Origin: Chiloscyllium plagiosum
Taxonomy: Eukaryota
Length of the DNA: 60,295 nucleotides
NCBI RefSeq assembly: GCF_004010195.1
Contig: NC_057759.1
Location: forward strand, 2,044,044-2,104,338
Direction of reading: 5' to 3'
Shown: piece by piece, positions 1-60,295 of the stretch
Layout: every line of letters begins with the position of its first letter
How positions within the stretch are numbered: the first letter of the stretch is position 1
Position numbers and translations under genes: made by a program
The notes under the pieces: generated by a model
The model's database searches: none
The model's input: only the letters and a program-made list of their open reading frames with translations
Told to the model about the DNA's origin: nothing

Positions 1-200
1 GCTAACGGTCACTTGGGGCACGAGGCGGCCGTTAACCGCCATCTCGCGCGGGGCCTGAAGCTAAAATGGCGCCGGGGCCACGCGGGAAGGAAAAGCGCCG
101 AGGGAGAGCGGACTGTGTCAACATGTCCCGTTCCCGAGGGTCAGGATGGTGGTTATTGGGGGGTGGAGGGGGACAGGAAAAGTTCCGTCTCCCAGTGAGG
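1..200. promoter_or_regulatory. CpG/GC-rich stretch with YY1-like motif (AAAATGGCG, 63-71); possible promoter or repeat end
   Basis: High CpG density relative to the rest of the window and an AAAATGGCGCC motif; cut by the window edge, no associated gene seen. Confidence 0.25.
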
Positions 201-214
201 CACCTTGTACAAAC

Positions 215-515
215 CGTGACGTCTCTCTATAACTGTTTGAATGTCTATGACTTGCTTTTATTCTCTGACTATATCGATTGATCTTGTACAAACTGCGAGG
301 TCTCTCTCTTTATGTGTCTGTGTCTCTATCTCTCTCTGTTGGACTGTCTATGACTTGCTTTCACTCTATGTCGATTAATCTCGATGACGCTGTGATTTCG
401 TGCCTCTTTCTGACTCGGTTTGATTGTGTTTCTTTATAACTCTACGTCTCTCTGTTTCTCCCTGCCTCTCTATGACCCTCTGACTCTCTCTGTGACCGTG
501 TCTCTCTCTGACTGT
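215..515. repeat. CT-rich low-complexity sequence
   Basis: Repeated tctctc/tctatgac-like units. Confidence 0.6.
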
Positions 516-904
516 ATAGTGAGTACTGTTTGTTGTTGAACACAACAACAACTCCTGCCTTAGAAAAGTGCCTTACAGTTTGGTTTAATCTCAGGTATCC
601 CTGTGTCAGTCCTAGAGCTGAGTGTCCACACTGGAAATGAGGTAGTGGAGGGAGACAGCACCTGGTTAAACCATTCTGTTTGACCCCAGTTGAATATATT
701 TTCTGTAAGGATGGTGAGGAGATTTACTGGGAATACTCCAACCACTGCAGAACTGTACTACAGTTAACAACATCAGCAAAAGTCAAGAGGGCAATTAGCA
801 CTGTGCTGTTTCAAACCAGCAGGCAGAGTGTCTCCTGAACAGCAAATTTATTGCCATTTCGGTGAGTTTTTAAGCAGCTCTATGCAAATTGACATTATCG
901 GAAC

Positions 905-1660
905 AATGTGATAGCACTGGGCTAGCATGCAGAGGGAGATTTACTTGGATGTTGCCTTGCGGGCTGGAGAGTTTCAGTGATGGAGAGAGATTGGACAGAC
1001 TGGGGTTGTTTTCCTTAGAGCAGAGCAAAATGAGAGTGTGGGGACATGATTGAGATGTATAAAATGATGAGGGACGTAGATAGGGTCGACAGGAAGAAAC
1101 GTCCTCCTCTTCCCCCATTTCCCCCCCCCCCCCCCAAGTGGAGGGATGAATGATTGGGGAGGGGCATAGATTTAAGGTATGGGTCAGGAGGTTGAGAGGG
1201 GGATGTGAGGGAAAACATTTTCACCCAGACGGTGGTGGGGAGCCTGGAACTCACTGCTGGTAAAGAGTGGGAGAGGCAGAAGTCCTCATCACATTGAAGA
1301 ACGATTTAGATGTGCATTTGCAATCCAAGGCTAGAGTCAGATTAAGTTGTCCTTGACGTTTCATATGTATATTGCTGCAGAAATAGGGGCTTGGATAAAG
1401 TTTATAGCCAAGGTCTTTTCCCAAGTGCAGGGAGTCCAAAACTAGAGGGCATTGGTTTAAGGTGAGAGGGGAAAGATTTAAAAGTGACCTGAGGGGTAAA
1501 TGTTTCACACACAGGGTGGTGCGTATTTGGAATGAGCTGCCAGAGAAAGCGGTAGAAGTGAGTACAATAACAACCTTTTAAGAGAGATTTGGAAAGATAC
1601 ATGGATAGGAAAGGCTTTGATGGATATGGGCCAAACACAAGCAAATGCGGCTAGTTCCGT
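905..1660 (+). mobile_element. Two degraded CR1 LINE 3' fragments
   Basis: CR1 ORF2-end motifs (RLDRLGLFSLEQ, TRGHWFKVRG, FTHRVVRIWNELP) followed by 3' UTR-like sequence. Confidence 0.8.
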
Positions 1661-2005
1661 TTGGAGACCTTACGACTGGGATTGTGGTATTAGACAACTA
1701 GACAACAGAGAGGTGGTTACTTTTGACTGTCATGGAAGATGTTCAAAGTGAGGTGCGGGATGTTGACAGTATGGTGGGGGGAGGGGAAGTGCGACAGTAA
1801 CCCCCAGGATGGTGATAGTGATGTTAACCCCCAGGATGTTGAATGTGGGGTGAGGGTGGGGACAGTGATGTAACCACTGGGATGTTGATACTGCGGGGAG
1901 TGGGGACCGTGGCAGTCACCCCCAAGATTTGACATTGCAGGGGTTGGGGACAGTGGTAATACCATTGAACATCAAGAAGGCAATGGTTGGATGGTGTACC
2001 ATTTG

Positions 2006-2095
2006 CTGAAAATGTGTTGCTGGAAAACGCAGCAGGTCAGGCAGTATCTAAGGAGCAGGAGAGTCGACGTTTCGGGCATGAGCTCTTCTTCAGGA
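2006..2095 (-). mobile_element. Short PLE-derived insertion with minimal hammerhead motif and 15-bp flanking duplication
   Basis: ATGGTGTACCATTTG at 1991-2005 and 2096-2110; minus strand reads ATTC-CTGAAGA-AGAGCTCATGCCC-GAAACGTC-GACT. Confidence 0.75.
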
Positions 2096-2160
2096 ATGGT
2101 GTACCATTTGGCCATCCATAATTAACAGAAATCTTTCGAAGTGTAGATTTTACAACAGAT

Positions 2161-3343
2161 GGGTGGGCGGTGAGGACAAAGGGGGTTTGTCCTTATTGCG
2201 GTTGGGGGGCTGGGGTTCCAGGGCGGAGGTGCGGGACATGGATGAGATGCATTGGAGGGCATCTTCAACCACGTGGGAGGGGAAATTTCGGTCTTTGAAG
2301 AAGAAGGCTACCTGATGTGTTCTGTGGTGGAACTGGTCTTCCTGGGAGCAGATGCGGTGGAGGCGGAGGAATTGGGAATAGGGGATAGCATTTTTGCGAG
2401 AGGTAAGCTGGGAGGAGGTGTAATCCAGGTAGCTGTGGGAGTTGGTGGGTTTGTAAAAAAAAAAAGCTGTGTTGATTCGGTCCTCTTGGATGGAGATGGA
2501 GAGGTCTAGGAAGGGGAGGGAGGTGTTAGAGATGGTCCAGGTGAATTTAAGGTCAGGGTGGAATATGTTGGTGAAGTTAATTAAATGTTCGACCTCTTCC
2601 TGGAAGCATGAGGTGGCACCGATGTACTCATTAATGTAGCAGAGGAAGAGGTGGGGAGTGGTGCCAGTGTAACTCCAGAAGATGGACTATTCTTTGCAGC
2701 TGAAAAAGAGACAGGCATAGCTGGGACCCATGTGCATGTCCATGGCTACCCCTTTTGTCTGGAGGAAGTTGGAGGATTGGAAGGAGAAATTGTTGAGTGT
2801 AGTGGGAGATCACCTGAGGTGATGAGGTTGTGTATGGTTTGGGAGATGATGTTTTGCTGATGTGGTGTGAGGTCATGGTCGAGGGGGTGGTAGGATGCGG
2901 TGTCTTCGAATTGGCGCCTGGCTTCAGAAGTGTAGAGGTCAGTGTGCCAAACTATCACTGCACCCCCTTTGTCCACTGGTTTGATGGGGACGTTGGGGTT
3001 GAAGTGGAGGGGCTGCACGTTGTAAAGGCGAGAGGTTGGAGTGGGTGAGGCGGTTAATATCACGACGGCAGTTTGAAATGAAGAGGTCAAGGGTGGGTAG
3101 CAGGCCAGCACGGTGTCAGGTGGATGAGGTGTTTTGGACGTGGGAGAAGGAGTCTTTGGTGGGAGGGCGGTTGTCTTCATTGTAAAAGTAGGCACGGAGG
3201 CTGAGACTGCAGAAGAAACGTTCAAGGTTGCAGCATGTGTCAAGCTCATTAATGTGGGACGGTAGATGCCTTTACCGAGGACTAAATGTTCGTCCTCAGT
3301 GAGGAGGAGGTGGTCTGGGGAATGGTGAAGACACAGCAGGGAT
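2161..3343 (-). mobile_element. Degraded Penelope-like element (RT region)
   Basis: Minus-strand translation has IKPVDKGGAVIVW and QKG(V)AMDMHMGPSYACLF; clearly homologous to the PLE at 49229-50765. Confidence 0.85.
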
Positions 3344-3344
3344 G

Positions 3345-4086
3345 GGAGCTAGAGCCTGGAGTGGTGCTAGAGTTCACTATGGTCCTTTTGCATTTTGCAT
3401 AGTGCAGAATCTAACAGGGAGAAATGATATAAAAAGTTGGTCTTCAGAATGCCAAGAGTTTTTGTTTCAGTGCATAGTGATGTACTTTTATGAATTTGGT
3501 GAAGTAACAATCAGTGTAAACTGAATCCACTTGCAACGAAGTGAAAGTGCGATGAACAATTCAACTGCATTGGAGCTGACTGACCATAATGTTCCTTGTA
3601 TAGAAAAGATAGTTGGCTAATTTACTTCTATTTTCTGATGTAGACAGAACATTACCCTGCTCTGTAGTGAGATGATGCACCATTAGTAGTACTCTTACGT
3701 TGCTAAAGGACTTTTTTTTTTGTCATGCAGTGCAGAATATGTAAACTGCCAAATTCAATTTTATGGAACAATCAGCACTGTTCAATTCTGTTTGAAACTA
3801 AAATGAGCAGTTCTACAAACCTACCAATTTTGGCCCTTTCTCTCTCTTTCTCCACTGCTTTGAAGGGTGATTATTAAATTCCACTGATACATTGTGAAAA
3901 TTGCAGCCAGATTTCACGCTTTTTTTTTTAGATACATCCCAAGGAAGGGGAGGAGGAATGCAGAGCTCTTTGTAGAAAATTGCAATCAATTTTGAAAGAA
4001 GAACATAATTATCCAAAAAAAGAGAGTTTCTGGTTGGACTGAACTAGACAAAACAAAGTATTCTGAACTAGACAAAACAAAGTATT
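3345..4086 (-). pseudogene. Decayed large exon of the unidentified multi-copy gene (paralog of 37175 onward)
   Basis: Reverse-complement homology to ~37175-37810; pyrimidine tract plus AG acceptor at 4087-4115; shared peptides LSFLYKEHYGQSAPMQLNCS and ILKTNFLYHFSLLDSAL. Confidence 0.45.
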
Positions 4087-4088
4087 CT
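4041..4088. repeat. Perfect 24-bp tandem duplication
   Basis: GAACTAGACAAAACAAAGTATTCT twice. Confidence 0.9.
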
Positions 4089-4744
4089 ATTGCAATATGA
4101 AGAAATGGAGAATAATGATGTGATAAAGATGGGGATGGCAGCTCCTCTGCTACCATGATCCATTTATGTAAATGGATGCTGGCTGATCAGGATGAAAATT
4201 GTTAGCTGGTTGTTTCTGATCGATGCGGAATCAAAAGGTTTAAAGGGCCTGATTCTGTGCTGTAGGCCTCTCTGACAAGGGATCTGTGGGTAGAAATCAT
4301 TTTGAATGTAACATTTTGCAATGTCAATGGAACAACATGGCTGTTAGACATTGTAACGTGTATGGATGGAGTATGTTTTTGAAAGTCAGCATTAAGTCAG
4401 AGAGAGAGAGAAAGAGACTGTGTGTCTGTCTGTCTTTTGGGGGAGGGGGTGAGGGGGAAATGTTTGGTTACGTACCCACACATTAATCATTCTATGTCAG
4501 ACTTTGATACAAAATGTACACTTGGAATTCATATTATTTGATTGCTGTGTCTATATACATGACAAAAGATAAATTGTCATTCTCAGTTACTGATAGCTGA
4601 AATGTTTCCATCAATATCAATTTGTCCACAATATCTACTTTACACATGGTTGCTCAAAGTAATCGCATCAGCTATTTGTTCGCCTTGATTGTAATATTAA
4701 AACTATTGTTAATAAATGCAGACAATATAAAGATTGGTGAAATT

Positions 4745-6850
4745 GTGGGTAGTGTTAGATTTGGAAGTAGGTGAGCACTTTGGAGACTATGATCACAATT
4801 CATCAGATTTACCTTAGTGATGGAAAGGGATAGGTGTACTCCACCGAGCAAGAGTTACAGCTGGGGGAAGGGAAATTACGATGCAATTAGGAAAAATTTA
4901 GGAAGCGTAGAATGGGGAAGGAAACTGCAGGGGATGAGCACATTAAAAATGTGGAGCTTATTCAAGGAAAAGCTCCTGTGTGTCCTAGATAAGTATGTAC
5001 TTGTCAGACAGAGAGGATGGTATAGAACGCGTGAGCCGTGGTTTACTAAGGAAGTGGAATCCCTGGTCAAGAAGAAGAAGAAGGCTTATGTTAGGACAAG
5101 ATGTGAAAACTCAGTTAGGGTGCTTGAGGGTTACAAGGAAGTCAGGAAAGACCTAAAGAGAGCGCTCAGAAGAGCCAGGAGGAGACATGAGAAGTTGTTG
5201 GCAGATAGGATCAGGGTTAATCCTAAGGCTTTCCATAGGTATGTCAGGAATAAAAGAATGATGAGAGTTGAATTAGGGCTAATCAAGGATAATAGTGGGA
5301 AGTTGTACGTGGAGTCAGAGGAAGCACTAAATAAATATTTTTTGACAGTGCTCACTATAGAAAATGAAAATGTTGGCGAGGAAGATACAGAGATACTTGC
5401 ATCTAGACTAGAAGAGATTGAGGTTCACAAGGAAGAGGTATTAGAAATACTGCAGAGTGTGAAAATAGACAAGTCCCCTGGGCTGGGTGGGATCTATCCT
5501 AAGATCCTCTGGAAAGCAAGGGAAGAGATTGCCGAGCATTTGGCAGTAATCTTCAAATCATCATTGTCTACAGGAATAGTGCATAAGGACTGGAGGATAG
5601 CAAATGTGGTTCCTTTGTTCAAGAAGGGTAGTAGAGACAACCCAGGTAATTACAGACCAGTGAGTCTCACTTCAGTTGTTGGTAAAGGTTATAAGAGATA
5701 GGATTTATAACCATCTAGAAACTAATAATCTGATCAGGGACAGTCAGCTATATAAAATGCGGAGGAATGGGATTGTGGGAGACATAGCAGTTTGGATCAG
5801 TAATTGGCTTGCTGAAAGAAAACAGAGGGTTGTAGTTGATGGAACATGTTCATCTTGGTGTCCAGTTACTAGCGGTGTACGGCAAGGGTCGGTGTAGGGT
5901 TCACTGCTGTTGGTCATTTTTATAAATGACCTGGTTGAGGGCTTAGAAGGGTAGGTAAGTACATTTGCAGACGACACTAAGGTCGGTGGGAGTTGTGGAT
6001 AGTGACGAAGGATGTAGTAGGTTGCAGAGAGACATAGGATGCAGAGCTGGGCTGAGAGCTGGCAAATGGAGTTTAATGTGGACAAGTGTGAGGTGATACA
6101 CTTTGGCTGGAGTAATCAGAATGCAAATGACTGGGTTAATGGTAAGATTCTTGGGAGTGTAGATGAGCAGAGAGATCTCGGTGTCCATGTACACAGATCC
6201 CTGAAAGTTGCCACCCAGATTGACAGGGTTGTTAAGAAGGCATGCAGTGTTTCGGCCTTTATTAAAAGAGGGATTGAGTTCCGGAACCAGGAGGTTATGC
6301 TGCAGCTGTACAAAGCTCTGGTACGGCCACACTTGGAGTATTGTGTAAGGTTCTGGTCACCGCATTATAAGAAGGATGTGGAAGCTTTGGAAAGGGTGCA
6401 GAGGAGATTTAGTAGGATGTTGCCTGGTATGGAAGGAATGTCTTACGAGGAAAGGCTGAGGGCCTTGAGGCTGTTCTCATTAGAGAGAAGAAGGTTGAGA
6501 GGTGACTTAATAGAGACATACAAGATAATCAGAGGGTTAGATAGGGTGGACAGGGAGAGCTTTTTTCCAAGTATGGGGATGGCAAACATGACGGGACACA
6601 ACTTTAAAGTGAAGGGAGATAGGTATAAGACAGATGTCAGAGGTAGTTTCTTTACTCAGAGAGTAGTAAGCGTATAGAATGCTTTGCCTGCGACGGTAGT
6701 AGATTCACCAAGTTTAAGTGCAGTTAAGTCGTCATTGGACAGGCATATGGATGTACATGGGATAGTGGTGAGATGGGCTCAGATTAGTATGACAGGGCGG
6801 TGCAACATCGAGGGCCGAAGGGCCTGTACCGAGCTGTAATGTTCTATGTA
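4745..6850 (+). mobile_element. CR1 LINE ORF2 remnant (post-endonuclease linker, RT, 3' UTR), internally deleted and frameshifted
   Basis: ORFs 4817-5701 and 6039-6677 with KSPGLGGIYP, WRIANVVPLFKKG, NYRPVSLTSVVGK, FADDTK, WQMEFNVDKC, LVRPHLEYC. The QHGF...KAFD part of RT is missing near 5748. Ends in a ttctatgt-type tail. Confidence 0.95.
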
Positions 6851-7170
6851 GAAATTTGTCAAAGGATACAGCAGGAGATAGATCACTTGCAGATATGGGC
6901 GGAGAAATGACATTGAGTTTAATCCAGCAAAGTGTAAGATGCTGGACTTTGGGAGATCAAATGTTAAGGATAGATGCGCAGTAAATGGCTGGACTCAGAA
7001 GGATCTTGCGGTTCAAGTCTATAGCTCTCTGAAAGTGGCAAGTAGTTAGGGTGGTATCTAGAGGAAGGTGTCTGGCATGCTTGCCTTATTGATCGGGGAA
7101 TTGAGTACAAGAGTCAGGATGTCATACTGCAGCTTTATAAGACTTTGGTTCGGCCATACTTACAGTGTTG
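6851..7170 (+). mobile_element. Second CR1 RT fragment
   Basis: Degenerate W..EFNP.KC and LYKTLVRPYLQCC motifs. Confidence 0.75.
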
Positions 7171-7324
7171 TGACAAAAGATTAATTCTGTCCTTCTCCGT
7201 TACTGATAGCTGAAATGTTTCCTTCAATATTTGTACTAGCTATCTACTTCATATATAGTTGTTCAAACTAACAGCATTGTCTATTTGTTCACCTCGATTG
7301 TAATGTTAAAAGTATCCTTACTAA

Positions 7325-8087
7325 AGTACAGAACCCATGAGGACAATCTCAATCGGGACCTTAGGTTCCTGTCACAATGTACACTCTCTCGCTCACACAC
7401 ACACACTCATGCAGGCCCTCTCATCCACACATACATACACCCCCACACTCTCACCAATGCATGCACCCTCTCACAGGCTTATACTCTGTCACACTCATAC
7501 ACACTTTACCAAGCATCCATACACATATTTGCATGCGTACTCACATTCAAATGCTCTCTCTCTCACACACTCAAATGCTCTCAGTCTCTCTCATACATAC
7601 ACAAGTCTCTGGGGTGAATTTGCATTTGCAGAATTATATTTGCAAATACATTCTATTTTGCTCAAAAAGAGCACAATCTGCAGGCAGTCAATCCATGTAA
7701 TATTTTATAATTTCCTACTTTGGTAATAGGACCAGTCTGATTCAAGATTGGGATACAGACAGACTCTAACCTCACACCTATCTGAGTTGAGATGTCACCC
7801 TTCTTTTTCAATAAAACCCGAAGTCATCTTGAGAATGTGACTTAAAAGAAGTTCTTGGATGTATATATTAATGAACTGAAACCTGAAACCCATTCTAAAA
7901 GCTGAAATACTGAACAGCAATCTAGGTTTGTTCAATATATCATTTCAGTTGCATGACACTGTAATCTTTTGCAATAAATTCTGTGGCTCACGATTCTGTT
8001 TCACAGTTACCTGATGAAGGAGCAGCGATCTGAAAGATAGTACTTCCAAATTAACCTTCTGGACAATAATCTGGTGTTGTGATTTTT
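7325..8087 (+). mobile_element. PLE 3' end (GIY-YIG C-terminus, CA/CT microsatellite, pseudo-LTR with degenerate hammerhead)
   Basis: KYRTHEDNLNRDLRFLSQ resembles PLE endonuclease ends; (CA)n-rich 7380-7605; CTGATGA-AGGAGCAGCGATCT-GAAAGATA at ~8011-8040. Confidence 0.7.
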
Positions 8088-8262
8088 CAAATGTGGTTGC
8101 CACATTACAGGAAGGATGTGGAGGATTTAGAGAGGGTGCAGAAGAGGTTTGCCAGAATGTCGTCTAACAGGTATGAGCGACAAAGAGATGCTAGAAAAAC
8201 CCAAGTAGTTTTCTTCTGAGCAGCAGAGGCCGAGGACAGACTTAATAGAAGTCTATAAAATT

Positions 8263-8830
8263 GTAAGAGTTGTAGCTCAGGTTAAGGTTCTGGTTCTAGA
8301 TTTTCTCGCTGAGCTGGAAGGTTCATTTTCAGATGTTTTGTCACCATACTAGGTACCCTTATCAGTGAGCTTCCGGATGAATCACTGGTGGTATGGCCCG
8401 TTTTGTATTTATGTGTCCACTACATTTGACAAACAGGCAGAAAACAGGATCCATGAACATCAACTAGCCACAAAAAGACATGACCTACTCTCACTAGTAT
8501 CCTTACATACAGATAAGGAAGGACACCACTTCGACTGGGATAACACATTCATCCTAGGGCAAGTCAAACCAAGACGCACGAGAATTCTAAGAAGCATGGT
8601 ATTCCAACCGGAACTCCATCAACAAACAAACTTGTATCCCATTTACCACCTTGGGGAAAATGAACACTAAATGACATCACCACAGGAAATGACATCACCA
8701 ACCCAAGGAAACCTAAACATATAAACAGAAAGCAGGCCATACCACCAGTGCTTCATCCGGAGGCTGATTGATGATTACCTACAAAACGTTTGAAAGCAAA
8801 CCTTCTATCTCAGTGAGCAAACCCATATCC
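8263..8830 (+). mobile_element. Non-autonomous PLE with inverted termini and GIY-YIG remnant, inserted in a CR1 fragment
   Basis: RIHEHQLATKRHDLLSLVSLHTDKEGHHFDWDNT; CTCGCTGAGCTGGAAGGTT (~8305) inverted vs AACCTTCTATCTCAGTGAG (~8800); AGAAGTCTATAAAATT at 8247-8262 and 8831-8846. Confidence 0.8.
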
Positions 8831-8940
8831 AGAAGTCTATAAAATTATGAGATGTATGTTTAAGATAGATGGTCAGCACTTTTTTCCAAGAGCTGAAATT
8901 TCTAAAACTAAGAGGCGTGCATATAAGGTGAGACGAGGAA

Positions 8941-9331
8941 AGTTCAAAGGAGACCTAAGGACCTCTTTTAACGTAGAGAGTGGTAGGAGTGAAATGCACT
9001 GCCAGGGGTGGTGATGGAGGCAGATGCGATTTAAAAAGTATTGAGGGGGCATAAAAAATAAGCAAATTAACATGCAAAAAATTTGGGATATGGACCATGG
9101 GCAGGCAGAAGGGATTAAATTTCATTTGGCATCATGAGTTCAAAGGAGACCTAAGGACCTCGTTTAACGTAGAGAGTGGTAGGAGTGAAATGCACTGCCA
9201 GGGGTGGTGATGGAGGCAGATGCGATTAAAAAGTATTGAGGGGGCATAAAAAATAAGCAAATTAACATGCAAAAAATTTGGGATATGGACCATGGGCAGG
9301 CAGAAGGGATTAAATTTCATTTGGCATCATG
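8941..9331 (+). repeat. Near-perfect ~196-bp tandem duplication of a CR1 3' end
   Basis: Unit 8941-9136 repeated from 9137. Confidence 0.9.
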
Positions 9332-9617
9332 TTCGGCACAACATCGTGGGCTGAAGGATCCATTCCTGTGCAGTACCGTTTGATGTTCAGATTTAATGCA
9401 GTGTACATTTTGGATGAGGATTCATTCAAATTGATTGGAACTGGGTTGCATGCATTGAGAATAAAGTTAAAAAAAATATATAAACTTCTATTTCCTTGGT
9501 GGTGTTTGCCTCTTGGTTTGAACATATCTCTCTGGAAATGGAGCTCAATGTGAGTCTGACTCAATCCACTCTGTGACTGTGGAAAGGATGTTCTTCACTC
9601 TGATCACAGTAACATAC

Positions 9618-9699
9618 CTGCTGTTTGTTTGAAGCAGCTGGTCACACTTGGCTCTGTACTGAGGGAAGATTACATTATCTTGGTCCTTTGAGTACTTGC
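9618..9699 (-). other. 82-nt candidate exon of the multi-copy gene (copy 1)
   Basis: Minus strand: ctcttctgtcttcctccAG acceptor ... CAG|GTATGT donor. Confidence 0.6.
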
Positions 9700-10094
9700 C
9701 TGGAGGAAGACAGAAGAGATACCTCTTGTAAATCAACATCAGCTGTGATTGGTAACATCAATGTAACATTCAGCCCATCTTGTCTGTGCCAACACCACCA
9801 AACCCAGGTGCTCTTTCTCATCCCACCATCCTGCCACAGCCGTAACCTTGCAGTTTACAACACTTGACGTGGAGTTCCAGGGAATGTTTGTTTAAAAAAA
9901 ATGTAAGGTCTCTGCCTGCACCCCCAAATAAGGCAGCGAATTCCAGATACCCATCACTCTCTCCATTTAAAAAAAAATTTTTCCTCATATCCTCAAATCC
10001 TACAACCACTGAGCTTGAATCGGTGATCCCTGGTTTTTGAACTCTGCCAAAGTAAACAGGTCCCTCCTGTCTAATGTCTCCCTCTCACTAGTTA

Positions 10095-10180
10095 GTTAAA
10101 AATCACACAACATCAGATTATAATTCAACAGGTTTATATGGAAGTGCAAGCTTTCGGAGTGCTGCTCCTTCATCAGGTAG
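10095..10180 (-). mobile_element. Short PLE-end insertion with intact hammerhead core (family B)
   Basis: Minus strand CTAC-CTGATGA-AGGAGCAGCACTCC-GAAAGCTT-GCAC at 10141-10180. Confidence 0.7.
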
Positions 10181-10194
10181 CTCACTATTTAGTA

Positions 10195-10396
10195 CAGTCG
10201 ACCCCTGTACCTGTGGGGGATATGTTCCAGGATCGACAGCGGAAACGCAAAACCGCATATAGGTGCAAAATCATTCATTTAAATGGGAAATGTCTTCCCG
10301 GCAGCCTTCTGGTCCCTGGTTCTGGAACATTCCCTTTGATATACTCGGACCACGGTAAACCGCGATAACTGGACCCATGAGTACGGGGTCACCCGG
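10195..10396. mobile_element. Tigger/pogo-like MITE
   Basis: TA-flanked; imperfect terminal inverted repeats CAGTCGACCCCTGTAC ... GTACGGGGTCACCCGG. Confidence 0.6.
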
Positions 10397-10399
10397 TAT

Positions 10400-11137
10400 T
10401 CCTTAATCGTGGCACCTTTGTTCCAAAGAATACAACCCCTTCAATCTTTCCTGATAGCTCCAATTCTGGCAACATTCTTGTAAATCTCCTCTCCACTCTA
10501 TCCACAGCAATGACGTCCTTCCTGTGATGTGGTGACCCAACTGCACACAATACTCCTGTTGAAGCCACCAGTGCCTCATACAGTTTCATTGTTACTTCCC
10601 GATTTTTGTATTCACCCCTCTGCCAATGAAGGAGAGCATTCCATGTGCCTTCTTTACAACCCCATCTATATTATGTACGTGTGCATTTGCACACTAAGAT
10701 CACTCACTTCACCTGTCCCTCTCAGTATATTCCTATGTATTGACTATTTCCATTTATTGTCTGACTTCCCAAAATGCATTCCCTGACAATTATCAGAGCT
10801 GAACTCCATCTGCCACTTTCTTGCCCATTCCACCAAACCATCTATCTCGTTTTGGAGCTTACAGCTATCCTCCACACTATCCACTACACAGCCAATTTTT
10901 GTGTTGTCTGCAAAGTTCACAAATTTGCCCATCATATTCAACTCCATATCATCAATGTATAAAACAAATAGCAGAGGTCCTAACACTGAGCCATGCAGAG
11001 CACCACTTAAATCAACTTTCCATTCACAATGGCCGGCATTGATCATTATCCTTTCTTTCCTGTGACTAGCCAACTTTGGATCCAATTCAACACATTACCC
11101 TGTATCCCATGGGCTTTTACTTCTTGGAGCAGTCTGC
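10400..11137 (-). mobile_element. CR1 RT fragment (mirror of 57572-58290)
   Basis: GSVLGPLLFVLYIDD, FADNTKIG, WQMEFS. Confidence 0.85.
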
Positions 11138-11753
11138 TGTGATGCTACTGCTCCTTTAACAAGCTTGTAAAAGACACAGGCTCTGAAAAGTCAGAGTTGA
11201 TGGGTTTTAGGGCCATTTTGATTATAGCTAACAGATAATTATCCAGGCAAAAGGCTTCCACATTTTTAAAAAGAACACAATGAAAGGGGAGTGGCTCAGC
11301 TTTTCTCTGGCTTGATTTGATTTTTGGCTGTCTGGCTATTGACTGAAAGCAGTCAGGCAGTTGAAAAAGCTGCGGAACCCAAAGAAGTAGGTCCATGATG
11401 GTACTCTTTTTCTGACATCTCTCCTGTAAGACCCTGTTGTTTGATTTTACCTTTTGTGCTAAGCGGTATTTATGGGGATTGTTGTAAATGTTGGGAACAC
11501 CATCATTAAATTGGTATAATCTGTTCGGTTTTCAGATTTTTAAGTTATTTAGTATTCTACTCTCTTTTGTTTGTGTATCATTTGGTAAATTTATAAATCA
11601 AACTGTTTCTTTAAAACTACTGGTTTGACCAGCTGCATTCCTCCTGGAATATCTTCATTACACCTGCTTAAAACAACTAGCAAAGTTAGGGTCTGGTTTA
11701 CTTTCTTGATATGTTTGGAGAGGGTTTGGCCTTTTCCATAACAGATTGGGGGC

Positions 11754-11754
<1 letters not shown>
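11138..11754 (+). mobile_element. LTR (11138-11743) plus truncated tRNA-Pro primer-binding site; internal region deleted
   Basis: TG...CA ends, then GAT-TGGGGGCT; reverse-complement match to the LTR at 56913-57571. Confidence 0.75.
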
Positions 11755-11800
<46 letters not shown>

Positions 11801-12389
11801 GAGATGAATGTTTTGAATTTATTTGCATTTTGGGACCTTATGATCATTTTGAGTAGCCATCACTGATTATGAAATGCAAACTCTAAAATGTAATATTGAT
11901 GAAGCTTTAACTTACTTGGTGTTCCTACACGCCATGTCTGCCCCACTGTCAATTCTAACTTGTCAGATCGTCTGTCTTCTTTGAATTTGAATCACAACCC
12001 TGAAAAGAAAGCATGTTTAACTTGAGATGAATGAATCATTTAAAATTTAACCTTTCGGCCTCAGGTACAGAATGTTTTTGTGTTTAAGCTAAAAAGCAGG
12101 AGTCTGCTCCTAGCTTAAAAAACTATTCTAAACCTAATATTGAAGAGATTCTGACACAATGTCAGGAAGCCATTTTATGGTCAAAGCTTGCCCTGCTTAC
12201 TAAGATGCCATTTTGTAAAACAGTGATATCTGACATGCAAGCTGTGTAAGGTTACCTTATGACCTCTCCCATTTAGTTTAGACTGATACCTCTTTATGAT
12301 AGGGACTTACCTCACCTACAGGCAGTGACTCGGCTGGATCTGTTTTTCCCACCTGATGGATGGCTAAGGGTCTACAGGAGTGATCACAC

Positions 12390-12662
12390 AGATTTAGATT
12401 ACAGTGTGGAAACAGGCCCTTCGGCCCAACAAGTCCACACCGACCCGCCGAAGCCCAACCCACCCAGACCAATTCCCCTATACCTAACACTATGGGCAAT
12501 TTAGCATGGCCAATTCACCTAACCTGCACACTTTTGGATTGTGGGAGGAAACCCACGCAGACACGGGCAGAATGTGTAAACTCCACACAGTCACCTGAGG
12601 TGGGAATTGAACCCGGATCTCTGGCGCTGTGAGGCAGTAGTGCTAACCACTGTGTCACCGTG
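12390..12662 (-). mobile_element. tRNA-derived SINE (HE1-like)
   Basis: A/B-box head (CAGTGGTTAGCAC..., GGGTTCAATTCC) and CR1-like 3' tail. Confidence 0.85.
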
Positions 12663-13412
12663 TTAATTAACTTCTCTTACTGACAAATTATTGCCTTTCC
12701 ACTGTCTGTCTAATTAAGAACATGCAGTTTTTTTTGGAAAGTTTTGTAAAAAGGAAGCCTGTTTGAGACTGAAGTGTGGAGTACCGTGCAAGAGTTCTTG
12801 CAGGAAGAGCTGGTATCCTACTTTCCTCAGCTAGCCTGGCTTTTAGGTGTCAATGTTACGTTGTAACAGTGATGCTATTGGTAAATAAAGGGGAACGCTA
12901 AAATTAAACTAAACTGTTTGCAAAAGGTTTTTATTCCAGACTACCAAAGAGTATGCTCTCCAGGACGAACCAAGAGAGGCTTATAAGTCTGAGTCCACGA
13001 GGGATTCCATAGTCCGTCTCAAATCTATACTTTAACAATATGAATAGGAAGGGTTTAGAGAGAGATGGGCTAAGTGATGCCAAATGGGACTAGATTAGGA
13101 TATCTGGTCGGCATGGACAAGTTGGACCGAAGGGTCTGTTTCCATGCTATACGTCTCTAAGACTCGATGACACTTCGGTAACTCTTGCCCTGTCGGTGAG
13201 CACCGTTTCTTCCATCTCTGCACTTAACCCCTCCTTCACGGATGGTTGTTGAAACGACGCAACAATGTGGCCTATTTGTCTATCTTCATTGTAACTTTGA
13301 AAATGCCCTTAATAACTGCAGATTTTAATGCTGTCCCTGAATGTCTATTTTGGATGAGGATTCAGTTTATCTCTCTCCAACACTGGTGTGTAAACATCAA
13401 TGGGCTACATAC

Positions 13413-13492
13413 CTGCTGTTTGTTAGAGGCAGCTGGTTACTCTGTGCTTTGAACTGAGGAAGTATTAGTGTCTTAGTCCCTCAGGTGTTTAT
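13413..13492 (-). other. Candidate exon of the multi-copy gene (copy 2, 80 nt)
   Basis: Minus strand tcttcctccAG ... CAG|GTATGT; homologous to 9618-9699. Confidence 0.55.
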
Positions 13493-14094
13493 CTGGAGGA
13501 AGACACAGGAACACCACCTGTAAATCAACATGAGGCTAGTCTGACAATATTGAACTGATCATTGTCACATTCATAGTATATTAATTAGAATGTGTGTGTT
13601 TTTTTTTATTTAAAGCCAACAACTTAACCAGAACCACGGATCTGATTCCATTGTTGCCCTGAGCTGCTCTCTGTCTGGGGATTGTTCGTTTTTCATGTGA
13701 TTCGATACCAGTTGATTTGGAGATGTTGGTGTTGGACTGGGATGCATAATGTTACACATCAAGTGCTTCAAAAAAAAAACTGTTGGGACTATTACCTGGT
13801 GTTGTGCCACTTTTAAATTGATAGCAGTTGAGTGAGATCCAGAACCTGAGATCCAACAACTGCGCAGCACCATGAATGGGAATACTCAACCACCAGGATG
13901 CTTACACAGTTCAACATCCAACTCCCCAACCGCCTGTTGGAAAGAGGAAAAACGGCGCTATTTTTAATGTTTTTTATCAAGACCTCAGTGTATGTTCTTT
14001 TACATATCCCATCCCATTCCTACATTTGGTCCACCAACCTCGAGAAAGAGCGGGAAACATAATGAAATTTAAACAGAGTTCCGAGGACCATAAC

Positions 14095-14396
<302 letters not shown>

Positions 14397-14428
14397 GAAT
14401 AAAGAGACCCATTTCCAGCGAACCCAAA

Positions 14429-14470
14429 GGCTCTTTTCAGAGCCACCCAAACCCTCCGATAGAGAGCGGA
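14429..14470 (+). terminator. Histone 3' stem-loop plus purine-rich downstream element (H4)
   Basis: GGCTCTTTTCAGAGCC (14429-14444) then ACCCA; AGAGAGCGG at 14461. Confidence 0.95.
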
Positions 14471-14940
14471 GACCTGAGGACGGGGAAGGCAGCGCATACT
14501 GAGGGGAATGTTACTGTAGCCGGTTATTTCACGTTTATCGCGACTTTTACATTTATTTCTGTTCCGAAAATGAACTAATACCATTTTCTGCGGTACGGCA
14601 GAGAGCATTCGGAGTGGACGGTTCACTTTGTTGCTGTTTACCGGAGCGAATGATTTTAAAATTGCAAGTATTCCAACAGTGTAGTTAAGAGGCTATTCGG
14701 CCAATCGAGACACTACTCTTGTGCAACCTGGTTATTCCATGTAAAGCATCGCATCGTAACTCGTAATTGTAAGATGTAGCAGCAGCATTAGGGATTGCGG
14801 AAACATAGTAATTAGATGAGTGATGTTCACATCAAATTTTGGTATTGGGTTAGATATTTGTGGAAAAACCCCATTTCCTCATTGACTCCCTTTGCGTTAA
14901 CATGGCTTGTGGTGAGGTGGAGGCAGGAGAGAAAAGGGAA

Positions 14941-14993
14941 AAAATGGCGCCAAGAGACCAACGGCTTATTTTCAAATTTGAAAATGCCCGCCA
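14941..14993. promoter_or_regulatory. E2F-like/CHR-like module
   Basis: TGGCGCCAA, palindrome TTCAAATTTGAA, CCCGCCA; inverted homolog at 27515-27562. Confidence 0.4.
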
Positions 14994-15520
14994 TCACGTA
15001 TAAACGAGCAGGAGGATGCACGACTACGTGCACGTTGATTGGTTTTTCGATTAGGAAACTAAACTTCACACAATCTCACTTTACCGCATTCCCTCCTTTA
15101 CAGCTGAAAAATGACTGACTGCTGTTGAACACCCTCTCTCGCCAGAGGCTGGCGAAAATAAGAGTAGATACGAACCGAGCAGAGAATAAATTGCAGAGGC
15201 ATATGCTGCAGAGACAGTGGGAGGATTCAGCTCTTACTGATGCAGTTAAAGGAAATGTGAAGCTAAACCCGATCGGGAACATCCGTGACACTATTCTAGA
15301 CTCATTGATCAAACATAAAGATCATTCAGGCAGTGACCGTGCAATGAGGAATAATGTAGTTCCAGGCACTCTTACAATCGTATTCTATGATATAATCTTC
15401 CTCTGCTGCCACCGACAGTAACAGTATCCAATAAAAAGGAGATAGAAATGTAGCGATGTTAGGTACAACGGCCAGGGCTCTACGCATTAAAATGAAAATA
15501 AGCAATCCGACAGAGAATTT

Positions 15521-15561
15521 AACTCCTTTCACAGATGCTGTGAGTGGCTCTTAAAAGAGCC
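15521..15561 (-). terminator. Histone 3' stem-loop plus downstream element (H2A)
   Basis: Minus strand GGCTCTTTTAAGAGCC (15546-15561), then GAAAGGAGTT. Confidence 0.95.
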
Positions 15562-15591
15562 TTTGGGTTGTCAGATTCAAGAATGGTCTCT

Positions 15592-15945
<354 letters not shown>

Positions 15946-16812
15946 TTAGTGTTAGTGGATAGCGAAGAGGGTTAGCTCAGATTACAACAGGATCTGGACC
16001 AGATGGGCCAATGGGCTGAGAAGTGGCAGATGGAGTTTAATTCAGATAAATGCGAGTTGCTGCATTTTGGGAAAGCAAATCTTAGCAGGACTTATGCACT
16101 GAATGGTAAGGTCCGAGGGAATGTTGCTGAACAAAGAGACCTGGGAGTGCAGGTTCATAGCTCCTTGGAACTGGAGTCGCAGGTAGATAGGATAGTGAAG
16201 ATGATGTTTGGTATGCTTTCCTTTATTGGTCAGAGTATTGAGTATAGGAGTTGGGAGGTCATGTTGCAGCTGTACAGGACAGTGGGTCGGCCATTGTTGG
16301 AATATTGCATGCAATTCTGGTCTCCTTCTTATCGGAAAGATTTTGTGAAACTTGAAAGGGTTCAGAAAAGATTTACAAGAATGTTGTCAGGGTTGGAGGA
16401 TTTGAGCTAAAGGGAGAGGCTGAACAGGCTGGGGCTGTTTTCCCTGGAGTGTCAGAGGCTGAGGGGTGACCTTATAGAGGTTTACAAAATTCTGAGAGGC
16501 ATGGATAAGATAAATAGACAAAGTCTTTTCCCTGGGGTTGGGGAGTCCAGAACTAGAGGGGAAAGATATAAATGAGACCTCAGGGGCAACTTTCTCACGC
16601 AGAGGGTGGTATGTGTTTGGAATGAGCTGCCAGAGGAAGTGGTGGAGGCTAGTACAATTGCACATTTAAGAGATGTTTGGATGGGTATATGAATACGAAG
16701 GGTTTGGAGGGATATGGTCCGGGTGCTGGCAGGTGGGACTAGATTGGGTTGGGATATCTGGTTGGCATGGACAGGTTGGACCAAAGAATCTGTTTCCATG
16801 CTGTACATCTCT
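15946..16812 (+). mobile_element. 5'-truncated CR1 LINE
   Basis: WAEKWQMEFNSDKC...RPLLEYCMQFWSP, then 3' UTR ending ctgtacatctct. Confidence 0.92.
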
Positions 16813-17034
16813 CTGTAGGGATTTATAGCATTTCTCCGTGTTACGCGACTACCTGTTAACCAGCAACTGTTAGCATGCTATATACGTGTCACTTTAACTT
16901 TGTATCTGTCATGTCCTTATTTACACATTTTGCATTAACTCAACATCTGTCCATTCAGACTCTGGTCCTCTGTGTAATAGTCAATTAGTGTTACTTCAAG
17001 AGAGATTTTATTCTGTATCCATCAAGCACTGAAT

Positions 17035-17490
17035 GTAGAACATAGAACAATACAGCACAGAACAGGCCCTTCAGCCCACGATGTTGTGCCGAACATTTGT
17101 CCTAGCTTAAGCACCTATCCATGTACACATCCAATTGCCGCTTAAAGGTCACTAATGATTCTGACTCTGCCACTCCCACAGGCAGCGCATTCCATGCCCC
17201 CACCACTCTCTAGGTAAAGAACCTACCCCTGACATCCCCCNNNNNNNNNNNNNNNNNNNNNNNNNNNNNNNNNNNNNNNNNNNNNNNNNNNNNNNNNNNN
17301 NNNNNNNNNNNNNNNNNNNNNNAAACGAGGTGACCAGAACTGCACACAGTACTCCAAATGTGACCTTACCAAGGTCCTGTACAGCTGCAACATCACCTCA
17401 AGACTCTTGAATTCAATCCCTCTGCTAATGAACGCAAATACACCATAGGCCTTCTTACAAGCTCTATCTACCTGAGTGGCAACTTTCAAA
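17035..17490 (-). mobile_element. CR1 3' fragment spanning N-gap 17241-17322; absent from the mirror arm
   Basis: LYRTLVRSHLEYCVQFWSP and a (tagaaca)n tail. Confidence 0.85.
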
Positions 17491-17714
17491 GAGAAAGCAG
17501 TAATACGTTACACTATTTGCCAGCCACTTAGAAATATTCCTGCAATCTGTGCCCTTAGGAGAGGGGAGGACGACAGATGCTGAGGATGAGAGGGTTTATG
17601 CCTGAAACACCGAGATGAAGGGCTTATGCCCGATACATTGACTCTCCTGCTTCCCGGATGCTGGCTGACCTGCTGTGCTTTTCCAGCACCACACTCTGTA
17701 CACCAATCAAAAAC

Positions 17715-19200
17715 TACACTTCCATATTCACAGATCAGAAACTGGCAGGTACAGATGGATAGGTGAAAGTGAGGACCGCAGATGCTGGAGATTAGAGTCA
17801 GGAGTGTGGTGCTGAAAAAGCACAGTAGGTCAGGATGCATCCAAGGAGCAGAAGAATTGAGGTTTTGGCTAAAAGCCCTTCATCAGTACAGATGGATAAC
17901 TAAATCATACATTCACATAGCAGAAACTGACAGGGAAAGATTGACAACCACACTCATGCATTCATGCTGCAGAAAGCAAAAAGTACATTTCAATACAGAC
18001 CCCCACACGTTTACTTGGCAGAAGATGGCAGGTAGATATTGATAACAATGTTCAAATTTTAACAATGCAGAAACTGACATGGACAGATTGATAATTAAAC
18101 AATCACATTCACAGAGCAAAAACTGTCATATTCACATAGCAGAAACCAACAGGTATGGGGTGATAACTTCACTCAAGTATGCATGTACAAGAATCTTATT
18201 GGGAGAAAGTAATACCTCTACTCGTATATTCAGTGAGTGGAAATCCACAGGTACAGGCAGATAACTTTACTTAAGTATGCACATTGCAGAACTGACAGGG
18301 AGAGTGTGACAACTGTACTCTCATATTCACGTGGCAGAATCTGCAAGTTGCAGATTGATATATAGGCTCTCATTGTAAGTATAAAATGGTTGGGCATATT
18401 CTCACTGGAGATCCCACCCCTGCTATTGGGGCAGCTCAGTGGTTAGCACTGCTGCCTCACAGCAATAGGGTCCCAGGTTCGATTCCACCCTTGGGTGACT
18501 GTCTGTGTACAGAAGCTCATATTCATAGGGTATGGGAGTGGAGGTGAGTCCTACCTGTGTCTGTCCAAAGTGGTATCCAGTACTTTCAAAGTTGTAGGTA
18601 CTACAGGAAACACATTCTTATGTCAATGGATGACACCTACAGAGTAAAAGAAGTTACACTTAAAAAGGTTTGAGTTACAGTCTAGTGACATGTACTACTG
18701 ACATGTAAAGACTGTGAAATAGGGTTTACAAAAATGCTTTACATCCCAGAAACAGATTTGTCCATCAGTCTCTGCAATTTGAATATGACTGTCTAGCTAT
18801 CTATCTCTCCCTGTCAGTTTCTGTGACGTGAAGATGACAGTCCATTTATCTATCTGCCCCGGTCAAATTCTGCTGTGTGAATATGAGTGTAATTATTAGT
18901 CTCTACCTGTCAGCTTTTGCTATGCCAATGCAATGTTCGTTATCAATCTGCCTCATTAGGTTCTATTGATATAGTTATCAACATATACCTGCCAGATTTT
19001 TCTCTGGAAATATGAGAGTGTATTATCAAAATGTACCTGTCTGTTTCTGGAATGTGAATGTGTTTGTGCAATCATCAGTCTATCCCTGACAGCTTCAACT
19101 ATATGTATGGATGAGAGCATCTGTACCTGAAAGTATCTGTACCTGTCAGTTTGTGCTCTGTGAATAAGTGAGTGTACTTATATATTTGTCTCTGTTAAAC
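17715..19200. repeat. Degenerate ~47-bp satellite (+ at 17715-18370, - at 18760-19200)
   Basis: Recurring CATTCACATAGCAGAAACTGACAGGTACAGATTGATAACTACACT-like units. Confidence 0.7.
17762..17885 (-). mobile_element. Short PLE-derived insertion with 13-bp flanking duplication
   Basis: GTACAGATGGATA at 17749-17761 and 17886-17898; degenerate CTGATGAAGGGCTTTT motif on minus strand. Confidence 0.75.
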
Positions 19201-19281
19201 TTGCAGAAACTGCAGGAGCTCCTTTTACTTAAAATCTCTGTTGCTCAACGTGAATAAGATTTCATCAATTACCATCCATAT

Positions 19282-19765
19282 CAGGATGGCATGTTGGCAC
19301 AGTGGTGCCAGGGAAACAGATTCAATTCCAACCATGCTTCATTATCGGTGTACAGTTTGCACATTCTGCCCGTGTCTCCATGGGTTTCCTCTGGGTGCTC
19401 TTGTTTTTCTGCATGGTCCAAACATGTCAGGATGGCCTGGTGGCACAGTGATGCCAGGGATGCAGTTTCAATTTCAGCCTTGGTTCATTACCAGTGTGCA
19501 GTTTGCATGTTCTGCCCGTGTCTGCATGGGTTTCCACTGGGTGCTCTTGTTTTTTTGCATGGTCCAAACATGTGCAGGTTTGCTGGATTAGCCATGGTAA
19601 ATTGTCCTGTAGTCTTCAAGGATGCGCAGTGTCAGTAGGTTAACTGTAGTAAACATGGAGTTATGGGGATAGGGTGGGGTCTACATCTGGGTGAGATCTG
19701 CTTTGGAGAGTTGTTGCAGGGGACTGGGCCAAATGACCTCTATCTGCACTGGAGAAATTCTATGT
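19282..19765 (+). mobile_element. Old tRNA-derived SINE with a tandemly duplicated ~145-bp 5' part
   Basis: TCAGGATGGC..TGGCACAGTG...GCATGGTCCAAACATGT repeated from ~19427; CR1-like tail. Confidence 0.7.
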
Positions 19766-20159
19766 ACTGTAAATGAAAGTGAGACTTTTTATACCATTGT
19801 CAGTCTCTGACAGTATACAGCAGTTTGGACAATTTCCACAACTTTTATTCTATGGTACGGTTTATGATTGTGCATTTTGAATTAATTGTTCACATGTTTA
19901 TAACAAGACCACTTTATGAGAGCTTTTGCATTCTGTGTCCAATAATCTCTGGGGATCTGTCTTAACGTGTACCTTTTCATGTCAATATTTCATTTCCCTT
20001 TGGACCACTTGAAAACAAAGTATTTATTCAGTCATTTAATAAGAGATGCGTTCGGTTTTCACTTTGTGAAAATGAATTAAATTGCGATATTTGTTTCAAT
20101 CTGACACTTAGCCTGCTATCTAATTCCTCCAGTTTGGAAAAACTGGATTGATACATGAA

Positions 20160-20800
20160 AGACTCAGGAGGCAGGCAGGATTCAGGCAAGTGGTAGGTGT
20201 TTATTCAAGAAGAAACTGGTTAATGCAGGGAAAGGATCTTCCCCTAAGACTGTCCTCGGAGGAGAGCGCCATGGCACACTCTGATTTTACAATAAAAAAG
20301 CAGTATCTTTTGTACACTTTTTGTGATCACATACAATGTAATTAATATATTCCTTCCTCTTACTTTGCATACCCTATCCTATGAGACACCTAATCAATGA
20401 TGGGCATCCATTGGACAACTCCAGGTTCACATGATCTCAAGGTGATTAGCAGATACTGTCATCGCTCAGCCTTGGGATCTTCCTATGTCTCCTATTTGTT
20501 TACATTCCAGAGTTACTTGCGATACTCCTTCAGGTTTCTGTCAGTCTAGCTTATCATGAGGGACATCCTGAATGCTGTTATTCATTGCATTTAATCTTAA
20601 TCAAATTCTATTGCTCTTCTTACATGCCCCAAAGCCCTTTTTATATATGAAGAAAAAAACAGAAAAAGAGTTAATTTTGCATTAATTGCTATAAAATTTG
20701 TAATTTTAATTTCTCTTATAAGGTTAGTTAAAATGTGTAAAGTCACACAGTTACAAAACTGAGTAGTATAAGATAACTCTAGCTGTTGCCCCCTCAGTTG
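20160..20800 (-). mobile_element. LTR-like repeat (copies at ~46890-47540 and ~31000-31609)
   Basis: Three homologous copies; the 31-kb copy has TTTATAAAA, AATAAA and ends in CA, inserted into CR1. Confidence 0.45.
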
Positions 20801-21762
20801 TTTTAGGGGATTAATGGGCTGAATCTAACATCTGGTGCCTGTTCATTTCCTGGCACATTTCCCTTTCATTTAATGTGGCTGGAATTACTCGTTTATTAGA
20901 TCTTAGGTCTGCTAGTCAGAACTGTTTCAATTGGGAACAGGCTGGATCCTTTTTACTGTCCTCTGAGTGGGTTGTTCAATGGTATCATTATGCCTCAGTG
21001 TGTGTGAACAGGCTGATGTGCTTAGTTTCTGCCATTGTGTTTCACGTCCTGCTGTTTAATTCTACTTTCCACTTATCGGTCAGTTTGTGTTAACAGATAT
21101 GGGCCACTCTATTCTGGCAGGTACAGGCCACCCCCATAGTCTTTGACAAAGTCCCATATAAAAGACTGGTCTAAGATTGGCTCTTGGAGTCTTATGCAAA
21201 CTGAATCTGAAATTAGTTTGCAGACAGGATGCAAAGTGTGATTGTGATGGGTTGTGTTTGTGATTGGAAGACTGTGACCAGCGGTGTCCCACAGGGATCA
21301 GTGCTGGGACCCTTGCTGTTATGTACATTAACGACTTGGATGTGAATGTAGAAGGTACGATTACTATGTTTCTGGATGAGATTTTAGTGTGGAAGTGCAA
21401 AATAATGTGTTGGTGCAGGCTTGGAGGACAAAGGGCATGTGACTGTGCTGTACTGTTCTTTCTTCTTCGACATGAAAATTGGCAGCACTGTTGACAGTGA
21501 CAGGGTGGTCTCAGACTAGTGAGTACCACCGGCAGAACACTGGCTCTGATATTCGTGATAAGTGTGAGATAATGCATTTTCGGAGGTCTAACAAGGGAAA
21601 GAATTACACAATGAAGGGTAAGTCCCTAGGTTGTACTGAGGAACAGAGGGACCTTGGTATACAAGTCTATAGATCCCAGAAGGAAACAGCACAGGTGGAC
21701 AGGCTGCTGAAGGAGGCACACAGAATGCTGGCTTTTATTACCTGAGCTGTACAATTGAAAAG

Positions 21763-21972
21763 GAGAAAGTGAGGTCTGCAGATGCTGGAGATCAAAGTTG
21801 AAACTTTATTGCTGGAACAGCACAGCAGGTCAGGCAGCATCCAGGGAACAGGAGATTCGACGTTTCGGGCACAGGCCCTTCTTCAGAAGAAGGGCCTGTG
21901 CCCGAAACGTCGAATCTCCTGTTCCCTGGATGCTGCCTGACCTGCTGTGCTGTTCCAGCAATAAAGTTTCAA
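21763..21972. mobile_element. Young PLE-derived palindromic element with hammerhead motif
   Basis: 88-bp arms (21797-21884 / 21886-21973) around one base; CTGTACAATTGAAAAG at 21747-21762 and 21973-21988. Confidence 0.9.
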
Positions 21973-22739
21973 CTGTACAATTGAAAAGCAAGGCGCTCTT
22001 AGGACAACTTTATAGAACATTGATTAGGCCACAGATGGAATACTGTGTGCAGGTCTGGCTGCCACCTTATCAGAAGGATGTGATTGTACTGAAGAGGGTG
22101 CAGTGGGCTGGAATGTCTACATTCTGAGGCAAGACTGGATAGGCTGAGTTTTGTTTCCTTGGAGCAGAGGAGGCTGAGGGAGGATCTGACTGAAGAATAC
22201 CAAATTATCAGAAATGTAGGCAGAGTAGATTGAGAGAATCTTTCTCCCCGTGACCAATGTGTCTAAGTCCAGAGGGCACCAGTTGAAGTTGAGGAGAAAA
22301 CAGCTGAGAGGAAATGTGAGAAAAATATTTTGACCCAGAGGGTGGGTAAAGTTTGGAACATTCTGCCTGAGAGGGTGGTTGGGTACTCACACATCATTTA
22401 AGCAGCATTTGGACATGCCTTTAAAAAGCCAGGGTATAGTCAGCTAGGGGCCAAGGGCAGGTAAATGGGACGAATGTAGTTTGGTGTTTGTTGGAAATGG
22501 TGGTCCAAAGGGTCTGTTTCTATGCTGTATGACTATATCTCTATAACATCCTTGTAAATCTTTACTGTACCACCTTAAGTTTAACAACATCCTTCTTGTA
22601 GCAGGTTGATGAGTGGATTCACCAATGTCCTGCACAGCCACCAGATGACCTCCGAACTCCTACACTCAGTATTCTGAAAATGAAGACAAGCACTCCAAAT
22701 GTCTTTTTCACTACCCTATCTATCAGCAACTACTTTCTT

Positions 22740-22910
22740 GGAAGTGCCAGTGTTGGAATCGGGTGGACAAAGTGAAAAATGACAACACCAGGTTTTCATC
22801 CAACAGGTTTATTTGGAAACACTAGCTTTTGAAGCACTGTACCTTCATCAGGTGGTTGAAGGACGAACAATGCTTTGAAAGTTAGTGCTTCCAAATAAAC
22901 CTGTTGGAGT
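22740..22910. mobile_element. Family-B PLE-derived imperfect palindrome (mirror at ~44800-44970)
   Basis: CCAACAGGTTTATTTGGAA...TTCCAAATAAACCTGTTGG arms; degenerate CAC-CTGATGA...AAAAGCTA-GTG. Confidence 0.7.
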
Positions 22911-23615
22911 ACATTCAAGGAAATCTTCACCGGCACACTGAGGTTTCTTAGTTCAGCAACACTCCCCAATGCCATACCATTAAGTGTGGAATTCGTGCCT
23001 TGGTTTGCCTTCTCAAAATGTATGTAAACTAAACTACAACTGCCACTCCTCAGCACACTGACCCACCTGACAAGAGGTATAGTTAGTAAGTATGCACATG
23101 ACACCAAAATTGGAGGCGTAATGGACAGCAAAGAAGATTACCTCGGATTACAACAGGATCTTGCTCAGATGGGCCAATGGGCTGAGAAGTGGCAGATAGA
23201 GTTTAATTTAGATAAATGTGATGTGCTGCATTTTGGGAAAGCAAATCTTAGCAAGACTTATAAACATAATGATAAGGTCCGAGGGAGTGTTGCTGAACAA
23301 AGAGACCTTGGAGTGTAGGTTCATAGCTCCTTGAAAGTGGAGTTGCAGGTCAATATGATAGTGAAGGTGGCGTTTGGTATGCTTTCCTTTATTGATCAGT
23401 GAATTGATTACAGGAGTTGGAAGATCATGTTGCGGCTTTACAGGATATTGGTTAGGCCACTGTTGGAATATTGCATGCAAATCTGGTCTCATACCTATTG
23501 GAATGATGTTGTAAAAGTTGAAGGGGTTCAGAAGAGATTTACAAGGATGTTGCCAGGGTTGGAGTATTTGAGGTATTGGGAGAGGTTGAATACGCTTAAG
23601 GCTGTTTTCGGAGGG

Positions 23616-23678
23616 GAAGGAACTGATCACACTTGGCTTTGCCCTGAGGGAATGTGTCTTGGTCCTTCAAGTATTTGT
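23616..23678 (-). other. Truncated copy of the ~82-nt exon (copy 3; donor deleted)
   Basis: Acceptor tctgtcttcctccAG retained; 3' part fused to CR1; intact mirror at 43467-43542. Confidence 0.5.
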
Positions 23679-23879
23679 CTGGAGGAAGACAGAGACATCT
23701 CCTGTAAATCAACATTAAGTTTGACAGTATCAAACCTTTGAACGTAACATTCATTTAATAATCATGTTTTTTTTCAAACCGGCAACAGAACTACAGGTCT
23801 GATTCTATTCTTGGCCCGAGCTATTCTTTGTCTGGTGATTATAATAAAAACATTGATGCCAATTCACTGAGAACCAGAT

Positions 23880-24585
23880 ACTAACCAACACCTCCACAAT
23901 AGGGCAAACCAATGCAAGTTTTTATCTGGATCTGAGAGTTTCCTTATCAATCCATACCTGTCAGTTCCTGCGAGGTGAATGTGGGAGTACAGCTGCCAAC
24001 CTGTACCTGTCAATAAAAGCTGTGCAAATGTGAGAGTGAATGTAGTTGTCAATCTATCCATGTCACACTCTGGTAAACATATTTACATTTTGCAGAGACT
24101 GACAGGGACAGATTAATAAATACACTCACACATTCACATAGCATAAACTGACAGGTATAGATTGATAACTAAATTCATATATCCACACAGAATAAAATTG
24201 CAGGGACTGGTTGTTAAATACAGTTATATAAATAAGATCAGTTCCTATGTGTTTCACTGATGGGGATGTGAGAGTTTAGTCATCAATATGTACCTGTCAG
24301 TTTTTGCCCTGTGAATGTGAGTTTACATACCAATCTGTCCTGAACAGTTTCTGTGTATCTGATGTGTAGTTATCAACCTGAACCTGTCAGTTTCAGCTAT
24401 GAGAACGCAAGTGTCATTATCAGTATCTACCCGTCAGTTTCTGCTGTATGAATATTAAATGCAGTCATCAAATTGTACCCATCAGTTTCTTCCGTGTGAA
24501 TGTAGATATTGATCTCTATTTGTCTGCTTTCGCTATACCAATGTGTGAATGCAGTTATCAAACAGTACCTGTCAGGTTTTGCTAT
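23880..24585 (-). repeat. ~47-bp satellite array
   Basis: Recurring ...GTTATCAATCTGTACCTGTCAGTTTCTGC... units. Confidence 0.7.
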
Positions 24586-24909
24586 TTGAGAGGAGGAGCG
24601 TATAACTGGGGTCAGATGGAACTTTTATGTTGTTGGTTGCTTTCCCAAGACAGGGGAAGTGGAATTGGAGCCTTTGGATGGAAGGCTCCTTTCAGTGATG
24701 GACTGGGCTGTGTCACAACTCTCTGTAGTATCTTGTGGTCTTGGGCAGAACAGAAACCATACTACGCTGTGACACATCCAAATGGGATGCTTTCTGTGAT
24801 GCATCTAGAAAAGTTTGCAAGAGTCTTTATGGACATGCTGAATTCCCTTAGCCATCTGAGGAAATCTGCTTGGTGAACATCATAGAAATGTCATGGAAAC
24901 AGAATCTTC

Positions 24910-25428
24910 CAGCACCCGGCCCATATCCCTCCAAATACTTCCTATTCATATACCCATCTCAATGCCTTTTAAATGCTGCAATTGTACCAGCCTCCACCAC
25001 TTCCTCCTGACAGGCCATTCCATACAAGTACCACCCTCTGCATGAAAACTTGCCCTTTAGATCTCTTTTATATCTTTCCCCTCTCACCCTAAACCTATGC
25101 CCTCTAGTTCTGGACTCCCCCAACCCAGGGAAAAGACTTTGTCTATTTATCCTATCCATGCCCCTCATGATTTTATAATCCTCTATAATATCACCCCTCA
25201 GCCTCTGATGCTCCAGGGAAAACAGCCCTAGCCTATTCAACCTCTCCCCATAGCTCAAATCCTCCAAACCTGGCAACATCCGTGTAAATCTTTTCTGAAC
25301 CCTTTCAAGATTCACAATATCATTCCTATGGGAAGGAAACCAGAATTGCATGCAATATTCCAACAGTGGCCTAACCAATGTCCTGTACAGCTGCAAGGTG
25401 ACCTCCCAACAACTGTACTCAATACTGA
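24910..25428 (-). mobile_element. CR1 3' fragment (mirror of 40930-41550)
   Basis: ORF 24959-25396 QLYRTLVRPLLEYCMQFW... Confidence 0.9.
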
Positions 25429-25691
25429 ATGTGTTTGGGTAATTGTCAATCCAAGTCTGCCAGGTTCTGCTATGTGAATATGAGAATTTACTTTTTAACA
25501 GTCCCTGTCAGTTTTTGCTTCATGAATGTTTTGTTTAGTTAAGAACCCTTCCCGGTCAGGCTCTGTAATGTAAATGTGAGTGCATTTATCAATGTTTGCA
25601 TGACAGATTTTCTATTGTGAACATGTGAATGTGGTTATTAATTTTCCCTGGTAGTTTCTACTGTGAATATGAAAATGTAGTTATTAATCTC

Positions 25692-26158
25692 GAAATGAAA
25701 ACCTAAAGAATTGCAAATGCTGGAAATCAGAAACAAAATCAAATTGCTGGAAAAGCTCAGCAGGTCTGACAGAGTCTGTGAACAGAAATCAGAGTTAAAA
25801 TTTCCAATCCAGTAACCCTTCCTGTGACGAGATGGTAGCCAGGAAAATATTAGATTTTCTGCAGAAGATAGGGTGTATTGAAGGGTAAGGGAGTAAATGG
25901 TGGATGGATATAGAATCCAAAGAGAGGTAAGAACAGTTGAACAGATAAACTAGTGGATCACAGTCAGACGAGGATGGTAATAGCTATTAATAGAGACTGT
26001 TAGTGAGTTTTGGTGTACAATAGAAGACCCTATGATAACACTATGTGGTGAGAGAGGTTTTGGGTAATGATACGGGAGAGCTCTAGCTCTAAAGTTGTAG
26101 AATTCAATATGGAGTCCAGAAGGCTGTTGAGTTTCCAAGCAGAAAATGAGGTGCTGTT
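25692..26158 (-). mobile_element. PLE 3' end (mirror of 40200-40665), runs into N-gap 26159-26658
   Basis: QHLIFCLETQQPSGLHIEF, typical of PLE GIY-YIG ends. Confidence 0.75.
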
Positions 26159-26667
26159 NNNNNNNNNNNNNNNNNNNNNNNNNNNNNNNNNNNNNNNNNN
26201 NNNNNNNNNNNNNNNNNNNNNNNNNNNNNNNNNNNNNNNNNNNNNNNNNNNNNNNNNNNNNNNNNNNNNNNNNNNNNNNNNNNNNNNNNNNNNNNNNNNN
26301 NNNNNNNNNNNNNNNNNNNNNNNNNNNNNNNNNNNNNNNNNNNNNNNNNNNNNNNNNNNNNNNNNNNNNNNNNNNNNNNNNNNNNNNNNNNNNNNNNNNN
26401 NNNNNNNNNNNNNNNNNNNNNNNNNNNNNNNNNNNNNNNNNNNNNNNNNNNNNNNNNNNNNNNNNNNNNNNNNNNNNNNNNNNNNNNNNNNNNNNNNNNN
26501 NNNNNNNNNNNNNNNNNNNNNNNNNNNNNNNNNNNNNNNNNNNNNNNNNNNNNNNNNNNNNNNNNNNNNNNNNNNNNNNNNNNNNNNNNNNNNNNNNNNN
26601 NNNNNNNNNNNNNNNNNNNNNNNNNNNNNNNNNNNNNNNNNNNNNNNNNNNNNNNNNNCAACCCAAA

Positions 26668-26710
26668 GGCTCTTTTAAGAGCCACCCACACCTTCCCCGA
26701 GACGGCTGAA
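26668..26710 (+). terminator. Orphan histone 3' stem-loop immediately after the gap
   Basis: CCCAAA-GGCTCTTTTAAGAGCC-ACCCA (26668-26683), then GAGACGGCTG. Confidence 0.92.
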
Positions 26711-27514
26711 TCATTGTGTTTTTACAATTAATACGAGATTTGTGTTTTATAAACGTTCTGTCAAGTATTGATTGATCGCTGACCCGGTCCGCGCCTTATT
26801 CTCGGATACGTTCATGTATATCTTGTAGTCCGTGCCTGGGGAGAGAGATCATGTTAAACCTCGCTGTGTCATTTTTCAGCTGATTGTATGTATCCTTGTT
26901 AATCTGTTATGCGATCAGTTCTGGAGCTACAAACCCCGGTGGGGCATGAACCCTGAGTTTCATCCCCATCAAACCAAGTGTCCCCAGCGCCCACCGGCAA
27001 GCAAAAAAAAAGTTTCCCTCTGAGTCCGATTTTACTTTATTTATTTTTAATTTCCAAATCTCCGCACGGGTATTGTCCGGATGCAGAGCTCGGAAAATGC
27101 ACCGAAATAAAACTAGAACAGCTGCAGAAGTGGCAGAGGGAATGTGGAGTTTTTAGCGATCTATGATCCTGTCCAGCAAGGAGGGTAACTTGACAATATT
27201 CTCGAACGATCGTGTTCACTATTAATGCGCTTACTCGGGAGGACGTAATCTCATGTTGTATCAGTATATCGGGGTGCTGTTGAAGTGTGAAGTAAATGAT
27301 TAGTTGCAGAGTGCAGGGTTTGGCGCCTCTTTTTGGGTCCGCTTATGTTTAACGTTTGGAAAATCCCAATTCAAGATTAGAAATGGGCAGGTTCTAGTAG
27401 GCTAGGGAATGAGGTCGAGAGTTAATGTAAAGGGCCCACTTTTCATGTAGAAGTAAATTATCTTGAGTATTCGTGCATTCTTCTGTGTTTAAACTGCCTA
27501 CTTTTCGGTACATA

Positions 27515-27946
<432 letters not shown>

Positions 27947-27976
27947 AGAGACCATCCTTGAATCTGACAGCCCAGA

Positions 27977-28018
27977 GGCTCTTTTAAGAGCCACTCACAG
28001 CATCTGTGAAAGGAGCTG
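27977..28018 (+). terminator. Histone 3' stem-loop plus downstream element
   Basis: GGCTCTTTTAAGAGCC (27977-27992), then GAAAGGAGCTG. Confidence 0.95.
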
Positions 28019-28254
28019 AACACCCCGGTCTGTCGGATTGAATTACCTTCCTTTAATTGGTATCGGTGTCAGTCCCTGCCTTATTCGATACTGTACTGTC
28101 ATTGTGTAGGATCGAATATGAAACCTTTCCTCATGACCGTTTACCGTTTGAGCCGTATTGATACAACGCTATCTTAACAGTGCTCGGAGTACATAATTTT
28201 TATTGCTTGTAGATGTCTGTGGTCTCGTCTCTTTAATTATCGTCCTATAAATCA

Positions 28255-28550
28255 GATCACATCACATTACAATGTGGAAACAGGCCCTTCAGCCCAACAA
28301 GTCCACACCGAACCGCAACCCACATTTTACCTCCATTTACCCCTTCACCTGGCACTACGGGCAATTTAGCAGGGCCAATCCACCTGACCTGCACATCTTT
28401 GGACTGTGGGAGGAACCCGGAGCACCCGGAGGAAACCCACGCACACACGGGGAGAACGTGCAAACTGCACACAGACAGTCGCTTGAGGCGGGAATTGAAC
28501 TCTGGCGCTGTGAGGCAGCAGTGCTAACCACTGTGCCACCGTGCCGCCCA
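28255..28550 (-). mobile_element. HE1-like tRNA-derived SINE
   Basis: GGCGGCACGGTGGCACAGTGGTTAGCACTG head and CR1-like tail. Confidence 0.88.
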
Positions 28551-28869
28551 CTAATGAATCACTCTGTCCCTGTACTACCCGCTCACAGGCAGTTTCACGT
28601 TATCTTGAACTGCATTTAGGAAGAGCTGAATGACCCCAGTGCCGCGAATAAGTTTATAATGAGTGGTCGCTGACCCTGGTGTTTTATTCTCGGCTGAGTT
28701 CCTGTGTCGGGTCCTTTCCCTGGCCGGAGAGAGGGAGCAGAATTAAGGCAACAGTCATTTTTCAGCTGCTTCGAGTTGGTCAAGTTGCTATTTTATACTC
28801 GGCCAGTTCGGGAGCTACCCGCCCCTGTGGGGTATGACCCTGATTTTGATCTCTGGCAAACAGAAGTGA

Positions 28870-29055
28870 GTCCACATTCGAGTGGTGCTGGAAAAGCACA
28901 GCAGGTCAGGCAGCACCTGAGGAGCAGGAAAATCGACGTTTTGGGCAAAAGCCTTTTGCCCGAAACATCGATTTTCCTGCTTCTCGCATGCTGCATGAAC
29001 TGCTGTACTTTTGAAGCACCACTCTGATCTCCAGCATTTGCAATACCCACCTCTG
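28870..29055. mobile_element. PLE-derived imperfect palindrome, centre deleted
   Basis: GAGTGGTGCTGGAAAAG...GGGCAAAAG / CTTTTGCCC...AGCACCACTC arms. Confidence 0.75.
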
Positions 29056-29239
29056 CCAAACAGAAGTGCCCTATCTTTGAATTCCACAGATAGATTCATT
29101 TTACAGTTAAATTTCCCATACACCGAGACTGTTGTTTAATTGCACAGTGCTCTGAATGAGACTTTCTGCTGTCGTTTCCAAGCTTTCAAAATGAACTGAG
29201 ATCAAACCAGGACAGTTGCCTCACTCTTGCAAGGGTCAG

Positions 29240-30730
29240 TCAAATAGCACAGAAACCAATCCTTCTGTCCAACCAGTCCACACCCAATATAATCTCAAAC
29301 TAGACAAGTCCCACTTGCCTGTCCTGCCTGTCCTTGGCACATAACCATCCAAAATCTTAACAATGATCTACATTGTGACTGTATCCATATGCATCACCCC
29401 CTTTTGAAATTAATTCCATACAATCCATACTGTTTTTAAAAACTTACTTTTAAAATCTTTTTCCTTTTACCTTAAAAATATGTCTCATAGTTTTGCGATC
29501 TCTTACCATAAAAAAAAACCTACCGTTCCCTTTACCTTTAGCCCTCATGATTGTCAAAACTCTACCACCCATCAAGATCTTAGGCTCCAAAAAACAGAAG
29601 TCCCAGCCTATTCTTACAACGGAATCCCTCCATTCCCATCAATATCCTAGTAAAGTTTTTCTGAACCCTTTCCAGCTCAATAGTATACTTTTGATACCAG
29701 GGTGACCAGAACTTGATACGGTAATCCAGAAGAGGACTCATCAACATCCTATACAACTCCTGTACTCAAAGGTCTGAGCAATGAAGGCAAGCACGCTAGA
29801 TGTTTTCTTCACCACATTGACTACATGTGAAGCAAACTTCAAAAATATGCAGCTGGCCAACTAGGTCTCTCTGTTCAACAGCACTACCCAAGGCCCTACT
29901 CGTAATTGTATAAGTCCTACCTTTGTTTGTTTTGTAAATATACAATGCCTCAATAACTCCATCTGCCATTCCTCATGCCATTGACTGATTTAATCAAGAT
30001 TTGTTTCTAATCTGAGATAGCCTTCGCTGTTCACTATACCATCAATTTTGATGACATCTGCAAAATTACTAACCATGCCTTCTGTATTTTCATCGAAATC
30101 ATTTACATAAAAAACAAGCAAAAGTGGACCCAGCACCGATTGGGGTGGAACATCATTGGTAACTTGCATCCAGTCTAATAAGCAACTATCCACCTCCTGC
30201 TGTTATGCCAATTTTATATTCAGTTGGCACACTCAATCTGAATCCCATGTAATCTAACCTTGCTATTTAGTCTACCACGCAGAATCTTGTAAAAGGCTTT
30301 ACAAAACTTCAAGTCAATAATGTTTACCACAGTGCCCTCAATCTTCTTGGATACTCCCACAACAATCTCAATCAACTTTGGGAAATATAATTTCCTTCTA
30401 CAAAACAATCCTGACAATTCCTAATCATTCCTTGCCCTCTCCCACCACCCTTCCCCAAACCGTACATTTGAATCCTATCTTTCAGAATCACCTCCAACAA
30501 TGTACCCACCACACAAGTCAGACTCACAGGTCTATACTTCCCAGGCTTCTCCTTACATCCCTTCTTGATATAATGGCGAAATATGACCTGATATCCAATG
30601 TCTGCAAGGGGCACCAGAATATCCTCCTTAACTTCCCACAATGTTCTGAGACACTAGATCAGATCTCTGAGATTATCCAACTTTGTTTTCAAAGACCTCC
30701 AGCATTTCCTTTTCTGTAATGTGAACTGTT
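29240..30730 (-). mobile_element. Old CR1 ORF2 fragment (continues at ~31610-31815)
   Basis: KPGKYRPVSLTCVVG, KFCKAFYK, SVLGPLLLVFYVND, FADVIKI. Confidence 0.85.
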
Positions 30731-30999
30731 TTTAGATGTACCCTCATTTGCCCTGGACAAACTAGATTATTCACAGCTATTAATGACAATGTACTAAGGG
30801 TAGACATTTGTCAGCCATTTTGGGTGAGCAGACATGGGCCATTTTTTGTTACCAGCAGATCCAGTTCACCCCTGCAATTCTGTTTGAATTTCAGAAGATG
30901 GGAGAGGCAGAAAATGAATTTTTACATCAGTATTTTTACTGGGAAGCAGGCAAACTCAGGAAAATGGGTATTGCTGTTTTGAAAACCGTTCACATTACA

Positions 31000-31609
31000 G
31001 AACAGGTCTTTGAAAACAGGCCTAAACTTAACTAACCAGAACAGAAAGCATTCTTACAAATCTTATAGCAACTAGTTAAAATTAAATGTATTTGGTATTT
31101 TAAACACACATTTTAATTAGGACAATGGGAAATATAAGACGAATAGCAGAATTTCATAAAGAAAGCACATGAGATACAATGAATAACAGAATTCAAACTG
31201 ACTCACAGATCAAGCCAGCCTGAGAGGTGTGAAGGAGTCTAGCAATTAACTTTGGAATGTGAATGAAGAGTGATTATCGTGTCTGTTCAATGCCATGAGG
31301 TCATGGGAAGCTGAGGCCTGGTAAGGGACTGCCCGTCATTGATTCGGTATCTTATAGGATTGAGTTTACGAAGTATGAAGAAGGATCAGAGTGATCAAGT
31401 TGTATGTGATTGTTATCAGCAAATTTATAAAAATACTGCTTTATGTTATAAATTTAGAGTGTGTCATGATCTCCCTTTCAGGGCAGGTCTCTGGAGAGAA
31501 TCCTTTTCCCCTGCTTCAAACTGGGTTTTGCACGAATAAATCTCCATTTGCCTGAGTTCTGCCTGCCTGCTGAGTTTGCATTCCCTTTCGGGGGGAAAAG
31601 GCTCCGACA
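31000..31609 (+). mobile_element. LTR-like repeat; 5' boundary uncertain
   Basis: Homologous to 47000-47535 and to the reverse complement of 20160-20700; TATA-like 31424, AATAAA 31535, ends ...CCGACA before CR1 resumes. Confidence 0.45.
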
Positions 31610-31828
31610 ACAACTACCTCTTTGATCTTTAAGGTGCCCTACTCTCTTTCTCTCCCTCATTGTTAACTTGCATTGAATGATCTTGTAGAATCTCGTTGAA
31701 TTATGCTTAACCTTATCTGCCAAGACTATCTGGTATCCCCCTCTTTGATTTCCTAATCTCCCTCTCAAGAATGCCCTTACTATTTGCATAATGTTCAAGA
31801 GATGCATTTCACCCCAGTTGTCTATGTC

Positions 31829-32027
31829 TAATATATGATTTATTTGTACTTGCAAATAAAACATTGACTTTGCTGGTCCTCTGTTGTTCTTTTCCAGTTT
31901 CATTTTTATCAACTCTGACTGTCCTTAATATATGATTTATTTGTACTTGCAAATAAAACATTGACTTTGCTGGTCCTCTGATGCTGTGCTTTTCCAGTTT
32001 CATTTTTATCAACTCTGACTGTCCTTA
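31829..32027. repeat. ~98-bp tandem duplication
   Basis: TAATATATGATTTATTTGTACTTG...GACTGTCCTTA twice. Confidence 0.88.
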
Positions 32028-32056
32028 CTAAAAACCTTACATTTATCCACCGTATA

Positions 32057-32372
32057 GGCAGCATTTTGGCACAGTGGTTAGCACTGCTGCCTCACAGCGC
32101 CAGAGACCTGGGTTCAATTCCTGCCTGAGGCGACTGACTGTGTGGAGATTGCACATTCTCCCCATGTCTGCGTGGGTTTCCTCCGGGTGCTCTGGTTTCC
32201 TCCCACAGTGCAAAAATGCACAGGTTTGGTGAATTGGCCATGCTAAATTGCCCGTAGTGTTAGGAGAAAGGGTAAATATAGGGGAATGGGTCTGGGTGGG
32301 TTACGCTTTGGAGGGTCGGTGTGGACTTGTTGGGCCAAAGGGCTTGTTTCCACACTGTAAGTAATCTAATTA
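32057..32372 (+). mobile_element. HE1-like tRNA-derived SINE, full length
   Basis: A/B-box head, conserved body, tail ...CACACTGTAAGTAATCTAA. Confidence 0.88.
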
Positions 32373-32810
32373 AGTTGCTTTTGCCCATTGACTTCTCCTC
32401 AACACAATCACAATGCATCTTCTTTCACACCTCACCATCCAACCCAGTTTTATTCATTTCTCAAGCTGGAAATATTACATTTAGTTTTCTCTTCTAAATC
32501 ATTGTGACTATATTGTGAAGAGTAGGATTCTAATCATGATTCTTGCCATGATTCCTAGTCATAGCTTATCAACGAAAAAATTATCTATTTACTCCCTCTA
32601 CGTGTTTTCTTTCAGCCAACCAGTTTTGTTTTAAAATCCATCTCAACACCATGTTCTTTATTTTGTTTTATGTGTTTTACTTTGTCAAAAGAAACATCTG
32701 AATGATGCCATCTGAATATTACCTCTACTCCAGCAGATTTGCCAAGCTGAGAACATAAAACATTATGACACAAGAACAGACATTTCAAATCCATGGTGAC
32801 TTTGTTTGGT

Positions 32811-32980
32811 AGGAGAAAGTAAGGACTGCAGATGCTGGAGATCAGAGCTTAAAAATGTGTTGCTGGAAAAGCGCAGCAGGTCAGGCAGCATCAAAGGAGT
32901 AGGAGAATCGACGTTTCGGGCATAAGCTGAAGAAGGGCTTATGCCCAAAATGTCGATTCTCCTTCTCCTTTGAAGCTGCC
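32811..32980. mobile_element. PLE-derived partial palindrome with 14-bp flanking duplication
   Basis: TGACTTTGTTTGGT at 32797-32810 and 32981-32994. Confidence 0.8.
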
Positions 32981-32999
32981 TGACTTTGTTTGGTCCCAA

Positions 33000-33590
33000 T
33001 CTTTTTTTTCACAGACACTCTGCAAGTATGTGTTTATTTTTCCTGCGGGCTGAGTGGCCAATAATTCCCAGATTATCTCTAACTTGCTTTTCAAATAGAT
33101 TGGTTACATTAGCTAACCCACAATCTGTGGAAAACATTGCAACGCCCCTGGAATCTTGGAACATGGCTATTCACTATTTCTGTGACCACTATGTTAAGTA
33201 CTCTGGGATGTGGATGACCAGGCCCTGCTGTTTCCCAGCTTCAATCCTATCCATTGTCCCAACACAATTTTCCAAACAATACTGATTTGTTTCAGTTTTT
33301 CGCTCTCACTGAACTCTGTGTTCCCCAACATTTCTGGTGCTTCATTTGTGTCGTCCTTTGTGATCAGAGAACAACAGTTATGTATTTGGGTGGATATCCA
33401 CTTTTGCTCCCTATTATGGACTGCCTCATATTGATCTTTGTGTTCACGAACCCATGTTTTTTTTCCAATTTCCTCTTTACACATTTATCAATACTTTAAC
33501 AGTTAGTTTCTTTTTCAAAACATCTGCATGCTTATTCCAGTCCTCATTTTCTCTCTCTTAATCAATGCCCTTGATCTCATTGTTTGCTGA
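33000..33590 (-). mobile_element. Old CR1 ORF2 linker fragment
   Basis: Degenerate CR1 ORF2 linker (VLGQWIGLKLGNSRAW...HPRVL). Confidence 0.6.
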
Positions 33591-33602
33591 ACTTTAAATT
33601 GT

Positions 33603-34109
33603 GGCAAAAGTGAGGACTGCAGATGGTGGAGATCAGAGTCAAGATTAGAGGGTTGCTGGAAAAGCACAGCAGGTCAGGCAGCATCCGAGGAGCCGGAAAA
33701 TCAATGGTTTGGGCATTCCTTCATCAGGCATAAGGTTGGGAGCCTCCAGGATGGAGAGATAAAAGGGAGTTGGGTGTGTGTGTCCTGGGGAGAAAGTAGT
33801 TCAGAGTTTAATAGATGGATGGAGGTGGGGATGAAGGTGATAGGTCAGAGAGGAGGGTGGAGCGGATAGGTGTGAAGGAAAATTGGCAGGTCGGACAGGT
33901 CATGAGGATGCTGCTGAGCTGACAGGTTGGAACTGGTGTAAGGTGGAGGGAGGGGAAATGAGGAAACTGGTGAAGTTCACAAAGTTGATTTTAAGCATAC
34001 TGCAAAACCTTTTGTAAGGATGCCTACCTTGAAGAAGTTCTCCCCCTCTCTCTATAAAGATCTCAGTGAGTCTCTCTCTCACTGCAACCCCTATATCATC
34101 TCCTCTGCC
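33603..34109 (-). mobile_element. PLE 3' end insertion with 16-bp flanking duplication
   Basis: CTGAACT(T/C)TAAATTGT at 33587-33602 and 34110-34125; pseudo-LTR sequence shared with 48113-48333. Confidence 0.78.
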
Positions 34110-34339
34110 CTGAACTCTAAATTGTTCCCAGGCTTTATATTTGTCTGTTTATTTTCTAACCAATTTGTATGCCTAGTCTTGGGATCTCACAGAACCTGAA
34201 AGTTTTGTTAAGTTTACAAAAGTAATACAAAAATTGTGTAAATTGTAAAACTTTCCAAACTCAGGGCAAGCTCCATCTGAAAAGTTAAATGCAGTTGATG
34301 TAGGGAGACATCAGCTTGATAGAGGGCAAGTTTCTCTCT

Positions 34340-34545
34340 AAGCCACACACCATAATCACTTGGAAATATATCCCCTTTCCTTCACTGTCACTTGATCAAG
34401 ACCTTGGAATTCCCTGTTCATGGCATTGTAGGCAGGACATGGACAACAGCTATTCCAGAAGGTGGCTCACCACTGCCTGCTCAAAGGGGAATAAATGCTA
34501 GGCTCAGCCAGCGACGTCCACGTCCCAGAGTGAATAAACAGAAAC
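34340..34545 (+). mobile_element. Old LINE 3' end (L2/CR1-group); related inverted copy at ~39100-39300
   Basis: ...GGCTCACCAC...AATAAATGCT..GCCAGCGACG.CCAC.TCCC..TGAAT tail. Confidence 0.55.
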
Positions 34546-34586
34546 ACCTGGGGTCTCTCGTTGTGGCATACAATACATCACAAGGT

Positions 34587-34753
34587 CACTTTATGTCTTT
34601 CACTGTGTCTCACACCTGCACACACACATACCATGGGTGCTGGGGAAAAAATAAGCACTACCGCACTTAGGTGGTAGTGTGGGGGTTAATATATTAAAAA
34701 AATATAAAAAGAAAAAAAAAACAGGAGACTCCAAAAAGAAAAGAAGAAAAAAA
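34587..34753 (+). mobile_element. 5'-truncated A-tailed retroposon end (L1/Tx1-like mechanism) with 15-bp TSD
   Basis: AATACATCACAAGGT at 34572-34586 and 34754-34768; A-rich tail; hairpin at 34656-34679. Confidence 0.8.
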
Positions 34754-35334
34754 AATACATCACAAGGTTTCTGTCTGCAGCATACCTGACACTAACATCT
34801 GTTGTCCACTATACACTAAATCGAGGCCCAGAGACGTTACTGCACACCCCTGCTCCAGGTCTGATTTTTGCACACGCCTCCTGAACCAGAAACAGGGACT
34901 AACACTGTGATGCAAGACTCTCTCCAACAGTTACATTCTGCCTGAGTAAGAGTGTTCCACTTATTTCATTTGTGTTTCTATTTTCCAGTTATGTTACTTT
35001 CTTAAAGGAATTAATATTTGTGGATGAGGGTCAGCAGGATTACATACCACAGTTAAAATAAGATCAGACGTGATGTTATTGAATGGAGAAGCACAGGGGA
35101 TGGGCCGAGTGGCCGCCAGCTTCTCCGCTCCCTGATCAGATTGTGAGCCGAAGGGAGGAGTTATTAACATGACCCAGGAATGAGCTCCATTGGAACTTCC
35201 TAAAGGGGGAATTCCCAGCTTGAAACCTTCTCTGCCCTTTCCCCCACATCCCCAGTTCCTTTGCTCAAACTAGGAGAAAAGGGAATTGGGGGAAATGACT
35301 AAATTATGTTTGTTTCTGGGAAGCAGTGGGTAAA

Positions 35335-35586
35335 GCAGCGCGTACGCGATGCAGTCCCTCCCCCAACGCTGACAGTTCCCGAGTAGAGGAGCGCATGCGT
35401 GAGGCCCTCCCCCAGCGCTGCCATTGAGGAGCATTTACTCAGTGAGTGCAAGAGGTTTGTTTGAAACAGACCGCAATGGAGAGATCAGCGCCCAGGGAAG
35501 CGAGGGAACAGCAGGCTCCTTCCAGCAGCACATCGGGATGGGAGCCTGGGACACAGAGGGGGCTCCGAGACCGGGATTGATTCGGG
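35335..35586 (+). promoter_or_regulatory. Putative promoter and first exon of the unidentified multi-copy gene
   Basis: NRF1-like GCGCATGCGT (35391-35400) and GCGCGTACGCG; CpG-rich; donor GGG|GTGAGT at 35587. Confidence 0.55.
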
Positions 35587-36143
35587 GTGAGTTCAGGGAG
35601 AACCGGGGGCTGTTTGTAAGAGGCCGAGCGGAGCAGGAACTGGTCCCGGAACTTGGAGTGAGCGGGCTGGGGGGAAGAGAGAGGCCTTTCTCGGGCTGTG
35701 TGTGGGCCTGCTGAGGGAGGCAGAGCGGGAAGAAGCTGCTGTGGGACATTCTTGGGGTTTGTAATCCCCTAAACACTGATGGGAATTCTGTATGGCTTCT
35801 GTTTCCTGCTGTTTGTTGCGAATAGACATTGAAGTGTTGGGAAATAAAGGGCAGTGTATCTAAATGTGATAAAAGTGCCCGTTGTTCTTCCTTTAACAGT
35901 TAGTGTCTTTTTTAGGAGCTGAATATTGAACCGTGCAATCATTCTATTTTTGGAGCTCTTTCATCTGAGTAAATTGTTTCAGAATTTCGCAAACAGAAAA
36001 AGACTGGCAGCAGATCAGTGTTACTTTGTAACCAGACCTTGCTGTTTAAAAACAGAAGTATCATGATCATGACCTGAATGTTGCGTTGATCAGTTGATGT
36101 CTTTCTACTCGGAACTCATGATATCTCTCTTTTCTTCCTCCAG

Positions 36144-36225
36144 GCAAATGTCTGATGGACCAAGACAATGTAATATTCCCTCAGTGCAAAGCCAAGTGTG
36201 ACCATCTGCTTCTACCAACCAGCAG
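36144..36225 (+). other. 82-nt candidate exon (copy 4)
   Basis: ctctcttttcttcctccAG|GCAAATG...CAG|GTATGT; could read MDQDNVIFPQCKAKCDHLLLPTS. Confidence 0.6.
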
Positions 36226-37174
36226 GTATGTTACTGTTGTCAGATTGGAGAACATCCTTTCCACAGTCAGAGTGGATTGAGTCAGATACACATTGAGCTC
36301 AATTTCCAGAAGTATGCATTCAAACCAAAAATCTAACTCAACTAATGAAATATTTTTAAAATTTCTCCTTATACTCAATGCACAACAGCACAACTCCAAT
36401 AAATTCCATTATACAGAGCCAGTTATCATTTGCAACATCAGAAGAGGGATAGACTGTATCCTGATATGAAATATACATTCAGGAATTACATGTAGTAAAG
36501 GCAATTTTAAAGTTACAATCAAGGTGAACAAATAAGTCATGCTGTTACATTGTTACAACAAGGATATATGAAGAAGATATTGAGTGCAGATGCAGAAGGA
36601 AACTTTGATATTTTCAGTAACTGAGAAAGTCAAAATTACATTTTTGATAAATCATTGTCCTGGAAAAGACACAACAATTAAACTATGTAAATTCCAAATG
36701 AACCTCTGGGCCAAAGCCTGATGTCGAGAGAGTGCTCATTGCATGTGTATACACCCACAACCACTATCTCCATCCCACCCCCATATGTGTGTTAGCGCGC
36801 GCACACACCATTCTATCTCCCACAAAGCTACTGACTGATTAACAATAGCTGCAAATTTGTACACCATCCTGAAATACACATTACAACATCTAACAGTGAT
36901 GAAGATCCATATACACCGCAACTAGCAGAAAACATTTCATCAAACTGATTTCTACTCTCAGATCTCAAGTTAAAGAGATCTACAGCACAGAATATGTCTG
37001 TTCAAATTATTAAATCTGCACTAATCAAAACAGTCTATAACAACACAGTTGATTGAAAGGGATTAGAATTATTAACTCAATGAGTATTCCGTTTCCATAG
37101 ATTTTTCATGGCAGCAGAGAAGTTGTCATCCCCACCTGTGTCATAACGCCATTCTCCATTTCATTATTTTGTAG

Positions 37175-38600
37175 GATTTTTTTTTTCAGTCCAGAAAGAA
37201 AGTTTTTCTTATTAACGTGTGTCTTTCAAAATTTGTTTCAAGAAATCTATGAAGAACCCTGCATTCATCTTGACTATCTCTTCATTAAACTATAAAAAAC
37301 ATCAAGGACCAAGGGTATAGTTTTGTTAAGGAGTCAATGGAATCAGATCATTACTATTTAAAGCAGTGCAGAAAGCAAGAAAAAGCTAAAATTGATAGGT
37401 TTGTCAAGCTGCTCCTTTATTTTAACCACCAAGAGTTGGTTGTTCAATAAATTGAGCTTGACTGTTTAAATATTCTTCACCGATAGTGGAAAATAAAAGA
37501 CCTTTGTTTTCCCCCGCCCTACCAGAGAGCAACACAGGAATACTGCTAATGGCTTGCACTAGATCCTGTCCAGATTGGTAAATAAAATAGAATTGACCAA
37601 ATCTCTTTTCTGCACAAGGAGCATTGTCTTCAGTCAGTTGCAATGCAGTTGAAGTGTTCACTTAGTTGCAAATTGATTTGGTTAATACTGATCATTAATT
37701 CATTGGTAATGTATGTCACAATACAAACATTGATAGCATCCTGAAAACCAGACCTTGATATCCCCACTGTTCCTGGTTAGACTCTGCACTATAGGAATTA
37801 CAAAAGTCTATTGCTTTTCTCCCCTTGATTCTGAAGAAAAGCACAGATGCTTTTCTGCTGTAATGTGTTGCATGTTTACCTGTCCATGGCTGTTATAGGC
37901 TCCAAAACTAAAGAACATAGGTTGTGGACGTTATGCAACTACATGTACGAGGCCAATTATTAGGAGATATACAAACACATCCACTTTCACTGACGGGAGC
38001 TGACTCCAGTGGCAATGGATGAAACTTCATTCATGTCAAGTAGCAGAAGTTTAGTAAAATTAATTGTGCTTGCAGTTACTAAAAGTGACATGTTTCAATT
38101 TAGATGACACTGAACCACTTTGAAATACAATAACCAAGAATAAGGACCATATTGGTATCAAGTATCAGAGACTGATCGATTGAATTTAGTTCTCAGTCTC
38201 AGCCTGGTGCTGATGCAAACACACTTTATCCACGCTCCCATTTTGTTTGAGGGCCTGAGTAATGCAGAAACATTTCCATACATTTTATTGAATGAAACAC
38301 TGATTTATAAGGCATTATCAGATCATGACATGCAGAACTGGAAACATAAGGAGATATGCAGAAAATGTCAGTGTTATATAGACCAGTACCGCTCCTTCAA
38401 AGTGATTCAGATTGGCAGCACAACAGAAAACTCACTTGCGCACTCAGACAGTTAATGGAGAAAGGGAAAAAAAGAATGAAATTTAGGCCCAGGTATTTCC
38501 AAATATGGACAGTTATAAATTGACTCACCAAACCATTAATCGCTTCAGTTAGTGTTAGATGTTACATTTTACAGTGTCCAGCAGCAACTGATAAAGACTC
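37175..38600 (+). pseudogene. Decayed large exon of unknown product; 3' limit uncertain
   Basis: Acceptor ttctccatttcattattttgtAG; homologous to 3345-4086(-) and 50830 onward(+); many stops. Confidence 0.4.
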
Positions 38601-39389
38601 CTGCATACACAATGTAAAAAAAATTCTGAAAACAATAGCATTCAGATTCATGGCAAAGTAAACAATGAACCAACATTAATCCCTCGCTTACAAAGTGTTA
38701 GTGAATATTGATTGAGTTCATCCAACGCTCAGACCAAACAAATACAACTCATGGTGTAAGGAGAATGAGATTCACACACTCCACCTGATGCTGTTGCATA
38801 CAAAACCAAACTGGCACTATAGTTATTCAATGGCAGAATACTGCAAAACTAATCTCACATTAGCATTTACCTTGAGATACTGGCAGTGAGTGGATGATGT
38901 TCAGACGCCCAACAGTTAGTGGAAATTAGTATGGAGAACAGATGAACAACAGAATGTCCCAGTGCAGACACAATGGGCTGAATGGCTGTATCAATTCTGT
39001 GACTGTCATAAATCACAAAATGCAGAAGAGTTTAAGGCCCAGTCACAACACCCTTAAAAACTATCACAGAATGAATCTCAGTCACAGAGAATTCTTTTTC
39101 CTAAATTCATTCATGGGATGAGGGCGTCACTGGCTAGGCCAGTATTTATTGCCCATCCCTAACTGCTCAGGGGGTAGTTATGAATCAACCACATTGCTGC
39201 GGGTCTGGAGACACAAGGATGGCAGTTTCCTTATAGGACATTAGTGTACTAGATGGGTTTTCCTGACAATCAACCATAGATTCCTGGTGATGATTGGACT
39301 CTCGGAATATTATTGGCTGCCAGAGAATTAAGCAACTTTCATACATAAAAGAGTTGAAAGTAGTTGGTACTGATTGTGTACTTGACTCT

Positions 39390-39890
39390 CTCAGTCACAC
39401 AGCAGAAACTGACAAGTATAGATCAATTCCAAAACTCTCCTACGGGCAAAACAGAAACTGACAGGTGTAATTGATAGCTGCTCTCACATATTCACTCTGC
39501 AGAAACTGAAAGGGAGAGAATGATACATAAATATCCATGCGCACATGCACGCCCGTGCACACACATGTGACTAAGCTAACACATTTACTTAGCAAACACT
39601 GGCATCTATAGTCTGCTTAATGTATTTGCACATTTATAAAGTAGATGTTGACAAATATAGATTCATAACTCCATCCTGAGATACACAGAGCAGAAATTAA
39701 CAAGGACAGATTGAACAATCACACTCACATGGCAGGACATTTCAGAGGAAGACTGATAACTACATTCTCATCATCAAAACTTATTGGAACAGATTAATAG
39801 CATTCCCTGTTTCAAATCGCATTAATTGACATGTACAGTTTGATAATGACACTCATGTTTACAGCACAGAAACTGACAGGTAGAAATTAA
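39390..39890 (+). repeat. ~47-bp satellite array (continues 40670-40930)
   Basis: GCAGAAACTGACA(G/A)GTA units. Confidence 0.65.
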
Positions 39891-39891
39891 T

Positions 39892-40665
39892 AACGAAAAT
39901 TGCTGGAAAATCACAGATTTGGCAGCATTGGTGGAGGGAAATCAGACTTAACATTTGAGGTCTAGTGACCCCTCCTCAGAACTGATTATGTGCATTTTCC
40001 TACCATTTGGTGTTCTCATTGCTGGGGAAAATGAGTGTAGATTGGGTGTCCATTGTGCAGAAAACCTACATTCTGTCCAGAATCATGTCCCTGAGCTTCT
40101 CGTAGAATGCCACTTCAACACACCACCCTGTACCCCGGCCAACATCTCTGTCTCAGGCTTGCTGCAGTGCTCCAGCAAAGTTCAGCGCAAGCTGGAAGAA
40201 CAGCACCTGATTTTCTGCTTAGGAACTCAACAGCCTTCTGGACTCAATATTGAATTCTAAAACTTTAGAGCTAGAGCTCTCCCATATCATTACCCAAAAC
40301 CCCTCTCACCACACAGTGTTATCACAGGGTCTTCTATTGTACACCAAAACTCACTAACAGTCTCTATTAATACCTATTACAATCCTCTTCTGACTGTGAT
40401 CCACTAGTTTATCTGTCCAACTGTTCTTCCCTCTCTGGATTCTAGATGCATTCACCATTTACTCCCTTACCCTTCAACACACCCTGTCCTCTGCAGAAAA
40501 TCTAATATTTTCCTGGCTACCATCTCTTCACAGGAAGGTTTACTGGACTGGAAATTTTAACTATGATTTCTGTCCACAGTCTCTGACAGACCTGCTGAGC
40601 TTTTCCAGCAATTTGTTTTAGTTTCTGATTTCCAGCATCTGCAGTTCTTTTGGTTTTCATTTAGA
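39892..40665 (+). mobile_element. Non-autonomous PLE with inverted termini and GIY-YIG C-terminus
   Basis: ENLHSVQNHVPELLVECHFN...QRKLEEQHLIFCLGTQQPSGLNIEF; AATTGCTGGAAAA (~39900) inverted vs TTTTCCAGCAATT (~40600). Confidence 0.78.
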
Positions 40666-40929
40666 GATTAATAACTACATTTTCATATTCACAGAGCATA
40701 AACTACCAGGGAAAATTGATAACCACATTCACATGTTCACAAAAGAAAATCTGCCTTGCAAACAATGATAAATGCACTCACATTTACATTACAGAGCCTG
40801 ACCGGGAAGGGTTCTTAACTAAACAAAACATTCATGAAGCAAAAACTAACAGGGACTGTTAAAAAGTAAATTGTCGTATTCACATAGCAGAACCTGGCAG
40901 ACTTAGATTGACAATTACCCAAACACATT

Positions 40930-41550
40930 CAGTATTGAGTACAGTTGTTGAGAGGTCACCTTGCAGCTGTACAGGACATTGGTTAGGCCACTGTTGGAAT
41001 ATTGCATGCAATTCTGGTCTCCTTCCTATAGGAATGATATTGTGAGTCTTGAAAGGGTTCAGAAAAGATGTACATGGATGTTGCCAGGTTTGGAGGATTT
41101 GAGCTATGGGGAGAGGTTGAATAGGTTAGGGCTGTATTCCCTGGAGCATCGGAGGCTGAGGGGTGACATTTTAGAAGTTTATAAAATCATGAGGGGCATG
41201 GATAGGATAAATAGACAAAATCTTTTCCCTGAGGTGGGGGAGTCCAAAACTAGAGGGCATAGGTTTAGGGTGAGAGGGGAAAGATATAAAAGAGATCTAA
41301 GGGGCACATTTTCATGCAGAGGGTTGCACTTGTATGGAATGACTGCCAGGAGGAAGTGGTGGAGGCTGGTACAATTGCAGCATTTAAAAGCCATTGAGAC
41401 TTGTATATGAATAGGAAGAGTTTGGAGGGATATGGGCCGGGTGCTGGCAGGTGGGACTAGATTGGGTTGGGATATCTAGTTGGCATGGACAAGTTGGACC
41501 GAAGGATCTGTTTCTGTGCTGTACATCTCTATGACTATGACTCTATGACA
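40930..41550 (+). mobile_element. 5'-truncated CR1 LINE
   Basis: ORF 40961-41410 and (ctatga)n tail. Confidence 0.92.
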
Positions 41551-41989
41551 TTCACCAAGGAGATTTCCTCACTTGGATAAGGGAATTCAGCATGTCCATA
41601 AAGACTTATGCAAATTTTTATAGATGCAACATTTCCACTTCCCCCTGTCTTGGGAAAGCAACCAACAACATGAAAGACCCATCCGACCCCAGTTATACGC
41701 TCCTCCCCCCCGGTCTGTCAGGTTGAAAATTCAGAAGTTTGAATACACCATCCAACAGATTCAACAACAGCTTCCCTGCTATTATTAGATTTTTGAACGG
41801 ACCTCTAAACTTTGATGCTAATCTCTGCACCTTTTCTGCAGCTTTAACACTGGATTCTGGATTCTGTTCTAATTACCTTGATGGACCTTGGATGAGATGA
41901 ACTACCTGTAAGGTGCACAAAAAAATACTTTTCAATTTATCTCAGGACATGTGATAATAATGATCAAATTACATGAACAACTGCAGTCT

Positions 41990-43215
41990 TATGTTCATAT
42001 AGCAGAATCTGAGGGGTACAGAGTGATAACTACAGTCACACATACTGACAGGAAAAGATGAATAAATCCACTCAAAACACTGGAATTACAGGGCCTGACA
42101 GGGTAATATTGATAATTAAACTCTCTCATTCACAAAGCAGAAGCTGATAGCAACAGGGGAAACCTCAGCTCACACATTCACATAGCAGGGATAGATTGAC
42201 AATTACATAAACATATTCACCAAGCAGAAACTGACAGCTACAGATTGATAACTATATTTATGTATTCATGCAACAGAGTCTGAAAGGTACAGATTGAGTT
42301 ACACTCACTTTGTCAAAGAAGAAATTGACAGGTAGAGAATGATAACTGTACTCCCACATTCACATCGCTGAAACAGACCACTACAGTTTGATTAATACAC
42401 CCATATTCACAGCAGAATCTGATGGGTACTGATCAATAACTGTATTCACATATTGACAGGAAATAAACTGACAGGGACAGGTTGGTATCGACTCTCTCAA
42501 ATTGATGTAGTAGAAACAGATTGACAATGACACTCTGGTGTCAATAGCAAAACCTGACAGGTACTGTTTGATAATTGCATTCACACATTGGTATAGCTAA
42601 AGCAGACAAATAGAGATCAATGTCTACATTCACACAGAAGAAACTGATGGGTACAATTTGATGATTGCATTTAATATTCATACAGCAGAAACTGACGGGT
42701 AGATACTGATAATGACACTCACGTTCTCATAGCTGAAACTGACAGGTTCAGGTTGATAACTACACTCTCAGATACACATTAGAAACTTTTCAGATTGGTA
42801 TGTAAACTCACACATTCACAGGGCAGAAACTGACAGGTACATATTAATGACTAAACTCTCACATCCCCATCAGTTAAAACACACAGGGAATGATTTTATT
42901 TACTTAAAATGTATTTAACAACCAGTCCCTGCAAGTTTATTGTGTTTGGATATATAAGTTTAGTTATCAATCTATATCTGTTAGTTTATGCTATGTGAAT
43001 GTATGAGTGTAGTTATTAATCTGTCCTTGTCAGTCTCTGCAATGCCAAAATGTAAATATATTTACTAGAGTGTGACAGGGACAGATTGATAACTACATTT
43101 ACTCACACATTTGCACAGTTTATTTTAACAGGTACAGGTTGACAGCTGTACTCCCACATTCACCTCACTGGAACTGACAGGTATGGCTTGATAAGGAAAC
43201 TCTCACATCCAGATA
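41990..43215 (+). repeat. Longest ~47-bp satellite array
   Basis: Over 20 degenerate CACATTCACA..GCAGAAACTGACAGGTA.AG.TTGATAACTAC units. Confidence 0.75.
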
Positions 43216-43466
43216 CGCACTTGGGTAACCCTATTGTGGAGGTATTGGTTAGTATCTGGTTCTCAGTGAATTGGTATAGATATTTTTATTACAATCACCA
43301 AAGAGCAGCTCAGGCCAAGAATAGAATCAGACCTGTAGTTCTGTTGGACTTGCCAGTTTGAAAGAAAAACAGCCTAATGATTATTAAATGAATGTTACAT
43401 TCAAAGGTTTGATATTGTCAAACTTAATGTTGATTTACAGGAGATGTCTCTTCTGTCTTCCTCCAG

Positions 43467-43542
43467 ACAAATACTTGAAGGACGAAAACACATTCCCTCG
43501 GGGCGAAGCCAAGTGTGATCAGTTCCTTCTAACAAACAGCAG
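43467..43542 (+). other. Candidate exon (copy 5, 76 nt)
   Basis: ctcttctgtcttcctccAG ... CAG|GTATGT. Confidence 0.55.
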
Positions 43543-43729
43543 GTATGTTACCGTTGTCAGACACTAAAGAACATCCTTTCCACAGTCACAGAGCAGTTTG
43601 AATTAGATGCACATTGAGCTCAATTTCAAACAAAGAGTCAAATACCACCAAGGAATAACAATTTTTTTCTCTCTCTCCATTCTCCATGCACATCACCCCA
43701 TTTCCAATACATGTTATTATTCACTGTCA

Positions 43730-46570
43730 TAGAGTCATAGCTTTACACAGCACCGAAACAGACACTTCAGCTGGACTCATCCATGCCAACCAGCTATCCT
43801 GAACTAATCCAGTCTCATTTGCCAGCACATGGCCCATATCCCTCTAAACCCTTCCTGTTCTTGTATCCATCCAGGTGCCTTTTAAATGGTGTAATTGTAC
43901 TAGTCTCCACCAATTTCTCTGGCAGCTCATTCTATACACACACTACGCCACATTGAAAAAATTGCCCTCCAGATCCCCTTTAAATCTTCCCCTCTAACCT
44001 TAAGCCTATGCCCTTTCGCTCTGGACTCCCCTACCCAAGGGAATAAATGTTGTTTATTTATCCTCTCCATAGCTCTCATGATTTTATAAACCTCTATTAG
44101 GTTACCCCTCCGAAAACAGCCTTAGGCCTATTCAACCTCTCCCGATACCTCAAATACTCCAACCCTGGCAACATCCTTGTAAATCTTTTCTGAACCCCTT
44201 CAAGTTTTACAATATCTTTCTGATAGGTAGAAGACCAGAATTGCATGCAATATTCCAACAGTGGCCTAACCAATGTCCTGTACAACCGCAACATGATTTC
44301 CCAACTCCTGTAATCAATTCACTGACCAATAAAGGAAAGCATACCAAACCTCCTTTACTATCCGATCAACCTGCCACGCCATTTTCAAGGAGCTATGAAC
44401 CTGCACTCCAAGGTCTCTTTGTTCAGCAACACTCCTTAGGGCATTATCATTAAGTGTCTAAGTCCTGCTAAGATTTGCTTTCCCAAAATGCAGCACCTCA
44501 CATTTATCTAAATTAAACTCCATCTGCCACTTCTCAGCCCATCTGATCAAGATCCTGTTGTAATCCGAGGTAATCATCTTCACTGTCCATTACACCTCCA
44601 ATTTTGGCGTCATCTGCATAATTACTAACTATACCTCTTGTCAGGTGGGTCAGTGGGCTGAGGAGTGGCAGTTGTCGTTTAGCTTACATACATTTTGAAA
44701 AGGCAAACTAAGACATGAATTCCACACTTAACGGTAGGGCATTGGGGAGTGTTGGTGAACTAAGAAACCTCAGTGTGCCGGTGAAGATTTCCTTGAATGT
44801 ACTCCAACAGGTTTATTTGGAAGCACTAGCTTTCAAAGCACTGTTCCTCTTTCAACCACCTGATGAAAATCAGTGCTTCAAAAGCTAGTCTTTCCAAATA
44901 AACCTGTTGGACGAAAACCTGGTGTTGTCATTTTTCACTTTGTCCACCCGAGTCCAACACTGGCATCTCCAGGTCCATGAAAGTAGCTGCAGATAGACAG
45001 GGCAGTGAAGAAGGCATTTGGCGTGCTTGCCTTCATTGTTCAGAATATTGAGTGTAGGAGTTCGGAGGTCATCTGGTGACTGTGCAGGATATTGGTGATT
45101 GTGTACACTTTTAGGAGATTGTGTACAATTCTCATCAACCTGCTGCAGGAAGAATGTTGTTAAACTTGAGGTGGTACAGTAAAGATTTACAAGGACGTTA
45201 TAGAGATATAGAGTTGTACAGCATAGAAACAGACCCTTTGGCCCACCATGTCCATGATGTTCAACAAACACCAAACTGCATTCATCCCATTTACCTGCAC
45301 TTGGCTCATAGCTGACTATACCTTGGCTTTTTAAATGCACGTCCCGATGCTGCTTAAATGCTGTGAGAGTACTCAATTACCCTCTCAGGCAGAACGTTCC
45401 AAACTTTACCCACCCTCTGGGTTAAAATATTTTTCTCACATTTCCTCTCAGCTGTTTTCTCCTCAACTTCAACTGGTGCCCTCTGGACTTAGACACATTG
45501 AGAGAATCTTTCTCCCCGTGACCAATCTACTCTGCCTACATTTCTGATAATTTGGTATTCTTCAGTCAGATCCTCCCTTAGCCTCCTCTGCTCCAAGGAA
45601 ACAAAACTCAGCCTGTCCAGTCTTGCCTCATAAAGGAGACTTTCCAACCCACTGCACCCTCTCCAATACAATTGCATCCTTCTGATAGGGTGGCAGCCAG
45701 ACCTGCACACAGTATTCCATCTGTGGCCTAATCAATGTTCTATAAAATTGTAGGAGAAAGTGAGGACTGCAGATGCTGGAAATCAGAGCTGAAAATGTGT
45801 CACTGGAAAAGCAACCTGCTGCAGGAAGGATGTTGTTAAACATGAGGTGGTACAGTAAAGATTTGACCTGCTGCGCTTTTCCAGCAACACATTTTCAGCT
45901 CTATAAAATTGTAATAAGACTTCCTTTCTTTTAAATTGTACAGCTCAGGTACTAAAGACCAGCATTCTGTATGCCTTCTTCAGCAGCCTGTCTGCCTGAG
46001 TTGTTTCCGTCTGGGATCTATAGACTTGTATACCAAGGTCCCTTTGTTCCTCAGTACTCCCTTGGGACTTACCTTTCATTGTGTAATTCTTTCCCTTATT
46101 AGACCTCCTAAAATACATTATATCATACTTTTCAGGAATATCAGAGCCATTGTTCTACCGGCTGTACTCCTACTGTAGCCTGACACCGTCCCCTTCGCTG
46201 TCAACAGTGCTGCCAATTTTCATGTCGAAGAAGAAAGAACAGTACAGCACAGGCCCTTTGCCCTCCAAGCCTGCACCAACACATTTCGCACTTCCACACT
46301 AAAATCTCATCTACAAACATAGTAATTGTACCTTCTGCATTCACATCCAAGTCGTTAATGTACACAATGAACAGCAAGTGTCCCAGCACTGATCCCTGTG
46401 GGACACCGCTGGTCACAGGCTTCCAATCACAAACACAACCCATCACAATCACACTTTGCATCCTGTCTGCAAACTAATTTCAGATCCAGTTTGCTTAAGA
46501 CTCCAAGAGCCAATCTTAGACCAGTCTTTTATATGGGACTTTGTCAAAGGCTATCGGAGTTGCCTGTACC
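43730..46570. mobile_element. Nest of CR1 fragments (mirror of 21100-23612)
   Basis: ORFs 44097(-), 45489(-), 46201(-) with CR1 RT motifs (SGVPQGSVLGHLLFIVYINDLD). Confidence 0.82.
45753..45899. mobile_element. PLE-derived palindromic element whose centre is replaced by a copy of nearby DNA
   Basis: TCTATAAAATTGTA at 45739-45752 and 45900-45913; arms AGAGCTGAAAATGTGT / ACACATTTTCAGCTCT; 45812-45864 matches 45136-45188. Confidence 0.8.
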
Positions 46571-47634
46571 TGCCAGAATAGAGTGGCCCATATCTGTTAA
46601 CACAAACTGACCGATAAGTGGAAAGTATAATTAAACAGCAAAATGTGAGAGACAATGGCAGAAACTAAGCACATCAGCCTGCTCACACACTGAGGCATAA
46701 TGATTCCATTGAACAAGCCACTCAGAGGACAGTAAAAAGGACCTAGCCTGTTCACATTCGAAACAGTTCTGACACGCAGACCTAAGGTCTGAGAAACAAG
46801 TAACTCCAGCCACATTAAATGAAAGGGAATTGTGCCAGTAAATGAACAGGCACCAGATGTTAGATACAGCCCATTAATCCCCTAAAACAACTGAGGGGGC
46901 AACAGCTAGAGTTATCTTATACTACTCAGTTTCGTAACTGTATGACTTTACACATTTTAACTAACTTTAAGAGAAATCAAAGTTACAAATTTATAGCAAG
47001 TAATGCAAAATTAACTGTTTTCTGTTTTTTCTTCATATACAATAAGGACCATGGGGCATGTAAGAAGAGCAATAGAATTTGATTAAAATTAAATACAATG
47101 AATAACAGCATTCAGGATGTCCCACAAGATAAGCGAGACTGACAGAAGCCCGAAGCAGTGTAGCAAGTAACTCTGGAATGTGAACAAATAGGAGACATAG
47201 AAAGATCCCAAGGCTCAGAGATTACAGTATCTGCTAATCACCTTCAGATCATGTTAACCAGGAGCTGTCCAATGGATGCCCATCATTGATTAGGTGTCTC
47301 ATAGGATAGGGTATGCAAAGTAAGAAGAAGGAACATATAAATCACATTGTATGTGATTGTTCACAGAAAGTGTACAATAAATACTGCTTTTTTAATTGTA
47401 AAATCAGAGTGTGCCATGGCGCTCACCTCCGAGGCCAATCTCAGGGGAAGATCCTTTGGCACTCTCCCGGCATTAACTGGTTTCTGGTTGAAGAAACACC
47501 TACCACTTGCCTGAATCCTCCCTGCTTCCTGAGTCTTTCTTCTTTGGTCGGTGGTTACGCTCCTTCAAAGGCCTTTTTGTTGTCCATGTAAACTATATCA
47601 ACTGCACTACTCCCATCAGTACATTTCGATGCCA

Positions 47635-48092
47635 GAACTAGAGGATTTGAGTTATGGGGAGAGGCCGAATAGGCAGTGTTTTTTTTTTATCCCTGGACTG
47701 TCTGAGGCTGAGGTATGACCTTATTGAGGTTAATAAAATCAAGAGTGACATTGAGAGGGTGAATATGCAAGGTCTTTTTTCTAATGCTGGAGAGTCCAAT
47801 AATAGAGGGCAAAGGTTTAAGTTGAGATGGAAAAGATTTAAAAAGCATGTGTGGGGTTACTTTATCATTGCCGAGGGTGGTGCTTGTATGGAATGAGCGA
47901 CCAGAGGACGTGGAGGTGGTGGGTACAATTACAATTTTTTGTAGGCACCTGGATTGGTACATGAATAGGAAGGGTTTATAGGGCGACAGACCAAATGCTG
48001 GCAAATGGGACTTGGTCAGATTAGGATCTCTGGTCAGCACTAACAACTTGGACCAAAGGACCTGTTTCTGTGCTGTATAACTGTATGACACT
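47635..48092 (+). mobile_element. CR1 3' fragment
   Basis: LRLRYDLIEVNKI...RGQRFKLR and 3' UTR. Confidence 0.85.
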
Positions 48093-48112
48093 CTGAAGGC
48101 CAGACCTTGATA

Positions 48113-48543
48113 TCACTACTCTGGATCAGTGGTGCTGGAAGAGCACAGCAATTCAGGCAGCATCCGAGGAGCTTCGAAATCGACGTTTCGGGCAAAAGCC
48201 CTTCATCAGGAATAAAGGCAGAGAGCCTGAAGCGTGGAGAGATAAGCTAGAGGAGGGTGGGGGTGGGGATAGAGTAGCATAGAGTACAATAGGTCAGTGG
48301 GGAAGGAGATGAAGGTGATAGGTCAGGGAGGAGAGATGGCCTCTTGCAAAAATGCCATCCCGTATTCCCAATTCCTCCGCCTCCGCCGTATCTGCTCCCA
48401 GGAGGAGCGGTTCCACCATAGAACACACCAGATGGCCTCCTTCTCTAGAGACCGCAATTTCCCTTCCCACGTGGTTAAAGATGCCCCCCAACGCATCTCA
48501 TCCACATCCCGCAATTCCGCCCTCAGACTCAACCCCTCCAACC
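48113..48543 (-). mobile_element. PLE pseudo-LTR (minus, 48113-48333) joined to an inverted ORF fragment (plus, 48334-48543)
   Basis: The plus fragment (ASCKNAIPYSQFLRLRRICSQ) is the reverse complement of ~49384-49585. Confidence 0.85.
48177..48214 (-). ncRNA. Minimal type-I hammerhead ribozyme motif, core intact
   Basis: ATTC-CTGATGA-A-GGGC-TTTT-GCCC-GAAA-C-GTC-GATT: both conserved boxes, stem II, palindromic ACGT in place of stem III, GUC cleavage triplet. Confidence 0.7.
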
Positions 48544-48996
48544 NNNNNNNNNNNNNNNNNNNNNNNNNNNNNNNNNNNNNNNNNNNNNNNNNNNNNNNNN
48601 NNNNNNNNNNNNNNNNNNNNNNNNNNNNNNNNNNNNNNNNNNNNNNNNNNNNNNNNNNNNNNNNNNNNNNNNNNNNNNNNNNNNNNNNNNNNNNNNNNNN
48701 NNNNNNNNNNNNNNNNNNNNNNNNNNNNNNNNNNNNNNNNNNNNNNNNNNNNNNNNNNNNNNNNNNNNNNNNNNNNNNNNNNNNNNNNNNNNNNNNNNNN
48801 NNNNNNNNNNNNNNNNNNNNNNNNNNNNNNNNNNNNNNNNNNNNNNNNNNNNNNNNNNNNNNNNNNNNNNNNNNNNNNNNNNNNNNNNNNNNNNNNNNNN
48901 NNNNNNNNNNNNNNNNNNNNNNNNNNNNNNNNNNNNNNNNNNNNNNNNNNNNNNNNNNNNNNNNNNNNNNNNNNNNNNNNNNNNNNNNNNNNNNNN

Positions 48997-49228
48997 GAGT
49001 GTGTGGGTTGGTAACTGGAGTGAGTGGGTTGGTAACTGGAGTGAGTGTGTTGGTAACTGGAGTGTATGGGTTGGTAACTGGAGTGAGTGGGTTGGTAACG
49101 AGTGAGTATGTTGGTAACTGGAGTGTGTGGGTTGGTAACTGGAGTGAGTGGGTTGGTAACTGGAGTGAGTGTGTTGGTAACTGGAGTGTATGGGTTGGTA
49201 ACTGGAGTGAGTGGGTTGGTAACTGGAG
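48997..49228. repeat. 21-bp minisatellite (~11 units) flanking N-gap 48544-48996
   Basis: (GAGTGAGTGGGTTGGTAACTG)n with 19-21-bp variants. Confidence 0.92.
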
Positions 49229-50765
49229 AATATTGCGGAAGGCGGGGAGGGGTGGGGAGGGAAATATATCCCTGGTGGTGGGGTCTGTTTGGAGGTGGCG
49301 GAAATGTCGGCGGATGATTTGGTTTATGGGAAGGTTGGTAGGGTGGAAGGTGAGCACCAGGGGTGTTCTGTCCTTGTTGCGGTTGGAGGGGTTGGGTCTG
49401 AGGGCGGAGGTGCGGGATGTGAACGTGATGCGTTGGAGGGCATCTTTAACCACGTGGGAAGGGAAATTGCGGTCTCTGAAGAAGGAGGCCATCTGGTGTG
49501 TTCTATGGTGGAACCGCTCCTCCTGGGAGCAGATACGGCGGAGGCGGAGGGATTGGGAATACGGGATGGCATTTTTGCAAGAGGTAGGGTGGGAAGAGGT
49601 GTGTAATCCAGGTAGCTGTGGGAGTCGGTGGGTTTGTAGAAAATGTCAGTGTCAAGTCTGTCGTCACTGATGGAGATGGAGAGGTCCAGGAAGGGGAGCC
49701 AGGTGTCGGAGATGGTCCAGGTAAATTTAAGGTCAGGGTGGAATGTGTTGGTGAAGTTGATGAATTGCTCAACCTCCTCGCGAGAGTACGAGGTGGCGCC
49801 AATGCAGTCATCAATGTAGCGGAGGAAGAGGTGGGGAGTGGTGCCGGTGTAATTACGGAGGATCAACTGCTCTACGTAGCCAACAAAGAGACAGGCATAG
49901 CTGGGGCCCATATGTGTGCCCATGGCTACCCCTTTGGTCTGGAGGAAGTGGGAGGATTCAAAGGAGAAATTGTTAAGGGTGAGGACGAGGTCGGGCGAAC
50001 GAATGAGAGTGTCGGTGGAGGGGTACTGTTGGGAACGTTTGGAGAGGAAACAACGGAGGGCTTGGAGGCCCTGGTCATGGCGGATGGAGGTGTAGAGGGT
50101 TTGGATATCCATGGTGAAGATGAGGTGTTGGGGGCCGGGGGAGCGGAAGTCTTGGAGGAGGTGGAGGGCGTGGGTGGTGTCTCGAACGTATGTGGGGGGT
50201 TCCTGGACTAGGGGGGATAGGACAGTGTCGAGGTAGGTAGAGATGGGTTCAGTGGGGCAGGAGCATGCTGAGACAATGGGTCAGCCATGGTGGTCAGGCT
50301 TGTGGATCTTGGGAAGGGGGTAGAACCGGGCAGTGCGGGGTTCCTGGACTATGAGGTTGGAAGCTGTGGGTGGGAGATCTCCTGAGGTGATGAGGTTCTG
50401 TATGGTCTGGGAGATGATGGTTTGGTGATGGGGGGGGGGGGCATGGTCAAGGGGGCGGTAGGAAGAGGTGTCCTCGAGTTGGCGTTTGGCTTCAGCGATG
50501 TAGAGGTCAGTGCGCCAGACTACCCCTTTGTCCGCTGGCTTGATGGTGAGGTCAGGATTGGAGCAGAGGGATTGGAGGGCTGCGCGTTGTGAGGGTAAGA
50601 GGTTGGAGTGGGGGAGTGGTGTCGACAGATTGAGGCGGTTAATGTCCCGGCGGCAGTTGGAAATGAAGAGGTTGAGGGCAGGTAATAGGCCAGCACGGGG
50701 TGTCCAGGTGGATGCAGTGTGTTGGAGGTGGGCGAAGGGGTCCTCGGAAGATGGGCGGGAATCCT
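49229..50765 (-). mobile_element. Penelope-like element, RT domain fairly well preserved
   Basis: MDIQTLYTSI...QTKGVAMGTHMGPSYACLF...FLRYIDD...PFLDL...KPTDSHSYLDY; frameshifts near 49604 and upstream. Confidence 0.93.
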
Positions 50766-50829
50766 GATTGTGAAAGTAAGCTCGGAGGCGGAGGCGACGG
50801 AAGAATTGTTCGATGTCACGGCGTGTATT

Positions 50830-51520
50830 TTTACCTTAATATCACTACTCCCAGTTAGATTCCGCACTATCAGAATTGCAAATGTCCATTGCTTTTCCCA
50901 CCGTGACATTTAAGAACAGCACAGACTCGTTTCTGTGGCAATGTGTTGCAGTTTTACTAGTCTGTGAATCCAAAGATACAAACAATTACAGAAAATAAGA
51001 TCTTTCCCATTCACTTCAGGAAACGAACTGAGAACTCTCTCCTGTCCCAATCTGCTGTCCACTTTATAACAAGCATTTAAACTGCTCAGTAACACAATGC
51101 AGGAAGACTGAAGCAGGGTCAAATCTGTCTGTATACACAATGGAGAACAGCCTGAGTAGTCAACATTAAATTTTAGTTTCTAAGGTCTTCACTAGACAAG
51201 GTGGCTCTACTCTGTGGCGGCCTGTCACATCTGATGAGAGTTTTGAAGGACCAGTCTCATTGAATAGCACAGACTGGCAGGTAGATAGTAATTCCCAAGT
51301 ACACAAGCCGTACAAGTGAATGGAAGAGCAGAGCAAACAGTTACTGACTGCGCCTGTTATTGTCCTTATTCATGTAATGAAGGGTGTGAAGGAAATTGAT
51401 TTCTGGACTCAACAAAGAATGAGATCGTGCCAATACACAGTGGGTATAGAATAACTTGCAAAGCACACAAATACTGTCAGGTTAGTAGGTCCACAGGCAA
51501 AAATAGAAAAATCATGCCTG
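50830..51520 (+). pseudogene. Third fragment of the decayed large exon
   Basis: YHYSQLDSALSELQMSIAFPTVTFKNSTDSFLWQCVAVLLV aligns with YPHCSWLDSAL*ELQKSIAFLPLILKKSTDAFLL*CVACLPV at ~37759; homology beyond ~50970 is weak by eye. Confidence 0.4.
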
Positions 51521-53574
51521 ATTAGATAGCAGGCTAAGTGTCAGATTGAAACAATATTGCAATTTAATTCATTGTGAAAACAGAAGTGAAAACAGAACAC
51601 ATCTCTTACAAAATGACTGAATAAATACTTTGTTTTCAAGTGGTCCAAAGGGAAATTAAATATTGACATGAAAAGGTACACATTCAGACAGATCCCCAGA
51701 GATTATTGGACACAGAATGAAAAACCTGTCAGACAGTGGTCTTGTTATAAACATGTGAACAATAAATTCAAAATGCACATTCAGAATATAATTTACAATC
51801 ATAAACCCTACCTACCGTAGAATGACAGTTGTGGAAATTGTTCGAACTGCTGTATACTGTCAGAGACTGACAATGGTATAAAATCTCTAATTTTCTTTTA
51901 CAGTACATAGAATTTCTCCAGTGCAGATAGAGGTCATTTGGCCCTCCCCTGCAACAACTCTCCAAAGCGGATCTCGCCCAGATGTAGACCCCCACCCGAG
52001 ATATTGATAATAATGTTCAAATTTTAACAATGCTGAAACTGACATGGACAGATCGATAATTAAACAATCACATTCACAGAGCAAAAACTGTCATATTCAC
52101 ATAGCAGAAACCAACAGGTATGGGGTGATAACTTCACTCGAGTATGCATGGATGAGAATCTTATTGGGAGAGAGTTATACCTCTACCCGTATATTCAGTG
52201 AGTGGAAACCCAGGCAGATAACTTCACTCAAGAATGCACATTGCAGAAACTGACAGGGAGAGAGTGACAACTGTACTCACATATTCACATGGCAGAATCT
52301 GTGAGTTGCAGATTGATATACAGGCTCTCATTGTAAGTATAAAATGGTTGGGCATATTCTCACTGGAGATCCCACCCCTGCTATTGGGGCAGCACAGTGG
52401 CTCAGTGGTTAGCACTGCCTCACAGCACCAGGGTCCCTGGTTCGATTCCAGCCTTGGGTGACTGTGTGCAGAAGTTGATATTCATAGGGTATGGGAGTGG
52501 AGCGTAGTGAGTCCTACCTGAGTCTGTCCAAAATGGTATCTGGTACATTCAAACTTGTAGGTACTACATGAAACACATTCTTATGTCAATGGATGACACC
52601 TACAGAGTAAAACAAGTTACACTTCAAAAGGTTTGAGTTACAGTCCAGTAACATACCGACATGTAAAGACTGTGAAATAGGGTTTACAAAAATGCTTTAC
52701 ATCCCAGAAACAGACAGCGCAGATTGGTGTACAGAATGTGGTGCTGGAAAAGCACAGCAGGTTAGGCAGCATCCAACGAACAGGAGAATCAATGTATCGA
52801 GCATAAGCCCTTCATCTCAACGTTTCAGGCATAAGCCCTCTGATCCTCAGCATCTGCAGAACTCACATCTCCTTGGGGCACAGATTGCAGGAATATTACT
52901 AAGTGGCTGGCAAATAGCGTAACGTTTTACTGCTTACATCAGTGCTTGATGGATACAGAATAAAACCTCTCTTGAAGTAACACTAGTTGACTATTACACA
53001 GAGGAGCAGAGTCTGAATGGACAGATGCTGAGTTAATGAAAAATGTGTAAATAAGGACATGACAGATACAGAGTTAAAGTGACACATCTATTGCATGCTA
53101 ACAGTTGCTGGTTAACAGGTATTCACATAACACTGAGAAATGCTATAAATCCCTACATGAAGCTGCATGATGCCTAAGCAGTTATCGATAGGTCTCTGGG
53201 CCCATAGCTATCAATCAAGTTCTCAGAAATGTATTAATCCCACACTCGAGATGTGACTCAACTCTTGACTCAAGAAAAGTATGACACAGAAACTTTTTCT
53301 TTCCATTTCTCTTTAACTCTGTGCAATTGAGAATGAGTTACCTCAACCCCAAGCGTAGAAAACACTCACGGTCACGTTCCAGCAGTTTGTGTAACTTGAT
53401 GACAAATGTAATCACAATTTCAAGTAGATGATTTTTTTTCACACAGTGATAAGTTCTGTGTTAATTCAGCATTCAGAGGAAACTAAGTGACAGAGCAGGG
53501 CAATGTCTTTGATCATCCAGCTCACTCCAGCCCCAACTGTATCTGGGATGGAACCTTTTCTCCCCAACACTAAC

Positions 53575-53806
53575 TATTCCTGAGTAGAGGAGCACATGCA
53601 TGAGGCCCTCCCCCAGCGCTGCCATTGAGGAGCATTTACTCAGTGAGTGCAAGAGGTTTGTTTGAAACAGACTGCAATGGAGAGATCAGCGTCCAGGGAA
53701 GCGAGGGAAAAGTAGGCTCCTTCCAGAAGCACATTGGGATGGGAGCCTGGGACACGGGGGGGGGGGGGGGGGGGGGGGGAAGTTCCGAGAGCGGGATTGA
53801 TTTGGG
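53575..53806 (+). promoter_or_regulatory. Second copy of the putative promoter/exon 1, with a G24 run
   Basis: Direct repeat of 35375-35586; NRF1-like site decayed to GCACATGCAT; donor GGG|GTGAGT at 53807; poly-G 53756-53779. Confidence 0.5.
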
Positions 53807-54456
53807 GTGAGTTCAGGGAGAACCGGAGGCTGTTTGTAAGAGGCCGAGCGGAGCAAGAACAGGTCCCGGAACTTGGGGTGAGCGGGCTGGGGGGGGGTGG
53901 TGGGGGAAGAGAGAGGCCTTTCTCGGGCTGTGTGTGGGCCTGCTGAGGGAGACAGAGCGGGAAGAAGCTGCTGTGGGACATTCTTGTGGTTTACAATCCT
54001 CTGAAATCTGTTGAGATTTCATTGTTTCCCACTGTTTGTTGAGATTGTGCAGTCAATAACAGAATTGCAGACCGACTTTAGGAATGGGATACTCCTGTAA
54101 AAGGTGTGGGTCTTGGAAAAAATAAGGTATAGCACCGTTTTTTCTCTCTCCAACAGGTAGTGTATTGGGAGTTGCATATTGAACTGTGTGAGCATTCCGG
54201 TGGTGAGTAGTCCCACTCATGGAGCTGTGCCATTGTTGCTCAGTTTCTCCATCTCACTCAATTGGTATCGAATCATATGAAAAACAAACACAATCTCCAG
54301 ACAAAGAGCAGCTCAGTGCAGCAATGGAATCCGATCCGTGGTTCTGTTTAAGTTGCTGGCTTAGCCTAACGAATATGCAATGAATGTGACATTGATCAAT
54401 ATTACCAGACTCTCCTCATGTTGGTTAACAGGTGGTGTCTCTCTATCTTCCTCCAG

Positions 54457-54538
54457 ACAAATACCTGAGGGACTAAGACACTGTAATACTTCCTCAGTTC
54501 AAAGGGAAGTGTGACCAGCTGCCTCGAGCAAACAGCAG
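54457..54538 (+). other. 82-nt candidate exon (copy 6)
   Basis: ctctctatcttcctccAG ... CAG|GTATGT. Confidence 0.55.
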
Positions 54539-55079
54539 GTATGTAGCCCATTGACATTTACACACCAGTTTTGAAGATGGATAAACTGAATCCGTATCCC
54601 AAATGGACACTCAGGAAAAGGATTAAAATCTGCATTTAATAAGAATATTTTCTACAATGTAGATAAACAAATAGATCATACTGTTACATAGTTTCAACAA
54701 CCATCCATGAGGTAGCTGCTAAGTACAGAGATGGAGGGAAACTGTGCTCATCAACAGTTTCTCTCTCTCCATTCTCAGTGCACATCACCCCATTTCCAAT
54801 AAGTTATTATTCACAGCCATCGAGTCATAGACATGTACAGCACAGAAAGAGACCCTTTGGTCCAGCCTCTACCACTTATCCATGCTGCTCATAATTTTAT
54901 GAACCTCCTATAAAGGTCCCTCTCCAGGGAAAACAGCTCCAGCCGATTCAGCCTCCACCACTAACTCAAATCCTCCAACCCAGATGAAGCACATTTACAG
55001 TTTATCTGTGACTGAGAAGGACAGCATTAATCTTTTACTGAATAGTCATCACAGACAGAGACGACAATTAAATAATGTA

Positions 55080-57571
55080 ATTTCCAAACAGTCTCTGCAA
55101 AAGTCTGAGTTTTTCTCACACCTAAATGACGACCTAGTGGTAGCTCATGTGCTACTCACAACACCTCCTTTCCATAACCCACTGGCAATACAACTTCATA
55201 CAGTTCTGCCCATTTCTCATCAGCCTGAATGTGTGATGGTCTCCATTTCCTCATTAAGACATCATTATTAAGATAATAATATGCAGGGATATATTCAGAT
55301 TCTTTTTGTGTTGGCTTTTTGGTACAATTCCTTTAAATTTTCATCTTTCTGCTGTAACTTGGTTAATTTATCTCAGCTAAAGATGTCTGCTTTGTCATCT
55401 ATCTCTTCCCGGTTTGTCTCAACCATCTGATCAACCAGAGTCTCTGCTAATTTCCCTTCAACTTTCTTATCTGTACTCTTTGATCTCTCCTGTTTCAACT
55501 GGTGACTTTGTCACCACACAGTCAGGAAAATTCCCAGGTTATATGTCCAGCAATAATTCAGTTGCCTGAGTTTTCACTGGCTTTTCAACAGCAGCACTCC
55601 TACCGGTGAATCAACAATATCATTAGCAGGACAAATTGTATTCCCGGAGCTGAGAGTTTGTCCACTACCCCTACCACAACATCTCCACTCGTCACTGCAC
55701 TGGACACTCTAACCTCACTTCTCACAATTCAGTGTTTCTTGCCTCAACATGAATTCCCGTTACTAGTACATTTTTGAGCAATAGTCCTTCAGAGGTACAT
55801 ATCACCTCACCTTTCAGCATCACAGATTGAGAGGATCTTTGTATCTCTTAATATTGTAACCACTTTACCTGATCCACCTGGCCTTTGCGAGTAAACGTTA
55901 CCTTCAGAGGTGGATGGTTTAAGAAGATCTGGCACCTCCGACCAGCTTGTACATTCTGGTGCAGCTTTCGAATCTCCATTGTGCTTTCTGTTACCACTCC
56001 AACAAAATTCATTGGCTTATCCTGTTTCCTACATCTGGCTTCCCAGTGTTTTTCCTAACCCACCAACACTCTGATTTCATGTGGCCTACTTTATTGCAGG
56101 GAAAACACCAGAGCTTTTTAACTTCCCTTTCCCCTTCAAGGATTTCCTTTTTAACTTGTGATAAGTCATCCTTACGACCTTCACTGAGATCTATCATTTC
56201 CTTTCCACGTGAGGATTTCTCTTATCCTCAATTTCTATCGCTCATGGATTGAAAATGGTTTTAGAAGCCAAACTTTGATCAACTCATAAGCATCAGCCGT
56301 TTCAGCTGCCAGTCTTGCCATTTTAACTCTCTGCTCTTCCTGAATTCGTGAAAACCCATGTGGAAGTGAATTTTTGAACTCCTGTCTAAGTGCCAATTTC
56401 CAAAGTTCAAACTCCCTCTCTTTCTTTCTTTCCTTTCTCTCCTTTTCTCTCTCTCCTCGTCCTCTCTTCTGCATTTCATCATAATTCAAATGATTTCATT
56501 TCTGTTGCCCTTTCCTTGTCTTTTGCCTCTAACTCAAGTTGCTGCATTTTTCATTGAATGTTAGCCATCTCTGAAGATTCTGATGGTGTTTCCAACAAAT
56601 GTAAATGCTGAGATACTGCTGTAATTATCTCTCCTTTCCTCATGGAAGGACACAGACTCAATCCCAGTTTGTCTGCTATTTCCAGCAGCTTAACCTTAAT
56701 CATCTTTTGTAAAAGCCCCAAAATCGCTTCTTCCACCTGCAGAAAACTCTTGTTGACTGAAAGAGCTATTGCTCTCCGAAGCACAGTTTAAACCAACTGA
56801 ATTCAAAACCTGGAACAAAAGACACTAACACCTACCACTCGCTGCCTTCAAGTCCAACAACCCTAATCCCAAATCAGAACTACAGAATAAATCCTGCAAA
56901 GAGCCCCCTAACTGGTATGGACCAGGCCAGATCCCCTCAAAACATTTCAAGTAGCCCGGATCCTAACTTTGCTAATTGTTTTAAGCAGGTGTAACTCGGA
57001 TATTCCAGAAGTGATGTAGCTGGTCAAACCACATAGTTTTAAACAAAACAGAACTGATTTACAAGATTATCAAATGAAACACAAACAAATGCTCCTATGC
57101 CTTAAATGAAAACAGAATACTAAATAACTTAACCTATCTCAAAACCCAACAGATTATACCAACTTAATGATGCTGTTCCCAATACTTGCAATAATCCCCA
57201 CAAAAACACCCTTTGGCACAAAAAGATAAAATCAAACACAGGGTCCTACAGGAGGGATGTCAGAGAGAGAGAGAGAGAGAGAGAGAACCAGCATGGACCA
57301 GCTTCTTTGGGTTCAGCAGCTTTTTCAACTGCCTGATTGCTTTCAGTCAATAGCCAGACAGCCAAAAACCAAATCAAACCAGAGAAAAGCTGAGCTGGGA
57401 AAACTGGGCCACTCCCCTTTCATTGTACAAGTGTTCTTTTTAAAAATGTGGAAGCCTTTTGCCTGAGGCATTATCTATTAGCTATAATTAAAATGGCCCT
57501 AAAACCCATCAAGTCAGACTTTTCGGAGCCTGTGTCTTTTACAAGCTTGTTAAAGGAGCAGCATCATCACA
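55080..57571 (-). mobile_element. Gmr1-type Gypsy LTR retrotransposon, 5' part (LTR 56913-57571, PBS, gag, protease, integrase start), degraded
   Basis: TG...CA LTR; PBS-like AGGGGGCTCTTTGCAGGAT (tRNA-Pro); KVKLLEIADKLGL; zinc knuckle CFPCNKVGHMKSEC; VTILRDT protease motif (~55840-55860); AHELPLGRHLGVRKT integrase motif (~55110-55155). Confidence 0.8.
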
Positions 57572-58290
57572 GCAAACTGGTTCAAAAAGTAAAAGCCATG
57601 GGATACAGGGTAATGTGTTGAATTGGATGCAAAGTTGGCTTAGTAACAGGAAGCAAATGGTAATGGTTGATTTCTGCTCTTGTGAATGGAAAGTTGTTTC
57701 AAGTGGTGCTCTGCATGGCTCAGTGTTGGGACCTCTGCTGTTTGTTTTATACATTAAGGATTTGGACTTGAATATTGTGGGCAGATTTGTGAAATTTGCA
57801 GATGACAAAAGTTGGCCATTTAGTGGATAGTGTAGAGGATAGCTGTCAGCTCCAAAAGTATTATAGATGGTTTGGTGGAGTGGGCAGGAAATAGGCAGAT
57901 GGAGTTCAGCTCTGAGAAGTGTGAGGGAATGCATTTTGGGAAGTCAAACAGTAAATGGGAATAGACAATAAATGGGAATCATTTATTGATCATTGATAAT
58001 TGATTCAAACGAAGTGGTGTAGGATTACATGATATGTGAGGAAAATGTTTTTTATGCACAGAGTGGTGGGTATCTGGAATTTGCTGCCTGATTTGGTGGT
58101 GCAGGCAGAGACCCTAAACTCTTTTAAACAAAAATCCCTGGAACTGCACCTCAAGTTCCGTTAACCGCAAGGCTACGAGCTATGGCAAGAAGATGGGATG
58201 AGAAAGGGCCTTTGGGGGTCTTTGGATTGGCATGGACAAGATGGGCTGAATAGCCCCCTCTGTGCTGTATTATTTTTATGATTCAATAGT
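57572..58290 (+). mobile_element. CR1 RT fragment and 3' end
   Basis: GSVLGPLLFVLYIKDLD...FADD. Confidence 0.85.
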
Positions 58291-58770
58291 TATCAATTGG
58301 ACCCTGCCAGTCTTTGCAGTGTGAATATGTAAATATATTGACCATATAATGAATGTTACATTTTGATAACTACACTCTCACATTCACCAAGCAGAAACTG
58401 ACAGGGAAAGATCAATAACTAAACTCACATATCCAAATACACACTTGTATCTGGTAAGCCCCATTTATGGAGCTGTATGGGTGTTGTTTCATTTCTGGAT
58501 CTCATTTCTTTGGGCTTAGAATTTTAAGAAAAAATGGGCAAGGAACAGCTCAGGTCCTCGGATGCTGCCTGAATTGCTGTGCTCTTCCAGCACCACTAAT
58601 CCAGAACAAGGAACAGCTCAGGGCAGGAGTGGAATCAGACCCGTGGTTCTGTTTAAATTGCTGGCTTGAATTTAAAAAAACCTTAATGATGAGGAACTGA
58701 ATGTTACATTGATGTTACCAATCATAGCTGATGTTGAATTACAGGAGGTACCTCCTCTGTCTTCCTCCAG

Positions 58771-58852
58771 GCAAGTACTCAAAGGACCAAGGCAATGTAA
58801 TATTCCCTCGGTACAGAGCCAAGTGTGACCAGCTGCTTTGAACAAACAGCAA
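58771..58852 (+). other. 82-nt candidate exon (copy 7)
   Basis: ctcctctgtcttcctccAG ... CAA|GTATGT; mirror of 9618-9699. Confidence 0.55.
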
Positions 58853-59079
58853 GTATGTTACAATGATCAGAGTGAAGAACATCCTTTCCACAGTCACAGA
58901 GTGGATTGAGTCAGGTGCACATTGAGCTCCATTCCCAGACAGATATGTTCAAAGCAAGAGTCAAACACCACCAAGGAAATGGAAGTTTATATTTTTAAAT
59001 CTATATTCTAAATGCATCCTACCCAGTTTCAATCAACTTGAATGAATTCTCATCCAAAATATACACTGCATTAAAATCT

Positions 59080-60295
59080 GTACATCGAACAGTACAGGAC
59101 AGAAATGGGTCCTCCAGCCCACCATGTTGTGCCGAACATGCCGCCAAAATGCAATTGATCCCTTTTCCCTGGCCTTGGTCCATAACCCTCCATTTCTTAC
59201 ATATTCATTTGCTTACCTAAAAGTCCTTTCAATACCCTTGTTGTATCTTCCTCCAACTCCAACCCTGGCAGTGTGTTTCACTGCTACCACTCTCTTTGTT
59301 TAAAAATAAAACTGCCCCTTGTGTCTCAGAGTCACAGAGATGTACAGCATGGAAACAGACCCTTTGCTCCAACCCGTTCATGCCGACCAGATATCCCAAC
59401 CCAATCTAGTCCCACCTGCCAGCACCCGGCCCATATCCCTCCAAACCCTTCCTATTCCTATACCCATCCAAATGCCTCTTAAATGTTGCAATTGTACCAG
59501 CCTCCACCACTTCCTCTGGCAGCTCATTCCATACCCGTACCACCCTCTGTGTGAAAAAGTTGTCCCTGAGGTCTCTTTTAAATCTTTCCCTCGTAAGTAT
59601 ACTCCTACTTCCTTTAAACTCTTCTAAGGATTCACTCGACCTATCCTGTCTATACCTGACATATGCTTCCTTCTTTTTCTTAACCAAACCCTGAATTTCT
59701 TTAGTCATCCAGCATTCCCTATACCTACTAGCCTTTCCTTTCACCCTGACAGGAATATACTTTCTCTGGATTCTTGTTATCTCATTTCTGAAGGCTTCCC
59801 AATTTCCAGCTGTCCCTTTACCTGCGTACATCTGCCTCCAATCAGCTTTCGAAAGTTCTTGCCTAATACGGTCAAAATTGGCCTTTCTCCAATTGAGAAC
59901 TTCAACTTTTAGATCTGGTCTATCCTTTTCCATCACTATTTTAAATCTAATAGAATTATGGTCACTGGTCCAAAGTGTTCCCCCACTGACACCTCAAGTC
60001 ACCTGCCCTGCCTTATTTCCCAAGAGTAGGTCAAGTTTTGCACCTTCTCTAGTAGGTAATCCACATACTGAATCAGAAAATTGTCTTGTATGCACTCCAC
60101 AAATTGCTCTACATCTAAACCCTGAATACTGTCAGTCCCAGTCTATGTTTGAAAAGTTAAAATCCCCTACCATAACCACCCTATTATTCTTACAGATAGA
60201 GTCATAGAGATGTACAGCATGGAAACAGACCCTTCAGTCCAACCCGTCCATTCCGACCAGATATCCCAACCCAATCTAGTCCCACCTGCCAGCAC
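59080..60295 (-). mobile_element. Stacked CR1 pieces: old 3' end, internally deleted young CR1 (59328-60198), another 3' end (60199-end)
   Basis: ORF 59406-59936 joins the linker (LNWRKANFD...WMTKEIQGLVKKKK) directly to the ORF2 end (FFTQRVVRVWNELP); the same 3' tail repeats at 60199. Confidence 0.88.

What the first reader, a model, noticed from the sequence alone, without database searches (positions are those of the whole stretch)
2062..48214. Several families of minimal hammerhead-ribozyme motifs in Penelope-derived elements
Seen: family A, ATTC-CTGA(T/A)GA-A-GGGC-n4-GCCC-GAAACGTC-GA(A/T)T, with core boxes present at 48177-48214(-), 21854-21889(-) and 2062-2097(-), degenerate at ~17612, ~17860, ~28950, ~32925, ~52800. 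Family B, CAC-CTGATGA-A-GGAG-n5-CTCC-GAAAGCT(A/T)-GTG, at 10141-10180(-), degenerate at ~8011, ~22840, ~44860. More decayed candidates lie at ~8330-8368(-) and ~39950-39982(-). The families differ in stems I and II yet keep both catalytic boxes and a 4-nt palindrome (ACGT vs AGCT) instead of stem III, which looks like covariation. Established: PLE pseudo-LTRs carry minimal type-I hammerheads thought to cleave as dimers. Inference: at least two, perhaps four, ribozyme-bearing lineages coexist here, and some short copies may still self-cleave. The extra A after CUGAUGA and the short stem I make activity uncertain.
Basis: partly seen in the sequence, partly recalled or inferred. Interest (0 to 1): 0.7.

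Follow-up and report, generated by a model that had tools for sequence, protein, structure and literature searches.

The report
Shark Penelope stubs carrying minimal hammerheads
These motifs are real copies of the tiny self-cutting-RNA (hammerhead) motif already known from Penelope-like jumping genes, present over 100,000 times in a likely shark genome, mostly as short decaying stubs whose front ends pile up just before the motif, likely at the element's transcription start rather than at its predicted cut site.

Summary
The motifs are at the stated places and are minimal type-I hammerheads of Penelope-like element (PLE) pseudo-LTRs, a class published in 2014. Four lineages occur in the window and at least eight in the genome. 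Exact cores number 87,506 (A) and 17,799 (B), with 0 control matches. Covariation across lineages is clear (70 of 72 pairs), and one lineage swaps C3-G8 for U3-A8. The extra base after CUGANGA is a hallmark of the class, not a defect.

Single copies look like neutrally decaying insertions. About 22% keep an intact core. Half of the short copies sit head to head, and the window's example is predicted to fold into a long hairpin that buries the motif. Self-cleavage by this window's copies is therefore unlikely; it was not assayed.

Beyond the finding: 164 of 258 family-A copies start within -12..+5 of C3, and only 6 at the scissile bond. A T/A-rich box lies 30-32 nt upstream of the start peak in A and B. 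The stubs were likely copied from uncut RNA running off its 5' end. A cap-derived G and a cut-site footprint were not confirmed. Earlier scan notes report the same on other DNA, including this genome.

The parts
48178..48213 (-). Family A1 minimal hammerhead, intact core (C3 48209; predicted scissile bond 48182/48181), in the 3' pseudo-LTR of a long PLE insertion
48120..50835 (-). 5'-truncated, internally rearranged Neptune-type PLE: RT 50835-49250, inserted 21-nt tandem repeat, inverted RT piece 48340-48543, pLTR 48335-48120; about 17-bp target-site duplication with one mismatch. Part of the interior reads N, so its endonuclease was not seen in this copy
   Evidence: duplication read by eye from the printed flanks
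21761..21974 (-). Family A3 fold-back stub: intact core at 21886(-) and inverted partner at 21884(+), 16-bp target-site duplication; predicted perfect hairpin, stem II probability 0
2007..2097 (-). Family A2 stub from -4 to about +90, 15-bp target-site duplication, stem II mismatch; an independent insertion, not the pLTR of the RT fragment at 2150-3364
17761..17886 (-). Decayed family A stub (G12 lost), 13-bp target-site duplication
17575..17693 (+). Decayed family A stub with two partial motifs 32 nt apart; segmental duplicate of 52735-52855(-)
52735..52855 (-). Duplicate of the 17575-17693 stub
28881..29023 (.). Family A fold-back stub truncated inside the motif; neither arm has the CUGANGA box
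32811..32986 (.). Family A2 fold-back stub, 14-bp target-site duplication; + arm lacks G12, - arm lacks CUGANGA
33602..33981 (-).
10094..10180 (-). Family B stub, both boxes intact (C3 10176), stem I 1 bp, outer stem II pair mismatched; 7-bp exact flank duplication
7788..8087 (+). Family B pLTR with decayed motif (C3 8011). A short stretch at about 7330-7390 resembles a PLE endonuclease C-terminus by eye only
22738..22911 (-). Decayed family B fold-back stub; duplicate of 44800-44971(+)
44800..44971 (+). Duplicate of the 22738-22911 stub
8290..8834 (.). Family C (Poseidon-type): inverted decayed motif (C3 8365, -), endonuclease-like fragment 8353-8670(+), direct pLTR 8717-8834(+)
39890..40644 (.). 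Family D: inverted decayed motif (C3 39979, -), endonuclease fragment 40009-40248(+), decayed direct pLTR near 40530-40644(+)

Best explanation
These are minimal type-I hammerhead motifs in the pseudo-LTRs of several endonuclease-bearing Penelope-like retrotransposon families, and most copies are short, decaying insertions that were likely reverse-transcribed from uncut element RNA and ran off its 5' end at a likely transcription start 4-8 nt before the motif. Shown: the motif lies a few hundred bases 3' of an RT plus GIY-YIG ORF; the stems covary between lineages; stubs carry target-site duplications, two preferred 3' ends about 35 nt apart and a 5' pile-up at the motif's front edge. Taken from the literature: such motifs cleave weakly as dimers or with help from the element's protein, and reverse transcription primes internally at the tail. 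Inferred: a pLTR promoter starts the transcript just before the motif; priming on the tail nearest the 5' end gives 90-130-nt stubs; selection for the fold acts on master elements, not on single copies.
For: PLE link: RT (RVT_1); a GIY-YIG with CxxC and two histidines precedes family A (Pfam GIY-YIG E=0.0013, below the curated cut-off); endonuclease or RT homology upstream of some B, C, D and E copies. Lineage-level constraint: 70 of 72 pairs in 8 family majorities, shuffle mean 47.0, 0 of 100,000 reach it; stem I, which lay outside the search patterns, pairs in 23 of 24 cells with 3 Watson-Crick types at each position. 1,201 of 1,281 family-F matches are U3-A8. Decay: core 56/1343 vs tail 281/4696 non-CpG mismatches; core CpG 23/134; 59 of 269 intact. 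Stub anatomy: duplications of 8 bp or more in 25 of 102 non-inverted stubs vs 0.4% of mismatched flanks; 116 of 218 have an inverted partner. 5' ends: 164 of 258 at -12..+5, 6 at +28. Genome-wide, 10,800 intact cores have a non-templated purine just before -4, vs 2,655 just before C3. TTATC lies 30-32 nt before the A peak and TATAA 30-32 nt before the B peak at -8. Read depth from related organisms falls to about a fifth across the same boundary on two references. PMC11167929 reports internal priming, uncut RNA as the dominant substrate and protein-assisted cleavage.
Against: No transcription start was mapped: the one RNA run with reads is poly(A) single-cell data under another organism label, and shows no pile-up of molecule ends. 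The cap-G sign is not confirmed: G:A is 1.83 before -4 but also 59:41 at the control position (first 100 listed, counted by eye), and only 5 of 28 non-inverted stubs have G (p=0.74). About 6 of those 28 look like older subfamilies with a divergent upstream region, and two of six references reached only to -4 or -5, so the pile-up is somewhat overstated. The peak is broad, and B has a second peak at -3/-2 (7 vs 8 copies, n=57). TTATC is not a canonical TATA box, and the Drosophila Penelope promoter is TATA-less and internal. I found no clean full-length element with two intact pLTRs: L161 has motifs 3,118 nt apart but unrelated DNA after the first.
Confidence: 0.62

Rival explanations
1. Same elements, but the 5' pile-up is a processing or structural stop, not a promoter: the RT stalls or switches template after unwinding the motif, or the endonuclease resolves the intermediate at the ATT just before the core.
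For: Half of the stubs end in fold-back junctions (116 of 218). The Anolis enzyme prefers 5'-ATT-3', which is the sequence at -4. No cap-G was confirmed.
Against: The offset differs between families (-4 in A, -8 in B) while the distance to the upstream T/A box stays 30-32 nt. B has no ATT at -8. Non-inverted stubs show the same peak.
Confidence: 0.2
2. The motifs cut element RNA into monomers that circularise and are copied round the circle (the model of Cervera and De la Pena 2014), so copies cross the joined cut site and include the whole motif.
For: Lineage-level covariation shows that the fold is selected. There is a small excess of starts at +28: 4 of 102 non-inverted stubs vs about 0.5 per neighbouring position, and 703 vs 250 and 492 genome-wide.
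Against: It does not explain why copying stops 4-8 nt past the motif. Two of the four +28 cases are ambiguous. The genome-wide excess is only 1.4-2.8-fold and is confounded by the CpG at that site. It may hold for long copies without explaining the stubs.
Confidence: 0.12
3. The stubs are a self-propagating ribozyme SINE or retrozyme whose copies still cleave host transcripts.
For: Very high copy number, about 177 family-A copies per Mb (269 in 1.52 Mb); target-site duplications; copies present in poly(A) RNA of a related organism.
Against: Stubs lack the upstream box and have variable ends. They are not in tandem arrays. The core decays like the tail. The fold is not predicted to form in 3 of the 4 best window copies.
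Confidence: 0.05
4. Chance resemblance to a hammerhead.
For: Rfam gives no hammerhead match.
Against: 95 vs 1 descriptor hits; compensatory changes in stems I, II, III and at 3-8.
Confidence: 0.01

Closest known systems
Minimal hammerheads (min-HHR) of metazoan PLE pseudo-LTRs, Cervera and De la Pena 2014 (PMC4209133; parts 1-2 of 4 read; supplements not seen)
   Same: Type-I topology, no helix III beyond a palindrome at 15.2-16.2, an extra base between 9 and 10.1, G10.1-C11.1, short helix I, many families per genome, mostly solo copies, a U3-A8 variant family, opposite-strand pairs.
   Different: Host likely a shark (not among the hosts in the parts read). Copy number is over ten times the 4,000-9,000 reported for coelacanth and Xenopus. 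Stem II is only 4-5 bp in A and B. That paper does not map copy ends.
Poseidon of Anolis carolinensis, Frangieh et al. 2024 (PMC11167929; parts 1-2 of 4 read)
   Same: Two internal priming sites give the tail; uncut RNA is the main template; no RNA ends at the cut site.
   Different: Family A is Neptune-type. The 5' pile-up of genomic stubs is not described in the parts read.
Neptune and Penelope/Poseidon clades as defined in Craig et al. 2021 (PMC8557442; passages read)
   Same: C-terminal GIY-YIG with CCHH; CX2-5CxxC linker in A; inverted 5' copies; 30-40-bp tail.
   Different: No tree was built; clade names rest on motifs.
Non-LTR retrozymes (bioRxiv 10.64898/2026.07.22.740005; part 1 of 5 and passages read)
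   Same: Non-coding, PLE-derived, type-I hammerhead; one chondrichthyan genome was sampled there.
   Different: Retrozymes are head-to-tail tandem units; these are solo or head-to-head stubs.
Chrysanthemum chlorotic mottle viroid plus-strand hammerhead with A10 (review PMC3705267; passages read)
   Same: Extra base between A9 and G10.1; A lowers the rate moderately and U raises it. Here the base is A in 77 and U in 15 of 95 motifs.
   Different: That ribozyme has a full stem III and works as a monomer.

Membership tests
PLE minimal hammerhead | CUGANGA and GAAA boxes around a stem II with G10.1-C11.1 | tested here: met
PLE minimal hammerhead | Extra nucleotide between 9 and 10.1 | tested here: met
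   94 of 95 motifs
PLE minimal hammerhead | Palindromic 15.1-16.1 in place of helix III, H at 17 | tested here: met
   ACGU and AGCU; 8 of 8 family majorities pair at 15.2-16.2, one as U-G from 3 decayed copies
PLE minimal hammerhead | Short helix I with covariation between families | tested here: met
   23 of 24 cells, 3 pair types per position
PLE minimal hammerhead | Lies in the pLTR of an RT + GIY-YIG element | tested here: met
   A; B, C, D, E; F and G not linked in my sample
PLE minimal hammerhead | Self-cleavage as a dimer or with protein | not testable with these tools
   folding only; RNA runs cannot show such ends
Neptune clade (family A) | CX2-5CxxC linker between RT and endonuclease, CCHH in the endonuclease | tested here: met
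   translations; definition
Neptune clade (family A) | RT groups with named Neptune elements in a tree | not tested
   no named reference set was held
Penelope/Poseidon clade (family C) | No linker zinc finger | tested here: inconclusive
   only fragments seen; the label rests on recalled likeness of the endonuclease
Non-LTR retrozyme | At least two consecutive head-to-tail units with complete motifs | tested here: not met
   no such array in the window
Canonical (Rfam) hammerhead | Match to an Rfam hammerhead model | tested here: not met

The most novel reading that the evidence does not exclude
Vertebrate Neptune-type PLEs start transcription 4-8 nt before their hammerhead from a promoter supplied by the upstream pLTR, so the ribozyme is the first 35 nt of the RNA. 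Internal priming on the 5' tail of uncut RNA then makes several hundred thousand run-off stubs, and the genome records the start site and the rarity of cleavage for each family.
Probability: 0.5. Interest if true: 0.5.

Novelty: new member of a known kind. Interest (0 to 1): 0.3.

Why it matters
The motif class and its features are published, so the finding as written is ordinary. Its value is as material. One genome holds over 100,000 exact cores in eight covarying families, including a natural C3-G8 to U3-A8 swap. The role of PLE hammerheads is described as unclear, and the copy ends here give a testable prediction: start at -4 or -8, mostly uncut template. Whether any of the roughly one in five intact copies cuts host RNA is open.

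Tried and rejected
Rfam scan: no hammerhead match.

6,979 G vs 3,821 A before -4, but 59:41 at a control position and 5 of 28 in non-inverted stubs. In B, 6 of 6 non-templated bases are G, but 4 are at fold-back junctions.

Cut-site footprint: inconclusive.

RNA evidence: no RNA holder was listed. X21 laid 0 reads (no test). X20 and the contig runs show no pile-up of ends, which these libraries could not be expected to show. The loose ends at -4 partly reflect subfamily differences upstream.

Full-length two-pLTR element: not found among 11 long RT loci. A first motif regex missed family A through a length error and was redone.

The RT fragment at 2150-3364 as parent of the 2097 motif: rejected, since the stub has its own 15-bp duplication.

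Literature: searches for shark PLE hammerheads or for start-site stubs gave no paper on the point (one search gave 0). The library lacks most subscription papers. Lunse et al. (RNA Biol 14:1499) is not held and is known to me only by its title in a reference list. The supplements of PMC4209133 were not opened and may list shark motifs.

No flanking DNA was obtained for the genome-wide C, D and F matches; their context comes from the 1.6-Mb sample only.
Full report
Setting. The window is repeat-rich animal DNA with histone sequences, in a 3.56-Gb assembly. The RT of a family-A locus has its best named relatives in Chiloscyllium (88%), Mobula and Stegostoma, so the host is likely a shark. Positions below count from C3 of the hammerhead as 0; the predicted scissile bond is +27/+28 in family A.

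Observation. All listed motifs are present. A descriptor requiring both boxes, a stem II of 3 bp or more and the 4-nt palindrome finds 3 motifs in the window (shuffles 0.1) and 95 in 1.6 Mb from eight other regions (reversed control 1). Exact genome-wide counts are A 87,506, B 17,799, C 13,687, D 374 and F 1,201, each with 0 control matches. Copy-level corrections are in the observation check. Two pairs of listed copies are segmental duplicates.

What they belong to. In loci found with the window's RT, the family-A motif follows the ORF on the same strand, a few hundred bases after a GIY-YIG domain with CxxC and two histidines, itself preceded by a CxxxxCxxC linker. Pfam GIY-YIG scores E=0.0013, below its cut-off. 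By the definitions in Craig et al. 2021 (passages) this is Neptune-type. Endonuclease or RT homology also lies upstream of some B, C, D and E copies. In the window, 50835-48120(-) is one truncated, rearranged insertion with a flank duplication. C and D show the inverted pLTR, endonuclease fragment, direct pLTR layout typical of PLEs.

Covariation. Majority motifs of eight families (137, 28, 24, 17, 21, 7, 3 and 3 copies) pair in 70 of 72 cells; shuffles average 47.0 and none of 100,000 reaches 70. Stem II was partly built into the patterns, and the families are related, so this is not a probability. Stem I was outside the patterns and pairs in 23 of 24 cells with three Watson-Crick types at each position. 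Family F carries U3-A8 in 1,201 of 1,281 matches to a pattern allowing either base. This is selection on the fold in the masters. Cervera and De la Pena 2014 (parts 1-2 of 4) already report these features: the extra base, the palindrome, multiple families, a U3-A8 family, and low activity only as dimers. The extra base is also known from a viroid hammerhead (review passages).

Single copies. Of 327 tail-anchored family-A hits, 269 reach +36 or further 5', and 59 of those keep core, stem II and palindrome; the 58 dropped are mostly relatives sharing only the tail. Among 135 copies spanning the motif, non-CpG core positions differ at 4.2% and tail positions at 6.0% (p=0.01, but the tail includes subfamily-diagnostic columns), while core CpG positions differ at 17%. 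B gives 5.9% and 9.4%. This fits neutral decay. 116 of 218 short copies have an inverted partner directly upstream. For the window's fold-back copy the predicted structure is a -186 kcal/mol hairpin with stem II probability 0. Stem II probability is 0.08 for the B copy and 0.05 or less for the 2093 copy. For the 48209 copy it is 0.99 in a 95-nt context and about 0.3 with upstream sequence, with stem I near 0. The dimer fold without stem I scores -18.9 against -24.6 kcal/mol for the best alternative. Self-cleavage by these copies is unlikely without protein help; it was not tested.

Where copies begin and end. Of 258 family-A copies (11 more set aside for adjacent N), 38 run past -15, 164 start at -12..+5 with a peak at -4/-3, and 6 start at +28. 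3' ends cluster near +125 (81) and +86..+92 (62), the two-ended tail. Flank duplications of 8 bp or more occur in 25 of 102 non-inverted stubs against 0.4% in controls, and in five window stubs (7-16 bp). Genome-wide, 10,800 intact cores have a non-templated purine just before -4 and 2,655 just before 0. Depth in runs from related organisms drops across the same boundary on two references. For B (57 of 62 kept) 22 run upstream, 8 start at -9/-8 and 7 at -3/-2. A T/A-rich box lies 30-32 nt before the peak in both families. Caveats: older subfamilies with divergent upstream sequence and two short references inflate the A peak, and B is a small sample.

Mechanism. Frangieh et al. 2024 (parts 1-2 of 4) show internal priming at two tail sites, uncut RNA as the main substrate, and cleavage only with protein. 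Schostak et al. 2008 (passages) show that transcription starts inside the upstream pLTR, though from a TATA-less internal promoter in Drosophila. Put together (inferred): the RNA starts just before the motif; priming on the 5' tail runs off after 90-130 nt and gives stubs; priming on the 3' tail gives long truncated copies. Stubs keep the whole motif because the template was uncut. I put this at about 0.6, a processing stop at 0.2 and a circle-based account at 0.12.

Against my reading. The cap-G sign did not hold against controls. A cut-site excess is small and confounded. No RNA data could map ends. No clean two-pLTR element was found.

Prior work. I saw the pile-up before looking up earlier notes. 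Those notes report the same on other DNA, including two in this genome; they are unchecked AI notes and not independent support. They gave me the TATA-spacing, extra-G and cut-site leads, tested above. Paper searches found no report of the pile-up, within a library that lacks most subscription papers.

Verdict. Real, a new member of a known kind, interest 0.3.

Noticed in passing
window 14424-14469(+), 15521-15566(-), 26663-26708(+), 27972-28017(+), 15592-15945(-): Four histone 3' stem-loops and an H2A frame that lacks its start; looks like a broken-up histone cluster or pseudogenes.
   Followed up: no
window about 16-26 kb vs 40-53 kb: Large inverted segmental duplication, 88-94% identical in blocks of 1-1.7 kb.
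   Followed up: partly
window 45752-45950: The duplicate of the 21761-21974 fold-back stub keeps its outer arms but has lost the palindromic centre with both motifs.
   Followed up: partly
G000:C1:3027919-3027948(-) and 1,200 other places: Family F with U3-A8 core, G.U at 10.2-11.2 and a 6-bp stem I; its coding partner was not found.
   Followed up: partly
L091-L263 sample: Family C2 has a fixed mismatch inside stem II and is among the commonest C-type matches.
   Followed up: no
window 48997-49228: 11 copies of a 21-nt tandem repeat inside the PLE ORF, after the RT thumb.
   Followed up: no
window 17900-19200, 23900-24600, 42100-43300, 52000-52340, 58330-58440: Dispersed decayed 49-nt satellite-like repeat.
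   Followed up: no
L057, about 1430-1530 in motif orientation: A family-B stub joined directly to an inverted family-A stub, which suggests switching between the two families' RNAs or insertion of one into the other.
   Followed up: no
window 13876-14283, 35403-35899, 53640-54018: Three copies of an unidentified GC-rich repeat of about 300-400 nt.
   Followed up: no
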